Shown here: one piece after another, positions 1 to 64,000 of the stretch
Layout: each line of letters starts with the position of its first letter
How positions within the stretch are numbered: the first letter of the stretch is position 1
Origin: a bacterium
Lineage (GTDB): Bacteria; Hinthialibacterota; Hinthialibacteria; Hinthialibacterales; Hinthialibacteraceae
Direction of reading: 5' to 3'
Assembly: GCA_963663405.2 (NCBI GenBank)
Contig: CAXXSM010000092.1
Location: forward strand, 32,001-96,000
DNA: 64,000 nucleotides
Position numbers and translations under genes: made by a program
The notes under the pieces: model-generated
What the model saw: the letters and a program-made list of their open reading frames with translations, nothing else
Databases searched by the model: none
Told to the model about the DNA's origin: nothing

Positions 1-3000
1 GGTGACGGTTGGAAAGAGATTATCGTCGCCAGCAAAGGCAATTCTCAAAACTACGGAGACGAACGCGATTCCGCGCCTCTCAATCTGATCGGCGTCATCG
101 TCCCCATCGTCGAAGATGGAATGATTATAGGCTTCACCCGTCCTACTGGTGGTGTGCTTAATGTATTAACACCTGAAGTCAATCCCTCCGGCGCGCTGAG
201 TATCGCCGCTGGTGAATTCGACGGAGATCCATCGAATGGGGATGAGATCATTGTCGGCACGGGAAGTCCATTGGAGGGTGACGGACTCATTCCACTCAAA
301 CCTGCTCCCGAATCTCGATACCGATTTATTAAACTGCCTTTCGATGGATTAAAAATTGGCAAACTAACCAATTGGCTGGGAGGCCGCGATGGACTCACTC
401 CATTCCTTGGAAATGAAAATCCCGACAGCGGCGCGATCTTCCTGGCGCCTTTGCTGAAACTCTGTCCACTAATCTTCCCCACCCCCGTCCCTAATGGCCG
501 GGAATGGTACAACATCATTGAGATCGGCGCGAAGGAACCACTGAACCAAGGCGGAACGTTTGTATTCTCCCTGATTCCAAAAGTCCGCTCGTGCGCTCCA
601 GTGAATTGCAGAGAACTCGCGTTTATGAGCGTCGAGGTCTCCTGCGAGCAATGTGTAGACAACAGACTGCTTGCAAGTTCCATCCAATGTATCATCGATC
701 AAATCATCAACGGGATTAACACATTCGGCGCCCGGACATGGTCCGCCACTCAAGTGGGACGGACAAAGATACTCATCACTGGTCCGAAGGCGTTCGATAA
801 ATGCATCTATGAATACAGCCGTGTACTCGGAGGACTGGGGCTTCCACTCACGTTAGATTGCCCGGTCAACAACGTCTGCAACGGAATCGACGGGGATGGA
901 AGGAAACGGCATGCCAGTGGATACAGTTTCACCGTCGTCGATGAGACGGGCATGGTTGCGGAACCGACAGCCACTCCAATTCCGACTCCCTATCCCGATC
1001 CCATTTGGGTCGACCAAGCGAATGATACCGGCGTCGAAGATGGATCGGCGGCCTTTCCATTCGACACGATCGCGGAAGCGATGATTGTAGCGACATCACA
1101 TACCATTCGCGTTCGTTCGGGTGTTTACGTTGAGAATGTATCTTTGAAAGACGGCGTCAAACTCGCCGGCGCCGGCGCGGACACAACCATCATTGACGGT
1201 GGAAATACCGGTGATGGTGTAAACTGCGTTGGAGTCGGGGACGATTCATTAATCGCCGGCTTCACGATTCAAAACGCCTCCGTGGGGATCTACTGTTTCA
1301 ACTCCTCCCCGATGATCCGGGAGAATATCATCACGAATATCGATCCCACGGCTACATCCGGTGACGGCATCCGGCTGCAGGATTCGTCGCCGTTGATTCA
1401 AAACAACGTGATTTATGGCGTCGGTGGACACGGGATCTCCGCATCCGGCGACAGCGAACCCGACATTATTAACAACACAATTTACGATTACCGGTATTAC
1501 GCTGGAATCTCCTTCGCCGCGCTTGATATCGGCGCCGTCTCCCCGCTTATCAAGAACAACATTATCGTTCGGGGGAACACGGAACCAGTCGCGGGGATTC
1601 TTTGGAACTCGATCGTTACACCGGATATCTCCTACAACGATGTGTACGATCCGGCGGATACAACCGGCACGGGAGGCTTCTACGCCTATCACGATGGCGC
1701 ACAGTGGAACGAAGCCTCCGGCGGCGCTGGAGCCATTTCCGAGAATCCATTATTCATCGATGAAGCGAATGGTTATTTCTATCTCCATACAGATTCCCCC
1801 TGTGTGGACGCCGGCGATCCAGACGCGGTATACAACGACAATGACGGCTCACGAAATGACATGGGCGCGTTCGGCGGGCTGCGGTTGGATATAGGCGGAC
1901 TCTCCCATATCGGCAGCGGCTTCATCTTCACTTCCGTGGGCAAAATCCCCATCACGGAGATCAATCAGACGCCGGCGGATGACTGCTTCGGACTGGCGCA
2001 GGTCTCTCCAACCGCCGCGGAAGATTTCCGCATTCCTCAATACACCGACGCGCCGTTTGGCGGGGATTTATGGATACGCGGCTTATTCGGCGCCAACGAT
2101 GATGTGGACTTCTATCAGATCATCGCCACGCCCGAAGATATCAGTGAAGCGACATTCGCGCTCAATGATCCTCTAACAAAAACAAAATACACGATTCTAC
2201 CAGGCGGGAGCGTCGCTACAACACGGATTCGGTTAGGGCCGCAAACCGTTGGCACGGTCGATAACCTATATCAATTGAACAAAACAGGTTTCTGGAGCCA
2301 ACAAGACCTTCGCATGATCTGGAAAACGGCGGGATTGAATGGCCGGTACCGCTTGGATTACCGTGCGTTTAAACAAACCGGACCGGATCAAGTCGTTGAA
2401 GTCTCATTGTTCTCCAATGTCTTGGACCACATGACACTCTGGATCGACAATTCTTCGCTGGACGTGCAAATCAACGAAGTCTTGAAGATGGACGGATCGA
2501 GTCTGGCGGAATGTGAAGAGATTGTCTTCACTACTGGCGGCGGAACCGATCTCGTATTCAATATCACGGCGGAACATCCGAACGGCTTCCTCCGGTACTA
2601 CGTATTGGATTGCTATTGGGGTCATGACAACTTCGGTGGACGCTTCACCTACGATCAATACGTAGGTTCAAATGATGGATCACCACCTGTATGGACGGGT
2701 ATTGATGACACATTGCCGCCACTCTCCCCGAAAGCGTTGGACGGAACGCCCATGCCGTGGGTTGACTGCGCGTACCGGTTCCGTTTGGCCGCCGGTGGAC
2801 GAATGACGGACGGTTACCGTTATCTACGGTGGAACCAGTATAGCGTCTACCATGACGTCCGCACGACGGGCGTCACCCCCGCCTCGGTTGGCAAACCGTG
2901 CGACGGCTGCGAAGAAGAAAGTAATCTCGCCGTCCAATCCGTGGAACCACTGGCGCCGATCCCCGTTCCAGAAAATCTCAGCGCGCTGCAAGCGGGACAA

Positions 3001-5256
3001 TCCAAATCGAGAGACGCCTCCCGGCGTATCCTCACCCCGCTAGCGGGACATAGCGCTGATGATTTTGTGGATACATGGATCAACGCCGATCCAAATACCG
3101 GCCGGATTACAGAGATCATCATCGGACAAACGAATAGTGGGGAAATGATCGTCCACGCGTATGGCGCTTGCTATCCCACGGATTGTGATTGGGGACCAGT
3201 CACAGCGGCCGCGGGAGATCCATTCACCGCTGTGTACCTGCACGGATTTAAAACATCCGTTCTTACTCTCGAACTAATCGGCGCGGACACCCTGCACGTT
3301 CATGACAGCGCCGTATTCCATGACGGGACCGGCCGGGATTACGAGACGGATGATACTTTCATCCGCAACACGATCTGGGTCGATGAGAGCAACACGACCG
3401 GCATGGAAAATGGATCAAGAGATCATCCCTATGATACGATTGGCGAAGGCATCACCGCCGCGATCCGCCGTCAGCGTGTGCGTGTCCTTCCTGGGGAATA
3501 CAATGAAGCGGTCGGTATGAAGAGCGGCGTGGATCTAATCGGTTCCGGCCCCTCCTCCACCGTCATTAATCCTCTTGGAGACGGTTATGGCGTCAGCTGC
3601 GTGGGGATCGGCTCGGATGTTCTTCTCGCTGGATTCACGATTGTCAATGCGCAGGTGGGTGTCTATTGCCATACCTCGCGTCTATCGATCCGGGAAAACG
3701 TCATCACGAACATGGATCTGGAATCACTGAGCGCGGATGGTATCCGGCTGGATGATTCATCGCCGTTGATCCAGAACAATGTGATTTATCATGTCGGCGG
3801 TATGGGAATTCGCGGTCAGGGAAACAGTGAACCCCGTATCATCAACAACACAATTTACGATTATGGATATTACGCCGGTATTTCCTTCTCCGCGTTGAAT
3901 ATCGGCGCCGTTTCGCCGGTAATCAAAAACAACATTGTTGTTCGCGGCAACGAAGAACCCGTCGGCGGGATTCTATGGAGCAGTCCTTGTACAGCGATCG
4001 TTTCCTACAACGATGTCTATGATCCACAAAACGTGACCGGCGGTGGTTCGTACTACGCGTATCACAACGGGACGCAGTGGACCGAAGTTTCCGGCGGTAC
4101 TGGAGCGCTTATGGTGGATCCGCTCTTCGAAGACGCGGAAAACGGTTATTTCCACTTGCAGACGGATTCACTCTGCATCGACGCAGGAGATCCCGCTCCC
4201 GAATTTAATGACTATGATGGTTCCCGCAACGACATGGGCGCGTTCGGCGGTCAGCGATTGGAAATCCGCCCATCCGCGCATGCGGGAAGCGGTTTCATTT
4301 TCACCGGCATTGGCAAAACACCGATCACAGAGATCGTTCATGACAGCGCCGATCCATCTCATGGCTTGTTACGCGTCTCCGCCGCGGAAGCGGCCGCGCA
4401 GAGCATTCCTCGATTCACCGACGCCGCGTTTGGCGGTCAATTATGGATACGGGGTCTGTTTGGAGCCAACGACAATATCGATTACTATCAGCTCGTGGCG
4501 GCCTCGTATGTCGATTCGATCACGAAAACCCTCACCGATCCGCTGACAAAGATCAAGTTCACCATCAATTCAGACGGCTCGGTCACAAGCACACGAGTGC
4601 GCATGGGGCCGATCACCGTGGCCGGTGTGCCCAACCTGTACATCTTGAATCAACCTGATGAGTACTGGACCTACACCGACCTGCGTCACATTTGGAACAC
4701 GAACGGACTGAACGGGAAATACAACGTTTCGTACAAGGCCTACCGCACCATGCTTGACGGAAGCGTATCGCAAGTGACTCTGCCATCCAATGAGCTGGAT
4801 CACTTCACTCTGCGCATCAACAACCAACCCGTGCAGATGCGGATCGAGAACATCGCTTACTCGGATCTCACGTCTATCGCCGAGTGTGAAAAAATCTACT
4901 TCCCACATGCAGGGGATTCCAGCCTGGTCTTCAACATCACGGCCTGGCACCCCGACGGCTTCCTGCGATACTACCGGTTGAACTGCTACTGGGGCAACAA
5001 CCGGTACGGCGGAGAATTCACGTACGACCAGTACGTGGGATCAAACGATGGAACACCGCCCAGCTGGACCGGCTTCATCAACCAGCAACTGCCGCCGCTT
5101 CTACCAAGGGCGTCTGATGGAACAGTGATGAACTGGCATACCTGCCCGTATCACTTCCGTCTAGAGGGATCCGCGCGAATCACAGACGGGTCGAATTACT
5201 TGAAATGGGCAGCCGATAACGTTTACCAATCCGTTCAACTCATTTCGACACCTTAA
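1..5256 (+). CDS. Very large, probably extracellular protein, 5'-truncated. FG-GAP-like N-terminal region plus two duplicated modules (DUF1565-like/right-handed beta-helix plus C-terminal domain)
   Basis: Frame is open from base 1 (GDGWKEIIVA...). It has a GEFDGD..DEIIVG motif and a PT linker. Two similar modules start IWVD at ~1003 and ~3373, each with parallel beta-helix repeats and the SxCxDAGDP...DGSRNDMGAFGG motif. Confidence 0.8.
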   Translation, partial: GDGWKEIIVASKGNSQNYGDERDSAPLNLIGVIVPIVEDGMIIGFTRPTGGVLNVLTPEVNPSGALSIAAGEFDGDPSNGDEIIVGTGSPLEGDGLIPLKPAPESRYRFIKLPFDGLKIGKLTNWLGGRDGLTPFLGNENPDSGAIFLAPLLKLCPLIFPTPVPNGREWYNIIEIGAKEPLNQGGTFVFSLIPKVRSCAPVNCRELAFMSVEVSCEQCVDNRLLASSIQCIIDQIINGINTFGARTWSATQVGRTKILITGPKAFDKCIYEYSRVLGGLGLPLTLDCPVNNVCNGIDGDGRKRHASGYSFTVVDETGMVAEPTATPIPTPYPDPIWVDQANDTGVEDGSAAFPFDTIAEAMIVATSHTIRVRSGVYVENVSLKDGVKLAGAGADTTIIDGGNTGDGVNCVGVGDDSLIAGFTIQNASVGIYCFNSSPMIRENIITNIDPTATSGDGIRLQDSSPLIQNNVIYGVGGHGISASGDSEPDIINNTIYDYRYYAGISFAALDIGAVSPLIKNNIIVRGNTEPVAGILWNSIVTPDISYNDVYDPADTTGTGGFYAYHDGAQWNEASGGAGAISENPLFIDEANGYFYLHTDSPCVDAGDPDAVYNDNDGSRNDMGAFGGLRLDIGGLSHIGSGFIFTSVGKIPITEINQTPADDCFGLAQVSPTAAEDFRIPQYTDAPFGGDLWIRGLFGANDDVDFYQIIATPEDISEATFALNDPLTKTKYTILPGGSVATTRIRLGPQTVGTVDNLYQLNKTGFWSQQDLRMIWKTAGLNGRYRLDYRAFKQTGPDQVVEVSLFSNVLDHMTLWIDNSSLDVQINEVLKMDGSSLAECEEIVFTTGGGTDLVFNITAEHPNGFLRYYVLDCYWGHDNFGGRFTYDQYVGSNDGSPPVWTGIDDTLPPLSPKALDGTPMPWVDCAYRFRLAAGGRMTDGYRYLRWNQYSVYHDVRTTGVTPASVGKPCDGCEEESNLAVQSVEPLAPIPVPENLSALQAGQSKSRDASRRILTPLAGHSADDFVDTWINADPNTGRITEIIIGQTNSGEMIVHAYGACYPTDCDWGPVTAAAGDPFTAVYLHGFKTSVLTLELIGADTLHVHDSAVFHDGTGRDYETDDTFIRNTIWVDESNTTGMENGSRDHPYDTIGEGITAAIRRQRVRVLPGEYNEAVGMKSGVDLIGSGPSSTVINPLGDGYGVSCVGIGSDVLLAGFTIVNAQVGVYCHTSRLSIRENVITNMDLESLSADGIRLDDSSPLIQNNVIYHVGGMGIRGQGNSEPRIINNTIYDYGYYAGISFSALNIGAVSPVIKNNIVVRGNEEPVGGILWSSPCTAIVSYNDVYDPQNVTGGGSYYAYHNGTQWTEVSGGTGALMVDPLFEDAENGYFHLQTDSLCIDAGDPAPEFNDYDGSRNDMGAFGGQRLEIRPSAHAGSGFIFTGIGKTPITEIVHDSADPSHGLLRVSAAEAAAQSIPRFTDAAFGGQLWIRGLFGANDNIDYYQLVAASYVDSITKTLTDPLTKIKFTINSDGSVTSTRVRMGPITVAGVPNLYILNQPDEYWTYTDLRHIWNTNGLNGKYNVSYKAYRTMLDGSVSQVTLPSNELDHFTLRINNQPVQMRIENIAYSDLTSIAECEKIYFPHAGDSSLVFNITAWHPDGFLRYYRLNCYWGNNRYGGEFTYDQYVGSNDGTPPSWTGFINQQLPPLLPRASDGTVMNWHTCPYHFRLEGSARITDGSNYLKWAADNVYQSVQLISTP

Positions 5257-5266
5257 AACATCTACA

Positions 5267-5296
5267 AAGAAGGGGGGCGTCACAGCCCCCCTTCTT
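5267..5296. terminator. Hairpin between convergent genes, likely terminator
   Basis: AAGAAGGGGGGC-gtcaca-GCCCCCCTTCTT, a perfect 12-bp stem just after the stop at 5256. Confidence 0.7.
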
Positions 5297-5352
5297 CCCT
5301 TCCTTCTATCATCGCAATCCAATCAATCCTTCTCAAATAAATACGCTTGCCT

Positions 5353-6240
5353 TCAATGCTGTGGGTTGCCACCATTGACATGGATCACTTGGCCGGTAAT
5401 CCATCGCGCTTGTTCGGAAGCGAGAAAAACGATTACGTCCGCGATATCTTCCGGCTCTCCCACTCGTTTCAAGGCGTATGTATTTTCAATCTGTTCCACA
5501 ACATCGGATTGAAGCCACCCGGTCTGCACCGCTCCCGGTGAAACCGCGTTGACCGTGATCCCATACGCTCCCAATTCCGCGGCGGCGGCTCGCGTATAAC
5601 TCTCCAACGCGTGTTTACTGGCTCCATAAGAAACCGCGCACGGATGAGAGCGGGCGCCATCCGAACTGACATTGATAATCCGTCCATCGTTCGCGTTCCG
5701 CCGGATAAACCGCCGCGCGAATTCCTGCGTCATCAACGCCACCGCCCGGCTGTTCACCGCGAAATGCTGCTCGTGAGATTCAGGAGTCAGCGGCGCAATG
5801 GGAAATTCCCCTGCAAACAATCCCTGCTTCTCCAGTTCCTCCGCCGGCAGAAACGAATCGAGACGGCCGAACGCCGCGTTGTTAACGACTATATCAACCG
5901 CGCCCAGTTGTTCTTTCGCCCGGTCGAAGAGTTCCGGGATGGTTTCGGGGAGACTCAGATCCGCTTCCCACGCGGCGCAAGATCCCCCCATCCGCTGGAT
6001 CTTATCAACCACATGATCCGCAGTCTGTGTTTGCATTCGGTGATACAAAGCCCGGCCGGGCATTAAGTCCTTCTCCCCTTCTCCTTCAGAAAAAACACCG
6101 TACGCTTCCGCCGCCTTGCGATAATAGTTTAGAAAGAGCCGGGCGCCTTCCTTCGCAAAAGCAAGCGCTGTGGCCGCGCCAATTCCATGATTGGCGCCGG
6201 TAACAAGAACAACTTTATTTTGTATGGTTCCATATCCCAT
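5353..6240 (-). CDS. SDR family oxidoreductase (FabG-like)
   Basis: TGANHGIG, NNA, YGASK catalytic motif and WITGQ. Confidence 0.92.
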   Translation of the reverse strand: MGYGTIQNKVVLVTGANHGIGAATALAFAKEGARLFLNYYRKAAEAYGVFSEGEGEKDLMPGRALYHRMQTQTADHVVDKIQRMGGSCAAWEADLSLPETIPELFDRAKEQLGAVDIVVNNAAFGRLDSFLPAEELEKQGLFAGEFPIAPLTPESHEQHFAVNSRAVALMTQEFARRFIRRNANDGRIINVSSDGARSHPCAVSYGASKHALESYTRAAAAELGAYGITVNAVSPGAVQTGWLQSDVVEQIENTYALKRVGEPEDIADVIVFLASEQARWITGQVIHVNGGNPQH

Positions 6241-6692
6241 AATTCACACACCTTTCTTTACAGCAATCTGTAACGAGCAAAGTGACAGAATTCAAATTTG
6301 AGTAAATAGAATTATTGTTTTCCTCCGCATCAACGGAGGTTTGGAAAAACTTCGTGAAGAAAAACGGGAGGGATTGATTAACGCATGACGGCTACTTGAG
6401 CGCCTCTCATAATAAAATGTAACGCTAGTCTAACTCATACAAAATCTTTTTGTCAAGAAGATATTTCGCCGGTTTGCCCACATTATTCAAAGCGGCCCAT
6501 CCCATTCATTTTACAGGATGTGAAAGAGAAATAAATTTGTTTTGGATTTCATTTACGCTTCAACCATCTAGTATAAATTGATTCACTCCGCGCTCGTTCC
6601 CTATTGTCTGCGTGAGAAGAGTTACTATAATTCTTAGATAGGAGGAGAGTATGTGTCATGACTTTAGAATGATTAATGGAGTGGATTTCTAG

Positions 6693-7052
6693 ATGAATGA
6701 AGAACGGCTCCTACGTTGGGTCTCGAACAACGATACTCGATACCATCCAAACGCGTACTACTTTGTTTTAGAAGCGTTGCGATATACGCAGCAGCGTTTT
6801 AAAAAACCCCGCCACGTCAGCGGTCAGGAATTACTCGTCGGCCTGACCTGTCTTGCGCGGGAACGGTACAGCGATCTCGCCTTAATGGTTTTTGAGGAAT
6901 GGGGAACTACAACAGGACGTGATTTCGGCAACATTGTCTTCAACCTCGTCGAACTCGGTGAGATCAAGAAAACCGACGATGATTGTATCGAGGATTTCGA
7001 TTCGGGATACGATTTTCACACTGAATTCGGCCAAGCGAACGTCGCCAGCTGA
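6693..7052 (+). CDS. Minf_1886-like conserved protein (Verrucomicrobia/Planctomycetes-type family)
   Basis: RYHPNAYYFVLEAL...HVSGQELL...WG...DFGNIVFNLVE...DDCIEDF pattern, recognised from memory. Confidence 0.75.
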   Translation: MNEERLLRWVSNNDTRYHPNAYYFVLEALRYTQQRFKKPRHVSGQELLVGLTCLARERYSDLALMVFEEWGTTTGRDFGNIVFNLVELGEIKKTDDDCIEDFDSGYDFHTEFGQANVAS

Positions 7053-7084
7053 AACCAAACCGGATAGACTTCATTCTCCACTTG

Positions 7085-7310
7085 GATTTATTCGTCCAAG
7101 GAGGAAGAGAAGTCGTGATTTTGTTAATATATTTATAGTTAAAGATTTTATGTGTAAAACACAAACCAGACGTGCTCACTATACTATCTCGAAAGAGAAG
7201 TTGGGAGTGAGTCACTTATTTCGACAAGGATCGGTCTAACACGCGCAACGTGATCGCAAAATCAGTGAAGAATGGCTTACTCTTGAAGAAGAAGCAGATC
7301 AAAAACGCTC
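7085..7310 (+). pseudogene. Degenerate remnant resembling a MazE/EndoAI-type (RHH) antitoxin
   Basis: One frame reads PRRKRSRDFVN...LFRQGSV*HAQRDRKISEEWLTLEEEA, with an internal stop and no clear start. Confidence 0.3.
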
Positions 7311-7375
7311 TGTAGACTTATTCAAAATATCTCTCACTAACAACTCCACTTTCCAGAAATTAATAATATAAAAAC

Positions 7376-7633
7376 GGCTCATCCGGTAAGTGAGTACTAT
7401 TAGTAAATGCTACTTCTAATGAGAAAGCATATTCCTCTATCCCCAGGATTGAAATCCTGGGCTATTTTCTTTTGTCCCGCAAAGGCTCCGGCGCAAGCGC
7501 CGGTAGGACATATTATAGTAGCCCAGATACTGGCGCTTGCGCCAGAGCATGAAGTCTGGGTAAACATGGATACACAATCTTCCATGAAAAGAGAATAAAT
7601 TTTTACATTGAGTACTCACTTACCGGATGAGCC
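7376..7633. mobile_element. MITE (non-autonomous IS derivative), 258 bp
   Basis: Perfect 23-bp TIR GGCTCATCCGGTAAGTGAGTACT (7376-7398 and 7611-7633), flanked by the 8-bp direct repeat ATAAAAAC (7368-7375 and 7634-7641). No transposase inside. Confidence 0.9.
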
Positions 7634-7645
7634 ATAAAAACTTTG

Positions 7646-8641
7646 TTACGGCAATGTCACACTGGCTCCCTGCCGAATATCAATCGTAGCCTTTTCTCGT
7701 AATTCCTCCAATAACTTCTGCCTTTCTTCAACCCGTTTGTTTCGCATGATTAAATCCTCAATCGTATCTTTACTAAGGATTTTTACAATGTGATATCCTT
7801 GGGGCGATCGGATCGGTTCGCTGATATCCCCCTCATTCATATCAAACAAAGGATCAAATTCTTCAATGTATCCGCCTTTTTCGAGGGGTTCAGGAAACTG
7901 TCCACCTTGTTTGCTTGTCAGCGTATCTTCTGAGTACTCATAGGCGAGGGCTTCGAATAATTCACCAGCGCGGGCGCGCAGTAAGATCGAATTGGCTCGT
8001 TCTAAAATCGCCTTTTCTTCTTCCTCGGACGCATTGGGAGCTACCCGAAGAAAAATATGGGCGATAAGGATTTTCCCACTGGGTTGCGCTTCGGGATGTT
8101 CCTTTTGAAACGCGGCGATCTCTTGGGGAGTGGGGGATTCAATTTTGCTGCGATTCAATTGGAGCCGTATATATTCTTCGAGATACCTGAGTTCGATCTC
8201 CCGATAACGAACCGCCCGAATCTCTTCCCACGTCATACCGATCCTTTCTTGTTCCCGCGCCAGATCTTCCGGTGTCGAAAATCGAGTCCGGTACTGATCC
8301 ATGAGACGATCGGTTTCCAGTGTAGCCTGGTTCCGGATCCGGTCTTTCCATTCCTTGGTCAATTTCTCCCGCGCGTATTGGGAAAGGAGCGTTCGATCGA
8401 TCATCATGCTTAACATCTTTCGCCGCAAAATATTGAGTTCCTCTTCGGAAATATCCGAAAAACTCTTGTTTTGATTTGTCCTCATAAGATTAATGCGAAG
8501 TTCGACTTCCACATCGCCCGTGAGGATCAACTCCCCATTGACGATCGCATCGATGGTCTCGATCACGGCGGCGTCCACCGGCGCAGCCGAATAGCCTGCC
8601 CACAAATAAAGAGGAAGAATAAAAAAGAACGCGCGTTTCAT
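7646..8641 (-). CDS. SurA/PpiC-type peptidyl-prolyl isomerase, exported
   Basis: Signal peptide MKRAFFFIL, SurA-like N-terminal domain (AIVNGELIL) and a parvulin domain (HIFL...FEALAYEYSED...GG...ISEPIRSPQGYHIVK). Confidence 0.88.
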   Translation of the reverse strand: MKRAFFFILPLYLWAGYSAAPVDAAVIETIDAIVNGELILTGDVEVELRINLMRTNQNKSFSDISEEELNILRRKMLSMMIDRTLLSQYAREKLTKEWKDRIRNQATLETDRLMDQYRTRFSTPEDLAREQERIGMTWEEIRAVRYREIELRYLEEYIRLQLNRSKIESPTPQEIAAFQKEHPEAQPSGKILIAHIFLRVAPNASEEEEKAILERANSILLRARAGELFEALAYEYSEDTLTSKQGGQFPEPLEKGGYIEEFDPLFDMNEGDISEPIRSPQGYHIVKILSKDTIEDLIMRNKRVEERQKLLEELREKATIDIRQGASVTLP

Positions 8642-8684
8642 GTTTAACTCCTTGCGATTGTATTCCAAGAAAATGTATTCTTTT

Positions 8685-8775
8685 ATATGAAAATGAGTCC
8701 CTAAGGCTTTCTCGTTCGAATTAGCTCCCGCAACTCATTTTCATTTGCAGTTGTGATCTCACATCAAGATGGTTT
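8685..8775. repeat. Dispersed ~90-bp structured intergenic repeat, copy 1
   Basis: ATGAAAATGAGT...ACTCATTTTCAT stem followed by TTGCAGTTGTGATCTC. Similar to copies at 12034 and 46255. Confidence 0.85.
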
Positions 8776-8907
8776 TTATCTTTTCAAAAGGCGTATTACG
8801 TCTGTTAAGACGGAATTACGTCCAGCATTTATTCATTGATTCACCCGTTCATCAGTAATGAATTCTACGCGGATTCAGCACTCTGAACTAGAGCGGCGCT
8901 TTGGAAT

Positions 8908-10401
8908 TTACTCTCCACCCAAGGAAAACTGAAACCAAGGAATCAGCTCTTTCAATTCACTAGAGTATACCGCTTGAAACGCGTTTCCCTGATGCGCTAG
9001 ACGCTTGTCTTTGATTGCATAGAAAAAACCGGTAATCGCGTATCGCTCCATCATCGGATCTGTCTCCGGGAGAATCTCTTCAAAGAACACCTCACCTTGT
9101 GTAATCCAGATTAGACGCCCGCCCCCCACATCAATTCCAACATGAGGGCGCCGGTTTCGAATCTGTGTGATATCACCATCAATGACATGAGAGACCGTTC
9201 CGAGAATAATATCCCCGGTGGCGGCCCCCGGCGTTTCAGCCACTATATTCCAACCGAATCCGTCTCCTACCCAGCAATATTGATACGCCCGGATGTGAAG
9301 TTCCGCCACCGGCAAGCGGCGCGGCGGATCAAAAAGGTCAACACGGCTCCAATCGTGATTTACTTGCATTTCATCCCATAAACCAAACCATTGTCCTTCA
9401 AATGGATGAAAAACGAGAAATCCATCGATCTTCCCAGCGCCCTGGATGCCCTTAAGGATTATACTTTCACTCAGTTGAAAATGATCCAAGTTTGGGCGAT
9501 CGATCAGATGAGGTTTCACTTGGTTAGGAAACGCGGCGATTGCTTGAGCCAACAAAGACGCGGGCATAAGCCCCTTTTCATCCGGAGTCAAAAGTCCCAA
9601 GCGGAACGCCTCCGCTTCGCGCATACCCTCCGTCAGATGGGGCCACATTTCCGGATCGATATTCTCTTTTTCGATTGTATCTTTAATTACCCGTTTTGGA
9701 AAAAAGCGAGTCTCAACAATCCACGTTTCAAGATTCGTAAAATTCCAAGATCCCGCCAACGTTCGCGCGGCGGCCGCGCCACGCATCTTGAAACTCCCGA
9801 TCCGGTCTTGGAAAGACGCTTCAAAGGCCGCGAATCCCCAAACACAAAGACGGAGCAGACAGACTACTATAGCCAAATACAAACAGAGTTTCCCCATCTC
9901 CCGTTTCACTTCCACCGGAAGCCACCGCCAGGGAGCGATCTGATAGACGGCATAAAAAAGAAACACACAGATTAATAGAAGATGAAAGCGATACCGGGCG
10001 GTGGAGCCGAACCAATCCGGCGCCCAAAACGAAAGCGCCAACGCGAAAAGACACGCGGTTGCGATAAGGCAATGCAGAATCAACGAAAGCGGCCGCTGTA
10101 GGAAAAGAAACCGCCCTTCCCGCGCCGTCCATTCATCCCGGAATGTGAGTCCAATAAGAACCAACAAAGAACCAGTCACAGCGATTCCAAAGACACCGTT
10201 TCGAGGAACCGCCCATAAGGGCAGAATTTTATAAAGCCCCAACACAATTGCCAGCGTCAGTAGGAATGGAATAACAAGCCCATCCCGCCAGCGTTTCAAG
10301 ATCGCGGCGCCAAGCAGCGTTAAGACGATAGAATCAACACAATCCACGCCCAGCCCAATTGGAAATAATGGAATCCATGCGCCATCCATTGTCACTCCCA
10401 C
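8908..10401 (-). CDS. Hypothetical membrane protein (about 6 N-terminal TM segments plus a soluble C-terminal domain)
   Basis: 497-aa ORF with a hydrophobic first ~190 aa. No family recognised. Confidence 0.65.
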   Translation of the reverse strand: MGVTMDGAWIPLFPIGLGVDCVDSIVLTLLGAAILKRWRDGLVIPFLLTLAIVLGLYKILPLWAVPRNGVFGIAVTGSLLVLIGLTFRDEWTAREGRFLFLQRPLSLILHCLIATACLFALALSFWAPDWFGSTARYRFHLLLICVFLFYAVYQIAPWRWLPVEVKREMGKLCLYLAIVVCLLRLCVWGFAAFEASFQDRIGSFKMRGAAAARTLAGSWNFTNLETWIVETRFFPKRVIKDTIEKENIDPEMWPHLTEGMREAEAFRLGLLTPDEKGLMPASLLAQAIAAFPNQVKPHLIDRPNLDHFQLSESIILKGIQGAGKIDGFLVFHPFEGQWFGLWDEMQVNHDWSRVDLFDPPRRLPVAELHIRAYQYCWVGDGFGWNIVAETPGAATGDIILGTVSHVIDGDITQIRNRRPHVGIDVGGGRLIWITQGEVFFEEILPETDPMMERYAITGFFYAIKDKRLAHQGNAFQAVYSSELKELIPWFQFSLGGE

Positions 10402-10449
10402 TCCAAGACCAATCGGTTCGTCTCCCTGTTTCTGTAATCATACCGTTTT

Positions 10450-11898
10450 TCAAGACATCTCAGAGGGGATGTCTTCAATCAATTGAATCGTTTTCCAATA
10501 TCCCGAACGAAAGCGGAAGAGATAAACCAATCCAAGCAACGTAAGATAAACCGCCGCCCATAACCATGCGCCGGTGACTCCCCATTGGAAGAAATAGAGT
10601 ATGAACCACGTGCCCGGCACAAAGAAACACCACGCGCAGATTACCGCCGCCCACATAGCGAACGCGGTATCCCCCGCTCCCCGCAACGCGCCGGTAAAGG
10701 TGAGAATCATCGCGTCGGAAATTTGATACAAGGCCACTAACCAGAGAATTTTGGCCCCATACATCGCGATCTCCTCAAATGGAGCGTCCACCGAGACTGA
10801 TTCACTCCGGAAGAGCTCCATGAGAAACTCTGGGAAACAAAAATAAATAATCCCCAGAAAAATCATGTAGCCTTCCACGCTGAACCAGGCGGTATAGGCG
10901 CATTTCTCGGCGGTGGGATAGTCTTTCCGCCCGATGTACTGTCCCACGAGTGTCATGGCGGCGATCTCCGCACCGATCATCGGAAAGAAAGACAGCATAT
11001 TGAGTGAAAGAACAATGTTGCTGGCGGCGAGTTCCACTTTTCCTAATCCACCGATCAAAAAGATGAAGGCGGCGAACGCGCCGATATCTAATAGCAATTG
11101 CACCCCTGTCGGCGTTCCAAAACGAAGCATCCGCTTGATCAAAGGGAAATCGATCCGTATCGTCGAACGGGTATGATACGCTTGATGATTTTTCGTGGAC
11201 AGGAAGAGAACGAAATAGATCACACTCATCAACGCTGTCGAAAACACCGTCGCAATGGCCGCGCCCCGTACTCCCCAGCAGGGAAATCCCCATGCGCCGA
11301 AAATCAGCCCATAATCGAGAATTCCATTGACCGTATTCGTTAAAATACTGACGGTCATGATGACGCCGGTTCTCCCTCGGCCGGAATAGAAACTGCTCAA
11401 CGCGCCATTCAGAATAAAAAAGGTTCCCCCCGTATAGAGGTATGTAAAATATGTCTTCTCCAGAACGATCACCTCCGGCGCGTGACCAGAATGATCGATA
11501 CACAAATTACCAAGTGGCAGCAGTAAAAGAGAAAACAATCCGCCGGCGATGGAAATCACAACCCCCTGCCATGTGACCAGTCCAATTGAGCGATTCCGCT
11601 TTGCCCCATAATACTGAGCGACGAAAGTATTCGCATATTCGCTGACACCCAGAAAAAACGCGAGCATTGTAAAAAACAGAATCCCCGCGGGCATCACAGC
11701 GGCGATCTCTTCGGATCCCACCCAGGAGAGAAACAAACGATCCACAAAGTGCATCACCGCCACGGAAGCGTGGCTGATCACAAGGGGATACGCAATGAAG
11801 AAAAACTCCCGGAATCCACCGGGAGGATACAAAAGACATTTTTGATCAGACATTTTAAATTTTCGAGAAATTGCCTCGAGAACGCGAATAAAATCCAT
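10450..11898 (-). CDS. MATE family efflux transporter
   Basis: Two-repeat polytopic protein with VDRLFLS, GRGRT, GVRGAAIAT and GALRGAGDT motifs. The start may be 11853. Confidence 0.92.
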   Translation of the reverse strand: MDFIRVLEAISRKFKMSDQKCLLYPPGGFREFFFIAYPLVISHASVAVMHFVDRLFLSWVGSEEIAAVMPAGILFFTMLAFFLGVSEYANTFVAQYYGAKRNRSIGLVTWQGVVISIAGGLFSLLLLPLGNLCIDHSGHAPEVIVLEKTYFTYLYTGGTFFILNGALSSFYSGRGRTGVIMTVSILTNTVNGILDYGLIFGAWGFPCWGVRGAAIATVFSTALMSVIYFVLFLSTKNHQAYHTRSTIRIDFPLIKRMLRFGTPTGVQLLLDIGAFAAFIFLIGGLGKVELAASNIVLSLNMLSFFPMIGAEIAAMTLVGQYIGRKDYPTAEKCAYTAWFSVEGYMIFLGIIYFCFPEFLMELFRSESVSVDAPFEEIAMYGAKILWLVALYQISDAMILTFTGALRGAGDTAFAMWAAVICAWCFFVPGTWFILYFFQWGVTGAWLWAAVYLTLLGLVYLFRFRSGYWKTIQLIEDIPSEMS

Positions 11899-12033
11899 CT
11901 ATCCAATTCGCACACTCAAGTCCTTGCGCGATGGTAACAAGACTGCCGCAAGTCAATAATGATTTGGTTTGGAATAGCGCCACAATTTCATTGTATTTAC
12001 TTTTAAACACAATCCAATGCTTTCACTCGCTTT

Positions 12034-12122
12034 ATGTGTAAATGAGTCTCGAAAACTATCTCAATCAAAAACTCTTCCGAGACTCATTTGCATTTGCAGT
12101 TGTGATCTCGATCATGATGGTT
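12034..12122. repeat. Dispersed structured intergenic repeat, copy 2
   Basis: TGTAAATGAGTCTCG...CGAGACTCATTTGCA stem followed by TTTGCAGTTGTGATCTCGATCATGATGG. Confidence 0.8.
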
Positions 12123-12271
12123 ATTATTCAATAAAATATGTTTCCATTCGATTAAATTCTCCAGATTCTTTTCTTTGCATTGACTATCTCCGGCTCTGCG
12201 TTACATTGAATAAAGTAGCGGATTCTCAAAAAATAGTTGAAGAAACGATCAAACTAACCAAATCATCTTAA

Positions 12272-14089
12272 ATGAAAGAAACACAGATCTCTCTATCTCG
12301 CATCGGACTGAAATTTTTTCAAGCCAAAACCAGTCAATGGGTTTTTCTAGGAGCGCTCGTCGGTCTAATCTCCGGATTGGGCGCAATTGTCTTCAATATT
12401 CTGGTTCGAGGGTGTCTGGATTTATTCCTATTCAATGGATTGGGATGGGGGCAAATCCCTGTCGGGGAAGAATCGTATATCCTAAAACCGGCGGAAGGAT
12501 TGCGTTATTGGCTGTTGCCATTGATCCCAATGTTTGGCGGGCTGCTGGGTGGTTTTTTAGTCTTTACCTACGCGCCTGAAGCGGAAGGGCATGGAACCGA
12601 CGCGTACATCCGCGCGTTTCACCGGCTTCGGGGACGGGTCCGGGGACGGGTGCCGATTATTAAAACGATCGCCTCGGCGATTACGATCGGTTCGGGCGGT
12701 TCGGCGGGCCGCGAAGGTCCCATTGCGCAGATCGGCGCTGGATTCGGTTCCTGGCTGGGTCAGGTTCTTAAATTTGACGCGCGCGGCTGCCGCACCTTGA
12801 TGATCGCCGGCACGGCGGGAGGCATCGGCTCCATTTTCTGCGCGCCGTTGGGAGGCGCTCTGTTCGCCATCGAAGTGCTCTATCGCAACGAGGAACTTGA
12901 AACGGAAGGGCTTATCGCCGCTATTATTTCCTCCCTCATCGCCTTTTCGTTATTCTCCGCTCTTACGGGAGAAACACAGGTCTTCATCACACCCCAATTC
13001 CAATTCCACCTATGGGAATTACTTCCCTATGGTTTACTCGGTTTGGTCTGCGCGGCGATAGGGATTCTATACGTGACTGTTTTCTACGGCGCGCGGGACT
13101 ATTTCTTCAGAAAAATACCCATCCGCCCTCATTATAAACCCATGCTCGGCGGCTTGCTGTTGGGCCTGTTGGCGCTCGCGTTTCCCCAGGTCTTATCCGG
13201 CGGTTACGGCTGGATTGAGATCCTGCTGAGTGAGAATCTGAATGAGCCGGGCGTGTATGAAATCCTCACGCTTCAATTTATGTTCCTCCTCGTTTTCGCC
13301 AAACTCATCGCGACATCATTCACCATCTCCTCCGGAGGCAGTGGAGGCGTATTCGGCCCTTCGCTGTTCATTGGAGCGATGCTGGGAGCCTGGTTCGGCT
13401 ACTCCTTTGATGGGTATTTTCCCGGTTGGATCTCCGATCCCCGTTCGTTCGCGCTGGTCGGTATGGTCGCCTTCTTTTCCGGTATCGCGAAAACCCCGAT
13501 CGCGAGTTTATTAATGATCACCGAAATGGCCCACTCCTACGATCTCCTCGCGCCCATGATGCTCGTTGTCTCTCTCACGTATATTCTAACAGATCGTTGG
13601 AGCCTTTATGAAGAACAGGTCCCCCGCAAATCCGATTCCCCCGCGCACTTGGGAGAATACCGGACCGATGTCCTCGCGGGCCTACACGTGCGGGAAATCC
13701 CAATCGTGAATGGACACCTGACCTTCTCTCCCTATATGACACTGCGCCAAATGCTGCCGCAAATTCTTGATTCTTCCCAGAATGTGTTCCCTGTCGTCGA
13801 TTCGAAAGAGAACATCACCGGCGTATTCTCCATTGAAGACATCCGGACGCTCCTGCTGGAAGAGATGATGCGTGATCTGGTCGTCGCCGACGATATCGCG
13901 AATCCCGATTTCGCGTATACAACACCCAGTGAAGACTTGCACAACGTTCTGCGGAAATTAACGGAACTTGTCACGGAAGAGATTCCCGTTCTCGATCCTG
14001 AAACCAGCCAATTCCTCGGTGTCATCAACCGCCGCGACATCCTCCAACTCTACAGCAAACGCCTCGTCGACATCAAACGTGAAGCGTAA
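12272..14089 (+). CDS. ClC chloride channel / H+/Cl- antiporter with C-terminal CBS pair
   Basis: GHGTD, GREGP and GGVFGP motifs, with CBS domains at the C-terminus. Confidence 0.93.
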   Translation: MKETQISLSRIGLKFFQAKTSQWVFLGALVGLISGLGAIVFNILVRGCLDLFLFNGLGWGQIPVGEESYILKPAEGLRYWLLPLIPMFGGLLGGFLVFTYAPEAEGHGTDAYIRAFHRLRGRVRGRVPIIKTIASAITIGSGGSAGREGPIAQIGAGFGSWLGQVLKFDARGCRTLMIAGTAGGIGSIFCAPLGGALFAIEVLYRNEELETEGLIAAIISSLIAFSLFSALTGETQVFITPQFQFHLWELLPYGLLGLVCAAIGILYVTVFYGARDYFFRKIPIRPHYKPMLGGLLLGLLALAFPQVLSGGYGWIEILLSENLNEPGVYEILTLQFMFLLVFAKLIATSFTISSGGSGGVFGPSLFIGAMLGAWFGYSFDGYFPGWISDPRSFALVGMVAFFSGIAKTPIASLLMITEMAHSYDLLAPMMLVVSLTYILTDRWSLYEEQVPRKSDSPAHLGEYRTDVLAGLHVREIPIVNGHLTFSPYMTLRQMLPQILDSSQNVFPVVDSKENITGVFSIEDIRTLLLEEMMRDLVVADDIANPDFAYTTPSEDLHNVLRKLTELVTEEIPVLDPETSQFLGVINRRDILQLYSKRLVDIKREA

Positions 14090-14237
14090 CGACACAGAGC
14101 GCCAAACCAGTTTTAGAGAAAGTGTGAAACGATCAAGGCTTTGTTCTGTCCTTGCGTAATTCAATCCCCTTCAATAAAACAGACTTTTTTCTTCCTGCCA
14201 TCTTCCCAAAAATGTGCGGTTTTTTCCACACATAGGG

Positions 14238-14267
14238 TTGACATCCACCTCCTACGCGGTCTATACT
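14238..14267 (+). promoter_or_regulatory. sigma70 promoter of the BlaI/BlaR-like operon
   Basis: TTGACA-N18-TATACT. A CTACGC direct repeat overlaps it and may be an operator. Confidence 0.6.
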
Positions 14268-14314
14268 ACGCATAAAGTGCGGAAAAAACCGCACGTCAAT
14301 CCATTCGGAGGCGG

Positions 14315-14692
14315 TTGATGTCCAAATTCACGAAAAGCGAGTTGGAAGTGATGCAAGTGCTTTGGGAACACGGCTCCCTTAAACCGGCGGAAATTCAAGA
14401 AAAATTTCCCCGCGCAATTAAAAATTCCGCCCTGCGCTCCCTTCTGTCCGTCTTGTTGGACAAAGGAAGCGTCACTCGCGAAATGATAGGAAAAGCCTAC
14501 TATTACAAAGCCAAAACCCCCCAGCAATCCACTTTGAAACGTATGACAAAACAGATGGCGAATATCTTCAGTGGAGGATCAACCGCCGCCTTGATCGCTC
14601 AATTGATCAAAATTGAAGCCTTGTCGGAAGAAGACATTCGAGAACTCCAAACCATCGCCAAACAAAAAATAAAGGAACAAGAACATGAGTGA
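14315..14692 (+). CDS. BlaI/MecI/CopY family transcriptional repressor
   Basis: SELEVMQVLW...LLDKG.V.R...GKAYYY...FSGGS..LIAQL...LSEEDIREL. Confidence 0.92.
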   Translation: MMSKFTKSELEVMQVLWEHGSLKPAEIQEKFPRAIKNSALRSLLSVLLDKGSVTREMIGKAYYYKAKTPQQSTLKRMTKQMANIFSGGSTAALIAQLIKIEALSEEDIRELQTIAKQKIKEQEHE

Positions 14693-16826
14693 TTCCATCT
14701 TCTTTTCACCGGAAATCTACGCGTTGTTTCCTCTTTTGTTGAAAATCACAATTCTATTCTGCTTGACATGGATCACCGTATTATACTGTCATCGTTCCAA
14801 TCCGTATTGGCGTCTTATCCTATTACGAGGAGCGGTCATAGGAATCTTGGCGATGCCGGTTTTGACAGCCGTTGTTCCCTCGATCAATGTTCCGCTTCTC
14901 CAAGACCAGTCAGTTCAATCCCCTTCCCCGGTTCAATATCCGGTAGAAAAAGCGCTTCCTTCATACACGCCTATCCTTTCCCAATCTGACTCAATCCCCA
15001 TCAGACCGTCAACGTCTATAGAACCTATTGTGAATAAAACAAAACCATCGCCATCCGCTGGGAGAAATCCAATCTTAACACTGGGAGTAATTTGGATTTT
15101 CGGGATTTTGACACTCTGTGGATATGCTTGGATTCATCATAGAAAAATAAAACAGATGATCGAGGACTCTAAAGCGGCTCCAGCGAACCTCAAGGAACAA
15201 CTTAAACAGACCGCTGAAAGAATGGGTGTTTTAAAAACCATCGATCTCCGGTATTCTCCCAAAGCGGCGGCGCCCTTTCTCTATGGAGGATCGCATCCAA
15301 CAATCGTTCTGCCCGAACTCGCTATAGGCGGCGATTTCTCTGACGATCTCCCCACGATTTTCGCGCATGAACTCTCCCACGTACAATCCAACGATCTCGC
15401 TTGGATGGCCGTGTTTCGAGTGATGCAGACACTGTTCTGGTTTCATCCCCTGTCTTGGGCGCTCATCATGACGCACAAATCAGTGTGTGAAGAATATTGC
15501 GATATGAGAGCGGCCCAGTTCATCGGAAGCCGTGATGTATACTCGCAAACCTTGGCGCGTGTCACTTTGCATCTCTTGACTCAACCACCCGCCTATGCGG
15601 GATTAGGCATGGCGCGTCTTCCCGAAATCCGCCGGCGCCTTAATCGATTAAAACGTCCTATAAATACTGTCCCAGTTTCCCAAAACCGTATCCTTTCTTT
15701 TCTTGTAATCGGTGGCATTGCATTAACCGGATTCGCTGGTCTGCAGATCGTTCACAGCGAACAAAACAATCCACAAAATCTAGACAAGGAGACAAGCATG
15801 TCCTCTAAAATCTTACATGATATCCAATGGTACATCGATCCGAACGCCACCCAAAAAGGGGAACCCAGCATTTACCATTCCTTTGTGGCGAGTCTGGCAA
15901 CTGCGATGAACTACATCGATGAAGATTTCGATCCGGTCAAATTGATGGGATCAAGTGGATTCGCTTTCCGGACTTTTGTCTGCAAAGATTTATGCCCCAG
16001 CGCGATGAGCATGTTCAGTTTCAACGACATCCTCCCGGAAAGCATGGAACAAACAGGCTATCAAAGCATCTATATCCATCGCATGTGGGATGAGAAGCGT
16101 CTGGAGAAAAAGAGAAGAGAGCAAGCGCATGACGCGATCGTCAATGGAATCGACAGAGGCGTTCCCGCGATTGTTTGGGACACGGCGAACGTCGAGTGGG
16201 GATTGATTATTGGATACGATATGAAACAGGAACGGTATGAGACACTCACGGATGAAGGAAAACGGTCCACCCTTGCGTTCAATCGATTGGGCCGGAATGG
16301 GATTGATATCCTATCCGTCACGATTCCTGGACAGCGGAACGAGAGAACCGAGGAAGAAATCACCTTGAATGCGTTAAAAACAGCGGTAGCGCACGCCGAA
16401 CAGAAAGAATGGTTCGATCGGCCCAACTATCAAAATGGTCTGGCCGGACTAGACCTGTGGGCTTCCATTTATGACAAATGGGCGCCAAATGCGGAAGCCA
16501 GTAAACGAATTCCGGTATACAAAGACTACGTCCGGTTTTCCGCCTATTACACGGGCCACACCTATTCCGCCCGCTGTTACGCGCGGGATTACCTGAAGAG
16601 CATAGCGAATGGAGATCCAAACCTGGAAAAAGCCGCGCTATCGTACGAAAAGACCGCCGCCTCTCTAAAACCCGTCTGGGAACTCTTCTCCAATGGAAAA
16701 GAGCTCAGTGAAGAAGCGCTCACAGCGGCAGCCCAAAACATCCGATCCGCCAAAATCAACGAAGAACACGGTATCGGATTCATCAAAGAATATTTAGCTC
16801 AAGCAAACAAATCGGATCTCTTTTAA
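14685..16826 (+). CDS. BlaR1-like M56 metallopeptidase fused to an uncharacterised C-terminal domain
   Basis: HELSH zinc motif, FWFHPL and CEEYCD. The gene overlaps the blaI-like gene. Confidence 0.88.
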   Translation: MSDSIFFSPEIYALFPLLLKITILFCLTWITVLYCHRSNPYWRLILLRGAVIGILAMPVLTAVVPSINVPLLQDQSVQSPSPVQYPVEKALPSYTPILSQSDSIPIRPSTSIEPIVNKTKPSPSAGRNPILTLGVIWIFGILTLCGYAWIHHRKIKQMIEDSKAAPANLKEQLKQTAERMGVLKTIDLRYSPKAAAPFLYGGSHPTIVLPELAIGGDFSDDLPTIFAHELSHVQSNDLAWMAVFRVMQTLFWFHPLSWALIMTHKSVCEEYCDMRAAQFIGSRDVYSQTLARVTLHLLTQPPAYAGLGMARLPEIRRRLNRLKRPINTVPVSQNRILSFLVIGGIALTGFAGLQIVHSEQNNPQNLDKETSMSSKILHDIQWYIDPNATQKGEPSIYHSFVASLATAMNYIDEDFDPVKLMGSSGFAFRTFVCKDLCPSAMSMFSFNDILPESMEQTGYQSIYIHRMWDEKRLEKKRREQAHDAIVNGIDRGVPAIVWDTANVEWGLIIGYDMKQERYETLTDEGKRSTLAFNRLGRNGIDILSVTIPGQRNERTEEEITLNALKTAVAHAEQKEWFDRPNYQNGLAGLDLWASIYDKWAPNAEASKRIPVYKDYVRFSAYYTGHTYSARCYARDYLKSIANGDPNLEKAALSYEKTAASLKPVWELFSNGKELSEEALTAAAQNIRSAKINEEHGIGFIKEYLAQANKSDLF

Positions 16827-16855
16827 TCATCCACGATGAACTGTGGATCGCCTGT

Positions 16856-17825
16856 TTAGGGCGGGCAATCGGCGCAAACCGACCGGAACAAGTTCGTGGA
16901 TAGATACCGATCACCACGGTCCGGAAGCAGAACAACAATCGTATCCGAGGGGGAATAGTCCGCGGCCACTTCCAGCGCCGCCCAAACGGCGCCGCCGCTG
17001 CTCATTCCAACGAACAATCCCTCTTCCAACGCCAAGCGGTTCGCCATCGCATACGCCGGGCGGTCTTCCACCATGATTGTTTTATCGAGGCGGTCTCGTT
17101 CGAAGATCTTGGGAACGATCGCCTCTTTCATGTTTTTCCAGCCCTGAATCGCATGACCAAGTATCGGTTCAGCGCCGACAATCTGGATGTTCTCATTGTA
17201 TTCTTTAAGACAACGAGCCACCCCCATTAACGTTCCTGAAGTGCCCATCCCCGCCACGAAGGCGGTAATCTCTCCATTGGTTTGTTTGATAATCTCCGGA
17301 CCGGTGGACTCATAATGGCTCAACCAATTGTCAGGATTATCAAACTGATTGGGCATGAAGTACCGGTCAGGTTGCTCATCATAAATACGGTGCGCTTCCC
17401 GGATGGCGCCATCCGTTTTTTCATGGCCGGGGGTAAGGACCAGTTCCGCGCCATACGCCTGCAGCGTCTGCCGCCGTTCCATGCTCACACATTCGGGCAG
17501 GGTCAATTTGACGCGGTAACCCATACTGGCGCCGACCATGGCGAGACCGATTCCGGTGTTTCCCGATGTGGGCTCCAGAATAATCTTTCCCGGCGCCAGA
17601 CGGCCGTCCTCTTCCGCTTTTTTTAATCATCCACAAGGCGGGCCGGTCTTTCACCGAACCACCTGGATTATGTCCCTCCAGCTTGGCCAAGATGCGAGCG
17701 CCATGCTGGGGCCGGATTCGACGCAGTTCCACTAAGGGAGTGTTCCCAATCGATTCGAGTAAACTGGGAATTTTCGGCTGCGTCTTTTGTTTGTTCAGCA
17801 ATTCCGCTGGTTGATTCGCGCTCAT
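16856..17825 (-). CDS. cysM: Cysteine synthase (CysM/CysK family), split by a +1 frameshift
   Basis: IGNTPLV, NPGGSVKDR, GMGTSGT, GMSSG and LPDRGDRYLST. The span is 970 nt (3n+1), with the shift at the 7-nt homopolymer ~17618-17624. Confidence 0.88.
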
Positions 17826-17880
17826 GGCAGCCTCCTTATTACCAACGCTTCATAACGCGTTGGTCATCATCTCTTTTATT

Positions 17881-18489
17881 TTACGCCAACACACAAAGGG
17901 CTGATTCAGCCAAGAGGTTGGGTAAAAATGTAATTCGTCTACCTTGGTTGAAATAAACGGAATTCACTATATTGAATCCCTTTTCTTTACAAAAAAAGAA
18001 AAAATCCTTGATCGTTAAAAACTGAATATTGGGCGTATCATACCACGTATGAGGAAGTTGGTTGGTAATCGGCGCCCGGCCGGTGAAGAGAAGATAGAAT
18101 CGGCCGCGCCAATACCCGAAATTAGGGAACGTAATAATAGCCTTTTTCCCAACCCGCAGCATTTCTTGAATCACTAAATCCGGTTTGTGTGTCTCCTGCA
18201 GCGTCTCGCTCAGGATCACGTAATCAAAGGATTCATCCGGATAATCGGCGAGTCCTTCGTCAATATCACCATGATGTACGGAAAGCCCCTTACTCACACA
18301 CTCGTACACTTTCTCTTCGGACTTTTCCACACCTGATCCCTGGACCTTCTTTTTGGACTGAAGAAGTTTCAACAGATCTCCAGCGCCACAGCCTAAATCG
18401 AGTACCTTGCTCTTCTCCTCGATCAATCCACAGATGGCTTCATAAATGGGATTGGGCGCCGGTTCCGGTATAGAATCATGCGATTTCAT
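17881..18489 (-). CDS. metW: Methionine biosynthesis protein MetW
   Basis: [27 protein letters not shown] and WYDTPNI. It follows metX. Confidence 0.92.
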
Positions 18490-19684
18490 GCGCGGCGCCC
18501 TCCTTCGGCACGTGGGAGAGAAAATCACGGATGAGCTGGGTTTGCTGGGCGCACTCTAATAAAAACGCGTCGTGTCCATAATCGGATTTTATTTCACAAT
18601 AACTGACGGATACCCCATTCTGGCGCAAAGCGCTGACAACCACCTTGGATTGATAGGGGGGATAAAGCCAGTCACTGCTGAACGCCAAAACCAGGAATTT
18701 TGATCGAACACCTTTCAACGCTTCTGTCAAAGAACCATAGCCTTCAGCCAGATCGAAATAATCCAACGCTTTTGATATATAAAGATAACTATTCGCGTCA
18801 AACCGGCGCGTGAATGACGCGCCTTTATACTGCAGGTAACTCTCAATCTGAAAGTCGGTTAACAGATCAAAACTGACACGCTGCCGGTCCTGCAATTTAC
18901 GCCCGAATTTCTCATGCATGGACTGATCGCTCAAGTAACTGATATGACCTACCATCCGCGCGACGGCCAATCCCCGGTCCGGCGGTTCCCCATCATAGTA
19001 CTCTCCATTGTTCCAATTTGGATCCGCGAGAATCGCCTGTCTTCCCACTTCATTCAACGCAATGTTCTGCGCCGAGTGATTAGCGGTCGTCGCGATGGGG
19101 ATCACCGCTTCGACCATATCCGGATAGCTGACCGCCCATTGCAGCGCCTGCATGCCTCCCATCGATCCTCCCGCTACACAAAGAAGGCGATCGATCTCTA
19201 GATGCTCCAATAAACGCTTCTGCGCGTTCACCATGTCTTGAATGGTGATAATCGGAAACGTCAATCCATACGGCTTGTTGGTTTCCGGATTGATCGAGGA
19301 GGGACCCGTTGATCCTTGGCAGCTCCCGATGCAGTTGGAGCAGATAATGTAATATCGGTCCGTATCAAACGCCTTGCCCGGTCCAATGAAATTATCCCAC
19401 CAACCCGGCTTTTTATCGTCCGGCTGATAGTACCCCGCCGCGTGATGATCGCCCGATAGGGCGTGTAAAATCAGGATGACGTTATCTTTTTCTGGACTGA
19501 GCGTTCCATAGGTCTCATACGCGATTTGGATCGGCCCCAATTTGCGCCCGCTCTCCAATTCCAGTTCGTTAGGCGGTTCACACAACACCGCCGTGCGCTC
19601 CTGGACGAGTCCCACCGAACGTTTTCCTTTATGAATCGCAGTCATGACCATTGTCTGCACAGCCCTCTCCATGATTGAAATCAA
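18476..19684 (-). CDS. metX: Homoserine O-acetyltransferase
   Basis: [24 protein letters not shown] and YGHDAFLLE. The start may lie slightly downstream. Confidence 0.95.
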
Positions 19685-19703
19685 TTGAATTCTCTAATTA
19701 GTG

Positions 19704-21017
<1,314 letters not shown>

Positions 21018-21067
21018 TCATTGTTTATCCATGTGACACAGTGAACAATGCATCAAAAGGATTGCAA

Positions 21068-21310
21068 TCATTCCTGTTGTCCGGCTTCCCAGACACCTTT
21101 ATTCCGGTGCGCCTCCCGCTCCCGTTCCGCTTCGGCTCGAATTTTATACGCGCAATCACGAACGACTCCATACAGCACTGCGCAGCCGTCATCATCACAA
21201 TGCGCTTCCCCTTCATCGGCCAGGATAATTAGGTTTCGGGCGTATTCAAGCGCCTGCCGGATAAATTCGTTGCAATGCTTGTCTTTTTCCGTATCCCCGT
21301 TTTCCTGCAT
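21068..21310 (-). CDS. Small Cys-containing helical protein, paralog A
   Basis: 80 aa with an upstream RBS-like GAGGAAAAGGGG. It has 31/62 ungapped identities to the protein at 38018-38272. Confidence 0.85.
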   Translation of the reverse strand: MQENGDTEKDKHCNEFIRQALEYARNLIILADEGEAHCDDDGCAVLYGVVRDCAYKIRAEAEREREAHRNKGVWEAGQQE

Positions 21311-21341
21311 CCCTTTTCCTCACTTTCTTTGAGAATTCGGA

Positions 21342-22985
21342 TCAACCGAGAATCGCTTCCAGATCGACTTCCACCGTGGCGGCGGGCATGATATTAAAAT
21401 TGTCGATCAACACTTGTAAAACAGCCGGTGTCAAAAACGCGGGCAGACTCGGTCCCAAACGGATATTCTTGATACCCAAATGCAGAAGTGTCAACAAAAT
21501 ACAAACCGCTTTCTGTTCGTACCAAGACAGAATCATCGATAAAGGCAAGTCGTTCACACCACAATCAAACGCGCCCGCCAGCGCAACGGCGATCTGGATG
21601 GCGGAATAGGCGTCATTGCATTGACCGATATCGAGCAAACGGGGAATCCCGTCAATATCGCCGAACTCAAGTTTGTTGAAACGATATTTCCCACAAGCTA
21701 ATGTGAGAATCACGCAATCATCCGGGACCTGTTCCGCGAATTCCGTGTAATAATTCCTGCCTGGTTTCGCGCCGTCACAACCGCCGATCAGGAAGAAATG
21801 CCTTATTTTACCGGCTTTGACCGCTTCGATTACTTTGTCCGCCACTCCGAGAACCGCATTATGGCCAAAGCCAACCATAATCGTCTTCTCTTCTTCATCC
21901 GATTCAAATCCAGGCGCGGAAAGCGCCGCTTCAATGACAGGCGTAAAATCGCCATCGTCGATATGCTTGACACCGGGCCAGGCGACGAGTCCACTGGTAA
22001 AGATCCGGTTTTTATACGTCTCCGCCGGTTTTTGTATGCAATTCGTTGTCATCAAAATCGCGCCGGGGAACGCGTCAAATTCTTTTTTCTGATCTTGCCA
22101 CGCGCCGCCGTAATTCCCCACAAGATGTTTGTATTTTTTCAGACCAGGATAAGCCAGACAGGGCAGCATCTCTCCATGTGTATAGACGTTGATTCCTTTG
22201 TCCTCCGTCTGTTGAAGCAGCAAATCAAGATCCTTGAGATCATGTCCCGAAACAAGAATCGCCTTCCCCCGCACCGGTGTAATCCGAACCTGAGCCGGTT
22301 CTGGATGTCCATATGTGTCCGTGTTCGCCTTATCGAGCAGTTCCATGACTTTGAGATTCCACTCTCCCACCTTCAACGCCTTGGCGGTCAGTTCTTCCAC
22401 ATTAGATGGATTCCCAGCGAGAAAGTCGAGTGTCTCATGGAAGAAGTCATACACCGCGTCATCTTCCACATTGAGAATGAGCGCATGATCCGCGTACGCC
22501 GCCGTGCCCTTCAAACCGTACGTAATCAATTCTTGAAGCCCGACAATAGTTTGATCGAGTGTGTTCCAGCGCTTCTCAATTGAAACATCGAGACCTTGAT
22601 TCACGAGTCCTTCGATATCTGCGGCGGGTGTCCAGGTGGCGGGACCGGACAGCGTTTCAGGCGAACATCCTTCCCTTCCACACGCCTCTTCATACAGGCG
22701 TTTCGCCTTGCCTAGCAATTCCGACGCTTGGAGAAGAAATTCACGAATGCGTTCCGGATCGAAATTGACGTTAGTCACCGTCGTGAACAAGGCTTCGATC
22801 ACAAACACGTCAATCGCGCGATCTCTCACACCCAATTTCCCCGCCCGGTGAGCGTACATGGAAATCCCCTTCACCGCATGGACTAACAAATCCTGCAATG
22901 CGGCGGTCTCCGGCTGTTTACCACAAACGCCAACGACCGTACATCCCGTATCTTTCGCTCTTTGTTCACACTGGAAACAGAACAT
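21342..22985 (-). CDS. hcp: Hybrid cluster protein (hydroxylamine/NO reductase)
   Basis: MFCFQCEQ..GCTVVGVCGK, SGHDL, YTHGEMLP, TTNC, GGCDG, GQCNDAYS and SWYEQKA. Confidence 0.97.
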   Translation of the reverse strand: MFCFQCEQRAKDTGCTVVGVCGKQPETAALQDLLVHAVKGISMYAHRAGKLGVRDRAIDVFVIEALFTTVTNVNFDPERIREFLLQASELLGKAKRLYEEACGREGCSPETLSGPATWTPAADIEGLVNQGLDVSIEKRWNTLDQTIVGLQELITYGLKGTAAYADHALILNVEDDAVYDFFHETLDFLAGNPSNVEELTAKALKVGEWNLKVMELLDKANTDTYGHPEPAQVRITPVRGKAILVSGHDLKDLDLLLQQTEDKGINVYTHGEMLPCLAYPGLKKYKHLVGNYGGAWQDQKKEFDAFPGAILMTTNCIQKPAETYKNRIFTSGLVAWPGVKHIDDGDFTPVIEAALSAPGFESDEEEKTIMVGFGHNAVLGVADKVIEAVKAGKIRHFFLIGGCDGAKPGRNYYTEFAEQVPDDCVILTLACGKYRFNKLEFGDIDGIPRLLDIGQCNDAYSAIQIAVALAGAFDCGVNDLPLSMILSWYEQKAVCILLTLLHLGIKNIRLGPSLPAFLTPAVLQVLIDNFNIMPAATVEVDLEAILG

Positions 22986-23010
22986 TTTTTTAATTCCTCC
23001 CGGCTTTTTG

Positions 23011-23508
23011 TTAAGCAAACTGTTGCAAAGCTATCTGCGTTCCTGTTTTGGTTTTGAAGATCTTATTGATGAATGCGCGAAATTGATCTTTATCTTTATC
23101 CAGCTTCTCGTCAGCCAGATTCACCAACCAATCCGCATCCCATAGAATCCGAAATTCCAACGTGTCGATATCCCGCGCGCTGTGATGGTTCGCAATGATG
23201 CGGCAAACATGATCGATCGTCGATTCATCCATCTCATTTTCCATCATGATCCGCCGGGCGATTGGAGGGCCTTCAATCTCTTGATACCGTCCGGCGGAGG
23301 AGCCATGAACACGCTCCGCTTCATGAATCCCGATATCATGCAGAATCGCCGCGGCTACGATTGTGAGTTGGTCTCCACCTTCATTCCCGTAAATCTCCAA
23401 CGCGTATTGCAACACATTCAAGGCATGATTGATCCGGCGCTGGTCTGAGCCAAATAATTCTCTCATCGCATGGTTAAGATGTGTTTCAACAGATGGATCC
23501 CTGCGCAC
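23011..23508 (-). CDS. HD-domain protein
   Basis: RINHALNV, AILHDIG, IIANHH and LWDAD. Confidence 0.88.
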   Translation of the reverse strand: MRRDPSVETHLNHAMRELFGSDQRRINHALNVLQYALEIYGNEGGDQLTIVAAAILHDIGIHEAERVHGSSAGRYQEIEGPPIARRIMMENEMDESTIDHVCRIIANHHSARDIDTLEFRILWDADWLVNLADEKLDKDKDQFRAFINKIFKTKTGTQIALQQFA

Positions 23509-24290
23509 TATGTCTCCTTAGAAGGTATGATTTGCTTGTTTTGACAAATCTCACCACGAATACTGATCTTGACTGGCTTCAGTGGAATCTCTTTTCCCGA
23601 TTGTTCCAACGCTTGCTTGACGACCTGAAGCAATCCAAAGCAACAGGGAACTTCCATATAGGCGATTTCGATGGATTCGACATCATTCATCTGAAAAATT
23701 TGAAGCAATTTATCGTGATAAAATTCAAGATCATCCAGTTTGGGACAACCGATCAAAAGTATCCGCCCATCAAGCATCGTCCGGTGAAAATCCGCATACG
23801 CGAACGGAACGCAATCAGCGGCGATTAAGAGTTTCGCCCCTCGCAGATACGGCGCAGTAACCGGAACAAGACGTAATTGCACAGGCCAGTTGGAGAGAGT
23901 TGAAGAAGCCGCGCCCAGCGCCGGTTCCTTTTGAGCGCTTTCTTTGACCGGGCGCAGCGTCAGAGACATCGAACCAGGACAACGAAAAGATGGCAATCCA
24001 TGCTGTGTTTCAGGTTGAGAATCCGGCGCCGCCTGTTTTCCATTTTCTCCGGTGAGATGGCGCTTGACCGCTTCAGGATCATATTCATCCACGAGCCGCT
24101 CTTCCATACTGATCGCCCCCTGGGGACAATCACCCAAACAGGCGCCCAGCCCATCACAAAGATTCTCACCTACGAGGCGGGCTTTTCCATCAACGATCTG
24201 GATCGCGCCTTCCGCGCAGGCCGGAACGCACTGTCCGCATCCATCACATTTTTCTTCATCAATTTTGACGATCGTTCTTCTTCGAACCAT
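23508..24290 (-). CDS. 4Fe-4S ferredoxin-domain protein of the type often found beside hcp
   Basis: Two CxxCxxCxxxC motifs, plus CPGS, NWPVQL, AADC, GCPKLD and MEVPCC. Confidence 0.92.
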   Translation of the reverse strand: MVRRRTIVKIDEEKCDGCGQCVPACAEGAIQIVDGKARLVGENLCDGLGACLGDCPQGAISMEERLVDEYDPEAVKRHLTGENGKQAAPDSQPETQHGLPSFRCPGSMSLTLRPVKESAQKEPALGAASSTLSNWPVQLRLVPVTAPYLRGAKLLIAADCVPFAYADFHRTMLDGRILLIGCPKLDDLEFYHDKLLQIFQMNDVESIEIAYMEVPCCFGLLQVVKQALEQSGKEIPLKPVKISIRGEICQNKQIIPSKET

Positions 24291-24352
24291 GGATTTAACT
24301 GCATCCTTACTGATGTTTGTACCTAATTTGTACCTAATAAATACAAATCAAT

Positions 24353-24368
24353 AGCATAATTCATTCCA
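24353..24368 (-). promoter_or_regulatory. sigma54 -24/-12 promoter of the ferredoxin-HD-hcp run
   Basis: The minus strand reads TGGAATGAATTATGCT (GG-N10-GC), ~60 bp upstream of the ATG. Confidence 0.7.
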
Positions 24369-24419
24369 ACAATGAAAAAGAGATAAGAATTAACTCTAAT
24401 ATACTTAAAAATAAGAACT

Positions 24420-24432
24420 TAAATATTTGATT
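24420..24432 (-). promoter_or_regulatory. IHF-like site
   Basis: AATCAAATATTTA matches WATCAANNNNTTR and lies between the sigma54 box and the putative UAS. Confidence 0.45.
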
Positions 24433-24584
24433 GGATAAGGAGAAGAAAAAAATTCAAAATACAAGATCAAGACGCTAATAAAACACTGTCAAACGAAATC
24501 TATTTATCCGTCGACTTAGAAAATCGATATAACAATATTTTATTGCGTTAAAAAGGATAGTTTACTCAATGGATGGAAGAATAA

Positions 24585-24638
24585 TGTCTCATTATCAATA
24601 CACACTCATAATGAGACAGATATAATATTAATGAGACA
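24585..24638. promoter_or_regulatory. Putative upstream activator sequence cluster
   Basis: TGTCTCA at 24585 and TGAGACA at 24612 and 24632. The same layout occurs at 38556-38612. Confidence 0.65.
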
Positions 24639-24710
24639 ACCAAAAAGAGAATACTATAGAATCCCGTCCGTTAATAAACAAACCAACCAGATTCCCCTAT
24701 ACTCCAAAGG

Positions 24711-26195
24711 TTATTTCGCATATCGAGATTTAAATTCCTGCTGCCGTCTCAAACGTTCGGCTTTTTCTTCTGGATCCATCTTGTTATTAAACCACTGATG
24801 GTTTTTATGATTGAAGATTTCCTCAATTCGCTTTTCGAGCGCTTTAGCCGCTTCGACTTTTTTCGGATCATCTGAATGAAGCCCCTTTTCAACGAGTTCT
24901 TCCAATTCGGGGATCAATTCCGTGTAGAAGTTCCGGGCGATTTCATAGGTCCCATGCCAGTGGGTAATATCCGGTCCCATCATCGAAGCGCCGTGACGCG
25001 CCCGCCGGCCTTCGTGATGCCACAATTCAAACCAAGTAAAGTCAATTTTATTGGAGAAATTCGCCGGACGCAAAAGCGGGGCGGCCAACTCCATAAGTTC
25101 AATTCCCGGGCTGGCGAATTTCTCATGATAGAGATCGATCAGCCCATCGTATTGCATGTAGAATCCATCCACAAAGTTTCGATTATGGCAATTTAGGCAG
25201 ACATCGATCATATTGTTCCGCCGTGTCTCCCAACCGGTGGAAGCGCCTTTCAATCCCATTTTCAAATCACTGACTTCCGGCCGGATGGAAATAATCGGGC
25301 GGTTATTCCACGAAATCCGCATCCCCACATCATGGCTGACCGGCTGATTTTTTGTGGCCGACATGTGACATGTCGAACATGTCGGCGCCGCTGAATAATC
25401 TTCACCGACCACCCACTTCGCGTTACCCATATTCATTTTCGAATGATGCGCGCGGAATGCCACACCATGTTTAGATTCGTTATAAATCTCAATCTGTGGA
25501 TGGTCCGGCCCCATATGACATTTCCCACAGTTTTCTGGATTGCGCACCTGTTCCACGGAAAATTCATGCCGTGAATGGCAGGCCGTACAAGATCCTTCGC
25601 TTCCATCAGGATTGATTCGCCCGATGCCTGTATTCGGCCAAGTCGCTGGATCCAATTTTCCTCCCAGTAAAACCTTCACCTCACTTCCATGGCATTGCCA
25701 ACACCCATTCACTGCCGCGGCGGAGACGCCCTTTGGAAATCCAACGGTTTTAAGTCCACGATTCCCCTCCACGACTTCAGCCAAGACATTATCAAGCGAT
25801 CCCATAATACGGCCCGCTTTGGCGTGATGAGAATTCGTAAATTCATCCACCTCGCGTTCATGACAACGGGCGCAGTCACGAGGACTTACAATGATCGAGA
25901 TCAATTTCCCGGTTTGAGTCGTTCCATCTTTCAACACAACATCATGTTGAAGCGCATCCGGATCCCCCTCTTCGGCCATATGACACTCATAACAACCAAT
26001 GTTCGCGCGGAAATGTTTGCTGGCGCCCCATTGTTCATACACAGATGGCGTTTCTACTTTATGACAGTCGATACAAACCTTCGATTCAGGAGAGAGCGCC
26101 TTAGGCGAAAACGCCGCATACACTGCCGGATACGATAAAACCGGGAATGCAAGCGCCGCGAAGATTCGAATGAAACATCTTGACGATCGATTCAT
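24711..26195 (-). CDS. Octaheme HAO-family cytochrome c, probably reductive (epsilon-Hao-like)
   Basis: Signal peptide and 8 CxxCH motifs (CIDCH, CYECH, CARCH, CWQCH, CTACH, CGKCH, CSTCH, CLNCH), plus MGPDHPQIEIYNESKHG and GPDITHWHG. Confidence 0.9.
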   Translation of the reverse strand: MNRSSRCFIRIFAALAFPVLSYPAVYAAFSPKALSPESKVCIDCHKVETPSVYEQWGASKHFRANIGCYECHMAEEGDPDALQHDVVLKDGTTQTGKLISIIVSPRDCARCHEREVDEFTNSHHAKAGRIMGSLDNVLAEVVEGNRGLKTVGFPKGVSAAAVNGCWQCHGSEVKVLLGGKLDPATWPNTGIGRINPDGSEGSCTACHSRHEFSVEQVRNPENCGKCHMGPDHPQIEIYNESKHGVAFRAHHSKMNMGNAKWVVGEDYSAAPTCSTCHMSATKNQPVSHDVGMRISWNNRPIISIRPEVSDLKMGLKGASTGWETRRNNMIDVCLNCHNRNFVDGFYMQYDGLIDLYHEKFASPGIELMELAAPLLRPANFSNKIDFTWFELWHHEGRRARHGASMMGPDITHWHGTYEIARNFYTELIPELEELVEKGLHSDDPKKVEAAKALEKRIEEIFNHKNHQWFNNKMDPEEKAERLRRQQEFKSRYAK

Positions 26196-26297
26196 GACTC
26201 AAGGCCTCCGATGTCAGAGTATGGGTACAAAAGATAAAAAAAATCTATGCGCAAAATCAGTAAAACTATTGTCAAAGTAGAAAGACTAACAAATCTT

Positions 26298-27532
26298 TTA
26301 ATCCTCTTTTTTGAACTCACCCGAAACAATAGGAAGCGCCAGCCGCAGCATCCAGCTGAAAAGCAAAATTCCAAACGCCCAGATTCCTATACAAATCTGT
26401 ATTTCATTTAGGGTAGGAACATACTCGACAATTTCCCCTAATGGCGTCGGCAGGAAACCCGGTACAATCATCCCAGGCCCTTTTTCAATCCAGATCCCAA
26501 CGAAAGCGAGAGCACACGCCAGATTCAGCCATCTGATTTGATTGGCTAGAATCGGTGTCACAAGAATCACTGCTGCAATCGTTTCCATGAGCAAGGCGCT
26601 CCAGATCCAAGGCACAAGAGCGTTGTGCCCATGCAAACCGAAGAAAAGATATTGAGCGCTGGAAGAATGCAGCGATGCGCTATAAAACTCTTTAAACGCT
26701 TCGCAGCCTAATAGAAATAGATTGATCAGCAGAGAGATTGTCACGATCTGACGAAGAAGATGCAGCGCTTTGTCGCCGATGTTGTAATTGGATATGCGCC
26801 GGATAATCTGAAACGCGAGAATCATCAATCCCGGACCGGCGGTAAACGCCGAACCGAGAAAACGCGGCGCGACAATCGCGGCGTTCCAAAACGGACGCCC
26901 AACCAATCCAACATAAAGAAACGCAGTAACAGTATGAATGGAGACCGCCCATAGAATCGAAAGAAAGACGAATGGCATATATAACCACGGATTCGGTTTC
27001 CGGCCTAAATAGGTCATATAGAGAAGATAACCGCAAACATGTACGTTTATCAAAAGATAACCGTTCAAAACCACCACATCCCAGCTCAGCATTGAAATCG
27101 GAAAATTGAATAAGCCAATGACAGGAATCATATGCCAAAACCGATCGGGGCGCCCCAAGTCAACGATTACGAATAAAAGACACATAATGATCGCCGCTAC
27201 TGCGAGCAGTTCTCCAAAGATCACAACAGTTATGCATCTCACGAATTCGATAAATATACGCTGGAATAACTAGCATTACAGCCGCGGCCGCCATTCCAAC
27301 GAGAAACGTGAAATTGGCGATGTAGATCCCCCACGAAACCTGATCGGTCATTCCCGTAGTAATCAATCCCCCGGCCAGCTGCGTGCAGTAAGCCCGCAAT
27401 CCAAAGGAACGAGAGAAGGGTCAGAAAAATCATCCACAAAAAGAACGCCCACCCGCCACGGAAACTAAGCCGGGACGCCCGGTAGAGGAAAAGGCTGTAA
27501 TCTTTGATTGCGCCGCTAACTTCACCTGCCAC
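26298..27532 (-). CDS. NrfD/PsrC (DsrP-like) membrane anchor, two frameshifts
   Basis: Three overlapping ORF pieces carry TGMTDQVSWG.YIANFTF, VDLGRPDRFWH and SIHTVTAF. The GTG start at 27532 follows an AAAGGA RBS. Confidence 0.85.
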
Positions 27533-27563
27533 GTCAAATCCTTTATTCCAAAGTCCGATCGTT

Positions 27564-28539
27564 TTAAGCGTCAAACCAATAATAAAAACGGGGGATGGTT
27601 CCCGCATCCTCTTTCAATACATAGACTCTCTTTTCATCCAGGATATAGCGGATAGGACTCTCCGCATCCAATAGATTGCCGAACTGCCGCGCTCCCGTTG
27701 GACACGCTTCCACACATTTTGGGTACCAATCCCCGCCGCACACGTTGCAGACAGAACGTGCATTTCTCCATCGTCCCGCGGGGACGGATTCGATTGCTCA
27801 AATAGGCCATCTCTGGATTGATCTCATCTTCCGGTATAGACGGCTCAGAAAAGTTAAAGCGCCGCGCCCAATAGGGACAAGCCGCTTCACAATAACGGCA
27901 GCCGATACACCAGTTATAATCCACGACGACAATCCCGTCTTTCTCCTTCCACGTAGCGCGAACCGGACAGGCCTTCACACACGGTGGATTGTCACACTGG
28001 TGACATTGAACCGGCATATAGTAAAATCCTTCCGCGTTCACGCTATCCACGCCATAGTAGTGATTCGATTTCTCGACATCGATCGTGCCCTTGGGCATTT
28101 GCAGAACGCGGATGTATTGGATCGCAGGATCGCGCGACTGGTTGTTTTCCTCAACACAGGCGTAGACGCAGCGGCGGCAGCCGACGCACCGGCCGATATT
28201 CAGCGCGTAAGCGAATTGAACACCCGGCGCCGGTTTTGGATCTTCAATGTGAACCTCTTTTCCATGGCGTTCCCGGATCTCTTTTTCCAACCGCTGAAGA
28301 ATCTTCTCCATCGCCTCCGGCGTAAGACGTTCGTATTGCTGTTGCACAAACGCCTCTAAATCCGTGTCGTTATCAAACTGGGTCAGCGGTTCAAGAGCCG
28401 CGCCCAAACCACAGGCGAAAAATGCGCCGAACGAACCGAGTTTGATAAAACTGCGCCGTTCCAAAGACTCCTTCGAGCCGGGGATGTATGATTTTCGATC
28501 CTGTGACTTTGATGGATCGTTCTGTGTTGGATCGTTCAT
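27564..28539 (-). CDS. 4Fe-4S dicluster protein (NrfC/DsrO-like) with twin-arginine-like leader, +1 frameshift near 27718
   Basis: RRSFIK leader and CVGCRRCVYAC, CHQCDNPPCVKACP, CIGCRYCEAACP and CTFC motifs. The corrected tail reads PKCVEACPTGARQFG...YYWFDA*. Confidence 0.88.
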
Positions 28540-29151
28540 CGATGAGATCCTTCCTGCGCATGCCCTCCGGCGCTGGAGGGACCCGGCATAGGTATAAGCG
28601 TTGGAAATGCTGGCGCATGGGGATCATGGCATTGAATACACAGGATTCGGGTTCGTTTTCCCTGCGTCCGATCCCAATACCCCACTCATCCGCCCATGCG
28701 CCCCAGCCTTCCAATCACGGTAAACCAGGCCATGACATTTCGCGCAGAGTTCCGCGGGCCGATCGCTCGGGATTTCCTTTCCATCGTGTGTAATGTACGC
28801 GTCCCGGTTGGCCGCATGGTGGCAGTTCAAACAATAGTCGTTCCGGCCATGATCAAGCCGCAGGTCCACATGTTCCGCCACTAATTTTCGTTGTTCCAAA
28901 GGCGATTGGAACAACCGATGGCATTCATTACAGTGATAAACAAATCCACCCCGCCGCAGCCGAAGCGGTTTCCATTCCCCACGAATGGGCCTGTAATCCA
29001 CTTTGAGAACGATTGATTGAGAAGAAGAAGATTGAAAATCGTCGGTTACAAAAGAAAAGACGGATTGGCTCAAAACGATTACGCCAATAGACACAACTAG
29101 GATGGAAAACCACCGCCGTTTACAAAATACAAAAAGTGAGCGCGTTTCCAT
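28536..29151 (-). CDS. Small tetraheme cytochrome c, +1 frameshift near 28680
   Basis: CNECH, CLNCH and CAKCH, with CIQCH after removing one G from a GGGG run. The corrected stop overlaps the next ATG (ATGA). Confidence 0.85.
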
Positions 29152-29260
29152 CATCTATCCCTTCCCCAAAGGAAAACCGGTAATCATGCGCGCCGCTCGT
29201 AGATTCCTTACGGAGAGTATACACTATTTTGAATGGAATTCTTTTATTGAATTCTTATTT

Positions 29261-29276
29261 TGGTATACTAATACCA
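29261..29276. promoter_or_regulatory. Palindrome in the divergent promoter, candidate Rrf2 operator
   Basis: TGGTAT-acta-ATACCA between the cytochrome operon and rrf2. Confidence 0.45.
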
Positions 29277-29302
29277 CAATACCACTTATCGAGTCAAGCA
29301 AG

Positions 29303-29727
29303 ATGTCAACAATTTTGAATTTTTCTGACGCTGTTTCTCTAGCATTGCATTCTATGGGGATTATGGCGGGAAAAAAGGACTGCTTTTTTCGAACCGGCGC
29401 GATTGCCAAACAACTCGCAGTTTCCGAGCATCATCTTCAAAAAGTCCATCAAAGACTATCGAAAGCCGGATTGCTCCATTCGGCTCGTGGTCCTAAGGGA
29501 GGATTTTCGTTAAACAAACCGGCGGAGGAAATTACCCTTCTTGAAATTGTAGAAGCGATTGAAGGGCCCTTCGATCCCTCACCATGTTTTCTGAACAAAT
29601 CTCCCTGTCCGGACTGTGCATCTTCAAAAATCTAATCGGTCAGGTCAATGATCTGGTCATGGAAAATTTAAAAACCGTCACGATCGACCGACTGGCTGAC
29701 CGAAGTTTTATCATGAAACCTAAATAG
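29303..29727 (+). CDS. Rrf2 family regulator (NsrR/IscR-like), frameshift near 29612
   Basis: SEHHLQKV..L.KAGL..SARGPKGGFSL...EITLLEIVEAIEG and a Cys cluster. The reading continues in another frame to the TAG at 29727. Confidence 0.88.
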
Positions 29728-29736
29728 GAAGGAATA

Positions 29737-30097
29737 ATGTTCTTTTCTTTTCTAATCGATTGGATCCCAAAACTTCAGAGATCTAAACAGAATAAATCGA
29801 AAACCGTCGATAAAGATATCGAGACACTTCGTGTGTTTATTGGAGTCTACTGCCTAAAGAATTCATATAAGCAAGGAAGATAAAGACCTTTGCCCGGATT
29901 GTGAAACACTGTTCCAATACGCCTGCAAACGGAGAGAATTATGCCCATACGATCCCAAACCAGCATGCAAACAATGCAAGACCCATTGCTATAAATCAGA
30001 ATATAGGGAGCAAATTCGGAAGGTGATGAAGTTTTCCGGAATCTATTTCGTCAAGCGGGGCCGCTTGGATTGGTTGATTAGATATTTTCTACGATAA
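29737..30097 (+). CDS. YgbA-like (nitrous oxide-stimulated promoter family) protein, +1 frameshift near 29862, absent from the ORF track
   Basis: Corrected translation YCLKNH...LCPDCETLFQYACKRRELCPYDPKPACKQCKTHCYK...IRKVMKFSG. The span is 361 nt. Confidence 0.85.
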
Positions 30098-30133
30098 AAG
30101 CCATACGAATAACACTATTGCGTATGCGCGCAA

Positions 30134-31154
30134 TCAGTAACTATCATCCGTCAATTCAACTTTACCCACGAATACGGAATAAACATATGCGGTATATGCG
30201 AGAACAAGCGGCACACCGATCAGCGCGATGATGAACATCACCCATAAAGTAAGTGGCGAGGAAGAAGCGTTGTAAGCGGTTAGGCTGTAGTTTAAATCAA
30301 TGCTGGAAGGGAGCATACGGGGATACAAAGGCTGACACCGGCGATCCCAATCACCGAGAGAATCACAGCCGAGGAAGAAAGGAAAGTACGCAGATGCAGT
30401 CCCGCTTTCCTCGCTATTGGAAGATAGACCAAACTGGCAATCAATACTAAAAAGAACAACCAGAAAAGGGGCTTGACTAGTAGACCTTCAAAAAGATATG
30501 GAGAAACAAAAAAGGCTGAGACCGTCGCGACCACGTAAAGCGAAACAAACGCGATCCCATGCGTTGTCAACCCACCATTCCATCCGTTTCTGCAGATCCC
30601 CTTCCGTTTTCACCGTCATATAGGCCGCGCCCTGCATCACGATCAGAACTAAACTGAGAACGCCGCATAAAAGCGCAAAGGGATTCAGAAGAGAGAGAAA
30701 TGGAACGTAAAGAACACCCTCCGCGTCAATAGGAACTCCTCGAAGAACATTGCCAACCGCCACACCATAGAGAACCGCGGGAATTAAGCTCCCCAATCCA
30801 AACGCCATTCCCCATAAAACCCGCCATGAGGAATTATTAACTTTACCGTAAAATTCAAGCGACACCGCCCGGACAATCAACGCGAAGAGCAAAAGCATAA
30901 ACGCGAGATAAAATCCGCTGAACGCGGTCGCATACACAATAGGGAATGCGGCGAATAACGCCGCCGCCGCCGGTAAGCAGCCAAACTTCGTTACCATCCC
31001 AAACGGGGCCGATGGCGTTTATATGGATGCGCCGTTCTCGATTTCCGTGAGCGAAAAGGCTGAGCGCGCCAACCCCTAGATCAAAACCATCGAGAATCGC
31101 GTAACCGGTGATTAACACACCGATCAAGAGGTACCAGATCGTATTTAAATCCAT
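30134..31154 (-). CDS. cydB: Cytochrome bd oxidase subunit II, three frameshifts
   Basis: YAILDGFDLGVG, IGPVWDGNEVWL, AAFP.VYATAFSGFY and SLTAYNASSS, spread over four ORF pieces. Confidence 0.9.
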
Positions 31155-32494
31155 TATGACTGCGCCTCCTTTTCAACTAAAGGTTCGGGGCCATGCTTGA
31201 TCTTTCGAATGAGGACAAAAATATACAACGCGCCAATCATCGTATAAATCAATCCAAACAGGATCAAAGAAAACAACACTTCCACAGCGCTGACCTGAAA
31301 GGAATACGCGTCCGCGGTCTTCAACAGCCGGTAAACTACCCAGGGCTGGCGCCCCACTTCGGCGACGATCCAGCCCAATTCGCAGGCGATCAGTGGCAAC
31401 GGGATCGCGAAGGGTAATAAACTGAGATACCAACGGGTGTCAGAGAGTCGTTTCCGGTAAAGCAGAAAAACGCCGAACGCCGTCAGAGCGATGAATAACA
31501 TGCCTAATCCCACCATGGTATGGAAGGAGATGAACATTAATGAGAACGGCGGCGTCGCCCAGCCCTCTTTCCGGAGATCCTCAACTCCAGGCACGTTGGC
31601 GCTGGAATCACCAAACGCGAACCAACTTAACAAACCTGGGATTACAATCGCATAATTCAATCGAGGCGGACTGTCAGAGGGGATTCCAAACACCGCCAAC
31701 GGGGCATTCGGCCCTCCCTCGCTGAGTCCCTCCATAGCGGCGAACTTTTCGGGCTGCGTACGGGCGACTTGCTTGGCGTGAAAATCCCCCGTCGGAATGA
31801 AAGTGAGGATCGATGCGATCAAACCAACGACCAGCGCGAGTTTCAACGTCTTGCGGGAGGATTCCGGACTGATATTTTTCAGCACATGATACGCCGAGAT
31901 TCCCGCCATCAAGAACGCGCCCGCGGTCAAACACGCCGCCAGGGTATGAGAAAACCGGTAGATTGTCGATGGATTAAACAATACTGCGAAGAAATCGGTC
32001 ATTTCCGCGCGCCCATTGCGGATAACATACCCCGCCGGGGTCTGTTGCCAGGAATTGGCGGCGATAATCCAAAACGCCGAGAGCGTCGCCCCAACAGCGA
32101 CCATCAATGAAGAAAACCAATGTACTCCTTTTGAGACACGCCCACGGCCAAAGAGATATAATCCTAAAAACGTTGATTCCAAGAAGAAGGAGAACAAGGC
32201 TTCCGCCGCTAATGGCGCTCCAAAAATATCGCCTACATATTTGGAATACTCCGCCCAGTTCGTCCCGAACTGAAACTCCATCACAATGCCTGACGCCACA
32301 CCGGCGGCGAAGGTCAGTCCTAACACTTTCGCAAAGAACTTCCCCGCCCGGACGTAGTCCATATCATTCCGTTTCCAGCCCATCCACTCCACGCCTACAA
32401 GCAGCCACGCCAATCCAATGGAGAGCGGTGGGAAAAGGAAATGGAATCCAACGGTAAAGGCGAATTGGAGTCTTGATAGAAACAATGTATCCAT
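31154..32494 (-). CDS. cydA: Cytochrome bd oxidase subunit I
   Basis: SRLQFAFT..FHFLFP, EFQFGTNW, QPEKFAAMEG and GWIVAEVGRQPW. Confidence 0.97.
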   Translation of the reverse strand: MDTLFLSRLQFAFTVGFHFLFPPLSIGLAWLLVGVEWMGWKRNDMDYVRAGKFFAKVLGLTFAAGVASGIVMEFQFGTNWAEYSKYVGDIFGAPLAAEALFSFFLESTFLGLYLFGRGRVSKGVHWFSSLMVAVGATLSAFWIIAANSWQQTPAGYVIRNGRAEMTDFFAVLFNPSTIYRFSHTLAACLTAGAFLMAGISAYHVLKNISPESSRKTLKLALVVGLIASILTFIPTGDFHAKQVARTQPEKFAAMEGLSEGGPNAPLAVFGIPSDSPPRLNYAIVIPGLLSWFAFGDSSANVPGVEDLRKEGWATPPFSLMFISFHTMVGLGMLFIALTAFGVFLLYRKRLSDTRWYLSLLPFAIPLPLIACELGWIVAEVGRQPWVVYRLLKTADAYSFQVSAVEVLFSLILFGLIYTMIGALYIFVLIRKIKHGPEPLVEKEAQS

Positions 32495-32552
32495 TGCTTG
32501 TTCTCCCCTAACTGTTGTTCATACTGATTATTCAATCCACTTTCAATGGAAA

Positions 32553-33068
32553 TTACGTCGAGGCGGCGTTCGATGGTGGATTGAATGACCGTTGGCTCAA
32601 CTGCTGATCGATCATGAAAATCCCAGGGCCATCGCCTTTGATTAATTTCAGTTTCTGAACGATGCCGTCCGCCGTGGCTTCTTCTTCGACCTGCTCATTA
32701 ACGAACCACTGCAGGAAAGCGTTGGTGGCGTGATCGCTCTCTTGCAAGGAGAGATCCACTAACTTGTTAATTAATTCCGTCACATGTTGTTCGTGCGCAT
32801 AGGCGGCTTCAAACGCCGCCAGGGGAGATTCCCATTCGATTTGAGGCGCTTCGATCGCTGTTAAAATCACCCGGCCACCACGTTCGACTATGTAATCATT
32901 AAACATCGCCGCGTGCGCTAACTCTTCCTGTGTTTGAATTTTCATCCAATTCGCCATCCCTTCCAGATTGATGGAATGAAAATAGGCTGACATGGAATAA
33001 TATAAATACGAGGAATAGAATTCGGCGTTAAGATGCTTGTTTAACGCTTCTTCGATTGTCTTTTTCAT
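32553..33068 (-). CDS. ftnA: Non-heme ferritin
   Basis: EFYSSYLYYSM, QEELAHA and FLQWFVNEQVEEE. Confidence 0.95.
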   Translation of the reverse strand: MKKTIEEALNKHLNAEFYSSYLYYSMSAYFHSINLEGMANWMKIQTQEELAHAAMFNDYIVERGGRVILTAIEAPQIEWESPLAAFEAAYAHEQHVTELINKLVDLSLQESDHATNAFLQWFVNEQVEEEATADGIVQKLKLIKGDGPGIFMIDQQLSQRSFNPPSNAAST

Positions 33069-33251
33069 GATGCTCTCCTTCTTTCATTGTTAACATAAGA
33101 TTGATGAAAACAATCCAACTGCGCATTCTTATAAATACTGTTATCCACTCAGTATATCCACTTGAATTCCCGCTGTAGGATAAATTCATACTAAGGAAGT
33201 TTTTCCGCCATTATTTAATAAGGTTAATAGAGCAGCGTTATCCTACCAGAT

Positions 33252-34076
33252 CTATCCCAGCGCCACATCGAGCGCCATCATGATGGCGAATCCACCAATC
33301 GTGCTGATCGTAGCAAAATCCGTATACTCATCCCGCTGGGATTCTGGAATCAGTTCTTCTACGACAACAAAAATCATGGCGCCGGCGGCGAATGCGAGTC
33401 CATAGGGAAGTAAAGCCCGCATCGAAAGCACCATCCAAGCCCCTAACACACCGGCGATTGGTTCAACAATCCCGGAAGCCTGTCCATAGACAAAGGCCTT
33501 AAACCGCCCCATGCCCTCACGACGCAGCGGCATGGAAACAGCCAATCCTTCTGGAAAGTTCTGCAATCCGATCCCTATGCCTAAGGCGATGCCCCCCATA
33601 ATCATGGAGTGCGCCTGCGCCGCGTCAACCGCATGGGCGACCATTCCAAACGCGACGCCCACAGCCAATCCTTCAGGGATGTTGTGCAATGTGATCGCGG
33701 AGATAAGCAATACACTACGTTTCCAGGATGTTTGCAGTCCCTCCGCTTGGGAAATATCCAATCCCAGGTGCAAATGGGGGAGGATCTTATCCACGATATA
33801 GAGAAAGAACCCACCAGCGAGGAAGCCGATTAAAGCCGGTTTCCAATCACCGTTCGACATTTCAATTGCGGGGGCAAGCAATGACCAAAAACTGGCGGCG
33901 ATCATTACCCCCGCCGCCATTCCGAGCATTCCATCCAGCAGTTTTTGATTGAATCGTTTCGTAAAAAATACTAAGGACGCGCCGAGAGCTGTCACGAACC
34001 ATGTAAATAACGTGGCGATTAACGCCTGCGTTATAGGACTATATTGTTGAAAAAAATTAAATAGACCTTCATTCAT
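33252..34076 (-). CDS. ZIP family metal transporter (GufA/ZupT-like)
   Basis: [20 protein letters not shown] and [16 protein letters not shown]. Confidence 0.93.
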
Positions 34077-34145
34077 GATTCCCTCTATAATCTCTTGCAA
34101 GCTCTCCTCGCATGAGCTGGTAAAAACAAATCACGCCAATACCAC

Positions 34146-34207
34146 AAAAAATAGACATAAGCGATGGCCGCAACTCCGATCAACCAGGCGCCGGCCATCG
34201 CTATGAC
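34146..34207 (-). terminator. Likely intrinsic terminator after rubredoxin
   Basis: GCGATGGCCG...CGGCCATCGC stem with a long loop, followed by a T run on the minus strand. Confidence 0.5.
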
Positions 34208-34230
34208 CGTTGCTTGTTCTTACGGCAATC

Positions 34231-34395
34231 CTATTCTTCTTCAGGTGAAAAATCGTCTTTACTCACGTCGCATTCCGGGCAGGTAAAATCATCCGGTAGA
34301 TCTTCAAATGGAGTGCCAGGTTCAATCCCTTGTTCCGGCAATCCTACTTCAGGATCATAAACCCATCCACAGACATCACAGACGTATCGTTTCAT
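34231..34395 (-). CDS. Rubredoxin
   Basis: [15 protein letters not shown]...[13 protein letters not shown], with a GGAG RBS. Confidence 0.95.
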
Positions 34396-34433
34396 CGTTT
34401 CTCCTCCATATTCATCTAAAGATGGCATGTCTT

Positions 34434-35633
34434 TTAGTTTGCATGGTTATTGGCTAATTCAAGAGCTTTTTCGGCGAGTTGTTTTCCCGCCGCGCGGCAC
34501 TCATCCAAGATTTCAGGGGTGGGTTTGAATTGAGAGGAAATCGTATCACGCACAATCTCCCAATCCAGGGCCTTCATATAATCGACCAGGTTCCGCATTC
34601 CCCCTTGGCTCCAACCATAAGAACCGAATGCGAAACCGGCTTTCCCGGAGGGTCTCAATCCCTTCAGGTAGATCAACGTAGCGCCGATCATCGGCATCAT
34701 CTCCCGGTTGAGGATCGACGAACCGATAGCGACACCGGCGGCGTCGAGCATATCCGTCGCGATCCGTGTTAAATTCGATAGGCGGACATGAATCAGATCC
34801 GTTTCGACGCCGGGAATGGAAGCGCCTTCCAAAATCGCTTTAGCCATCTCGCCGGTGCTGTTCCACATGGTGTCATAGATGACCAACACTTTCGGTTTGG
34901 GCTTGTGAACGATCCATCCTTTATAGGCTTCTATAATCTTGTCAATATTCGAACGGAACACCAAGCCATGACTGGGCGCGATCATATCGATGTCGAGTTT
35001 CGCCACTTCGTCCATCGTCGCCGCAATGAATTTACCATACGGCATAAGAATGTTCGCGTAGTACGTTTTGGCTTCTTCCATTAGCGCTTGGAAGGACACT
35101 TCATCATCGAAGCGCCGGATCGTGGCGTAATGCTGTCCGAACGCGTCCATCGAAAAGAGCAGTTTCTCTTCGGGAATATACGTAAACATCGATTCGGGCC
35201 AGTGCACCATGGGCGTTTCAATGAACTGTAGCGTCCACTTACCCAGGGAGAGCGTATCGCCTGTCTTGACGATATGGAAATTCCAGCCGGATGTATCATA
35301 ATGTTTGCCTAATGCCGCTTCACATTTTTTCGTGCAAACAAGCGTCGCATTCGGACATTCTTTTATGACACGCGGCAAACCACCGGAATGATCCGGTTCG
35401 GCGTGGTTGCAGATAATATAACGAATCGACTTCATATCGGTCAGCGTGGTCACCTTCTGGATTAGATCATTCACAAAAGGCGCTTTAACAGTGTCGATTA
35501 GAGCCGTTTTCTCATCGCGTACGAGATAGGCGTTATACGTGGCGCCGCGATCGGTGTTATAACTGTGAAAATCGCGGACGGTCCAATCGACATAGCCAAC
35601 CCAATCAATGTTCTCCCGTAAGACTATACTCAT
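34434..35633 (-). CDS. fprA: Flavodiiron protein (O2/NO reductase)
   Basis: [29 protein letters not shown] and a flavodoxin domain (AFGSYGWS). Confidence 0.95.
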
Positions 35634-35742
35634 GATGCTCCTTCCAACGCGCTATCGCTATCGACCGCTCCAGAGCAACCGGTCCGGAGCGAGTTCTCTT
35701 TCGGTGTTTGCGCAAAACGGACTCCGTTCGCACACAATACAA

Positions 35743-36318
35743 TTACCAGTTCTCCGCCAGCACCTCGAAATGCGCTTGCGGATGCGCGCACGCAGGACAC
35801 GCTTTCGGCGCTTCCTCGCCTTCATGAAGGTATCCACAGTTTCTGCATCTCCAAACAATCGGCTTCTCTTTCTTGAACACGGTTCCGGATTCAATATTCT
35901 TCATCAAATCAAGATACCGCTTCTCATGTTGTTTTTCCGCGACGCAAACAGCGTCAAACACGGCGGCGATCGCGGTGAATCCTTCTTCTCGAGCGACCTG
36001 AGCGTATCCTGGATACATCGTCGTCCATTCGTAATTCTCTCCACCCGCCGCCGCTTTCAGATTTTCCACTGTCGCGCCAATCACACCTGCGGGGAACGCC
36101 TCTTGGATCTCCACTTCCCCGCCTTCCAGAAACTTAAAGAACCGTTTCGCGTGTTCTTTCTCTTGATTGGCGGTCTCTTCAAAGATGTCCGCAATCTGAA
36201 CGAATCCCTCTTTTCGAGCGACACTTGAATAATAGGTATATCGGTTTCTTGCCTGAGATTCACCTGCAAACGCTGTAAGCAGATTTTTCTCCGTTTTACT
36301 TCCTTTAATGCTGGCCAT
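35743..36318 (-). CDS. rbr: Rubrerythrin
   Basis: AFAGESQARNRY, EKEHA, EKQHE and CRNCGY...CPACAHP. Confidence 0.97.
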   Translation of the reverse strand: MASIKGSKTEKNLLTAFAGESQARNRYTYYSSVARKEGFVQIADIFEETANQEKEHAKRFFKFLEGGEVEIQEAFPAGVIGATVENLKAAAGGENYEWTTMYPGYAQVAREEGFTAIAAVFDAVCVAEKQHEKRYLDLMKNIESGTVFKKEKPIVWRCRNCGYLHEGEEAPKACPACAHPQAHFEVLAENW

Positions 36319-36384
36319 TCCTTACGTTCTCCTTTTCTCCAAAAAAAGTAATCATTAAATACTGTGCAATACTTTACATTCACG

Positions 36385-36765
36385 CTATTTCGCTTTCCAT
36401 AACCCATGAAGGTTGCAGTACTCGCGCGCCGTGAGTCGCTCCCCTTCCACGGGGAAAAACGCTTCCGGCGCGTCGCCTGGATTCAAAAACTGACGGTACG
36501 CTTTTCCATCCGCGATCAGTTCGATCCATTCGATATAATGTTCATCCTGCATTGGATGCGCGACGGACCCAACCTTCACTTTGACGCCTCCGCTTACTTT
36601 CTCAATTACGGGAACGTGTTTTTCTGTCGCCGCGTCAGTGGTGTTCTCTGTCAGCAGATCCATCGGCTGATTGCAACAGACAAGCTGGCCTCCTCCTTCA
36701 TGAATCACTTCAACCATATTACCACAGACACTACATTTGTACACTTGCAGCTTTTGAGTCGCCAT
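36385..36765 (-). CDS. dfx: Desulfoferrodoxin (superoxide reductase)
   Basis: YKCSVCGN...CCNQPM, EKHVP, HPM...HYIEWI and YCNLHGLW. Confidence 0.96.
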
Positions 36766-36818
36766 TTTTACTCTCCTTAAACAGATCGTATCGTTCAATC
36801 AATAAACAGAGACACAGT

Positions 36819-37259
36819 TTATCCGTATGGATACATGTCTTTCTTTACCGCCTCTAAATTGGCGAGCACTTCATTGTGTTTTTCTTCATCTTTCAAAAGA
36901 TATTCAATCAGATACTTTTGCACGGTCATTCCCTTGTTACCTTTGAGCGCGGCGAGACTTTCTTCGGCCAACCGGACCGTCTCTTTTTCCAATTCGATAT
37001 GTTTCTCGATAGAAGCCCATACTTTGCCAACTTCCTCTGGCGTAAGAGTGAGAACTTTGCTTTCCAGGCTGTCAATAATTAATTCTTGCACACGATGATG
37101 CATTTGGGAATCACGCTGAATGATTTCCATCACTAACCGGACAACTGGGTTTTCGGTCTCTTCAATAATTCTCCCTGTGGAAGAGACTGAAGCGTTTTCA
37201 ATCTTCTGCCATTTCTTCATGTTTTTTACGACGGCTTCCTGCGCTTCTTTAGCGTTCAT
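36819..37259 (-). CDS. Uncharacterised ferritin-like four-helix protein
   Basis: Helical protein with an internal repeat ending DSQMH / DEEKH and an AGGAG RBS. Confidence 0.7.
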   Translation of the reverse strand: MNAKEAQEAVVKNMKKWQKIENASVSSTGRIIEETENPVVRLVMEIIQRDSQMHHRVQELIIDSLESKVLTLTPEEVGKVWASIEKHIELEKETVRLAEESLAALKGNKGMTVQKYLIEYLLKDEEKHNEVLANLEAVKKDMYPYG

Positions 37260-37362
37260 AATTATCTCCTTCTCCTTGAATATAGGTCTGTCACTCATTC
37301 TTTATTTGTTATCAGAAAACAAAATACGTATAAATGGCCCTCTTCACAAGGGGGAAATCGTT

Positions 37363-37950
37363 TTATCCATGTTTGGCCAGGTAATCAGCGACGCCATCCG
37401 CTGTGGGTTTCATCCCTTCTTCACCTTCCCGCCAATTCGCCGGACAGACTTCCCCATGTTTTTCCGTAAATTGCAAAGCGTCCACAACACGCAAGGCTTC
37501 ATCCACACTGCGGCCCAGTGGGAGATCATTGACCAACGCGTGACGCACAATTCCTTCTTTATCGATCAAGAACAGACCACGCAGCGCTAATGAATTATTG
37601 AACAATATACCATATTTCTCCGCAATACTCCGATCCAAATCCGAAACCAAAGGATATTGGATGTTCCCGATTCCACCTTTGTCCCGTGGCGTGTTCTTCC
37701 AGGCCAGATGGGTAAAATGAGAATCCACCGATACCCCGATCACTTCGGTTTTTCTCTTCTTGAATTGATCAAGAGATTTATCAAACGCAATAATCTCGGA
37801 CGGACAGACAAACGTAAAATCGAGCGGGTAAAAGAACAAAACGACATACTTCCCACGGTACGAGGACAACGTTAGTTCTTCAAATGAATTGTCTGGCGCG
37901 ACAGCTTGAGCGGTGAAATCTGGGGCTTCTTTCGTTACGAGTGTTGACAT
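37363..37950 (-). CDS. ahpC: 2-Cys peroxiredoxin (AhpC/TSA)
   Basis: FFYPLDFTFVCP and GEVCPANW. Confidence 0.95.
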   Translation of the reverse strand: MSTLVTKEAPDFTAQAVAPDNSFEELTLSSYRGKYVVLFFYPLDFTFVCPSEIIAFDKSLDQFKKRKTEVIGVSVDSHFTHLAWKNTPRDKGGIGNIQYPLVSDLDRSIAEKYGILFNNSLALRGLFLIDKEGIVRHALVNDLPLGRSVDEALRVVDALQFTEKHGEVCPANWREGEEGMKPTADGVADYLAKHG

Positions 37951-38017
37951 GATTTACTCCTTCTTTTTTATACTAGGCTTTACGCCTTTATTAATGTTCG
38001 GATGTAGTGAAATCACT

Positions 38018-38272
38018 TCACGAATCCGGTTGGTTCTCACTATCCATAGCGCTTTCTTCCCAAATTCCATTCGTGATATGAACCTGCTTTTCTCTCTCGG
38101 CTTCCGAACGAATTTTAAAAGCGCAATCGCGAACCACCTCAAAAAGCGCAAGACACCCTTCATCATCAATCTGAGTTCGCGCATCATTGGCGGAGACGAT
38201 CATCAAACGAGATATATCCAACGCCTGTTTGATGTATTGATTGGTAATACTGACATGTTGGTTGGTCTTCAT
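38018..38272 (-). CDS. Small Cys-containing helical protein, paralog B
   Basis: DDEGCLALFEVVRDCAFKIRSEAERE...GIWE. The start is placed downstream of the sigma54 box. Confidence 0.85.
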   Translation of the reverse strand: MKTNQHVSITNQYIKQALDISRLMIVSANDARTQIDDEGCLALFEVVRDCAFKIRSEAEREKQVHITNGIWEESAMDSENQPDS

Positions 38273-38314
38273 TGGAACACACAATCTTCTATTTTGGTAC
38301 GTTTGATTAAGAAA

Positions 38315-38330
38315 AGCATAAACCATGCCA
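38315..38330 (-). promoter_or_regulatory. sigma54 -24/-12 promoter of the oxidative-stress run
   Basis: The minus strand reads TGGCATGGTTTATGCT (GG-N10-GC). Confidence 0.8.
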
Positions 38331-38523
38331 CAATCAAAATCGTAATCATACAATTAAATATCTTACTGATTATGTTAAACTTAGAGAAAATATTCAGAGT
38401 GAGATTCAATTCATCCGGCGGTATTGTTATGTCTCATTAAATTTAATTTTTAGATACAAACCGAATCCATATTCCAAGACAAATAAGAAGAGCCGAAAGA
38501 GGAAACAAAAATATCTTAAATAA

Positions 38524-38612
38524 TATCAATTAGTTAAGAAAGAAATTTGATGATATGTCTCATTAATTACTACTATACTTTCCCATTGAGACACATCATC
38601 TGAACTGAGACA
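38524..38612. promoter_or_regulatory. IHF-like site plus putative UAS cluster
   Basis: TATCAATTAGTTA at 38524. TGTCTCA at 38556 (also at 38430) and TGAGACA at 38587 and 38606. Confidence 0.65.
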
Positions 38613-38989
38613 CTCTCTTTCACTATAGAAGGGCTAGTGTAATGAATCGATAAATACTTTCTATTCATATATATAGGTGTGTATCATTTCAAACGCGCTC
38701 CTGGCGCCAACACCAAATCGTACTACCTTTGAAGACTGATTCCGTGTGTTTATTAATTAATGGAATTTTCTTAATAGAAAATTATCAAAAAACAATAAAC
38801 CATTTGACTTTCACTCTTTTTTATAGAATAATCGATTTAAATTCCATCGTTTTTATATGCAGCGCCTCAATTCACTGCGATATGACGAGTGAAGATTATT
38901 CTTCATTCCGTCCACTAAATTTGGGCTATTTAATCCAGATGGATCAGATGGGGGAGACCATAAACTACATATTTGAAAGGATTGAGACA

Positions 38990-40393
38990 GTGACACACAA
39001 CAAGATACTTCTGAGACTAAGCGCAGTGTTTCTAATTATGGGAACCGTAGTGGGAATCGGTTATGCCGATGAAACCTATTTTTTCTGGTATGGAAGCAAC
39101 CCTGGTTCTATCTCCTGGGCGCCTTTCGATTGGGAGGGACAAGGCCGCGCCAGCGGATTCGCGGACAGTGTTCAACTGGGGGAATTCTATAACCACACCC
39201 CTGATGCGGAAGACAATGATGAATTAAATATGTCTCTCACATTCGGCTTAGACATTGTAGGAAATCAAGGAGCCCATCATCCGACTGTGCTGCCCGGCGG
39301 GGTGGGAACAGTCAGCCTTTGGATATATTACGATTACGATTTCGGATGGGGATTCGATGATTCCATGAACACGATATACCTCTCGGTTCTCGCCGGTCCA
39401 GAACTCGTGAATGACAACTATCTCGGTGTCCAAATGACCTACGGCGCTGATAATTTCACAATTGTGTCAAGTGAAAACGCGGCGGGAGTGGATGGTCCCG
39501 CAGTCAACGTCAATGACTGGAATGAATTCGTTTTCACCGACGATGGAAACGCCACGCAGTTACAAATCAATGGTGAAGACGCTGGACTCAGCCTCCCCAG
39601 CGGTGGGAATCTCTGGTATATCAACATTGTCGATGGCGCGATTCAGAGCGATGGCTCCATCGATAACGGCGTGTGTACAGAGACATGGTATATAGATGAT
39701 ATCGTATGTACCTCCTCTACTGAATCGGGCATCAAATATATTGACGTTCCCCTTACTTCGAACACAGTGACGATCGACGGCGTGATCAATCCCGATGAAA
39801 TCGCCGGCGCGAACGCGGTCTCCTGGAACGGCTCCTCTCCTGAACGGCCTGGCGTACACGCGCAGTTTTACGGTCAGTGGAGTTTAACCACGCCGGAAGA
39901 TCTTACCGCCACCGTCTACCTGCAAAATGATGGAACTAATCTTTATATCAGCATCGACGTGGTGGATGACGTAGTCGCCATGCTCCAAGAGGGTTCCTGG
40001 TGGAATAACGACAGCACAGAACTCTATATCGATCATGACAACAGCCGGAGCACGGACGGCGCGGACCAGGTCTCCATCCAAGCGGACATGGCCTACGGAA
40101 ACGGGGACAGCTTTTCGGATTGGTTATTTATCGATTCCGTAGTTAAATCCGATAATTCCGGTTGGCAGGTCGAAGCGGAAGTGGATATGGCCGCGCGGGG
40201 CCTCTCGCAGGGTGAAAGTTATGGATTCGACATCTCGATCAACGATTCCGACGGCGAAAACGAAACCGGCTACCAAGGCGCCCAGGAATGGCTCTACGCC
40301 AGTTACGAAACCGCGTACTATAATGAAACCTACTGGGGCAACATCCGAATCCTCAGCACCAGCAGCCCCATTAATCACTGGGAAGTCTATTAA
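38990..40393 (+). CDS. Secreted acidic protein with a C-terminal CBM9/DOMON-like sugar-binding domain and an aromatic C-terminal tail
   Basis: GTG start after AAAGGA and a signal peptide (GYA-DE). IDGVI, NLYISIDVVDD, DSTELYID and GFDISINDSD motifs. Ends TSSPINHWEVY. Confidence 0.75.
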   Translation: MTHNKILLRLSAVFLIMGTVVGIGYADETYFFWYGSNPGSISWAPFDWEGQGRASGFADSVQLGEFYNHTPDAEDNDELNMSLTFGLDIVGNQGAHHPTVLPGGVGTVSLWIYYDYDFGWGFDDSMNTIYLSVLAGPELVNDNYLGVQMTYGADNFTIVSSENAAGVDGPAVNVNDWNEFVFTDDGNATQLQINGEDAGLSLPSGGNLWYINIVDGAIQSDGSIDNGVCTETWYIDDIVCTSSTESGIKYIDVPLTSNTVTIDGVINPDEIAGANAVSWNGSSPERPGVHAQFYGQWSLTTPEDLTATVYLQNDGTNLYISIDVVDDVVAMLQEGSWWNNDSTELYIDHDNSRSTDGADQVSIQADMAYGNGDSFSDWLFIDSVVKSDNSGWQVEAEVDMAARGLSQGESYGFDISINDSDGENETGYQGAQEWLYASYETAYYNETYWGNIRILSTSSPINHWEVY

Positions 40394-40659
40394 AAGGATC
40401 AAAACACCTACCCGCGATAGGTAATGGAACACGAGTGTCTCGCTCGTGAATCGTAGAACATCAATTTAATCTTACACAGCCCCCCAAACCAACAACACCA
40501 ATCCTTATCCCTGATATCACACTAACCTTTATAGTAAGCAGAATGTCTTACTGCAATTCCTATCCAAGATTCAATATATAAAAAAAGAAAGGCATTTCTC
40601 ACCCTCTCCAATATTAAATTCAGCCTCAGCCACTACAAAAAATCTCCATAAGTCATACT

Positions 40660-41868
40660 ATGTATAAAACAAATCATTATAAGGATACCAAGCGCCATTA
40701 CGCTGGATCATTCATAAGGAAACTCATGTCTCCAAAGTCTCTCCGTTCCATCACAAATGAGATCGACGATTATGCGATTCTCACCGCGATTGGTGAAGGA
40801 TCGAGAGACGTAATCACCAGCATCGACGCAAAAGGACGTATCCTATCCTGGACATCCGCCGCCGAACGGCTTCTCGGCTATACAGACAATGAAATCATCG
40901 GTCAATCGATCGATATCCTCGTCCCAGAAAATCTACGGGAATACGAACATGAACAGGTTCGAAAACAGATCAACGGTGAGATCGGCGTCTTTCACGAAGA
41001 CACTATCCGGCTTTGCAAATCGGGTGAACCGGTGGAAATCAGTCTTACACGGATTCCCTTGAAAAACCGGCAGGGAAAAAATATCGCTTTGCTCGCCATT
41101 TTAAAAGATGTGTCGGAACAGAAAAAACTACAACAAGAGGTGGATACCCTCCAGCGCAACACGGCGATGGCGAAAGTCGCCGCGAAAGTCGCCCATGAAA
41201 TCCGAACCCCTCTTGGCGTTCTATTCTTAAAATCCGACCTCCTTGTCGAACGGCTGCGAAGGGCGTTTGAAGAATGGGGAACGGGTGATTCGGAAAAACA
41301 TCAAAAAATACTTGAAAAAGGCGTTTCAGATATTCAAAAGCAGATCAACCGATTAGAAGAAATCGCCACGAATTACCTTCATCTTTCAAAAACCGGTACC
41401 ATTGAACGTGTCAATTTAAAACTCCGGCTTTTCATGCGGGACGTCGTATCGGAACTCAAGGAACAATACGATGACCGGATACAATTGGAATATGAAGTGC
41501 AGGATAACCTCCCCGCAGCATGCTTGGACGCTCAGCAATTCCAGCGAGTTTTCTCCAATTTGACACGCAATTCCGTGGAGGCCATCCGATTGGCCCATAT
41601 CCCTAATGGGAAAATTCTCTTCCGCGTCTATCAAGAAGGAGAAACCATTCGATTTGAAGTCAAAGACAACGGACCGGGTATTCCTAAAGAAATCCAACAA
41701 GCCGTTTTCGATCCATTCACTACTTCAAAAAGCATCGGAACCGGTTTGGGATTATATCTAGTCCGGGAGATTGTAGAAAACCATGATGGCTCTATCCATA
41801 TTCAATCTGAAGAAGGGAAAGGAACCACGATCCATATTACCATTCCATTGGAGAGGGACGGCGGCTGA
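40660..41868 (+). CDS. Cytoplasmic PAS-domain histidine kinase
   Basis: PAS/PAC domain, AHEIRTPL H-box, and DNGPGI / GTGLGL boxes. No TM segment. Confidence 0.93.
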   Translation: MYKTNHYKDTKRHYAGSFIRKLMSPKSLRSITNEIDDYAILTAIGEGSRDVITSIDAKGRILSWTSAAERLLGYTDNEIIGQSIDILVPENLREYEHEQVRKQINGEIGVFHEDTIRLCKSGEPVEISLTRIPLKNRQGKNIALLAILKDVSEQKKLQQEVDTLQRNTAMAKVAAKVAHEIRTPLGVLFLKSDLLVERLRRAFEEWGTGDSEKHQKILEKGVSDIQKQINRLEEIATNYLHLSKTGTIERVNLKLRLFMRDVVSELKEQYDDRIQLEYEVQDNLPAACLDAQQFQRVFSNLTRNSVEAIRLAHIPNGKILFRVYQEGETIRFEVKDNGPGIPKEIQQAVFDPFTTSKSIGTGLGLYLVREIVENHDGSIHIQSEEGKGTTIHITIPLERDGG

Positions 41869-43262
41869 TGACGAGACGCGCTCTATTAATTGTTGAAGAC
41901 GACGCCGACTCACGTGAAGCGATCTGCGAATCCCTTGAGACTGAAGGCTATCAATTTTTGGAGGCGGAAACAGGGGAAAAAGCGATTGAAATGTTCGCAA
42001 CATGCGACATCGACGTAGTCACATGCGATATCATGCTTCCGGGAATGAATGGCATCGAAGTCCTCAGGAAGATCAAGGAGATCAAACCCAACACCCAGGT
42101 TGTCATTCTGACTGGTTTAAGCGAAGTCGATACCGCTGTCGAAGCCATGCGGCTGGGCGCCTTCCACTATCTGACCAAACCTATCCGCCAAAAGGAACTT
42201 CGGCTTGTAATCGAGCGCGCGATCGAACAGAGGAAAATGGAAGAAGAGCGGGAGGAGTGGCGCCGTCAAGTCGCCCGGTATTCCGGAAGGCTTCTCGGCA
42301 AATCGACCGCTATGCAGAAAATCTTTCACATCATTGAACAGGTCGCTCCCACCCAAAGCACTGTCCTCATCACAGGAGAAACCGGCACCGGCAAAGATCA
42401 AGTCGCCCGCGAAATCCACGAACAAAGCCGCCGCAGCAACAAACCCTTAATCAAAGTCGACTGCGCGTCTCTGCCCGAATCCCTGCTGGAATCGGAATTG
42501 TTCGGTCACATCCGGGGCTCGTTCACCGGGGCGATCAAAGACCGCAAAGGCCGTTTCGAACTGGCGGACGGCGCGACGATCTTCCTGGATGAGATCGGAG
42601 AAATGTCCGCCAGCGCCCAACAACGCTTGTTGCGCGTCTTGCAGGACTCGGAACTGGAACGAGTTGGCAGCAGCGATACCATCCGGGTCGACGTTCGTGT
42701 GATCGCGGCGACAAATAAAGACTTGGTCCAATCCATCGCGGATAAGAAATTCCGGGAAGACCTTTACTACCGGCTGCGGGTCGTCCAGGTCCAACTTCCC
42801 CCTCTTCGCGATCGTGGAAACGATATTCCAATATTGGCACAGTCGTTTCTAGAACGGTACAGTAATGAGACAGGAAAGGATCTGAAAACATTCTCACAGG
42901 AAGCGATTAACTTCTTGAAGTCCTACTCCTGGCCGGGTAATGTGCGTGAATTACAGCATGCCGTCGAACACGCTTCCATCTTCGCTCAACCTCCAAATGT
43001 AACCTTGGAAGATCTTCCTGATGAGATTAAAGCCGGTTCTTCCCCTATCGTTTACATGGAGGCGGAAGTGAAAACCTCCATCGTTCCAGATGACAAAACT
43101 ATAGTTATATCAGTAGGTTGCACACTTGAAAAAGCTGAATTGGAAATTATCCGTAAAACACTTGCCAGCGTAGGAGGCAATAAAGAGGAAGCCGCGCGCG
43201 TCCTGGGGCTTTCCCGCAGTTCGCTCTACCGCCGATTGCCCAAGCTGGCTGGAATCCCTTGA
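41868..43262 (+). CDS. NtrC-family sigma54 response regulator
   Basis: Receiver domain, GETGTGKD, ESELFGH..GSFTGA, FREDLYYRL, WPGNVREL and a Fis-type HTH. Confidence 0.96.
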   Translation: MTRRALLIVEDDADSREAICESLETEGYQFLEAETGEKAIEMFATCDIDVVTCDIMLPGMNGIEVLRKIKEIKPNTQVVILTGLSEVDTAVEAMRLGAFHYLTKPIRQKELRLVIERAIEQRKMEEEREEWRRQVARYSGRLLGKSTAMQKIFHIIEQVAPTQSTVLITGETGTGKDQVAREIHEQSRRSNKPLIKVDCASLPESLLESELFGHIRGSFTGAIKDRKGRFELADGATIFLDEIGEMSASAQQRLLRVLQDSELERVGSSDTIRVDVRVIAATNKDLVQSIADKKFREDLYYRLRVVQVQLPPLRDRGNDIPILAQSFLERYSNETGKDLKTFSQEAINFLKSYSWPGNVRELQHAVEHASIFAQPPNVTLEDLPDEIKAGSSPIVYMEAEVKTSIVPDDKTIVISVGCTLEKAELEIIRKTLASVGGNKEEAARVLGLSRSSLYRRLPKLAGIP

Positions 43263-43304
43263 GACGGATATGATTTAATGAAAACATAATTAAATCTGGA
43301 TGAT

Positions 43305-43320
43305 TGGCATACAATATGCT
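43305..43320 (+). promoter_or_regulatory. sigma54 -24/-12 promoter
   Basis: TGGCATACAATATGCT (GG-N10-GC) upstream of the single-domain receiver gene. Confidence 0.7.
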
Positions 43321-43356
43321 TTCTTCCAAGCCGTTATGGTTACATTGAGTGTTGTT

Positions 43357-43767
43357 ATGCCCAATATGAAACCCACCGATCAAGATACGTTCATGCGCGA
43401 TCTTCTAAAAGGAAGAAGTATTTTGATCGTTGATGACGACGACGATTACGCCGAAGCGTTGGAAGAAGTGTTCCTGCTTCAAGGTTGTCAGGTCACACGT
43501 GGCTGTGATCCAGTCTCCGCGTTGAATCTCGCTTTGACGAATGAATTCGATCTTGTAATCGTTGACAAAAACATGCCTCGGTTGACTGGCATTGAATTCG
43601 CGAAACAACTTCGCAATGAAAAACCCGCCTCAAAAATCGTTTTAATCACTGCGTATCCCAATGGAGAATCCCGGCAGGAAAGTCTTCAAGTCGGGATTCG
43701 TTATTATCTTTCCAAGCCGTTCCGTAAAAACGATCTCCTCGAAATCGCCTCGTTTCTTCTCCTGTGA
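43357..43767 (+). CDS. Single-domain response regulator
   Basis: ILIVDDD, DKNMP, ITAY and KPF. The start is uncertain. Confidence 0.9.
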   Translation: MPNMKPTDQDTFMRDLLKGRSILIVDDDDDYAEALEEVFLLQGCQVTRGCDPVSALNLALTNEFDLVIVDKNMPRLTGIEFAKQLRNEKPASKIVLITAYPNGESRQESLQVGIRYYLSKPFRKNDLLEIASFLLL

Positions 43768-43978
43768 GTTGGATATCGTAATCCAATAAACCGATATCCG
43801 ATAAGAGGATTCAGATGTCAAATCATCGTTAGTCCACCATTCCAGACAAAAGTCGATCGAATCTTTCCACTAGAAAATCTGGCAAAAAAGGGGTATATGA
43901 GAAGGTAGGAAGCAAGCCGGGACGCTGTGGAAGCGGGTTTTGGGTCTGTTTTTGAGAGAATTAGGAAGGAGGAAATAC

Positions 43979-45079
43979 ATGCAGAATGTTACACGGAGAA
44001 CGAAGTATATACGAAACATCAACCAAGTATTGGAGATACCTGAAGCGGAACGAAGGGCCCTGGAACGGGTGACAGATAAGTTCGCGTTCCGGGTGAATGA
44101 TTATTATTTAAGTTTGATCGATTGGTCCGATCCGCACGATCCGATCCGGCAATTGATTATCCCACGAGAGGAGGAACTAAACGACTGGGGCAAATTGGAC
44201 GCATGCAATGAATCGTCTATCACGGTCGCAAGGGGCGTACAGCATAAGTACAAATCCACGGTCCTGCTTCTCTGCAACGAAGTCTGTAGCGCGTATTGTC
44301 GATATTGTTTCCGGAAACGGCTGTTTATGCGTTACAATGCGGAAGTGAATGTCGATATCATGGAAGGGATTCAATATATCCGGGAGAATCCATCGATCAC
44401 GAATGTGCTTTTAACAGGAGGAGATCCTCTTTTGTTAAGCACCAGCCGGATCGCATCCATATTATACGCTCTGCGGGAAATACCACACGTGCAGATTATC
44501 CGGATTGGCACAAAGACATGCGCGTTCAACCCCTGGCGATTTTTGGATGATGATGATCTAATTGATCTATTCGAACGGATTTCACGTTCCGATAAGCGAT
44601 TATATTTAATGATGCATTTCGATCATCCGAGGGAACTGACACAACCCGCAGTAGAAGCGATCAACCGGTGTATTCGAGCCGGAGCGATCTTATGCAACCA
44701 ATGCCCAATGATCAAAGGCGTCAACGATAACGCTGAGACATTGAGCGAGCTTTTCAATCTGCTGTCTTTCATCGGATGCCCTCCCTACTATATGTTCCAA
44801 GGCCGTCCAACGATGGGAAATATGCCGTACAATGTACCAATTACAAGAGGCTTCCAGATTTTCCAGGAGGCGGGACGGAGCACGTCTGGACTCGCGGGCC
44901 GGGCGCGGTTCGTGATGTCTCACGAAACAGGAAAAATCGAGATCGTTGGATTGGATGACCACTCGATTTTTTTCCGCTATCACCGCGCAAAGAATCCAAA
45001 AGATGTAGGCCGCCTAATGATCTACAAACGGGATGACACAGCGCTCTGGCTAGATGATCTAAAACCGGTTGCGGTTTGA
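43979..45079 (+). CDS. KamA family radical SAM protein (lysine 2,3-aminomutase-like)
   Basis: QHKY, CSAYCRYCFRKR, LLTGGDPL, HFDHPRE and PYYMFQ, with an AGGAGG RBS. Confidence 0.92.
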   Translation: MQNVTRRTKYIRNINQVLEIPEAERRALERVTDKFAFRVNDYYLSLIDWSDPHDPIRQLIIPREEELNDWGKLDACNESSITVARGVQHKYKSTVLLLCNEVCSAYCRYCFRKRLFMRYNAEVNVDIMEGIQYIRENPSITNVLLTGGDPLLLSTSRIASILYALREIPHVQIIRIGTKTCAFNPWRFLDDDDLIDLFERISRSDKRLYLMMHFDHPRELTQPAVEAINRCIRAGAILCNQCPMIKGVNDNAETLSELFNLLSFIGCPPYYMFQGRPTMGNMPYNVPITRGFQIFQEAGRSTSGLAGRARFVMSHETGKIEIVGLDDHSIFFRYHRAKNPKDVGRLMIYKRDDTALWLDDLKPVAV

Positions 45080-45123
45080 GAATGGAAATAGGAATAAATT
45101 GTATATTGTTTTTCTTATTGTAA

Positions 45124-45171
45124 GAGTGTGGCAAGGGTTCTCAAGAAAAGGCTTACCCTTGCCACATACTC
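45124..45171. terminator. Inverted repeat between convergent genes
   Basis: TGTGGCAAGGGT...ACCCTTGCCACA stem. Confidence 0.55.
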
Positions 45172-45277
45172 AAGATATATATTTTGTATATCTTTGATTA
45201 TCAAAGATTTAACATTTTTTATCTACGCTTTACGATTTAAACGTGAAAAAGAGTATATCGGTTTTATCCTATGTGGT

Positions 45278-46090
45278 TCACTCAAAAATCATGTAATCAG
45301 AAATAGATGTATCAATGATCCGTTCTGTTTCGTAGATTAATGCGATCTCTTCCTCTGTTAATTCTCGGTTGTAGACTCGCACTTCGTCTATCAAACCGGT
45401 ATAAAACCGTTGTTCTTCTCCTTGTATGTTCATTGCGATTTGAAACGGTTGATCGGATAAATCCGGACTGGCGGCTGTGTCCAACGCAACGCTTTCGGCG
45501 CTATCATTTGAAGTCGCTACGTTATCATACTGCCCGTCCACATAATGTTTTACTTCCAGCACAAAGACGCCATCCTCTGGAAATGTGGATGCGACATGAT
45601 GCCACTCATTATCAGCGATAAAAGTTCCCGCGACATTAAATGTACCTTGAATTTCTGTACGAATCGCGCCAACTACACCATTGCTTTCGCTGGTATTAAT
45701 CCGAAAATGGTATTTTTGGCCATTGCCTGTCGACAATCCCCATCCGAGAATTCCATGAGTGTCGATTACATCGGATTTAATCCAACACATGATGGAACGG
45801 CCTGCGTAGCCTTCTATTCCCCACCATTCCGGGGTATGGAGCGCGTCATCGCCATCAAATTCCAAGGCGGTTCCTTGAACGCCGTCTACCCATTGCGGAT
45901 CCCCCGCCAAAACTTCGGCATGAAAACCACTGCCGGATGAATCGTTCGCAACGGTCCCACTGCCCTCATCAAATGTCCAATGCCCAATCAGATCGCTGGT
46001 GATATCCTGCGCTTGCGTACCAACGGCGCAGACCAAAGTAATTAGTCCTACGCAAATCCAAACGTTAAAACTTTGATCAGATCGTTTCAT
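45278..46090 (-). CDS. Secreted LamG-like (jelly-roll) protein with an aromatic C-terminal tail
   Basis: Signal peptide, LIGHWTFDEGSG..ANDSSG, EWHHVA and GLIDEVRVYNREL. Ends DTSISDYMIFE. Confidence 0.88.
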   Translation of the reverse strand: MKRSDQSFNVWICVGLITLVCAVGTQAQDITSDLIGHWTFDEGSGTVANDSSGSGFHAEVLAGDPQWVDGVQGTALEFDGDDALHTPEWWGIEGYAGRSIMCWIKSDVIDTHGILGWGLSTGNGQKYHFRINTSESNGVVGAIRTEIQGTFNVAGTFIADNEWHHVASTFPEDGVFVLEVKHYVDGQYDNVATSNDSAESVALDTAASPDLSDQPFQIAMNIQGEEQRFYTGLIDEVRVYNRELTEEEIALIYETERIIDTSISDYMIFE

Positions 46091-46254
46091 ATCTTCCTCC
46101 ACTGGATTCAAATTATATAACACGATTTCGATCTTATCCTCTCATAACATCGTTCTTTATGTCAAGAAATCTTCTTGACCGTTTGGATTTAATTCATATT
46201 TTGATAGGATTAAAAAAATTACGATAGAGTATGAAAAGACTTGCTCAGTGCTTC

Positions 46255-46345
46255 ATATAAAAATGAGTTTCTAAGGTTTTCTCGTTCGCAATGCCTCCCT
46301 CAACTCATTTTCATTTGCAGGTTGTGATCTCGATCATACTGGTTT
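46255..46345. repeat. Dispersed structured intergenic repeat, copy 3
   Basis: AAAATGAGTTTCTAAGGTTTTCTCGTTCG...AACTCATTTTCATTTGCAGGTTGTGATCTCGATCA, close to copy 1. Confidence 0.85.
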
Positions 46346-46357
46346 ACATGAAAGGAT

Positions 46358-47782
46358 TTATGCCCCTCGGCCTGAGAATAGAAGGTTTTTGATCTTAGCC
46401 AGGGCGGCTCGCAGGTAATTGAGGGCGGTGGATGGGGAACCGGCGTTTTTTAATGTACGGAGAATATAGCGCGGACGCAGATACATCTTCCATAGCGCGC
46501 GGCGGCGCCATGTTGCCAATTCTTCCGGGGAAAGAGTCTCTGTAGATACAGCGCCGAAAGCATAGCCTCCACCACGCAGCCGTTCGCGGGAAATAAGCCC
46601 CCGCTCCGTGGTCATGGATGCCAGTTCTGTACCCGGGAGTGGAAAAGCGACGTTGAAATCGAAGAAATCAGGATCGAGTTCCCGCGCGAATTGGATCAAT
46701 TCGCGGATGCTTTCCTCCGTATCCCAAGGAAAACCAAAGACGAAGAAGGCGTGCGAGCGAATACCCACCTCCCGGCAGAGGCGTACCGCTTCAACCGCTT
46801 GTTGCGCCGTGGCGCGTTTTTTCATCCATTCCAGGTGTTGGTTGTTTCCACTTTCCACGCCGAATCCAACCACCCAGCATCCAGCGCGTTTCATCCATTG
46901 CAGCCGTTCGGCGTCGATGCTGTCTACACGGCTGTTACATCCCCACCGGATGGGGAGCTCTTTATCTAAAATCAATTGACAGAGGGCGATTACCCACTTT
47001 TTGTTCAGGGTAAATGTATCCGCATGAAAGAGAAATTCCCGGATTCCATATTGATTCACGCATTCTTCTATTTCAGCCACGACGCTTTCCGGCGGCCGGA
47101 CGCGCACATTCGTTCCCGTGAGGACAGGGACGGAACAGAAGATACATTGATGCGGACAACCGAGAGAAGTGACGATCGTCGTCAATGGATTCCGGGTTTC
47201 GGGGCTGCGGTAAAGATCGTTCTGGATCAGGTTTCGCGCGGGAAAGGGAAGCGTGTTTAAATCGACAAACTGTTCCCGGATGGGTGTGCGGACGATTTCC
47301 TCATTGCGGAGAAATGTAACGCCGGGGATTTGGGACCAGTCATCCGACCGTATGAATTCAGCAATAGTTCCTTCCACCTCGCCACGCAGAATGATATCCA
47401 GCGAGCGTGTTTCCTGGATAATTTCCTCATCCATCCAGTGAAGAGGCTCTCCTTTGGCAGCGGTAATGGTGTTGGGGAGGCGTTCTTTGATGAGAGCAGT
47501 CGTGCGCAGATCGTTTTCGAGAGTCGCGATTGTGACAGTCAGGATGGCGTAATCCGGTTGGATTTCAACGAGATCAGCGAGAAAAACATCTTCCCCATCC
47601 CGCTGAGCGGGATAATCGCGAACCCAGACCGTATACCCTTCCTTCTCTAAAATCGCCGCGCAATAGAGTAGTTCCATCGGCGGGAAAACCACATTAACGG
47701 TCTGATCTTCTACCCGGTTCTGGCACCGGTTATCCCGCCGGTACAATCCAGAGGGAGGATTGAAGAGAAGGATTTTTTTCAT
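46358..47782 (-). CDS. B12-binding-domain radical SAM protein
   Basis: N-terminal cobalamin-binding-like domain, GCPHQCIFC and FGVESG. Confidence 0.9.
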   Translation of the reverse strand: MKKILLFNPPSGLYRRDNRCQNRVEDQTVNVVFPPMELLYCAAILEKEGYTVWVRDYPAQRDGEDVFLADLVEIQPDYAILTVTIATLENDLRTTALIKERLPNTITAAKGEPLHWMDEEIIQETRSLDIILRGEVEGTIAEFIRSDDWSQIPGVTFLRNEEIVRTPIREQFVDLNTLPFPARNLIQNDLYRSPETRNPLTTIVTSLGCPHQCIFCSVPVLTGTNVRVRPPESVVAEIEECVNQYGIREFLFHADTFTLNKKWVIALCQLILDKELPIRWGCNSRVDSIDAERLQWMKRAGCWVVGFGVESGNNQHLEWMKKRATAQQAVEAVRLCREVGIRSHAFFVFGFPWDTEESIRELIQFARELDPDFFDFNVAFPLPGTELASMTTERGLISRERLRGGGYAFGAVSTETLSPEELATWRRRALWKMYLRPRYILRTLKNAGSPSTALNYLRAALAKIKNLLFSGRGA

Positions 47783-49089
47783 TTTTTGTCTGTTGCGGGG
47801 GTAGGCGTTGTTTGCGCGGCTTTCTTTTCTTCCAAACGCCGCCGTTCTTCCCGCAACATGTACTGCATCATCGCATTGACCTGCTGCATCGCTTCAGGAA
47901 CACTGGAATACGCTTTTCGGATTCGTTCAAGCGTCTCTTTCGCTTTGTTAAACTTGTCTAGTTTGATGTAGGCGTCTGCAATATTGAACATGGCGGAGAT
48001 AGGGCTTTCAGGGGTTGGCGGTTCAGCGATGTATTTTTCATAGTTGGCGATGGCCTCGCTTAGGTATTTCTCCGATTCCGCCGGTGTTGTGTCTCTGATG
48101 AGGCTGGCGATTTCGACCCGCGCTTTATTCGCATAATCCGATTCCGGGAATTCATCGATCAGACGGTGGTGTTCATGCGTCAACACCGCGATCTCTTCCG
48201 GCGAGTAGCCCTCACCATCTTCACGGAACAGAAATTCGAGGCTTTGGATCTTCCAGACGATTAATTTGGGTTTTTCTGATTCGAGAATATCGGGATGCTT
48301 TTGGAGTTGGTCATAGATCGTAGCGGAAGAGATATAATCACCCGCCCGCGCCCAGGTATGCGCCCAGGCGATGACATTATTATTCTTGGCCCAATCCAAT
48401 CCCAATCGTTCGGGATTCATACCTTCGACGCTCGTGACGTTACGAATAATACCAAGTGTTCGCGAAAATGTATCCCGCGCCAGTTCGAACTCACCGCTGG
48501 CTTGATAGACATTCGCTTCCCCCGCCAAAGCTCTCATTTCCATGTCGTACGCCATCGTGGGATCCTCGATCGATTCCCCAGCGATTTTCATGATCTTCTC
48601 ATATTCGGTAATGGCGTCTTCCGTCCGTTTTTGGGAAGCGTAAACATTCGCCAGCGCGGAATACGCTTGGCTTTGGATTTCGGGATTGGTTGTAGCGCTG
48701 GCGATTTCCGCGAAATGGGAAGCGGATTTGATCAAATTTCCTTCATCAAAATAGGTACGGCCAATTTGAAAATCACAGGAGAGAACTAAATTCGGAATGT
48801 TGGAGAATTTTTCTCTGACCTGCTGAAAAACCTTCCGGGCGCTGGCGAAATCTTTCATCTTATAATGGCAATTGGCGAGTAAATCATAGGCTCTTAGAAG
48901 CCGTTCGTCATCCGGAAATTTTTCCACGAATTCTTCAAAATTGAGCGCGGCGCCGATGACGTCACCATCTTCCAATGCGCGGAGACCACGATTAAACACC
49001 GCTTCCGGTGTATTGGACGCGCAGGCGCTGAGCAATCCAATGATTCCTATCAAACCGATACAAATAGCGATCCCGATTCTTCCATTCAT
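47779..49089 (-). CDS. TPR-repeat lipoprotein
   Basis: LLSAC lipobox and multiple TPR-like helices. Confidence 0.82.
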   Translation of the reverse strand: MNGRIGIAICIGLIGIIGLLSACASNTPEAVFNRGLRALEDGDVIGAALNFEEFVEKFPDDERLLRAYDLLANCHYKMKDFASARKVFQQVREKFSNIPNLVLSCDFQIGRTYFDEGNLIKSASHFAEIASATTNPEIQSQAYSALANVYASQKRTEDAITEYEKIMKIAGESIEDPTMAYDMEMRALAGEANVYQASGEFELARDTFSRTLGIIRNVTSVEGMNPERLGLDWAKNNNVIAWAHTWARAGDYISSATIYDQLQKHPDILESEKPKLIVWKIQSLEFLFREDGEGYSPEEIAVLTHEHHRLIDEFPESDYANKARVEIASLIRDTTPAESEKYLSEAIANYEKYIAEPPTPESPISAMFNIADAYIKLDKFNKAKETLERIRKAYSSVPEAMQQVNAMMQYMLREERRRLEEKKAAQTTPTPATDKK

Positions 49090-49412
49090 GAAGTTCAACC
49101 TTTGTTCCGTTTTTGGCCGAATAGAGGCACAACCGTTTCCCATCATGCGGCGATTGGCCGTATTCTTTCTATTCTATTCGGTGATGGATTCATATGACTA
49201 CGAGATATGTAAAGACATGTCATTTTGAGATTATCCCATTTTCTGTAAAAAAAGGAAGCCGGAGAGGAACTTCCATCCCGGAAAGGTATTGTCAGCAATG
49301 GGTAGGAGATTTGACGTTTTTATGGCAAAATATAGGGCATTTGCCTTCCTCAAATCACGTAACGGAGGGAATTGATTGAATTTGCTGGCATATGGAAAAT
49401 GGGGTAATCATC

Positions 49413-50674
49413 ATGAAACTGCATACAAAAATCTTTATCGGCCTGTTCGCCGCGATTCTATTTGGCGGGATCATTCAATACTTGGGATTTGAGGCGGAAC
49501 AATTAACCACGCTCTCCATTCTGCTCAACCTTGTGGCGCAGATCTTCCTGCGTCTTTTGAAAATGATCGTAGTTCCAGTAGTCGTCAGTTCGTTGATCTG
49601 CGGGATCGTGGGCGAGGGGAAACTGGGAACTCTTGGAAGGCTGGGGCTCCGTACAATCGCTTTTTATTTTGTTAGCACATTGCTGGCGATCCTGACGGGT
49701 TTTCTCTTTGTGAATCTCATTCAACCCGGCGTGGGCAGCAATCTAGATCTCGAAGCGCCCGGAGAGTCTCTGGGAGAAGCCGGGACATGGACCGATTTGA
49801 TTCTGCGCATCGTGCCCAGCAATTTCATCGGCGCGCTGGCGTCGGGCGATATGATCGCAGTAATCTTCTTCACAGTGATGTTCTCGATCTTTTCTTTCCA
49901 AGTTTCAGAAGAATCCCGTGGGCAGATCGTCAGTTTTTTCCGTGCGGTGTTGGATGTTGTGATGTCAATGACGATCTTTATTATCGGATTGGCGCCGGTT
50001 GGTGTGTTTTGCCTGGTCTCCGACTTGATTATTCGGACAGGGTTTGGACCATTTATTCCACTGGGATGGTATTGTTTTACAGTGGGTCTCTCACTGGCGA
50101 TCCATTTTACACTGACTCTTCCCCTGTTGCTGTATCTATTAACCCGGCTTTCCCCCGTCCGGTTTGCCTCGGCGATGGCGCCGGCGTTGCTCACGGCGTT
50201 CTCTCTACCGCCTCCAGCAGCGCGACGCTGCCCCTCACGATGGCGTGCGGAGAACGTCGGGCTGGAGTTCATAAACGGATCAGCAGTTTCGTTCTCCCTC
50301 TCGGCGCGACAGTGAATATGGATGGAACGGCGCTGTACGAATGCGTGGCGGTGATTTTTATCGCGCAGGCGGTGGGGCACGATCTATCCGCCATCGATCA
50401 GGTGACAATCATCTTCACAGCGCTGCTAGTCTCAGTCGGCGCGGCGGGGATCCCTCACGCGGGGCTCGTCATGATGGTGATTATTTTCAACGCTGTCGGT
50501 TTACCTCTCAAAGCGACGGGGATGATTTTCGCCGTGGACCGGGTTCTCGATATGGCGCGCACCATGACCAACGTCTGGAGCGACAGCACGTGCATGATCG
50601 TCGCCGCTCATTTTGAGGACGAGATCGACCGGGATGTGTTTAATGGGGAGAATGTGGACGTAGAAATGGGATGA
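49413..50674 (+). CDS. Dicarboxylate/amino acid:cation symporter (GltP/DctA family), frameshift near 50205
   Basis: [33 protein letters not shown] and [12 protein letters not shown]. There are two extra bases in TCTCTCT. Confidence 0.9.
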
Positions 50675-50985
50675 GAATCCTCTTTTCTTCTACTTTGTTC
50701 TTTTAAATAACGTGTTAAGCTATCTATGTTAGATAAATTTATATTTGAGTAATATTCTGCAAAATATCCTGCCATTTATTTAATAGTGTTGAACCGATTA
50801 GGAAAATCATCCTTAAACGGTGAGGCGGCATGTGATGTCCTTTCGGGAAAGAAAATCTATAAATAAATGATTTAACTAAGGATAGGTGTGGAATTTTACC
50901 GGGAGAATGTTTTCAGTTTACGTAGTAACCGTATGAATTTGTTATGAGATTTATTCATTTTCTTTTTTGAAAGGATTGCCCAATA

Positions 50986-51693
50986 ATGATGAAAAGAACG
51001 AAAGCATTTACACTGATCGAACTCCTGATTGTCGTCGCAATTATCGGCATTCTAGCCGCCATCGCCGTGCCGAATTTTCTGAACGCGCAAACCCGCGCGA
51101 AATTGGCGCGGTGTAAATCAGACCTGCGGTCGATCGCGATGGCGGCGGAACAGTATTTCCTGGATGTGAATGATTATCCACCCAGCCACATGATCTGGAT
51201 GCTCAGCACGCCCGTACCCTATATCGCCAACATTCCCAAAGATGTTTTTCCACCACCCTATGAAAACAATAGTCAACAGCCCCAAACGTACGCTCAATGG
51301 ACCTGGTACCGTTACATGTCTCTCCCAAAGGGGACAACGGATATGGTACAGCGGTCTGCGGTGATTATTGGGCTTATTTCGAACCGTACGCGTTACGTAG
51401 CGAAGCGATGAATCTTTCGTCCCAAAAAGGATGTGGGTCCGTACGATGGTATACAAAATCATTTGGGGACTAACGCAGGAATGACGGGATTATGCGGGAC
51501 GAACGGGGATGACTGCACGCTCCGTTTTGATCCTACAAACGGCCTGGTGAGTATTGGGGATGTCGCAATCTTTGGACCGGGGGACGATTGGAGTAATGAT
51601 TCAGATTCTTGCAGGTATTTTTTAGATGAATACTATACTATTGAAGGATTGAAATGGAGACAGGTTTTTAGGGTTGGAAAGCCCCTGCTTTAG
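50986..51693 (+). CDS. Prepilin-type N-terminal cleavage protein (GspG-like), at least two frameshifts
   Basis: AFTLIELLIVVAIIGILAAIAVPNF, with RFDPTNGLVSIGDV in a later frame. The 3' end is uncertain. Confidence 0.8.
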
Positions 51694-51699
51694 ATCCGA

Positions 51700-52080
51700 T
51701 CACCCTTCGAGAATCACTTGAGCTTGGGCCATGTCACCGTCATGGGTGATGGTGACGTGGCGGCTTTTCACACCCTTTTCTTCACAAAGCAGGCGGGCTT
51801 TTCCTTCCACATGCAAGATTGGTTTTCCAGTAGATTCGTGTGTAATATAGATCTCCGCCCAGGAGATACCTTTGCCGGGGAAATCCCCAAACGCCTTTAA
51901 TGTCGCTTCCTTGACCGCAAAGCAGGCCGCTAAAAACTCCGCGTCTTTTCTACGTTTTCGCGAGAATTCGATCTCCAAGGGATGATAAATTCGTTCTAAA
52001 AAACGCTCACCGTACCGCTCCAACGTTTGAGCGATCCGTGAGATGCGGGTGATATCAATTCCAATTCCAATAATCGCCAT
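51700..52080 (-). CDS. acpS: Holo-ACP synthase
   Basis: GIGIDI, FAVKEA, GKP and TITHD. Confidence 0.92.
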   Translation of the reverse strand: MAIIGIGIDITRISRIAQTLERYGERFLERIYHPLEIEFSRKRRKDAEFLAACFAVKEATLKAFGDFPGKGISWAEIYITHESTGKPILHVEGKARLLCEEKGVKSRHVTITHDGDMAQAQVILEG

Positions 52081-52158
52081 ACATTCTCTTACTTACCGAA
52101 GAATTGTATGTAATATCTCTTCGGTGATCTTTTTATTTATCCTTAAACTTTAAGTCAC

Positions 52159-52779
52159 TCAGAGACTATTTTGATTGAGCCACACAGAGACTATATTGGT
52201 ATAATCATTGAATGTCATCTCGTCTTCTTCGATCCTGATCCCGCCGCAAAGCATTGGAAGATCCGTGCGAAATTTAGAATATCTTCTGCAAATCTCTCTT
52301 CCCCCAGGTATCGTCTTCCGCCTTGAGGAATCACTCAACCAGTCGCGAACAATCTTTATTGCTTTCTCAGGATCGTTTGAGTGATCTTTGATATCCTGGC
52401 CAGCAATATCCGAGATGAAACTCTGGTATCTGAAGGGTTCCCGATCCAGTATTAAACAAACTTTCGATTTCTGCCTTTTATCGCCGAATCTCTTTGCGCT
52501 GAGAAATAGGCCCAGTTCAAGCGGCATATTGAAGCGGGGAAGACCTGTTTTATCATCGAGTTCGGTCCTGGAAATATCATGTATCCCGTAGTTCGAGCCT
52601 TGAATGATCTTAAAGATCTTATCGATTCGAACTTGACTCGAATCATCAATCTCCATAGCGCATCGAGCTACAAATCCACAGTCGAAAACGGCAAAGACGA
52701 TAGCATTAAAAATAGTTAAGTATTGTGTATCAAAGGGACAGTTGATGAAGACGGAGCCGGAGTATTTTGATGTCGACAT
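52159..52779 (-). CDS. Conserved hypothetical protein with TIR / nucleoside 2-deoxyribosyltransferase-like motifs
   Basis: VFINCPFD...IHDISR...RFNMPLELG...SDIAG. The fold is inferred. Confidence 0.7.
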   Translation of the reverse strand: MSTSKYSGSVFINCPFDTQYLTIFNAIVFAVFDCGFVARCAMEIDDSSQVRIDKIFKIIQGSNYGIHDISRTELDDKTGLPRFNMPLELGLFLSAKRFGDKRQKSKVCLILDREPFRYQSFISDIAGQDIKDHSNDPEKAIKIVRDWLSDSSRRKTIPGGREICRRYSKFRTDLPMLCGGIRIEEDEMTFNDYTNIVSVWLNQNSL

Positions 52780-52789
52780 TTATCGAACC

Positions 52790-53281
52790 TTAATTCTCCT
52801 TTGTCGTTTTCTTTCTAGTCGTCGACATCAGAGCCTCCGTTTTCTTTCTAGCCGCCGTCATCAGAGCATCCATCTTCTCCACCGGCATTTCCATCGCCAC
52901 CCTTTTCAGAGCCGCCATCAGAATTGCAATCTTCTCCACCGGCATTTCCATCGCCGCCGCATTCAGAGTCTCCCTCTTCTCCATCGCCTCTTCCATCAGA
53001 GCCGCCATCTTCTCCACCGGCATTTCCATCGCCGCCGCCCTCAGAGCCTCCATCTTGTCCACCGGCATTTCCATCGCCACCGCCTTTAGAGCCGTCATCA
53101 GAGCCGCCATCTTCTCCATTGGCATTTTCATGGCCACCGCCTTCAGAGCCTCCATCCTCTCCACCGGTATTTCCATTGCCACCGCATTCAGAGCGGCCAC
53201 TTTCATGACAGCTTCACGGATTGCGGCTTTCTTTCGTGCAGAAATTTTCCCAGCAGGGCTTTTTACCGTTCTTTGTGCCAT
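52790..53281 (-). CDS. Small basic protein expanded by Met/Ala-rich tandem repeats
   Basis: GAGGAG RBS, Lys/Arg-rich ends and six AMEMPVEKM-like units. Confidence 0.65.
   Translation of the reverse strand: MAQRTVKSPAGKISARKKAAIREAVMKVAALNAVAMEIPVERMEALKAVAMKMPMEKMAALMTALKAVAMEMPVDKMEALRAAAMEMPVEKMAALMEEAMEKRETLNAAAMEMPVEKIAILMAALKRVAMEMPVEKMDALMTAARKKTEALMSTTRKKTTKEN
52860..53195. repeat. Imperfect in-frame coding tandem repeat
   Basis: Six copies of the core CCATCTTCTCCACCGGCATTTCCATCGCC, spaced by multiples of 3. Confidence 0.85.
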
Positions 53282-53319
53282 GATTTCTCCTCGTGCGATT
53301 AAGACTCCCAATAATTATA

Positions 53320-54003
53320 CTACGAAAGAGAAGCGTGTTCCATCACAATGCGGCAAAGTTCATCGATCACCTCATCTTGTGTAAGGTGGGTTGTATCCAC
53401 GATGATGGATTCGCCTGTCTTTTTCAAGGCGCCGGTTGGACGGGATTGATCCCGCCGGTCCCGCTCGAGTAAATCCGCATAGGTTTTTTCAAATGTGACA
53501 TCTTTTCCTTTTTCGATCAACTCGCGATACCGGCGTTCGGCGCGGATTTTAGGATCGGCGTCCAGAAAGAGTTTGATCTCCGCGCAGGGGAAGACGACCG
53601 TGCCGATATCGCGCCCTTCCATGACAACATTCCCCTGCTCTCCCATTCTCTGCTGTTGATTGACAAGGTGTTCTCTTACTTTTATGTTATCGGCGATTGA
53701 GGAAGTGTTCGCGCTGACTTCCGGCGCACGGATCGCTTCCGAAACGTCTTCTCCATCACAAAGAATCCGCAACGCGGCGTCTTCGCGCACAAAGCGCAGT
53801 TCCGTTTCTTCCGCCATTTTCGCGATGGTTTCCGTATCACTAAGATCAAATCCCAAACGCATCGCTTTGAGGGTGACAGCGCGATACATGGCGCCGGTGT
53901 CGATATATAGAAATCCGAGCCGCTGCGCCAATGCGCGCGCGACGGAACTTTTCCCGACTCCAACGGGGCCATCGATGGCGACAATGGGGCCTTTTCGTTT
54001 CAT
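53320..54003 (-). CDS. cmk: Cytidylate kinase
   Basis: AIDGPVGVGKS, YIDTGAMYR and MEGRDIGTVVFP. Confidence 0.96.
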   Translation of the reverse strand: MKRKGPIVAIDGPVGVGKSSVARALAQRLGFLYIDTGAMYRAVTLKAMRLGFDLSDTETIAKMAEETELRFVREDAALRILCDGEDVSEAIRAPEVSANTSSIADNIKVREHLVNQQQRMGEQGNVVMEGRDIGTVVFPCAEIKLFLDADPKIRAERRYRELIEKGKDVTFEKTYADLLERDRRDQSRPTGALKKTGESIIVDTTHLTQDEVIDELCRIVMEHASLS

Positions 54004-55331
54004 TCAATTCCCTCTACGCTTCCGGGTGTGATTTGCTGAAGAAGATCAAAAAAGTTTGGAAACGACGTCGATATAGGCGCGGTTCCCCGGACGATTGTTT
54101 CTCCTCGCGCCGCTAATCCGCAGACGGTGAGTGACATCGCGATCCGGTGATCGCCGCGCGAAGAACCAGCGCAGCCGCGTGGGGCCGCGTTTCCTGCAAC
54201 GGTGAATCCATCCTCCCGCTCACTCATCTCGATACCGAATCGTCCGAATTCTTCAACAATCGCGGAGATGCGGTCTGACTCTTTAACACGCAGTTCATGC
54301 GCCTCTTCGACGGTGGAGGGGGAGGATGCAAAGGCCGCCGCGACGGCGAAAATGGGGAACTCATCGATCATTCGGACCACCCGGTCTCCCACGACGCGCA
54401 CTCCTTGGAGCGGGGCGTATCGCACGCGAAGATCGGCGACAGGTTCGGCGCCGTAGGCGCGTTCGTTTTCAAGCGTAATATCGGCGCCCATGTCACATAA
54501 CACATCGAGAATTCCGGTTCGTGTGGGATTGACGCCGACGTCTTGAATGACCAATTCCGAATCAGGAACAATGGACGCCGCGACGAGAAAAAAGGCGGCG
54601 GAAGAGATATCGCCGGGAACGTTGACATCACAGCCTTTAAGTTCCTGCCCACCCCGCAGGGCGCAGCGGCGGTCTTCCCGGTCTAGTGTGGCGCCGAATG
54701 TTTCCAACATGCGTTCGGTATGATCGCGTGAAGGCCCAGGTTCCCGCACGGCGGTTTCACCGTCCGCGAACAGGCCGGCTAGGAGGATGGCGGATTTGAC
54801 CTGCGCGCTCGCGACCGGGGATTCGTACTCAAAACCAGTAAGCGAACCGCCTCGGACTGTCAGTGGGAGTTTCTCGTTATTCTCACGGCCGATGAATTGC
54901 GCGCCCATCCGGGCCAAGGGTTCCGTCACACGCCGCATAGGGCGGCTCCGGAGGGATTCATCTCCAGTTAATGTGGAGGCGAAAGGCTGCCCGGCGAGCA
55001 CACCCAGCAAAAGCCGCGCGCCTGTGCCGGAATTGCCCATGTCAAGCACATCATCCGGTTCGCGCAGGCCCCGCAATCCGGCGCCATCGATCCGGATCGT
55101 GTGCCCCACGCGTTCCGAATGAATTCCCATCTGTTGAAACGCGCGCAATGTTGCCACACAGTCTCCACTTTCAAGAAAACCCTCGATCGTTGACGCGCCA
55201 TTCGCGAGCGAGGCCAGCATCACCGCGCGGTGGGAGATAGATTTATCACCCGGAGCTTGGATAGTACCTTTCAAAGGACCAGCGGGGGTGATTTTGTAGG
55301 CGCCTTGGGAGAGTGATGTATCAGTTGTCAT
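54000..55331 (-). CDS. aroA: EPSP synthase
   Basis: PGDKSISHRA, GNSGTG, ASAQVKSA, ELRVKESDRI and DHRIAM. Confidence 0.97.
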   Translation of the reverse strand: MTTDTSLSQGAYKITPAGPLKGTIQAPGDKSISHRAVMLASLANGASTIEGFLESGDCVATLRAFQQMGIHSERVGHTIRIDGAGLRGLREPDDVLDMGNSGTGARLLLGVLAGQPFASTLTGDESLRSRPMRRVTEPLARMGAQFIGRENNEKLPLTVRGGSLTGFEYESPVASAQVKSAILLAGLFADGETAVREPGPSRDHTERMLETFGATLDREDRRCALRGGQELKGCDVNVPGDISSAAFFLVAASIVPDSELVIQDVGVNPTRTGILDVLCDMGADITLENERAYGAEPVADLRVRYAPLQGVRVVGDRVVRMIDEFPIFAVAAAFASSPSTVEEAHELRVKESDRISAIVEEFGRFGIEMSEREDGFTVAGNAAPRGCAGSSRGDHRIAMSLTVCGLAARGETIVRGTAPISTSFPNFFDLLQQITPGSVEGIE

Positions 55332-55350
55332 TTACCTTCAATCCACACAT

Positions 55351-55723
55351 TCATTTCTTTCGGAACAATCGTTTGAACTCAAGTTTAGTGCTTCCAAAAT
55401 TGATCAGAAGCCCAATGTCTAGATCAAAGGCCGTCAGGTAATTTAAACCTTGAGCAAGATGGACATCTTGCAACTGAGTCAAAGCCTTGAGCTCCACCAG
55501 CACACGATTTTCAACCAAGAAATCCACTCACCGAGTTCCAATTTCCTGTCCTTTATAAAAAAATCGACATTTCTTGTTCCCTGATAAATTCAATACAGCA
55601 TTCTCTCATCTCTATTTCTAGCGCTCTTTGATAAATTACTTCCTGGAATCCATTACCCAAAATGTTATGTACATTCATTGCACACCCAATAATTTGCCGT
55701 GTTAATGGATCATCGATAGTCAT
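55351..55723 (-). pseudogene. GxxExxY protein (PD-(D/E)xK-like), disrupted, absent from the ORF track
   Basis: IIGCAMNVHNILGNGFQEVIYQRAL...GTR*VDFLVE..VLVELKA...GLLINFG. It has a +1 base in a 7-nt run (~55557-55563) and an in-frame TGA. Confidence 0.88.
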
Positions 55724-55759
55724 TGTTTTCTCGTTTGATTCTGTTGGTCAGGTTTTTTT

Positions 55760-56025
55760 TGTCAGAATCTGGATTGTCAGGATTTACAGGATGGACAGGA
55801 TAAAAACATCTCAAATTATATACTGAGTTCTTCTATTCAGATAATCCGGATTTTGATAGTTCCTTAATTAAATCAGGATAAATAGGATCCATAGGATTAT
55901 TAGAATAATAAGTATGATATAATACTTTTTTACTCTTACTAATGTATAGACAGGTTTTAATGAGTAGTAAATTGTGATAAAAAATCCTGAATATCCTATT
56001 AATCCTGACCATCCAGATTCAGACA
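55760..56025. repeat. ~43-bp imperfect inverted repeats built from ~9-bp CAGGAT units
   Basis: TGTCAGAATCTGGATTGTCAGGATT... (55760-55803) and ...AATCCTGACCATCCAGATTCAGACA (55982-56025). Confidence 0.75.
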
Positions 56026-56217
56026 ATCCTAACTCGGTTATCACCAAACAGCCTCAATCTTTAAAAAAACAAAATAATATTGAGCCTAGCAGGCCCAGCC
56101 GAAAAACCAAAGAAGCAGAATTCCAATCCTCCAATTTTTCTCCTAGGCGACACGGTTGGAATCCCGTATAATTGAATTGCAAAATAGAAAGAATTCATAA
56201 AAAAGGGGAGAAATATT

Positions 56218-56841
56218 ATGCAGAACAATCATAAGGGGTTTACTTTGATCGAATTGCTTATTGTCGTCGCGATTATCGGGATTCTCGCCGCGATCGCCGT
56301 GCCAAATTTCCTGAACGCTCAAACACGGGCGAAAATTGCGCGGGCGGAATCGGATATGCGGAACCTGAAAGTCGCGATCGACTCGTACCAGATCGATAAC
56401 AATCAGTATCCAACCGCGCGCTACAATCCTGTGACCGGTGAGAGCGGCCAGATTGCGCTTAGACACCGTTTGTACATGCTAACGACACCGGTATCCTACA
56501 TGAGCAGCATTCCGAGTGATCCCTTCTGGAGCCAACTGAGTGAATATGATCCCGAATTCTTTGACACGTATGATTACTTTGATAATTGGTCCGGCGTGAA
56601 TTACGACAACAGCGAAGCGGGATCGGGCACACGGGGTCACAGTTATCGCCTGGCCAGCGCCGGTCCGGATAACATCATGTGTTGGGGAAGCCCGGCGGCG
56701 TCCAACGCGGGTCATACGGGAATCGATTTCCATACGAGCAATGGATTAACTTCGGATGGAGATATCGTCACTGTGGGCGGGACCATTGTGAATTCGCGGT
56801 GGGTGGTGGAATATCCACTGACGGCGTATCCACGGTTTTAG
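56218..56841 (+). CDS. Prepilin-type N-terminal cleavage protein (GspG-like)
   Basis: GFTLIELLIVVAIIGILAAIAVPNF, YRLASAGPD and SNGLTSDGDI. Confidence 0.92.
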   Translation: MQNNHKGFTLIELLIVVAIIGILAAIAVPNFLNAQTRAKIARAESDMRNLKVAIDSYQIDNNQYPTARYNPVTGESGQIALRHRLYMLTTPVSYMSSIPSDPFWSQLSEYDPEFFDTYDYFDNWSGVNYDNSEAGSGTRGHSYRLASAGPDNIMCWGSPAASNAGHTGIDFHTSNGLTSDGDIVTVGGTIVNSRWVVEYPLTAYPRF

Positions 56842-56945
56842 AGCGTAAAAACATCTTTCCCATCCAACCTATTCCCCTCTAACAATACATGATAAAGTAA
56901 CACATCACAATCAACAATCATCCTCTACAAAAACAGGAGTTATCA

Positions 56946-58325
56946 ATGAAGGCAATTCTTCATATTATTACATTTGCTCTACTCACAATCCCGTTTTGTT
57001 TCGCAGACGACGCCGAACAAAAACCAATTGATCCCCGCGTTGAAATAGAGGAAGAAGTCTATACATATGAACCGGCGGACAATGGAGCCGGGCCGATGTG
57101 GTGTCATGGGAACACCTCGATCGTTCGCATGGGGGATGAGGTATACGCCAGCGGGCTTGAAACCATTCCCGGCGCCAAACCGCTGAATAACTGCCTGCCC
57201 CTTCTGTTCCGCCGAACGGATGAAGGCTGGAAACAGATCTACAAAGGCGAGGGACGCACGCGGGAACCTTCCCCTATGACGATGTTCCATGATGGACGAG
57301 TTTTCCAATCGATCAATCCAACCCTGTCCAAACCGGAGGAGTATGACGGCCTTGCGAAACCGCAGATCCTCGTTTTCTCGCATAGTTCCGAACAATACAA
57401 AACACTCACACCCATCTGGGAAGGTACCCCCTCTTTTTCTGGACACTCGTATCGAAGTTTCGTGGCGGATGGAGCCGATGGAGAACTGATTCTCTTCCAA
57501 AATATCGGCTACGCCCATGCGGAATGGTCTTTCCTCGACAAGAAAGGGAACTGGTCCGCGCAAGGGAAAATTAAATGGCCGTTTGAAGAGAAATACGATA
57601 AACCTCAGCCTGTCCGTATCTGTTACCCTAACGTCATGTTAAAAGACCGCGCGGTACATTTTTGTGGCGTTAGCGATATTGTCGAACCGTATCAAGTTTG
57701 GCAAGAATTCAAATTTGAATTGACGGGCCGGAAATGGGATTACGATTTCCGGCGGCTGTTCTACACGTGGAGCGATGATATTACAAAAGAAGGATTTCAC
57801 GAATGGGTTGAGATCGCCAGCCGGGATAAAACCTGTGGGTGGATCTCTCCAAGAGATCTACACGTGTTGGATTCGGGCGATGTCCTGATTCTATGGAGCG
57901 AACGCGCGCTTGATGAACGGCTGCGCGAGAAATTCTTCCCCAACGAGAAACAACGGTATTCCCTAGAGTTCGCCGTCATCCGCAAGGGTAAAGTAATTCT
58001 GCGCAAAACACTCATCGAGGGAGGCGAAGACCTGGGTGGGGCGCGTCCTGGAGACGCCTGTTTTCATGTTCTGGAAGATGGCCGCCTGTTCATTTTCTAT
58101 TATCTCAGCGGAACTGACGCCGAAGGGAAATCTATCGCCGGGAATCGCTTGATGGAAATTTCTCCCGATGGGAAAACCGGAAAATCCATCCCCGTTAAGT
58201 TACAGACTCCGTTCGGTTCCTTCTTCACCGCCACTATTCGCGCTGGATGTAAACCTTCCTCTATAATCGATGTCTTTGGCTCCTCGAACCAGACAATGCG
58301 CTACGCACGGATTCGGCTATATTGA
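56946..58325 (+). CDS. Secreted hypothetical protein (possible beta-propeller)
   Basis: Signal peptide, 459 aa and an AGGAG RBS. No family recognised. Confidence 0.7.
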   Translation: MKAILHIITFALLTIPFCFADDAEQKPIDPRVEIEEEVYTYEPADNGAGPMWCHGNTSIVRMGDEVYASGLETIPGAKPLNNCLPLLFRRTDEGWKQIYKGEGRTREPSPMTMFHDGRVFQSINPTLSKPEEYDGLAKPQILVFSHSSEQYKTLTPIWEGTPSFSGHSYRSFVADGADGELILFQNIGYAHAEWSFLDKKGNWSAQGKIKWPFEEKYDKPQPVRICYPNVMLKDRAVHFCGVSDIVEPYQVWQEFKFELTGRKWDYDFRRLFYTWSDDITKEGFHEWVEIASRDKTCGWISPRDLHVLDSGDVLILWSERALDERLREKFFPNEKQRYSLEFAVIRKGKVILRKTLIEGGEDLGGARPGDACFHVLEDGRLFIFYYLSGTDAEGKSIAGNRLMEISPDGKTGKSIPVKLQTPFGSFFTATIRAGCKPSSIIDVFGSSNQTMRYARIRLY

Positions 58326-58350
58326 TAAAAAATTCAATTAACTCGATCCT

Positions 58351-60342
58351 TTACTTATAGAATTCATACGTTTTCATAGAGGAAGTCTGTAGTAAATCCG
58401 AAAGACGCCATAGCCGGATTGTGTCATCCGCGCCTGAGGTAAGGATGGTTTTCCCATCCGGTGAGAACTCGGCGGATTCAATCTCATATTGATGATTTCC
58501 TTCAAAGGAGAATATTTGCTCCCCACTGAATGTGTCCCATAGATAAATTATTTTTTTTGGACTGGCGGTGAGCAGGTAACGATTATTGGGAGATAAAGAG
58601 ATGAGATAATAAGAATTGATATAATCAACCAGTTTGTCCCCCGTTTCCACATCCCACAACGACGCCTCATGATCGCTGGTACTCATCACCAAGTATTTTC
58701 CATCTTTTGAAAATTCCGCGGCCAAGATCTCACTATTGCTACCAGAGAATATATGGATTACATCCCCTGTTTCCGCGTCCCATAAAATCGCGTTCATTCG
58801 TGATTCATCTAATGTAAGAACCTTCGTTTCATCTGGAGAGAAGGTGGCCACACGGGAGACAGAATCGAGTTTACTGCGCAATGGACTGACCTTCGATCGT
58901 CCTGTATCCGTAGAGGAAGCGTTTGTTAAAGAATTCCCGCCGCCGCCCTCCGCTGGAGGGAGGAAGGAATGGATCTTTTCCCCTGTCGCGACATCCCAGA
59001 TGACTCCCAGTTCATTCACCTCCGTTCCGGCGCCCGTGAGTAATTTGGTCCCGTCACGCGTCACACAGGCGGAATAATCCATCCTATTCGGTAAGACATC
59101 CAGTGATAATAATAAATCACTGGTTTCCACATCCCAGAGACGGATTGTCATGGGATACCCGTTGGTGATTAAATACCGGCCATTGGCAGATAACGTAGTA
59201 AAATAAACCCACCCGTAAAATGGAGTGAAGGTTTTGACAACGGCGCCATTGTCTGTGTCGATTAAGTAAGCGCCTAAGTCGCTCCCTACGCAGATGTTTT
59301 TTCCATCCGGAGAAAAATGGGCGTTATAGAGATAATTAATCGAATTTCCATACGACAAAACCGGTTTTCCGGTTTCCAAATCCCACAGTTGTAAAAAGCC
59401 AAAATAACCAGCGATCATATGCCGGCCATCGCTCAGAATATACGTGTTCCCCCCCGGTTTTGGATTGTATTTTGTCTCTGTGGTTTCTCCTGTTTCTGGA
59501 TCGATATATTCAATGATTCCCGGCTCACAGGCCTCCTTCATACACCAGGAATTGAAGATAATTTGGGAGCCATCGGCGCTGAATCGATACGATCCGGATT
59601 TTTCCCAAAGGTGAACCAGGTTTCCGGTTAAAGTTTCCCACAAACGGCCGTATCCAATGCCTGTAACGGTCAGTAGATAATCTCCATCGGGTGAAAATTC
59701 GACTTCATCTACATTCATGTCATGAAGGTAAGTAACAAGTTTTTCCCCATTCTCAATGTTCCATAAATCCGCCGTCATCGCTTTGGCGCCAATCGCGACG
59801 TACTTCATATCCGGTGAAAAGATAGCGTCAGTGGTCGTTCCTTTATAATCTCCAAAAGAACGCACGAACGCGCCGGTTTCCAAGTTCCACTGTTCCGCTG
59901 TGAAGAGTTCGGTGGAGGAAACGTATCTGCATATCAGCGTGTATTTGCCATCGGGGGATATACTTAATCCGTCGGAAGAGTTCAAACTGCAATCAAAGGA
60001 TACAATTTCTCGTCCTGATTCAATGTCCCAAAGAACACTGTAATTCCCTGAGACAAGTAACTTCGATCCACCCGGTGAAAACGTCACACCCATAATCGTT
60101 TGATCTTCTTTGTAAAAATGGTGGATTTGTTCTCCGGTAAATGTATCCCACAAGAACACACCATAATCTCCACTTGTGGCGACCATACGCTCATCCAATG
60201 AGACGGCCGTCGAGTACCTGCCTCCATACGTCAGGATTGTTTCCCCCGAAGGCCCGGTTAACGTTTGTGACTGAGCGGATGGCAGCGCGCAGAGATGAAT
60301 GAGTAACGCAATGGTAAGGATGTAAGACTTGTGTGAGAACAT
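58351..60342 (-). CDS. Secreted WD40-repeat protein, paralog 1
   Basis: Signal peptide and many FSPDG...LWD repeats. Ends QTSSMKTYEFYK. Confidence 0.9.
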   Translation of the reverse strand: MFSHKSYILTIALLIHLCALPSAQSQTLTGPSGETILTYGGRYSTAVSLDERMVATSGDYGVFLWDTFTGEQIHHFYKEDQTIMGVTFSPGGSKLLVSGNYSVLWDIESGREIVSFDCSLNSSDGLSISPDGKYTLICRYVSSTELFTAEQWNLETGAFVRSFGDYKGTTTDAIFSPDMKYVAIGAKAMTADLWNIENGEKLVTYLHDMNVDEVEFSPDGDYLLTVTGIGYGRLWETLTGNLVHLWEKSGSYRFSADGSQIIFNSWCMKEACEPGIIEYIDPETGETTETKYNPKPGGNTYILSDGRHMIAGYFGFLQLWDLETGKPVLSYGNSINYLYNAHFSPDGKNICVGSDLGAYLIDTDNGAVVKTFTPFYGWVYFTTLSANGRYLITNGYPMTIRLWDVETSDLLLSLDVLPNRMDYSACVTRDGTKLLTGAGTEVNELGVIWDVATGEKIHSFLPPAEGGGGNSLTNASSTDTGRSKVSPLRSKLDSVSRVATFSPDETKVLTLDESRMNAILWDAETGDVIHIFSGSNSEILAAEFSKDGKYLVMSTSDHEASLWDVETGDKLVDYINSYYLISLSPNNRYLLTASPKKIIYLWDTFSGEQIFSFEGNHQYEIESAEFSPDGKTILTSGADDTIRLWRLSDLLQTSSMKTYEFYK

Positions 60343-60410
60343 GATTAATCTCCCAACAATATTGGAATATAGAATGATGTTTCATTCTTTCATACCGCTT
60401 GCGCTCGTTG

Positions 60411-62450
60411 CTATGGATACAATTCAAACCCATCCGCGAATGATGTCTGAATCAAATCCGCAAAGCGCCATATCCGGATGGTGCCGTCCGAAGAGGCGGT
60501 AAGAATAGTGTCACCATCGGGTGAGAATTCGGCGGCGACAATCTGTTCACCATGGTTCCCATTAAAAGAGAAGAGTTTCTCCCCGCTGAATGTATCTAAA
60601 AGAGCGATTGGATTATTTCCACGGCCGTAATAATCCTTGGTGGCGGCGAGCAGGAAGCGGTTGTCTGGGGATAGTGAAACGTGATTGACGGTTGAGTATT
60701 TATATTGATCACGAATTAAAGCGACTGGGATCTGATTGAGATTATCCCCCGTTTCCACATCCCATATCTGAACGATGTGATCGTTGCCTCCTGTCACTAC
60801 ATATTGCCCATCCTTTGAAAATTCCGCGCACAAGATCTCTTGGCTGTGTCCAGTGAAAGTATGGATCACCTCTCCCGTCTCCACGTCCCACAAGATTGCG
60901 CTCATTCGAGACTTGTCTAAGGTAAGCGCTTTTGATTCATCCGGTGAGAACGTGGCGACGCGGGAAAGAGTGGGAGTATAGCTGCTAAGCGGCCGCGTTT
61001 TCGACAAAGATGAATCTGTGATGGAAACATTCATTGGAGAGTTCCCGCCTCCACCCTCTGCTGGAGCGAGAAAAGAATGAATCTTTTCCCCCGCCGCGAC
61101 ATCCCAGATGACGCCTAACTCATTTTCATCCGTCCCCGCGCCCGTAAGAAGTTTTGTTCCATCATGCGTTACACATGCAGAAATATCCTGCCTGGTCTGT
61201 ATAACATCTTGTGATAACAATAAATCACTGGTTTCCACATCCCAGAGACGGATGGTCGTGGGATTCCCATTGGTGATTAAAAACCGGCCATCAGCAGATA
61301 AAGAGGTGTAATACGCCGACTCGTTCAACGGGCTGAAAGTACGGACAACAGCGCCATTCTCCGTATCGATTAAATAGGCGCTGAAATCACTTCCCACACT
61401 GATGGTTTTTCCATCCGGTGAAAATTCAGCGTTATATATAGAATTGATCGAATTCCCATACGTTAAAACCGGTTCATTGGTTTCCAAGTTCCACAGTTGC
61501 AAGAATCCCCAATAGCCGCTTATCATATGCCGTCCATCGTTAAAAAAATGAGTGTTAATTCCCATTCCAGGAATGGTTTTCGATTCTATCGTTTCTCCGG
61601 TTTCTGGATCGATGGATTCGAAATACGCCGGTTCGCCTGTATCCACATTCCGCCTGGCGCTCAATTCGATCCGGCGCCCATCAGTACTATACCGATACGA
61701 ACCGGGCTTACTCCAGAGATGGATTAAGTCACCAGTAAAAGTATCCCATAGACGGCCATATCCATTTCCAGTAACCGTGAGCAGATGATTTCCATCTGGA
61801 GAAAATTCCACATAATCTACACTCATATCATGAATGTATGTAATGAGCTTTTCTCCATCTTCAACACTCCAGAGATCCGCCTTTGATATTTCTGTGCCAA
61901 TGGCGATGTATTTCATATCCGGCGAGAAAACCGCGTTAGTGGTCGTTCCTATATAATCTCCAAAGGAACGCACGAACGCGCCGGTTTCCAAGTTCCACTG
62001 TTCCGCTGTGAAGAGTTCGGTGGAGGAAACGTATCTGCATATCAGCGTATATTTGCCATCGGGGGATATACTTAATCCATCGGAAGAGTTCAAACTGCAA
62101 TCAAAGGATAAGAGTTCCTGTCCTGATTCGATGTCCCAAAGAACACTGTAATTCCCTGAGACAAGCAGCTTTGATCCATCCGGTGAAAACGCCACACCCA
62201 TAATCGTTTGGTCCTCTTTGTAAAAATGACGGATTTGTTCTCCGGTGAACGTATCCCACAAGAACACGCCATAATCTCCACTTGTCGCGGCCATACTCTC
62301 ATCCAATGAGACGGCCGCTGAATACCTGCCTCCATACGTTAGGATCGTTTCACCCGAAGGCCCGGTTAATGTTTGGGATTGAACGGATATCAACGAGCAA
62401 AGATAAATGAGTAACGCAATGGTAAGGATGTAAGACTTGTGTGAGAACAT
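60411..62450 (-). CDS. Secreted WD40-repeat protein, paralog 2
   Basis: N-terminus nearly identical to paralog 1. Ends QTSFADGFELYP. Confidence 0.9.
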   Translation of the reverse strand: MFSHKSYILTIALLIYLCSLISVQSQTLTGPSGETILTYGGRYSAAVSLDESMAATSGDYGVFLWDTFTGEQIRHFYKEDQTIMGVAFSPDGSKLLVSGNYSVLWDIESGQELLSFDCSLNSSDGLSISPDGKYTLICRYVSSTELFTAEQWNLETGAFVRSFGDYIGTTTNAVFSPDMKYIAIGTEISKADLWSVEDGEKLITYIHDMSVDYVEFSPDGNHLLTVTGNGYGRLWDTFTGDLIHLWSKPGSYRYSTDGRRIELSARRNVDTGEPAYFESIDPETGETIESKTIPGMGINTHFFNDGRHMISGYWGFLQLWNLETNEPVLTYGNSINSIYNAEFSPDGKTISVGSDFSAYLIDTENGAVVRTFSPLNESAYYTSLSADGRFLITNGNPTTIRLWDVETSDLLLSQDVIQTRQDISACVTHDGTKLLTGAGTDENELGVIWDVAAGEKIHSFLAPAEGGGGNSPMNVSITDSSLSKTRPLSSYTPTLSRVATFSPDESKALTLDKSRMSAILWDVETGEVIHTFTGHSQEILCAEFSKDGQYVVTGGNDHIVQIWDVETGDNLNQIPVALIRDQYKYSTVNHVSLSPDNRFLLAATKDYYGRGNNPIALLDTFSGEKLFSFNGNHGEQIVAAEFSPDGDTILTASSDGTIRIWRFADLIQTSFADGFELYP

Positions 62451-62518
62451 GATTAATCTCCCAACAATATTGGAATAGAGAATGATGTTTCATTCTTACA
62501 TGCCGCTTGCGCTCGTTA

Positions 62519-64000
62519 CTATGGATACAATTCAAATCCATCCGCGAATGATGTCTGAATCAAATCCGCAAGGCGCCATATCCGGATGGTGTTATCCAAA
62601 CCCGCTCCAGCAGTCAGGATTGATGTTCCATCGGGAGAAAAATCGGCGGCGGTGATTTGATAATCATGGTTTCCATTAAAAGAGAACAGTCTCTCTCCAC
62701 TGAATGTGTCCCATAGAATAATCGAGTAACCTCCTCGCAAGATCCCGGTTGAACTGGCGGTGAGTAAATAACGGTTGTCTGGGGATAAAGAGATTTGATT
62801 CATAGAGAAACTGTTATATTGAAGCCGGTAATTATATTGAGCGAGATTTTCCCCTGTTTCGACATTCCACAACCGGGCGATTCCAAACCGATCACCTGTC
62901 ACTGCGTATTGTCCATCTTTGGAAAATTCAGCGCTTAATATTGACTGTGCGTGACCTATGAAAGTATGTAGTACATCCCCCGTCTCCGCATCCCATAAGA
63001 TCGCGTTCATCCGTGACGCATCCAATGTAAGCGCTTTCGATTCATCGGGAGAGAATGTGGCCACACAGGAGAGAGTATCTGGATAAGTGCTTAAAAGGCG
63101 CGCCTTTGATGAAACCTCATCGAAAACGCTCGCTGGATAATTTCCACCGCCCTCATCTGAAGCGGGGAAAGAATGGATCTTTTCCCCCGTCGCGACATCC
63201 CAGATCACTCCCAATTCGTTCTCCTCTGTTCCCGCGCCTGTAAGAAGTTTTGTTCCATCACGCGTTACGCAAGCGGATATGTCTTCCCTTGCGCGCAGGA
63301 CATCCAGTGATAACAGTAAATCACTGGTCTCTACATCCCAGAGACGAATTGTCGTGGGGTAACCATTGGTTATCAAATACCGGCCATCAGCGGATAAAGA
63401 GGTAAAATAGGCCGACTCATAAAACGGCGCGAATGTGCGGACTACAGAACCATTATCCGCATCGATTATGTAGGCGCTGAAATCGCTCCCAACGCTGATG
63501 GTTTTTCCATCCGGAGAAAATTCGGCGTTATATAACGAATTGATCGAATTTCCATACGTCAAAACCAGTTCTTCCGTTTCCAAATCCCATAGTTGCAATA
63601 ATCCATCATAACCGCCGATCATATACCGTTCATCATTAATGAAAAAACAGTTACTTCCATATCCTGGGATGGTTTTTGTCTCTGTTACCTCTCCGGTATC
63701 TGGATCGAGATATTCGATTGACGCCGGTTCGCCCGTATCCACATTCCACCTGGAACTGTATACAATCCGGCTTCCATCAGAATTAAATCGATAGGAGCCC
63801 TTGTTAGGCCATTCATGGATTAAATCGCCGGACAATGTATCCCACAAATACCCCTTACTGCCGGAAATAGTCAGCAGCCGCGTTCCATCCGGAGAGAATT
63901 CTACTGAGCTCACACTCACAGGATGATTGTAAGAAACGAGTTTCTCTCCATCTTCAATCCTCCATAAATCCGTTTCTGAACGTTTCGCGCCAACTACTAC
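62519..64000 (-). CDS. WD40-repeat protein, paralog 3, 5' part outside the window
   Basis: Frame is open to base 64000. Ends QTSFADGFELYP. Confidence 0.88.
   Translation of the reverse strand, partial: VVVGAKRSETDLWRIEDGEKLVSYNHPVSVSSVEFSPDGTRLLTISGSKGYLWDTLSGDLIHEWPNKGSYRFNSDGSRIVYSSRWNVDTGEPASIEYLDPDTGEVTETKTIPGYGSNCFFINDERYMIGGYDGLLQLWDLETEELVLTYGNSINSLYNAEFSPDGKTISVGSDFSAYIIDADNGSVVRTFAPFYESAYFTSLSADGRYLITNGYPTTIRLWDVETSDLLLSLDVLRAREDISACVTRDGTKLLTGAGTEENELGVIWDVATGEKIHSFPASDEGGGNYPASVFDEVSSKARLLSTYPDTLSCVATFSPDESKALTLDASRMNAILWDAETGDVLHTFIGHAQSILSAEFSKDGQYAVTGDRFGIARLWNVETGENLAQYNYRLQYNSFSMNQISLSPDNRYLLTASSTGILRGGYSIILWDTFSGERLFSFNGNHDYQITAADFSPDGTSILTAGAGLDNTIRIWRLADLIQTSFADGFELYP

Follow-up and report, generated by a model that had tools for sequence, protein, structure and literature searches.

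The window, a stretch of 64,000 nucleotides on contig C92 of genome assembly G000 (82% complete), contains two reverse-strand operons for nitrosative and oxidative defence. The first (21342..24290) consists of genes encoding a 4Fe-4S protein (23508-24290), an HD-domain protein (23011-23508), and Hcp (21342-23018), as assigned by the Pfam families Fer4, HD, and Prismane (1.4e-173). Behind hcp, after a gap of 337 bp, lies a gene on the same strand for an O-acetylhomoserine sulfhydrylase/homocysteine synthase (19704..21005; Pfam Cys_Met_Meta_PP; NCBIfam score 733 bits, cut-off 726). The core of the second operon (34434..38272) comprises, according to Pfam, genes for (i) an 84-aa Cys protein (38018-38272); (ii) AhpC/Prx (37363-37950); (iii) a 159-aa protein (36819-37298); (iv) desulfoferrodoxin (Dfx; 36385-36798); (v) rubrerythrin (Rbr; 35743-36318); and (vi) a flavodiiron protein (FDP; 34434-35633). 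Genes for a ZIP transporter, ferritin, and cytochrome bd (30488..34100, reverse strand; Pfam) follow downstream in the same direction, with gaps of 334 and 184 bp. On the forward strand, a regulatory cassette (40660..43262; Pfam) encodes a soluble PAS histidine kinase (40660-41868) and an NtrC-type REC-AAA+-HTH activator (41868-43262). It is followed at 43358..45079, again on the forward strand, by genes for a single-domain response regulator (43358-43767) and a KamA-family radical SAM aminomutase-like protein (43940-45079; Pfam and NCBIfam).

Sigma-54 promoters have GG and GC elements 10 nt apart, in a TGGCAC-N5-TTGCW-like consensus. The pattern TGGMAT-N4-TATGCT occurred exactly three times in the window, far above chance (mean of 0.01 in shuffled sequences; 0 of 100 shuffles reached three), and the three boxes named in the earlier note were recovered at 24353(-), 38315(-), and 43305(+). 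In its extended form, the -24/-12 pattern had only six matches in 8.4 Mb. GG-N10-GC spacing was found in all three boxes, which end ~30-65 nt 5′ of same-strand start codons at 24290, 38272, and 43358. Box 1 (TGGAATGAATTATGCT; 24353..24368, reverse strand), an exact match to the pattern ~63 nt 5′ of the Fer4 ATG, is the predicted promoter of the Fer4-HD-Hcp operon; box 2 (TGGCATGGTTTATGCT; 38315..38330, reverse strand), upstream of the small-ORF ATG, is that of the oxygen-defence operon; and box 3 (TGGCATACAATATGCT; 43305..43320, forward strand), upstream of the receiver ATG, is that of the receiver gene. Boxes 1 and 2 appear to be true sigma-54 promoters. The rpoN domains PF04552 and PF04963 gave no match in a Pfam profile search of the 82% complete G000 assembly. 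As PF04552, the rpoN DNA-binding domain, was present in 19/19 genomes of the family, and G000 itself had 36 Sigma54_activat matches (Pfam), genes are evidently missing from this assembly.

Upstream of boxes 1 and 2, we detected clusters of the 7-mer TGTCTCA/TGAGACA. This 7-mer was found 16 times on both strands of the window (5.75 expected), a number reached by 0 of 100 shuffles. Three copies at 24585, 24612, and 24632 form the first upstream cluster (UAS 1; 24585..24638), 217-264 bp upstream of box 1; read on the operon strand, each extends to TGTCTCATTA. The second enhancer (38430..38612) has four sites, 100-276 bp from box 2: distal 7-mers at 38556, 38587, and 38606 (UAS 2), and a proximal one at 38430-38436, 100 bp from the box, which the earlier note had overlooked. 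The distances from UAS to the 5′ box edge (217 bp for box 1, 226 bp for box 2) and the internal offsets (+27/+47 in UAS 1, +31/+50 in UAS 2) were exactly those given in that note. Repeated sites ~80-300 bp upstream of a -24/-12 box, as expected of a bEBP enhancer, are thus found at both promoters. Part of the proposed shared layout was an IHF site between UAS and box. Such sites do exist: two of the five window matches to the IHF consensus WATCAANNNNTTR lie between UAS and box, one in the UAS 1-box 1 interval (24420..24432, reverse strand) and one beside UAS 2 (38524..38536, forward strand). However, they differ in position (~52 bp vs. ~194 bp from the -24 element) and in strand, they fall in AT-rich DNA, and the total count is close to the 3.4 matches expected, so this element of the layout is weak.

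Across the genome, clusters of at least three 7-mers (gaps of at most 70 bp) were found only four times, compared with 0.02 expected under random placement, and adjacent 7-mer pairs 21 times, compared with 3.5 expected. Of these four, the cluster at C138:1449-1488 lies within a coding region and consists of a 12-bp tandem repeat. Of the 185 sigma-54-like boxes in G000, 3 have at least two 7-mers 60-400 bp upstream, against ~0.06 by our own background-density estimate. At least two further G000 operons carry the enhancer-promoter module. Taken together, the motif shared ahead of the Fer4-HD-Hcp and AhpC-Dfx-Rbr-FDP operons supports the proposal that nitrosative and oxidative defence would be placed under one enhancer/sigma-54 layout.

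We compared the window with 19 sister genomes of the same family, among which G010 and G011 represent sister genera. Only these two contain the orthologous ahpC-dfx-rbr operon. Its gene order is kept, with 73-87% identity for the encoded proteins (85-87% for AhpC) and 45-47% for the small ORF, and the order ZIP-ferritin-cytochrome bd is also the same. The promoter of the 84-aa ORF retains TGTCTCA sites and a TGGCAC-N5-ATGCA box in both genomes; the counterparts of box 2 are TGGCACAATTCATGCA in G010 and TGGCACAGTTTATGCA in G011. The proximal 7-mer at 38430-38436 aligns with a TGTCTCA-N16-TGAGACA dyad of these two genomes. Fer4-HD-Hcp gene order is likewise identical in G010 and G011. The inclusion of Cys/Met synthesis in the regulon, as suggested earlier, found no support: the sulfhydrylase gene is separated from hcp by the 337-bp gap in the window, and in G010 it occurs apart from the hcp operon, on the opposite strand.

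Immediately upstream of the 84-aa-ORF promoter in G010 and G011 lies a gene encoding a 587-aa LMWPc-PAS-Sigma54_activat-HTH_8 protein (Pfam; the G011 copy is truncated at the contig start). Members of this family of enhancer-binding proteins (EBPs) combine an ArsC/LMW-phosphatase-like domain, a Cys-rich PAS domain, an AAA+ domain with GAFTGA, and an HTH whose helix, GVSRATLYRFL, is near-invariant across phyla. At least one exact 7-mer was found within ~260 nt after the stop codon at 25 of 52 genome loci from several phyla; for distinct genome and metagenome loci combined, the count was 50 of 84, the other 34 being without an exact 7-mer. The density of the 7-mer after the stop codon was 2.74 per kb, compared with 0.097 per kb in the remainder of the loci (28-fold). 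For 73 family loci, 39 had both the motif and downstream oxygen-defence genes, 3 the motif only, 6 the genes only, and 25 neither. About one-third of family members thus have their genes apart from such an operon, which would also have to hold in G000. The small ORF itself belongs to a family with 50 distinct homologues and conserved DDGC and RDC motifs, and the module of TGTCTCA sites, -24/-12 box, and DDGC/RDC small ORF was found in the window (38018-38612), in G010, in G011, and at 39 of the 73 family loci.

These associations bear on a reading in which the TGTCTCA repeats bind a protein other than an EBP, such as a repressor or nucleoid protein, or are remnants of mobile repeats, their pairing with -24/-12 boxes being indirect. 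The tandem repeat in coding sequence among the four genomic clusters would fit such an origin, as would the 7-mer flanks, which displayed no clear dyad partner among 76 sites. Against it stands the arrangement seen in several phyla behind the genes of a single EBP family, where the 7-mer is enriched 28-fold just past the stop codon and a -24/-12 box and the same small ORF come next. The excess of sigma-54-like boxes with upstream 7-mers in G000 also argues against it. We regard this reading as highly improbable.

No gene for a member of the activator family turned up in the 82% complete G000 assembly, contig C92 included: the best tblastn hits had 40-48% identity, with no LMWPc-PAS match, and no assembled G000 EBP has the GVSRATLYRFL helix. 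The nearest assembled HTH (47% over 36 residues) is that of the neighbouring NtrC-type protein, which the earlier note had proposed, with the PAS kinase, as the activator. On this reading, the kinase has the NtrC-type activator (41868-43262) as its phosphorylation target, and both operons are co-activated by that protein bound to the TGTCTCA clusters; in G000, it could have replaced a lost one-component activator. Its HTH resembles the helix of the motif-associated family more closely than that of any other assembled EBP, no EBP gene in G000 lies nearer to a TGTCTCA cluster than its own, at 3.2 kb from UAS 2, and the lack of a cognate-family gene in the assembly would favour such a takeover. 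In 5 of 18 relatives, the 700 bp ahead of the kinase gene also contained six single 7-mers in total (~1 by our own background estimate), but these were unpaired and inconsistently placed, and none was present in G000. Orthologues of the cassette occur in 18/19 genomes of the family, yet beside the ahpC or hcp operon in 0/18, as inspected over 4-20 kb of fetched flank. Moreover, the HTH of the cassette activator is invariant across the 18 relatives, but 16 of the 19 sister genomes lack the inverted pair TGTCTCA-N10-30-TGAGACA. The pair was found six times in G000 and once each in G010, G011, and G007, and in G007 a control pattern also matches once. G010 and G011 encode both regulators, and there the motif adjoins the LMWPc-PAS activator gene and lies away from the kinase cassette. 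The motif co-occurs with this other EBP family. The kinase/NtrC pair is unsupported as the activator; the NtrC-type protein is not likely to be the TGTCTCA binder, and its takeover of both operons appears unlikely.

Box 3 fits a different assignment. The 7-mer scan of the window found no TGTCTCA cluster upstream of it. The receiver gene follows the activator gene in 18/18 relatives, with the radical SAM gene behind the receiver at four loci with available flank, and TGGCAY-N5-NTGCW lies between activator gene and receiver gene at 17 of 19 cassette loci. Box 3 is a conserved promoter within the kinase-NtrC-receiver cassette, separate from boxes 1 and 2, and is most likely driven by the cassette's own NtrC-type protein; the receiver gene and the KamA-family radical SAM gene are its probable targets.

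The binder might also be another of the ~30 EBPs assembled in G000, for example an OrpR-like PAS EBP whose gene runs off the end of contig C34. The 36 Sigma54_activat matches leave ample choice, PAS domains with a C-x8-C-x3-C motif are encoded on C34 and C25, and the HTH of the C34 protein falls outside the assembly. However, the C34 gene has orthologues (65-80% identical) in 11 relatives, 10 of which lack the 7-mer pair, and the four orthologues read have a different helix, GIHPSTLFRKI. In a quick tree, the three assembled OrpR-like EBPs (C34, C25, and C122) were placed outside the family clade (SH-aLRT 89), and the family helix is found on no assembled EBP. A binder from this set seems very unlikely.

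Conservation of the motif in orthologous promoters, put forward earlier as a check, held in G010 and G011 for the ahpC operon but failed for hcp. In these two genomes, Fer4-HD-Hcp is preceded by a CRP/FNR gene (HcpR) and by TTGACTTAAGTCAA or TTGACTTAGGTCAA, boxes of the type TTGAC-N4-GTCAA. G000 has no orthologue of the HcpR-type gene (best match 25% identity, E 7e-4), and no TTGAC-N4-GTCAA box was found on contig C92. Unlike the HcpR-controlled operon, hcp of G000 has a sigma-54 box and TGTCTCA sites instead. The presence of HcpR and an FNR-type box at hcp in G010 and G011 indicates that the operon was rewired in G000, where it has lost HcpR/FNR-type control and carries a copy of the enhancer-promoter module. 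Regulatory turnover is evident inside one bacterial family, with the hcp operon preceded, depending on genus, by an Rrf2 gene, by an HcpR gene, or by this sigma-54 module.

We propose, with a probability of roughly 0.6, that boxes 1 and 2 belong to one redox-stress regulon with a TGTCTCA half-site enhancer and an ArsC-like/PAS EBP as activator, and that box 3 is separate. The binder would be a one-component EBP with an ArsC-like thiol domain, a PAS domain bearing the OrpR-type C-x8-C-x3-C motif, AAA+, and HTH. As its domain content suggests, oxidant or redox stress would cause the sensor domains to free the AAA+ ring, which would assemble on the clustered TGTCTCA sites, loop to the -24/-12 promoter across AT-rich DNA, possibly bent by IHF, and open the sigma-54 complex. 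A wider version of this proposal, to which we give slightly less than an even chance, is that TGTCTCA is the DNA code of a multi-phylum activator with an ArsC thiol switch and an OrpR-type Fe-S PAS domain, and that many uncultured anaerobes of the PVC group, Sumerlaeota, and Desulfobacterota use this activator as the master switch for oxygen defence. In this lineage, its regulon would have expanded from a single operon to global scope, capturing hcp with displacement of HcpR, possibly a sigma-70-family sigma-factor gene (C74), and two secreted-protein operons (C21 and C87).

Oxygen and NO defence of anaerobes is usually credited to PerR, OxyR, HcpR, or NsrR acting on sigma-70 promoters. The present results point to a sigma-54 enhancer module that marks such defence in several little-known phyla by a simple, searchable 7-mer, and to an unstudied redox-sensing activator; we found no papers describing the ArsC-like/PAS EBP family. 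This activator lends itself to direct tests, with purified protein and both a defined site and a defined promoter available. The locus is also a cautionary case: comparative evidence favours a regulator other than the one encoded nearest by.

Several known regulators resemble parts of the proposed system. HcpR, of the CRP/FNR family, has the same target operon, Fer4-HD-Hcp, in G010 and G011, with its TTGAC-N4-GTCAA box. NorR of E. coli and relatives, an NO-sensing EBP with a GAF-Fe sensor, works with sigma-54 and IHF from three enhancer sites (GT-N7-AC) to activate nitrosative-stress genes, among them that of a flavodiiron NO reductase; the TGTCTCA-linked family differs from it in both sensor and DNA site. 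The NCBIfam NorR model scored below threshold for the G010 activator (312 bits) and the NtrC-type protein (360 bits; cut-off 476), and Pfam detected no GAF domain in either, unlike the PexR/NorR type. OrpR (DVU2106) of Desulfovibrio vulgaris Hildenborough, a one-component EBP, is a PAS-[4Fe-4S] sigma-54 activator whose PAS cysteines C52, C61, and C65 have C-x8-C-x3-C spacing; with sigma-54 and IHF, it acts on promoters adjoining its own gene, binds GGGCGYRTTTTGCGCCC, controls the two orp (cell-division) operons, and is active when reduced (PMC8359166). The G010 activator shares the C-x8-C-x3-C motif in its PAS domain and has a fourth Cys two residues on, although the Fe-S cluster of its family is putative. 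OrpR is without the ArsC/LMW-phosphatase-like N-domain and binds GGGCGYRTTTTGCGCCC rather than TGTCTCA, and it is active in the reduced state, whereas induction under oxidised conditions would be expected of an oxygen-defence regulon. PexR of Myxococcus xanthus activates peroxiredoxin (ahpC) and other peroxide-defence genes as a sigma-54-dependent EBP, has three upstream dyad sites CACCG-N6-CGGTG and a gene usually beside its target, and senses H2O2 via a metal-binding GAF domain (PMC12754779). Its targets serve peroxide defence, whereas the window encodes the Dfx, Rbr, FDP, and Hcp set of an anaerobe; PexR nevertheless provides a precedent for sigma-54-driven oxidant defence.

Three boxes of the form TGGMAT-N4-TATGCT were found in the window, as the earlier note had claimed, at 24353(−), 38315(−), and 43305(+) (boxes 1, 2, and 3; mean in shuffled sequences 0.01). 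Each has the GG-N10-GC spacing of sigma-54-type −24/−12 elements and lies 30–65 nt 5′ of a same-strand start codon; box 3 follows the NtrC-type activator gene, 43 nt after its stop codon. The heptamer TGTCTCA (reverse complement TGAGACA) occurs 16 times on both strands together versus 5.75 expected. Its clusters, the candidate enhancers, lie 217 and 226 bp from boxes 1 and 2 (nearest heptamer to 5′ edge of the box), and both these distances and the internal offsets (+27/+47 and +31/+50) were reproduced on recomputation from the sequence. A fourth heptamer at 38430–38436, 100 bp from box 2, had been overlooked. An IHF site had also been placed between each enhancer and its box. Both matches exist, at 24420–24432(−) and 38524–38536(+), among five in the window versus 3.4 expected, but one is promoter-near, the other enhancer-adjacent, and they lie on opposite strands; the IHF part of the shared layout is therefore weak. 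Alignment of the two promoter regions revealed the motifs and AT-richness alone, giving no sign that one duplicates the other. Counts from scans for the sigma-70 promoter consensus (28 versus 28.1 in shuffles) and for terminators (28 versus 22.3) matched those in shuffles, so that such scans do not define the operon ends.

Box 1 precedes genes for a 4Fe-4S protein, an HD-domain protein, and Hcp, followed after a 337-bp gap by an O-acetylhomoserine sulfhydrylase gene. Behind box 2 are an 84-aa ORF, AhpC, a 159-aa ORF, desulfoferrodoxin (Dfx), rubrerythrin (Rbr), and a flavodiiron protein (FDP), with ZIP, ferritin, and cytochrome bd genes beyond larger gaps; behind box 3 are a single-domain receiver gene and a KamA-family radical SAM gene. 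The 84-aa ORF belongs to no family in Pfam or NCBIfam, and the 159-aa ORF to none in NCBIfam, its sole Pfam match being a sub-threshold one to rubrerythrin (E = 0.009). The product of the 84-aa ORF (38018–38272(−)), a protein without a name, has 50 homologues in other loci, about 80 aa long, with conserved motifs LADxGEA...DDGC...RDCAYKIR..AERE. Its gene is the first after enhancer and promoter in several phyla, and the protein may serve the activator as a feedback partner. The gene for cytochrome bd subunit II (30292–31154(−)) is apparently broken up into three ORFs that overlap (99, 169, and 92 aa); the Pfam match lies in the middle piece and extends over no more than profile positions 61–199 of 302. 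This suggests frameshifts, which may be real or stem from misassembly at low coverage. An operon at 24711–29635, located between the cytochrome bd genes and the hcp enhancer, encodes a multihaem cytochrome, an NrfD-like protein, a 4Fe-4S (NrfC-like) protein, and a small cytochrome, with a divergent Rrf2-family regulator gene; the corresponding interval of the sister genome G011 holds hcpR.

Conservation of the motifs in orthologous promoters was found for the ahpC operon but not for the hcp operon. Close AhpC orthologues (85–87% identical) occur only in the sister genomes G010 and G011, which share the order small ORF, AhpC, 159-aa ORF, Dfx, Rbr, ZIP, ferritin, CydAB. Both ahpC-operon promoters retain TGTCTCA sites and a TGGCAC-N5-ATGCA box, and that of G010 carries the perfect dyad TGTCTCATTAA-N8-TTAATGAGACA. 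The hcp operons of these two genomes have no sigma-54 box in front; they are preceded by a CRP/FNR-family (HcpR-like) gene and a TTGACTTA(A/G)GTCAA box of the TTGAC-N4-GTCAA type. An Rrf2-family gene precedes hcp in G004 (L046), G002 (L053), and G007 (L054). Within one bacterial family, hcp is thus preceded by (i) an Rrf2-family gene in three genera, (ii) an HcpR-like gene with its box in two (L039/L041), and (iii) the sigma-54/TGTCTCA module in G000, the assembly under study (24291–24710). Neither an HcpR orthologue in G000 nor a TTGAC-N4-GTCAA-type box on contig C92 was found; hcp has thus been captured into sigma-54/TGTCTCA control in this lineage only.

In G010 and G011, another activator gene ends 20–30 nt before the first heptamer of the ahpC-operon promoter. 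The G010 protein (587 aa) has LMWPc, PAS, Sigma54_activat, and HTH_8 domains; its N-terminal domain matches a thioredoxin-type arsenate reductase model (1.8e-39, below the model cut-off), and its PAS cysteines are arranged as C-x8-C-x3-C-x2-C. With it as query, 67 loci were retrieved from species-representative genomes and 58 from metagenome contigs; they stem from Lentisphaerota, Kiritimatiellia, Verrucomicrobiota, Sumerlaeota, Desulfobacterota, and unclassified MAGs. Of the 52 genome loci in which the activator gene is full-length and followed by 300 nt or more, 25 carry an exact heptamer within about 250 nt after the stop codon; heptamer density there is 2.74 per kb versus 0.097 per kb elsewhere in the genome loci. 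When metagenome loci were added and duplicates removed, a heptamer followed the activator gene in 50 of 84. Oxygen-defence genes (small ORF, Dfx, ferritin-like, FDP, Rbr, AhpC) were scored in the 73 loci whose downstream flank reaches 1.5 kb or more: 39 had motif and genes, 3 the motif only, 6 the genes only, and 25 neither. The family HTH sequence GVSRATLYRFL is nearly invariant. The flanks of 76 aligned heptamers contain no clear dyad partner, so the heptamer resembles a half-site whose spacing varies; by eye, the variant TGTATCA is common among the sites.

The earlier note had the outline of a sigma-54 stress regulon right but misassigned its regulator, naming the neighbouring PAS kinase/NtrC-type pair. 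Of 19 family genomes, 18 encode an orthologue of this activator (71–76% identical), and in the 4–20 kb around each, the kinase-activator-receiver order was kept at 18/18 loci. None of the 18 has an ahpC or hcp operon, or a heptamer cluster, beside the cassette. Their C-terminal helix, GNKEEAARVLGLSRSSLYRRLPKL, is virtually unchanged, and the orthologues should therefore share one DNA specificity, yet 16 of the 19 sister genomes contain no inverted heptamer pair anywhere. A strict TGGCAY-N5-NTGCW box between activator and receiver genes recurs at 17 of 19 loci; box 3 is thus best regarded as a conserved promoter belonging to the cassette itself. Visual inspection of the 3′ part of the NtrC-type gene disclosed no separate enhancer for box 3, any signal being masked there by coding conservation. 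At L022 (G014:C144), the NtrC-type activator is tandemly duplicated, and the two copies share 75% and 67% identity with the protein in the window.

The NtrC-type protein might instead have taken over the heptamer sites in G000, which we consider improbable. Its helix is the nearest to that of the activator family in the G000 assembly (47% over 36 residues), and six single heptamers, where about one would be expected (own estimate), lie ahead of the kinase gene, at a distance of up to 700 bp, in 5 of 18 relatives; these are, however, unpaired and inconsistent in position, and none occurs in G000. Sigma-54-like boxes also occur near the kinase genes at L031 and L026; an OmpA/Pal-like gene follows one of them and no ORF the other, which gives no common target.

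A member of the activator family is the preferred regulator, although no orthologue was found in G000 by genome search or by tblastn with the whole protein, its N- and C-terminal parts, and the PAS-AAA+ core. The best matches to the G010 activator are 40–48% identical and lack both the ArsC-like/PAS N-terminus and the family helix. In a quick IQ-TREE analysis of the PAS-AAA+ core (90 rows; duplicates and HSPs starting after core residue 20 left out), 87/87 family rows formed one clade (SH-aLRT 89), with the three G000 rows (C34, C25, and C122) outside. The EBP on C34, whose gene is cut by the contig end, was also rejected on its orthologues in relatives, which have another helix; that on C140 is broken and has a different HTH. 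The assembly (8.44 Mb, 170 contigs, 82% complete), in which the window is C92:32001–96000, has 36 Sigma54_activat matches and nine HU/IHF-family genes. A profile search found no rpoN domain in it, versus 19/19 sister genomes; genes indispensable to the organism are thus demonstrably absent from it. The simplest interpretation places the activator gene in the missing 18% (roughly 60% probable); about one third of family loci likewise have the activator away from any oxygen-defence operon. The closest relative of the activator gene outside G010 and G011, a truncated gene on a 7373-bp metagenome contig (L128) with 82% identity to the G010 gene, cannot be tied to G000 because its flanks match no G000 contig.

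Genome-wide, G000 contains 649 heptamers and four clusters of at least three copies (0.02 expected under random placement). TGTCTCA-N10-30-TGAGACA occurs six times (reversed control pattern, 0), versus one inverted pair each in G010 and G011, that of G011 lying elsewhere in the genome; the motif has thus spread in G000. At C21:134779–134807, a perfect inverted repeat with 12-bp arms encloses heptamers, with a TGGCTTATATATTGCT box 242 bp downstream, followed by genes for DUF6916, two phage-tail-collar proteins, and a GEVED-domain protein (L192, to 139222). On C87, heptamer sites at 11738 and an inverted repeat at 11861–11889 precede TGGAATGGATCATGCG by about 100 bp, with a 170-aa ORF and a 1137-aa beta-helix protein behind it (L193, to 16284). 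Both operons encode secreted proteins of unknown role behind sigma-54-like boxes. A triple cluster at C74:34925–34979, 84 bp from the contig end, lies 520–575 bp upstream of a sigma-factor gene. There, a sigma-54-like box, TGGTATACCTCTTGCT, has a single TGAGACA 150 bp upstream and the gene behind it on the other strand (32857–34404, L194; 494 aa, sigma-70 family, regions 1.2, 2, 3, and 4), which could constitute a sigma cascade. An exact-match scan of metagenome contigs for an extension past this cluster gave no matches; in contigs from four sequencing runs, the C74 end had a depth of about 2, its last ~200 bases uncovered and no loose ends, which is no evidence either way. At C138:1449–1488, a 12-bp tandem repeat with four heptamers falls within the part of a periplasmic binding-protein gene that encodes the signal peptide; it is probably not an enhancer but a spurious hit of the motif scans.

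Mechanistically, an EBP of the activator family would bind the heptamers, transcription of the operons would depend on sigma-54, and DNA looping, possibly IHF-aided, would connect enhancer and promoter. NorR is a precedent for sigma-54 control of oxidant/NO defence. Such control of oxidant defence is also described for PexR, with a GAF sensor, CACCG-N6-CGGTG sites, and ahpC and katB as targets (PMC12754779). OrpR, which alone among relatives of the PAS domain has been studied, is active when reduced (PMC8359166); the first three PAS cysteines of the G010 activator have the spacing of its Fe-S ligands C52, C61, and C65. No description of the activator family or of a TGTCTCA enhancer was found in the literature searched, including the main texts of PMC4641369 and PMC12316311. 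The activator family differs from PexR and NorR in both sensor architecture and DNA site, and the case is a variant of EBP/sigma-54 stress control.

Follow-up and report, generated by a model that had tools for sequence, protein, structure and literature searches.

A short C-terminal tag on exported proteins of an uncultured bacterial phylum, and its pseudopilin gene neighbours

The closest described C-terminal sorting signals are tripartite, the signature motif being followed first by a transmembrane helix and then by an Arg-rich cluster, and, as outlined in bioRxiv 10.1101/2023.06.07.544157, several of them rely on the T2SS for the last step. These signals (LPXTG/sortase, PEP-CTERM/exosortase, GlyGly-CTERM/rhombosortase, MYXO-CTERM/myxosortase and PGF-CTERM/archaeosortase) are short, lineage-restricted tags on many unrelated signal-peptide proteins, with dozens to hundreds of carriers per genome, and the same domain families, LamG for instance, bear differing tags in different lineages. 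In T9SS, diverse secreted or surface proteins combine an N-terminal Sec signal with a C-terminal export signal, the CTD (Por_Secre_tail), a folded domain of about 70-100 residues. In other cases the information resides in the final few residues of the protein: the Y-x-F tails of OMPs are PDZ ligands sensed by DegS, PDZ domains being readers of peptides with a free C-terminus and aromatic or hydrophobic last residues, and the eukaryotic peroxisomal signal PTS1, -SKL-COOH, is read by Pex5. The major pseudopilin of the T2SS is GspG, and large families of pseudopilin paralogues exist in PVC-group bacteria.

The tag described here, 9-10 residues long and closing the protein at W-x-L-[YFH], resembles the tripartite signals in its restriction to one lineage, its many unrelated signal-peptide carriers, its copy number per genome and its presence on domain families that bear other tags elsewhere. 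It differs from them in that they are cleaved by an intramembrane or membrane-bound sorting enzyme, whereas no such enzyme was found for the tag. PEP-CTERM, LPXTG and GlyGly-CTERM were rejected because no hydrophobic stretch or Arg cluster follows the tag, in agreement with a first-pass annotation of this DNA, which had separated the tail from PEP-CTERM and LPxTG by its lack of a transmembrane helix or basic tail. A T9SS CTD, which that annotation had likewise considered much too long, was rejected because the conserved block spans only about 9-10 residues and no Por_Secre_tail match was obtained in the carriers scanned (25 with Pfam, 10 with NCBIfam), nor is the tag covered by any Pfam or NCBIfam model in the same carriers. 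No CTERM model fell on the tail in 10 tagged proteins (NCBIfam, E<=10), a search that short models can escape via HMMER filters; the sole CTERM match was Firmicu-CTERM on residues 49-96 of one tagged protein (E=2.1). A literature search found no description of the tag, which looks previously undescribed and has the appearance of an address label for proteins leaving the cytoplasm.

Tails were scored with a PWM built from the last 10 residues, with a cut-off of >=12 for tag membership. The features of the window, that is, of the whole 64,000-nt stretch of DNA that was analysed, are as follows:

38729..40393, + strand: ORF for a CBM9/LamG-like secreted protein; Pfam CBM9_1, E=1.7e-15, residues 384-540 of 554
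40361..40390, + strand: CBM9 C-terminal tag SSPINHWEVY; PWM 20.1, offset 0; canonical, at the exact C-terminus, beyond the CBM9 model match
45278..46123, - strand: gene for a LamG (Laminin_G_3) secreted protein; Laminin_G_3 at 109-261 of 281
45281..45310, - strand: LamG C-terminal tag TSISDYMIFE; PWM 16.4, offset 1; Y replaces W, one extra terminal residue
50986..51411, + strand: short pseudopilin-like gene, 141 aa
56218..56841, + strand: GspG-like pseudopilin paralogue, 207 aa, with N-terminal GFTLIELLIVVAIIGILAAIAV motif; member of a 135-copy family
58351..60342, - strand: WD40 protein 1, secreted (Pfam WD40); tail TSSMKTYEFYK at 58354-58386, weak match, PWM 1.9
60411..62450, - strand: WD40 protein 2, secreted (Pfam WD40); tail TSFADGFELYP at 60414-60446, borderline, PWM 7.7, offset 1
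62519..64000, - strand: WD40 protein 3, secreted; tail TSFADGFELYP at 62522-62554, borderline, PWM 7.7

The first ORF is the longest one, and its real start probably lies further downstream, ahead of the hydrophobic signal segment. The C-termini read ...TSSPINHWEVY in the CBM9-like protein, ...DTSISDYMIFE in the LamG protein, ...QTSSMKTYEFYK in WD40 protein 1 and ...QTSFADGFELYP in WD40 proteins 2 and 3, so that all five tails reported by the first-pass annotation were found where it had placed them. Its CBM9, LamG and WD40 domain calls were confirmed by Pfam, the WD40 genes being called as WD40 propellers, and the signal peptides that it had claimed for the carriers were recovered as signal-peptide-like N-termini in 5/5 window proteins, including WD40 protein 3, whose 5' end lies past the window (full gene C92:94519-96552, start C92:96552, signal peptide present). 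Its grouping of the five tails as one tag held for two of them: with PWM scores of 20.1 and 16.4 the CBM9 and LamG proteins are solid members, while the WD40 tails, at 7.7, 7.7 and 1.9, are marginal or degenerate matches. Because the three WD40 genes are tandem paralogues, they are counted as one event; no orthologues of WD40 protein 1 were found outside its contig. The LamG protein has 16 orthologues in public data (43-72% identity), and the tail form h-x-x-[FYW]-[ME]-[LIF]-[YF](x) is kept in 16/16 of them, preceded by a linker of variable length. The pseudopilin gene at 56218..56841 is two genes away from WD40 protein 1 and lies 105 nt upstream of the gene (56946-58325) for a secreted protein of 459 aa.

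Across the 8.4-Mb source genome, a crude ORF call of our own gave 6390 ORFs, whose C-termini are independent of start choice. The tag consensus is [TVS]-[PSA]-[VI]-x-[DN]-W-x-[LIVM]-[YFH]-COOH, or roughly T-P-V-x-D-W-x-L-Y, with 0-2 extra residues tolerated. A C-terminal PWM score of >=12 was reached by 189/6390 ORFs (~3% of the proteome) as compared with 0 in 3x6390 internal control windows. Furthermore, W-x-[ILVMF]-[YFW] was observed 119 times at the exact C-terminus versus 3.4 expected, and the consensus proposed in the first-pass annotation, used as a regex, was C-terminal in 34/6390 ORFs versus 0.3 expected from its internal frequency. Thus, the tail pattern is far beyond chance. Genome-wide, 2,285,506 windows yielded 211 matches at PWM >=12, of which 189 lie at 0-2 residues from the C-terminus (150 at the exact end, 36 with one extra residue and 3 with two), 4 at 3-10 residues and 18 internally. 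The tag therefore shares with PDZ ligands and PTS1 the placement of information in the final few residues and a dependence on the very C-terminus (189/211), as in free C-terminal peptide ligands, but differs from them in motif and compartment, and no receptor for it was found. Conservation is at the protein level and not at the DNA level: codon third positions of the conserved residues hold 0.02-0.08 bits, the 40 nt past the stop of tagged genes hold <=0.15 bits, and all four Val and six Leu codons are in use, showing selection on the protein.

With their tails removed, the tagged proteins fall into 76 BLAST clusters, 50 of them singletons, and Pfam searches of 25 carriers returned LamG, CBM9, LRR, WD40, beta-helix or nothing. 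By a crude heuristic of our own, signal-peptide-like N-termini are present in 154/189 tagged proteins (81%) versus 2106/6176 untagged ORFs (34%; odds ratio 8.5, p=1.5e-39), so the motif is concentrated in secreted proteins, as the first-pass reading demanded. The signal peptides are of SPase-I type, with a lipobox in 1%. Gln is frequent after their cleavage site; Gln at this position is a Bacteroidota trait. The Laminin_G_3 and CBM9 models stop 14-20 residues short of the C-terminus, and linker indels with the tag kept are seen in 15 aligned LamG orthologues, consistent with the earlier placement of the tail outside the folded domain. Many LamG homologues elsewhere stop immediately after the domain, and others bear something else at the same place: PGF-CTERM in 2, a short W-tag of another kind in 13 and a T9SS tail in 1.

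A census of the lineage was made with a DNA pattern for V-x-[DN]-W-x-h-[YFH]-stop, which gave 62 matches versus 2 control matches in the source genome. At least 6 matches were found in 32/35 genomes of the phylum, probably Ca. Hinthialibacterota (OLB16), as compared with background level only in a small sample of 13 genomes from other phyla, all of 1.2-3.5 Mb. The suggestion of a lineage-specific tag, made when three folds in the window were its only support, now has ~190 proteins behind it, spread over at least 76 clusters, and the combination of unrelated signal-peptide carriers with confinement to one lineage is that of C-terminal sorting signals in general. No clean co-loss of tag and machinery is seen, because the sole clear tag-free genome of the phylum, G028, still encodes an orthologous C29-type T2SS secretin and has at least 42 pseudopilin-like matches.

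The tagged genes are coupled in the genome to a family of 135 GspG-like pseudopilins. A member of this family is immediately adjacent to 23/189 tagged genes (12%), on the same strand in 18/23 cases, compared with 7.6+-2.5 by permutation (maximum 17 in 500 runs), an enrichment of about three times, and the 23 tagged genes belong to 20 different clusters. Viewed from the pseudopilin genes, 8.7% of neighbours are tagged versus 3.0% in the background, and untagged signal-peptide genes show no enrichment there (32% versus 31%). Conservation across genera was seen for two such modules, and for one of them it extends to other families. Module 1, a tagged gene followed by a pseudopilin, is conserved in 5/5 assessable orthologous loci of other genera and in 4/4 loci of a second family (f5), with one tail below the PWM cut-off; in Module 2 a canonical tagged gene is directly upstream of the pseudopilin in 9/30 loci, with variant tails in 3 more. 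In two other genomes 3/37 called genes and 1 probable one show the adjacency versus ~1.6-1.8 expected, which is in the same direction but not significant alone.

Like GspG, the family has a prepilin N-methylation motif (N_methyl/TIGR02532, above cut-off in 10/10 scanned) together with part of a T2SSG domain; among solved structures its best relative is GspG, 5wda (E=3.5e-17, profile positions 7-101). It differs from GspG in its 135 copies, scattered outside T2SS operons, in equivalog scores below the cut-off (47-76 bits in 9 paralogues against 88.85 for TIGR01710, which the operon copy L144 passes with 124 bits), and in its C-terminal ~110 residues, for which no solved structure was matched. 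At least 7 secretin genes and three T2SS-like clusters are present in the genome. A literature search found no described pseudopilins paired with tagged cargo genes.

Taken as a whole, these observations incline us, with slightly better than even confidence, towards a post-Sec sorting or docking tag with a type-IV-filament/T2SS-like apparatus as its candidate reader. Carriers would use standard signal peptides of the Sec/signal-peptidase-I kind to pass the inner membrane, after which the free C-terminal peptide, held on a short linker beyond the fold, would most likely be read as a sorting or docking signal, and the protein would move on from the periplasm, to be released across the outer membrane or placed on a structure at the cell surface. 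That the tag is a sorting signal seems probable, and a putative role in causing export or surface anchoring, as the first-pass annotation had it, is inferred. A reading by pseudopilins or T2SS-like machines is a more tentative suggestion, the best guess being that the tag docks cargo to a pseudopilin or another machine part; 135 different readers are not obviously needed for one conserved tag. In its most specific and rather doubtful form, the tail may be a peptide for docking: soluble cargo (lectin-like, LRR, WD40 and enzyme modules) would be plugged by it into cognate GspG-like pseudopilins, and a type-IV-filament/T2SS-like machine would then push the cargo out or display it along a fibre.

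Everything that speaks for exported proteins carrying a tag fits equally well with a sorting or retention tag that is bound non-covalently by an outer-membrane, S-layer or cell-surface receptor unrelated to pseudopilins, the adjacency then reflecting shared regulation in accessory gene islands. Consistent with this, 88% of tagged genes lack a pseudopilin gene as neighbour, pseudopilin numbers do not cleanly follow tag loss, and LuxR-type response regulators, which suggest locally regulated islands, are enriched near tagged genes (10/17 members of one family, for example, p=2.6e-5). Such a reader is nevertheless unlikely, as enrichment beside pseudopilin genes is confined to tagged genes and not shared by untagged signal-peptide genes, the two modules have persisted across genera and one of them across families, and a candidate receptor was not found. 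The strict requirement that the C-terminus be free and that the final residues be aromatic or hydrophobic would also suit a ligand of PDZ proteases in the periplasm, either HtrA/DegS-like enzymes or S41 C-terminal processing peptidases, in which case the tail would be a quality-control, stress-sensing or processing signal, like the OMP tails that activate DegS or the substrates of tail-specific proteases, and not an address. Nine PDZ proteins are encoded in the genome: 4 proteases of HtrA type, 3 of S41 type, one PDZ-M61 peptidase and one beta-helix-PDZ protein. No linkage to tagged genes was seen for any of them, and with 0 of the nine in T2SS clusters a reader of the GspC-PDZ type was not found. 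Furthermore, these proteases occur in nearly all bacteria (PDZ_2 in 14/14 control genomes) while the tag occurs in one phylum, and it is hard to explain why purifying selection would preserve a signal for degradation or stress on ~190 unrelated soluble binding proteins, all of which makes this explanation distinctly improbable.

Two further alternatives concern structure. The tail could be the last beta-strand of the carrier domains, given that it partly alternates polar and hydrophobic residues and that the linker is short, often 4-8 residues past a conserved last strand such as ...IDN-h-x-I. However, the same tail is found in 76 clusters that span LamG, CBM9, LRR, WD40, beta-helix and unknown folds, the domain models are already complete when the tail is left out, linker length differs among orthologues, and LamG homologues elsewhere stop earlier or bear other sorting tags in its place, and we regard this as very improbable. 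The aromatic residue at the end recalls the beta-signal of OMPs that is recognised by BAM, and a lineage version of that signal is close to refuted: the hydrophobic positions are -1, -2, -4 and -7 and do not alternate, the two TonB-dependent receptors of the genome end in the canonical ...SISVSATF and ...YAGITARF and lack the tag, and the carriers are soluble-domain proteins, not barrels, as had been claimed from the window.

If the preferred reading of the tag as a sorting signal is right, ~3% of genes in an entire uncultured phylum, one thought to degrade complex polysaccharides, would be marked by it as secretome or surface proteome, which standard predictors are unable to do. As a prokaryotic C-terminal signal, the tag would then be of a kind that departs from the rule of motif, transmembrane helix and basic tail, with a sharp phylogenetic profile for locating its machinery, and a transferable tag of nine residues could serve engineered secretion or display. 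Should the pseudopilin link hold, it would bear on two long-standing puzzles, namely cargo recognition by T2SS-like machines and the purpose of the very large families of pseudopilin paralogues in PVC-related bacteria. Docking to pseudopilins, if true, would make the tag the first secretion or display signal of the type-IV-filament/T2SS-like class to be both linear and transferable, and, in function, a pilus-based counterpart of dockerin-cohesin. Short W-tags resembling it, of the form ...KL-x-TTWG-x-IK, are present on LamG proteins labelled Poribacteria, and under the docking reading such tags of other uncultured phyla would be sister systems.

An extreme C-terminal tag, [TVS]-[PSA]-[VI]-x-[DN]-W-x-[LIVM]-[YFH]-COOH, is firmly established as a phylum-wide feature that is under selection at the protein level and is borne by Sec-exported proteins of many folds. 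Five shared aromatic tails had been noted in the window by a first-pass annotation, which proposed them to be an export or surface-anchoring tag, and all five were recovered from the ORF list and its translations.

Window proteins with the noted tails
38729-40393, + strand: CBM9-like protein, tail ...ILSTSSPINHWEVY
45278-46123, - strand: LamG protein, tail ...IIDTSISDYMIFE
58351-60342, - strand: WD40 protein 1 of a tandem trio, tail ...LLQTSSMKTYEFYK
60411-62450, - strand: WD40 protein 2 of the trio, tail ...LIQTSFADGFELYP
62519-64000, - strand: WD40 protein 3 of the trio, tail ...LIQTSFADGFELYP

The genome (8.44 Mb in 170 contigs, 82% complete), of which the window takes up positions 32001-96000 of contig C92, was represented by 6390 ORFs, free of overlaps and no shorter than 100 amino acids, a crude call that covers 83% of the DNA and in which the choice of start codon has no effect on C-termini. 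There are 119 ORFs that end exactly in W-x-[ILVMF]-[YFW], where the frequency of this string inside proteins predicts 3.4, and a further 26 in which one extra residue follows it; the consensus originally drawn from the window, run as a regular expression, matches 34 C-termini against 0.3 expected. A position weight matrix (PWM) was built on the last ten residues in four iterations, with a tail logo of [TVS]-[PSA]-[VI]-x-[DN]-W-x-[LIVM]-[YF] that H joins at the last position in the later iterations. At a cut-off of >=12 the PWM finds 189 ORFs (150 exact, 36 with one and 3 with two extra residues) and nothing in three control sets drawn from internal windows, while a scan of all 2,285,506 windows of the proteome places 189 matches 0-2 residues from the end, 4 at 3-10 residues and 18 internally.

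By this measure the CBM9 and LamG tails of the window are clear members of the set, with scores of 20.1 and 16.4, and the WD40 tails are marginal at 7.7, 7.7 and 1.9. A search for WD40 orthologues beyond the three tandem copies found none, the next best match having 33% identity, and orthology therefore does not bear on the status of these tails; canonical tags do occur on other WD40-like proteins of the genome (for example ...NVENWDLYDK and ...AVDDYMLY). Where F or Y replaces the tryptophan of the tag, methionine usually comes next (...DYMLY, ...DFMLF and ...DYMIFE, as at 45281-45310), and among LamG orthologues [FY]-M is found in closer relatives and W-E in more distant ones, a pattern that is possibly covariation inside the tag.

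Chance and a DNA repeat or terminator are both rejected as explanations of the tag, because the control windows are empty, the third codon positions of the conserved residues in the 150 exact cases hold only 0.02-0.08 bits, and the 40 nt 3' of the stop codon hold at most 0.15 bits; in these same cases all Val and Leu codons are in use. With their tails removed, the 189 carrier proteins fall into 76 BLAST clusters (50 singletons), and Pfam searches with 25 carriers returned LamG, CBM9, LRR and WD40 domains, weak matches to beta-helix, 3-keto-disaccharide-hydrolase and DUF1349 families, or nothing.

The signal peptides ascribed to the window proteins are borne out by hydrophobic, signal-peptide-like N-termini in all five. 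Across the genome such N-termini are found in 154 of 189 tagged and 2106 of 6176 untagged proteins (odds ratio 8.5, p=1.5e-39), by a crude heuristic that also catches membrane proteins, and many of the 35 tagged ORFs that lack one are fragments or mis-started. Carriers have signal peptides for signal peptidase I, and 1% show a lipobox. In 64% of tagged as against 22% of untagged proteins the hydrophobic region leads straight into a small-x-small-Gln site (for example at 45278-46123 and 58351-62450 in the window), a feature that resembles the Gln(+1) rule of Bacteroidota signal-peptidase-I substrates. Sugar-binding SBPs (PF13416), sought as a periplasmic control, are represented by one gene only in the genome; in a small substitute set the tag was found on none of nine PDZ proteins, two TonB receptors and 135 pseudopilins.

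The distribution of the tag was followed with a degenerate DNA pattern, V-x-[DN]-W-x-h-[YFH]-stop, with the reversed pattern as control. The studied genome has 62 matches against 2 for the control, and 32 of the phylum's 35 genomes reach 6-62 matches, their control counts not exceeding 4; 13 genomes of other phyla are at background, in keeping with the lineage-specific tag first suggested, although all 13 are small, which limits this comparison. The outgroups at background include the unclassified MAG SZUA-191, Firestonebacteria, Nitrospirales, Armatimonadota, Magnetococcales, Ardenticatenia and Rhodanobacteraceae. The remaining genomes of the phylum are weak (G033, 5 against 3), doubtful (G026, 3 against 1) and negative (G028, 1 against 1). 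G028 alone is clearly free of the tag; it comes from a different family, f6, has 65% G+C against 48% in the studied genome, and lends itself as a natural negative control in a hunt for the machinery. In a 400-kb sample of it (its contig C1, 1-400000) one of 300 ORFs reached the PWM cut-off and no obvious replacement tail was seen. Orthologues carry the source labels 'Candidatus Hinthialibacter sp.' and 'Candidatus Omnitrophota bacterium', and according to the text of PMC9324843 the group OLB16, now Ca. Hinthialibacterota, was once classed in Omnitrophota; on these labels the phylum is probably Ca. Hinthialibacterota. The terms 'C-terminal', 'sorting' and 'secretion system' do not occur in that text. 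Literature searches on Hinthialibacter/OLB16, sorting signals, pseudopilins, secretion and pili turned up no account of the tag.

The tag is also distinct from the sorting signals with which it might be confused. In the carriers scanned no NCBIfam model (10 carriers, E<=10) and no Pfam model covers the tail, and known CTERM and T9SS models did not match. As the first-pass annotation had held, it is neither LPXTG nor PEP-CTERM, and it falls outside that tripartite class, the architecture of which is described in the text of bioRxiv 10.1101/2023.06.07.544157, because no transmembrane helix or basic cluster follows the motif; at about 9 residues it is likewise not a T9SS domain. An outer-membrane-protein beta-signal is a scarcely credible reading, since both TonB-dependent receptors of the genome end classically, in ...SATF and ...TARF, and the tag is thus not the local form of that signal. 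Nor does the tail have much prospect of being a structural strand, a very improbable reading: Pfam places CBM9_1 at residues 384-540 of 554 and Laminin_G_3 at 109-261 of 281, so that the tails lie beyond the folded domain as claimed. A homologue search with the LamG protein found 86 proteins, and in all 16 orthologues at 43-72% identity the tail h-x-x-[FYW]-[ME]-[LIF]-[YF](x) is present, with the few residues between domain and tail differing in sequence and length. More distant LamG proteins end directly after the domain or have another element in place of the tail: PGF-CTERM in two (JGI naming), the T9SS tail PF18962 in one, and in 13 another short tail, ...KL-x-TTW[GA]-x-[IV]K plus 1-6 residues (in fuller form ...[AV]-V-x-P-x-x-K-L-x-T-T-W-[GA]-x-[IV]-K plus 1-6 residues). 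On these alignments the tail appears to lie outside the fold, in a slot filled elsewhere by known sorting signals, and such a 'choice of anchor' is typical of sorting tags. The second W-tail, for which one of the 13 homologues and one further look-alike are labelled Candidatus Poribacteria, may be the counterpart of this tag in other uncultured lineages.

The cell is diderm, with at least seven secretin genes, three T2SS-like clusters (on contigs C118, C29 and C133) and one Tad cluster. An unbiased test asked which families are enriched up to three genes away from tagged ones. One stood out by a wide margin, made up of proteins roughly 200 residues long that begin like prepilins (GFTLIELLIVVAIIGILAAIAVPNF...). 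Next in rank were LuxR-type response regulators (for example 10 of the 17 members of one family, p=2.6e-5), which suggests local two-component control of tagged genes. The prepilin-like proteins form a pseudopilin family of 135 paralogues of ~206 aa with a near-identical N-terminal helix, an N-methylation motif, a partial T2SSG domain that scores under the GspG cut-off, and a C-terminal S-N-G-x-x-S-x-G-D-I; their nearest solved relative is GspG. Tandem arrangement of the genes is frequent (24 of 263 neighbour slots), and each of the 35 phylum genomes has many copies, counted up to a ceiling of 89. Two family members lie in the window, and two conserved pairs of tagged gene and pseudopilin gene were followed across genomes.

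Pseudopilin genes of the window and conserved pairs
50986-51411: pseudopilin-family gene
56218-56841, + strand: pseudopilin-family gene
Contig C35, 32-2534: module 1, tagged LamG-containing protein, then pseudopilin
Contig C149, 61666-63966: module 2, tagged gene and pseudopilin

A pseudopilin gene directly adjoins 23 of the 189 tagged genes, against 7.6±2.5 (maximum 17) in 500 permutations; 18 of the 23 pairs are on the same strand, gaps run from 6 to 543 nt, and the tagged neighbours are spread over 20 clusters. Among neighbours of pseudopilin genes 8.7% are tagged against a background of 3.0%, and untagged signal-peptide genes are not enriched (32% against 31%); the link is therefore with tagged genes in particular, as opposed to the secretome in general. 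Module 1 has kept its order, with the tagged gene directly upstream, in all five assessable loci at >=70% identity (G009, G019, G006, G014 and G005), a sixth locus at a contig edge being outside the count. It is also kept in four of four loci of family f5, where the cargo proteins are homologous and the tails are ...EWSQY at three loci (one under the PWM cut-off) and ...HWSLFK; it is absent from eight matches at 57-68% identity, which are probably paralogues. Of 30 loci for module 2, 9 have a gene with a canonical tag that ends just 5' of the pseudopilin, and variant tails occur in three more (...DWAQL twice, ...NWEILK), the seven closest non-self loci comprising four canonical, two variant and one with none. 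In the surroundings of 40 tag sites in genomes G042 and G043, three adjacent pairs among 37 called genes and one probable pair, against an estimated 1.6-1.8 expected, point in the same direction and are not significant alone.

These data make it fairly probable that the tag acts after Sec export, as a free C-terminal peptide that is recognised for sorting or docking. As to the reader, the genomic coupling points first to a type-IV-filament/T2SS-like apparatus, and in particular to the enlarged pseudopilin family, a candidate to be held tentatively. Against it, 88% of tagged genes lack a pseudopilin gene as neighbour, no pseudopilin bears the tag, and no Rosetta-stone fusion of a pseudopilin with a tagged-type domain was found in the studied genome. 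Tag-free G028 retains at least 42 pseudopilin-like matches and a C29-type secretin (29% identity, as in f5), so that phylogenetic profiling on this genome does not discriminate. A reader unrelated to pili is rather doubtful, and a quality-control or processing signal for PDZ proteases is unlikely; the genome encodes nine PDZ proteins (four HtrA-type, three S41-type, one M61 and one beta-helix). GspC-PDZ was rejected as a partner that reads the tag, no PDZ gene being found in the T2SS clusters or linked to tagged genes.

One pseudopilin that adjoins a tagged gene (contig C18, 53468-54196) ends in ...ENEIIHWNVYSLTR, with a tag-like I-x-H-W-x-V-Y four residues before the C-terminus, the sole case among the 135. 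In the window, the pseudopilin gene at 56218-56841 (+) lies 105 nt 5' of a gene (56946-58325, +) for a secreted 459-aa protein with no Pfam family, the tail of which, ...MRYARIRLY, shares with the tag only the final L-Y, the W being absent; the pair (56218-58325) may be a degenerate or tag-less module of cargo and pseudopilin. The tagged LamG gene is immediately preceded, on its own strand, by two genes that overlap by 4 nt: one (46358-47782, -) encodes a B12-binding radical SAM enzyme, the other (47779-49146, -) a TPR protein whose signal is lipoprotein-like. Two overlapping ORFs on the + strand, 49392-50315 and 49787-50674, look by eye like the halves of a sodium:dicarboxylate symporter-type transporter, and a frameshift in one gene or a sequencing error probably accounts for the pair (49392-50674).
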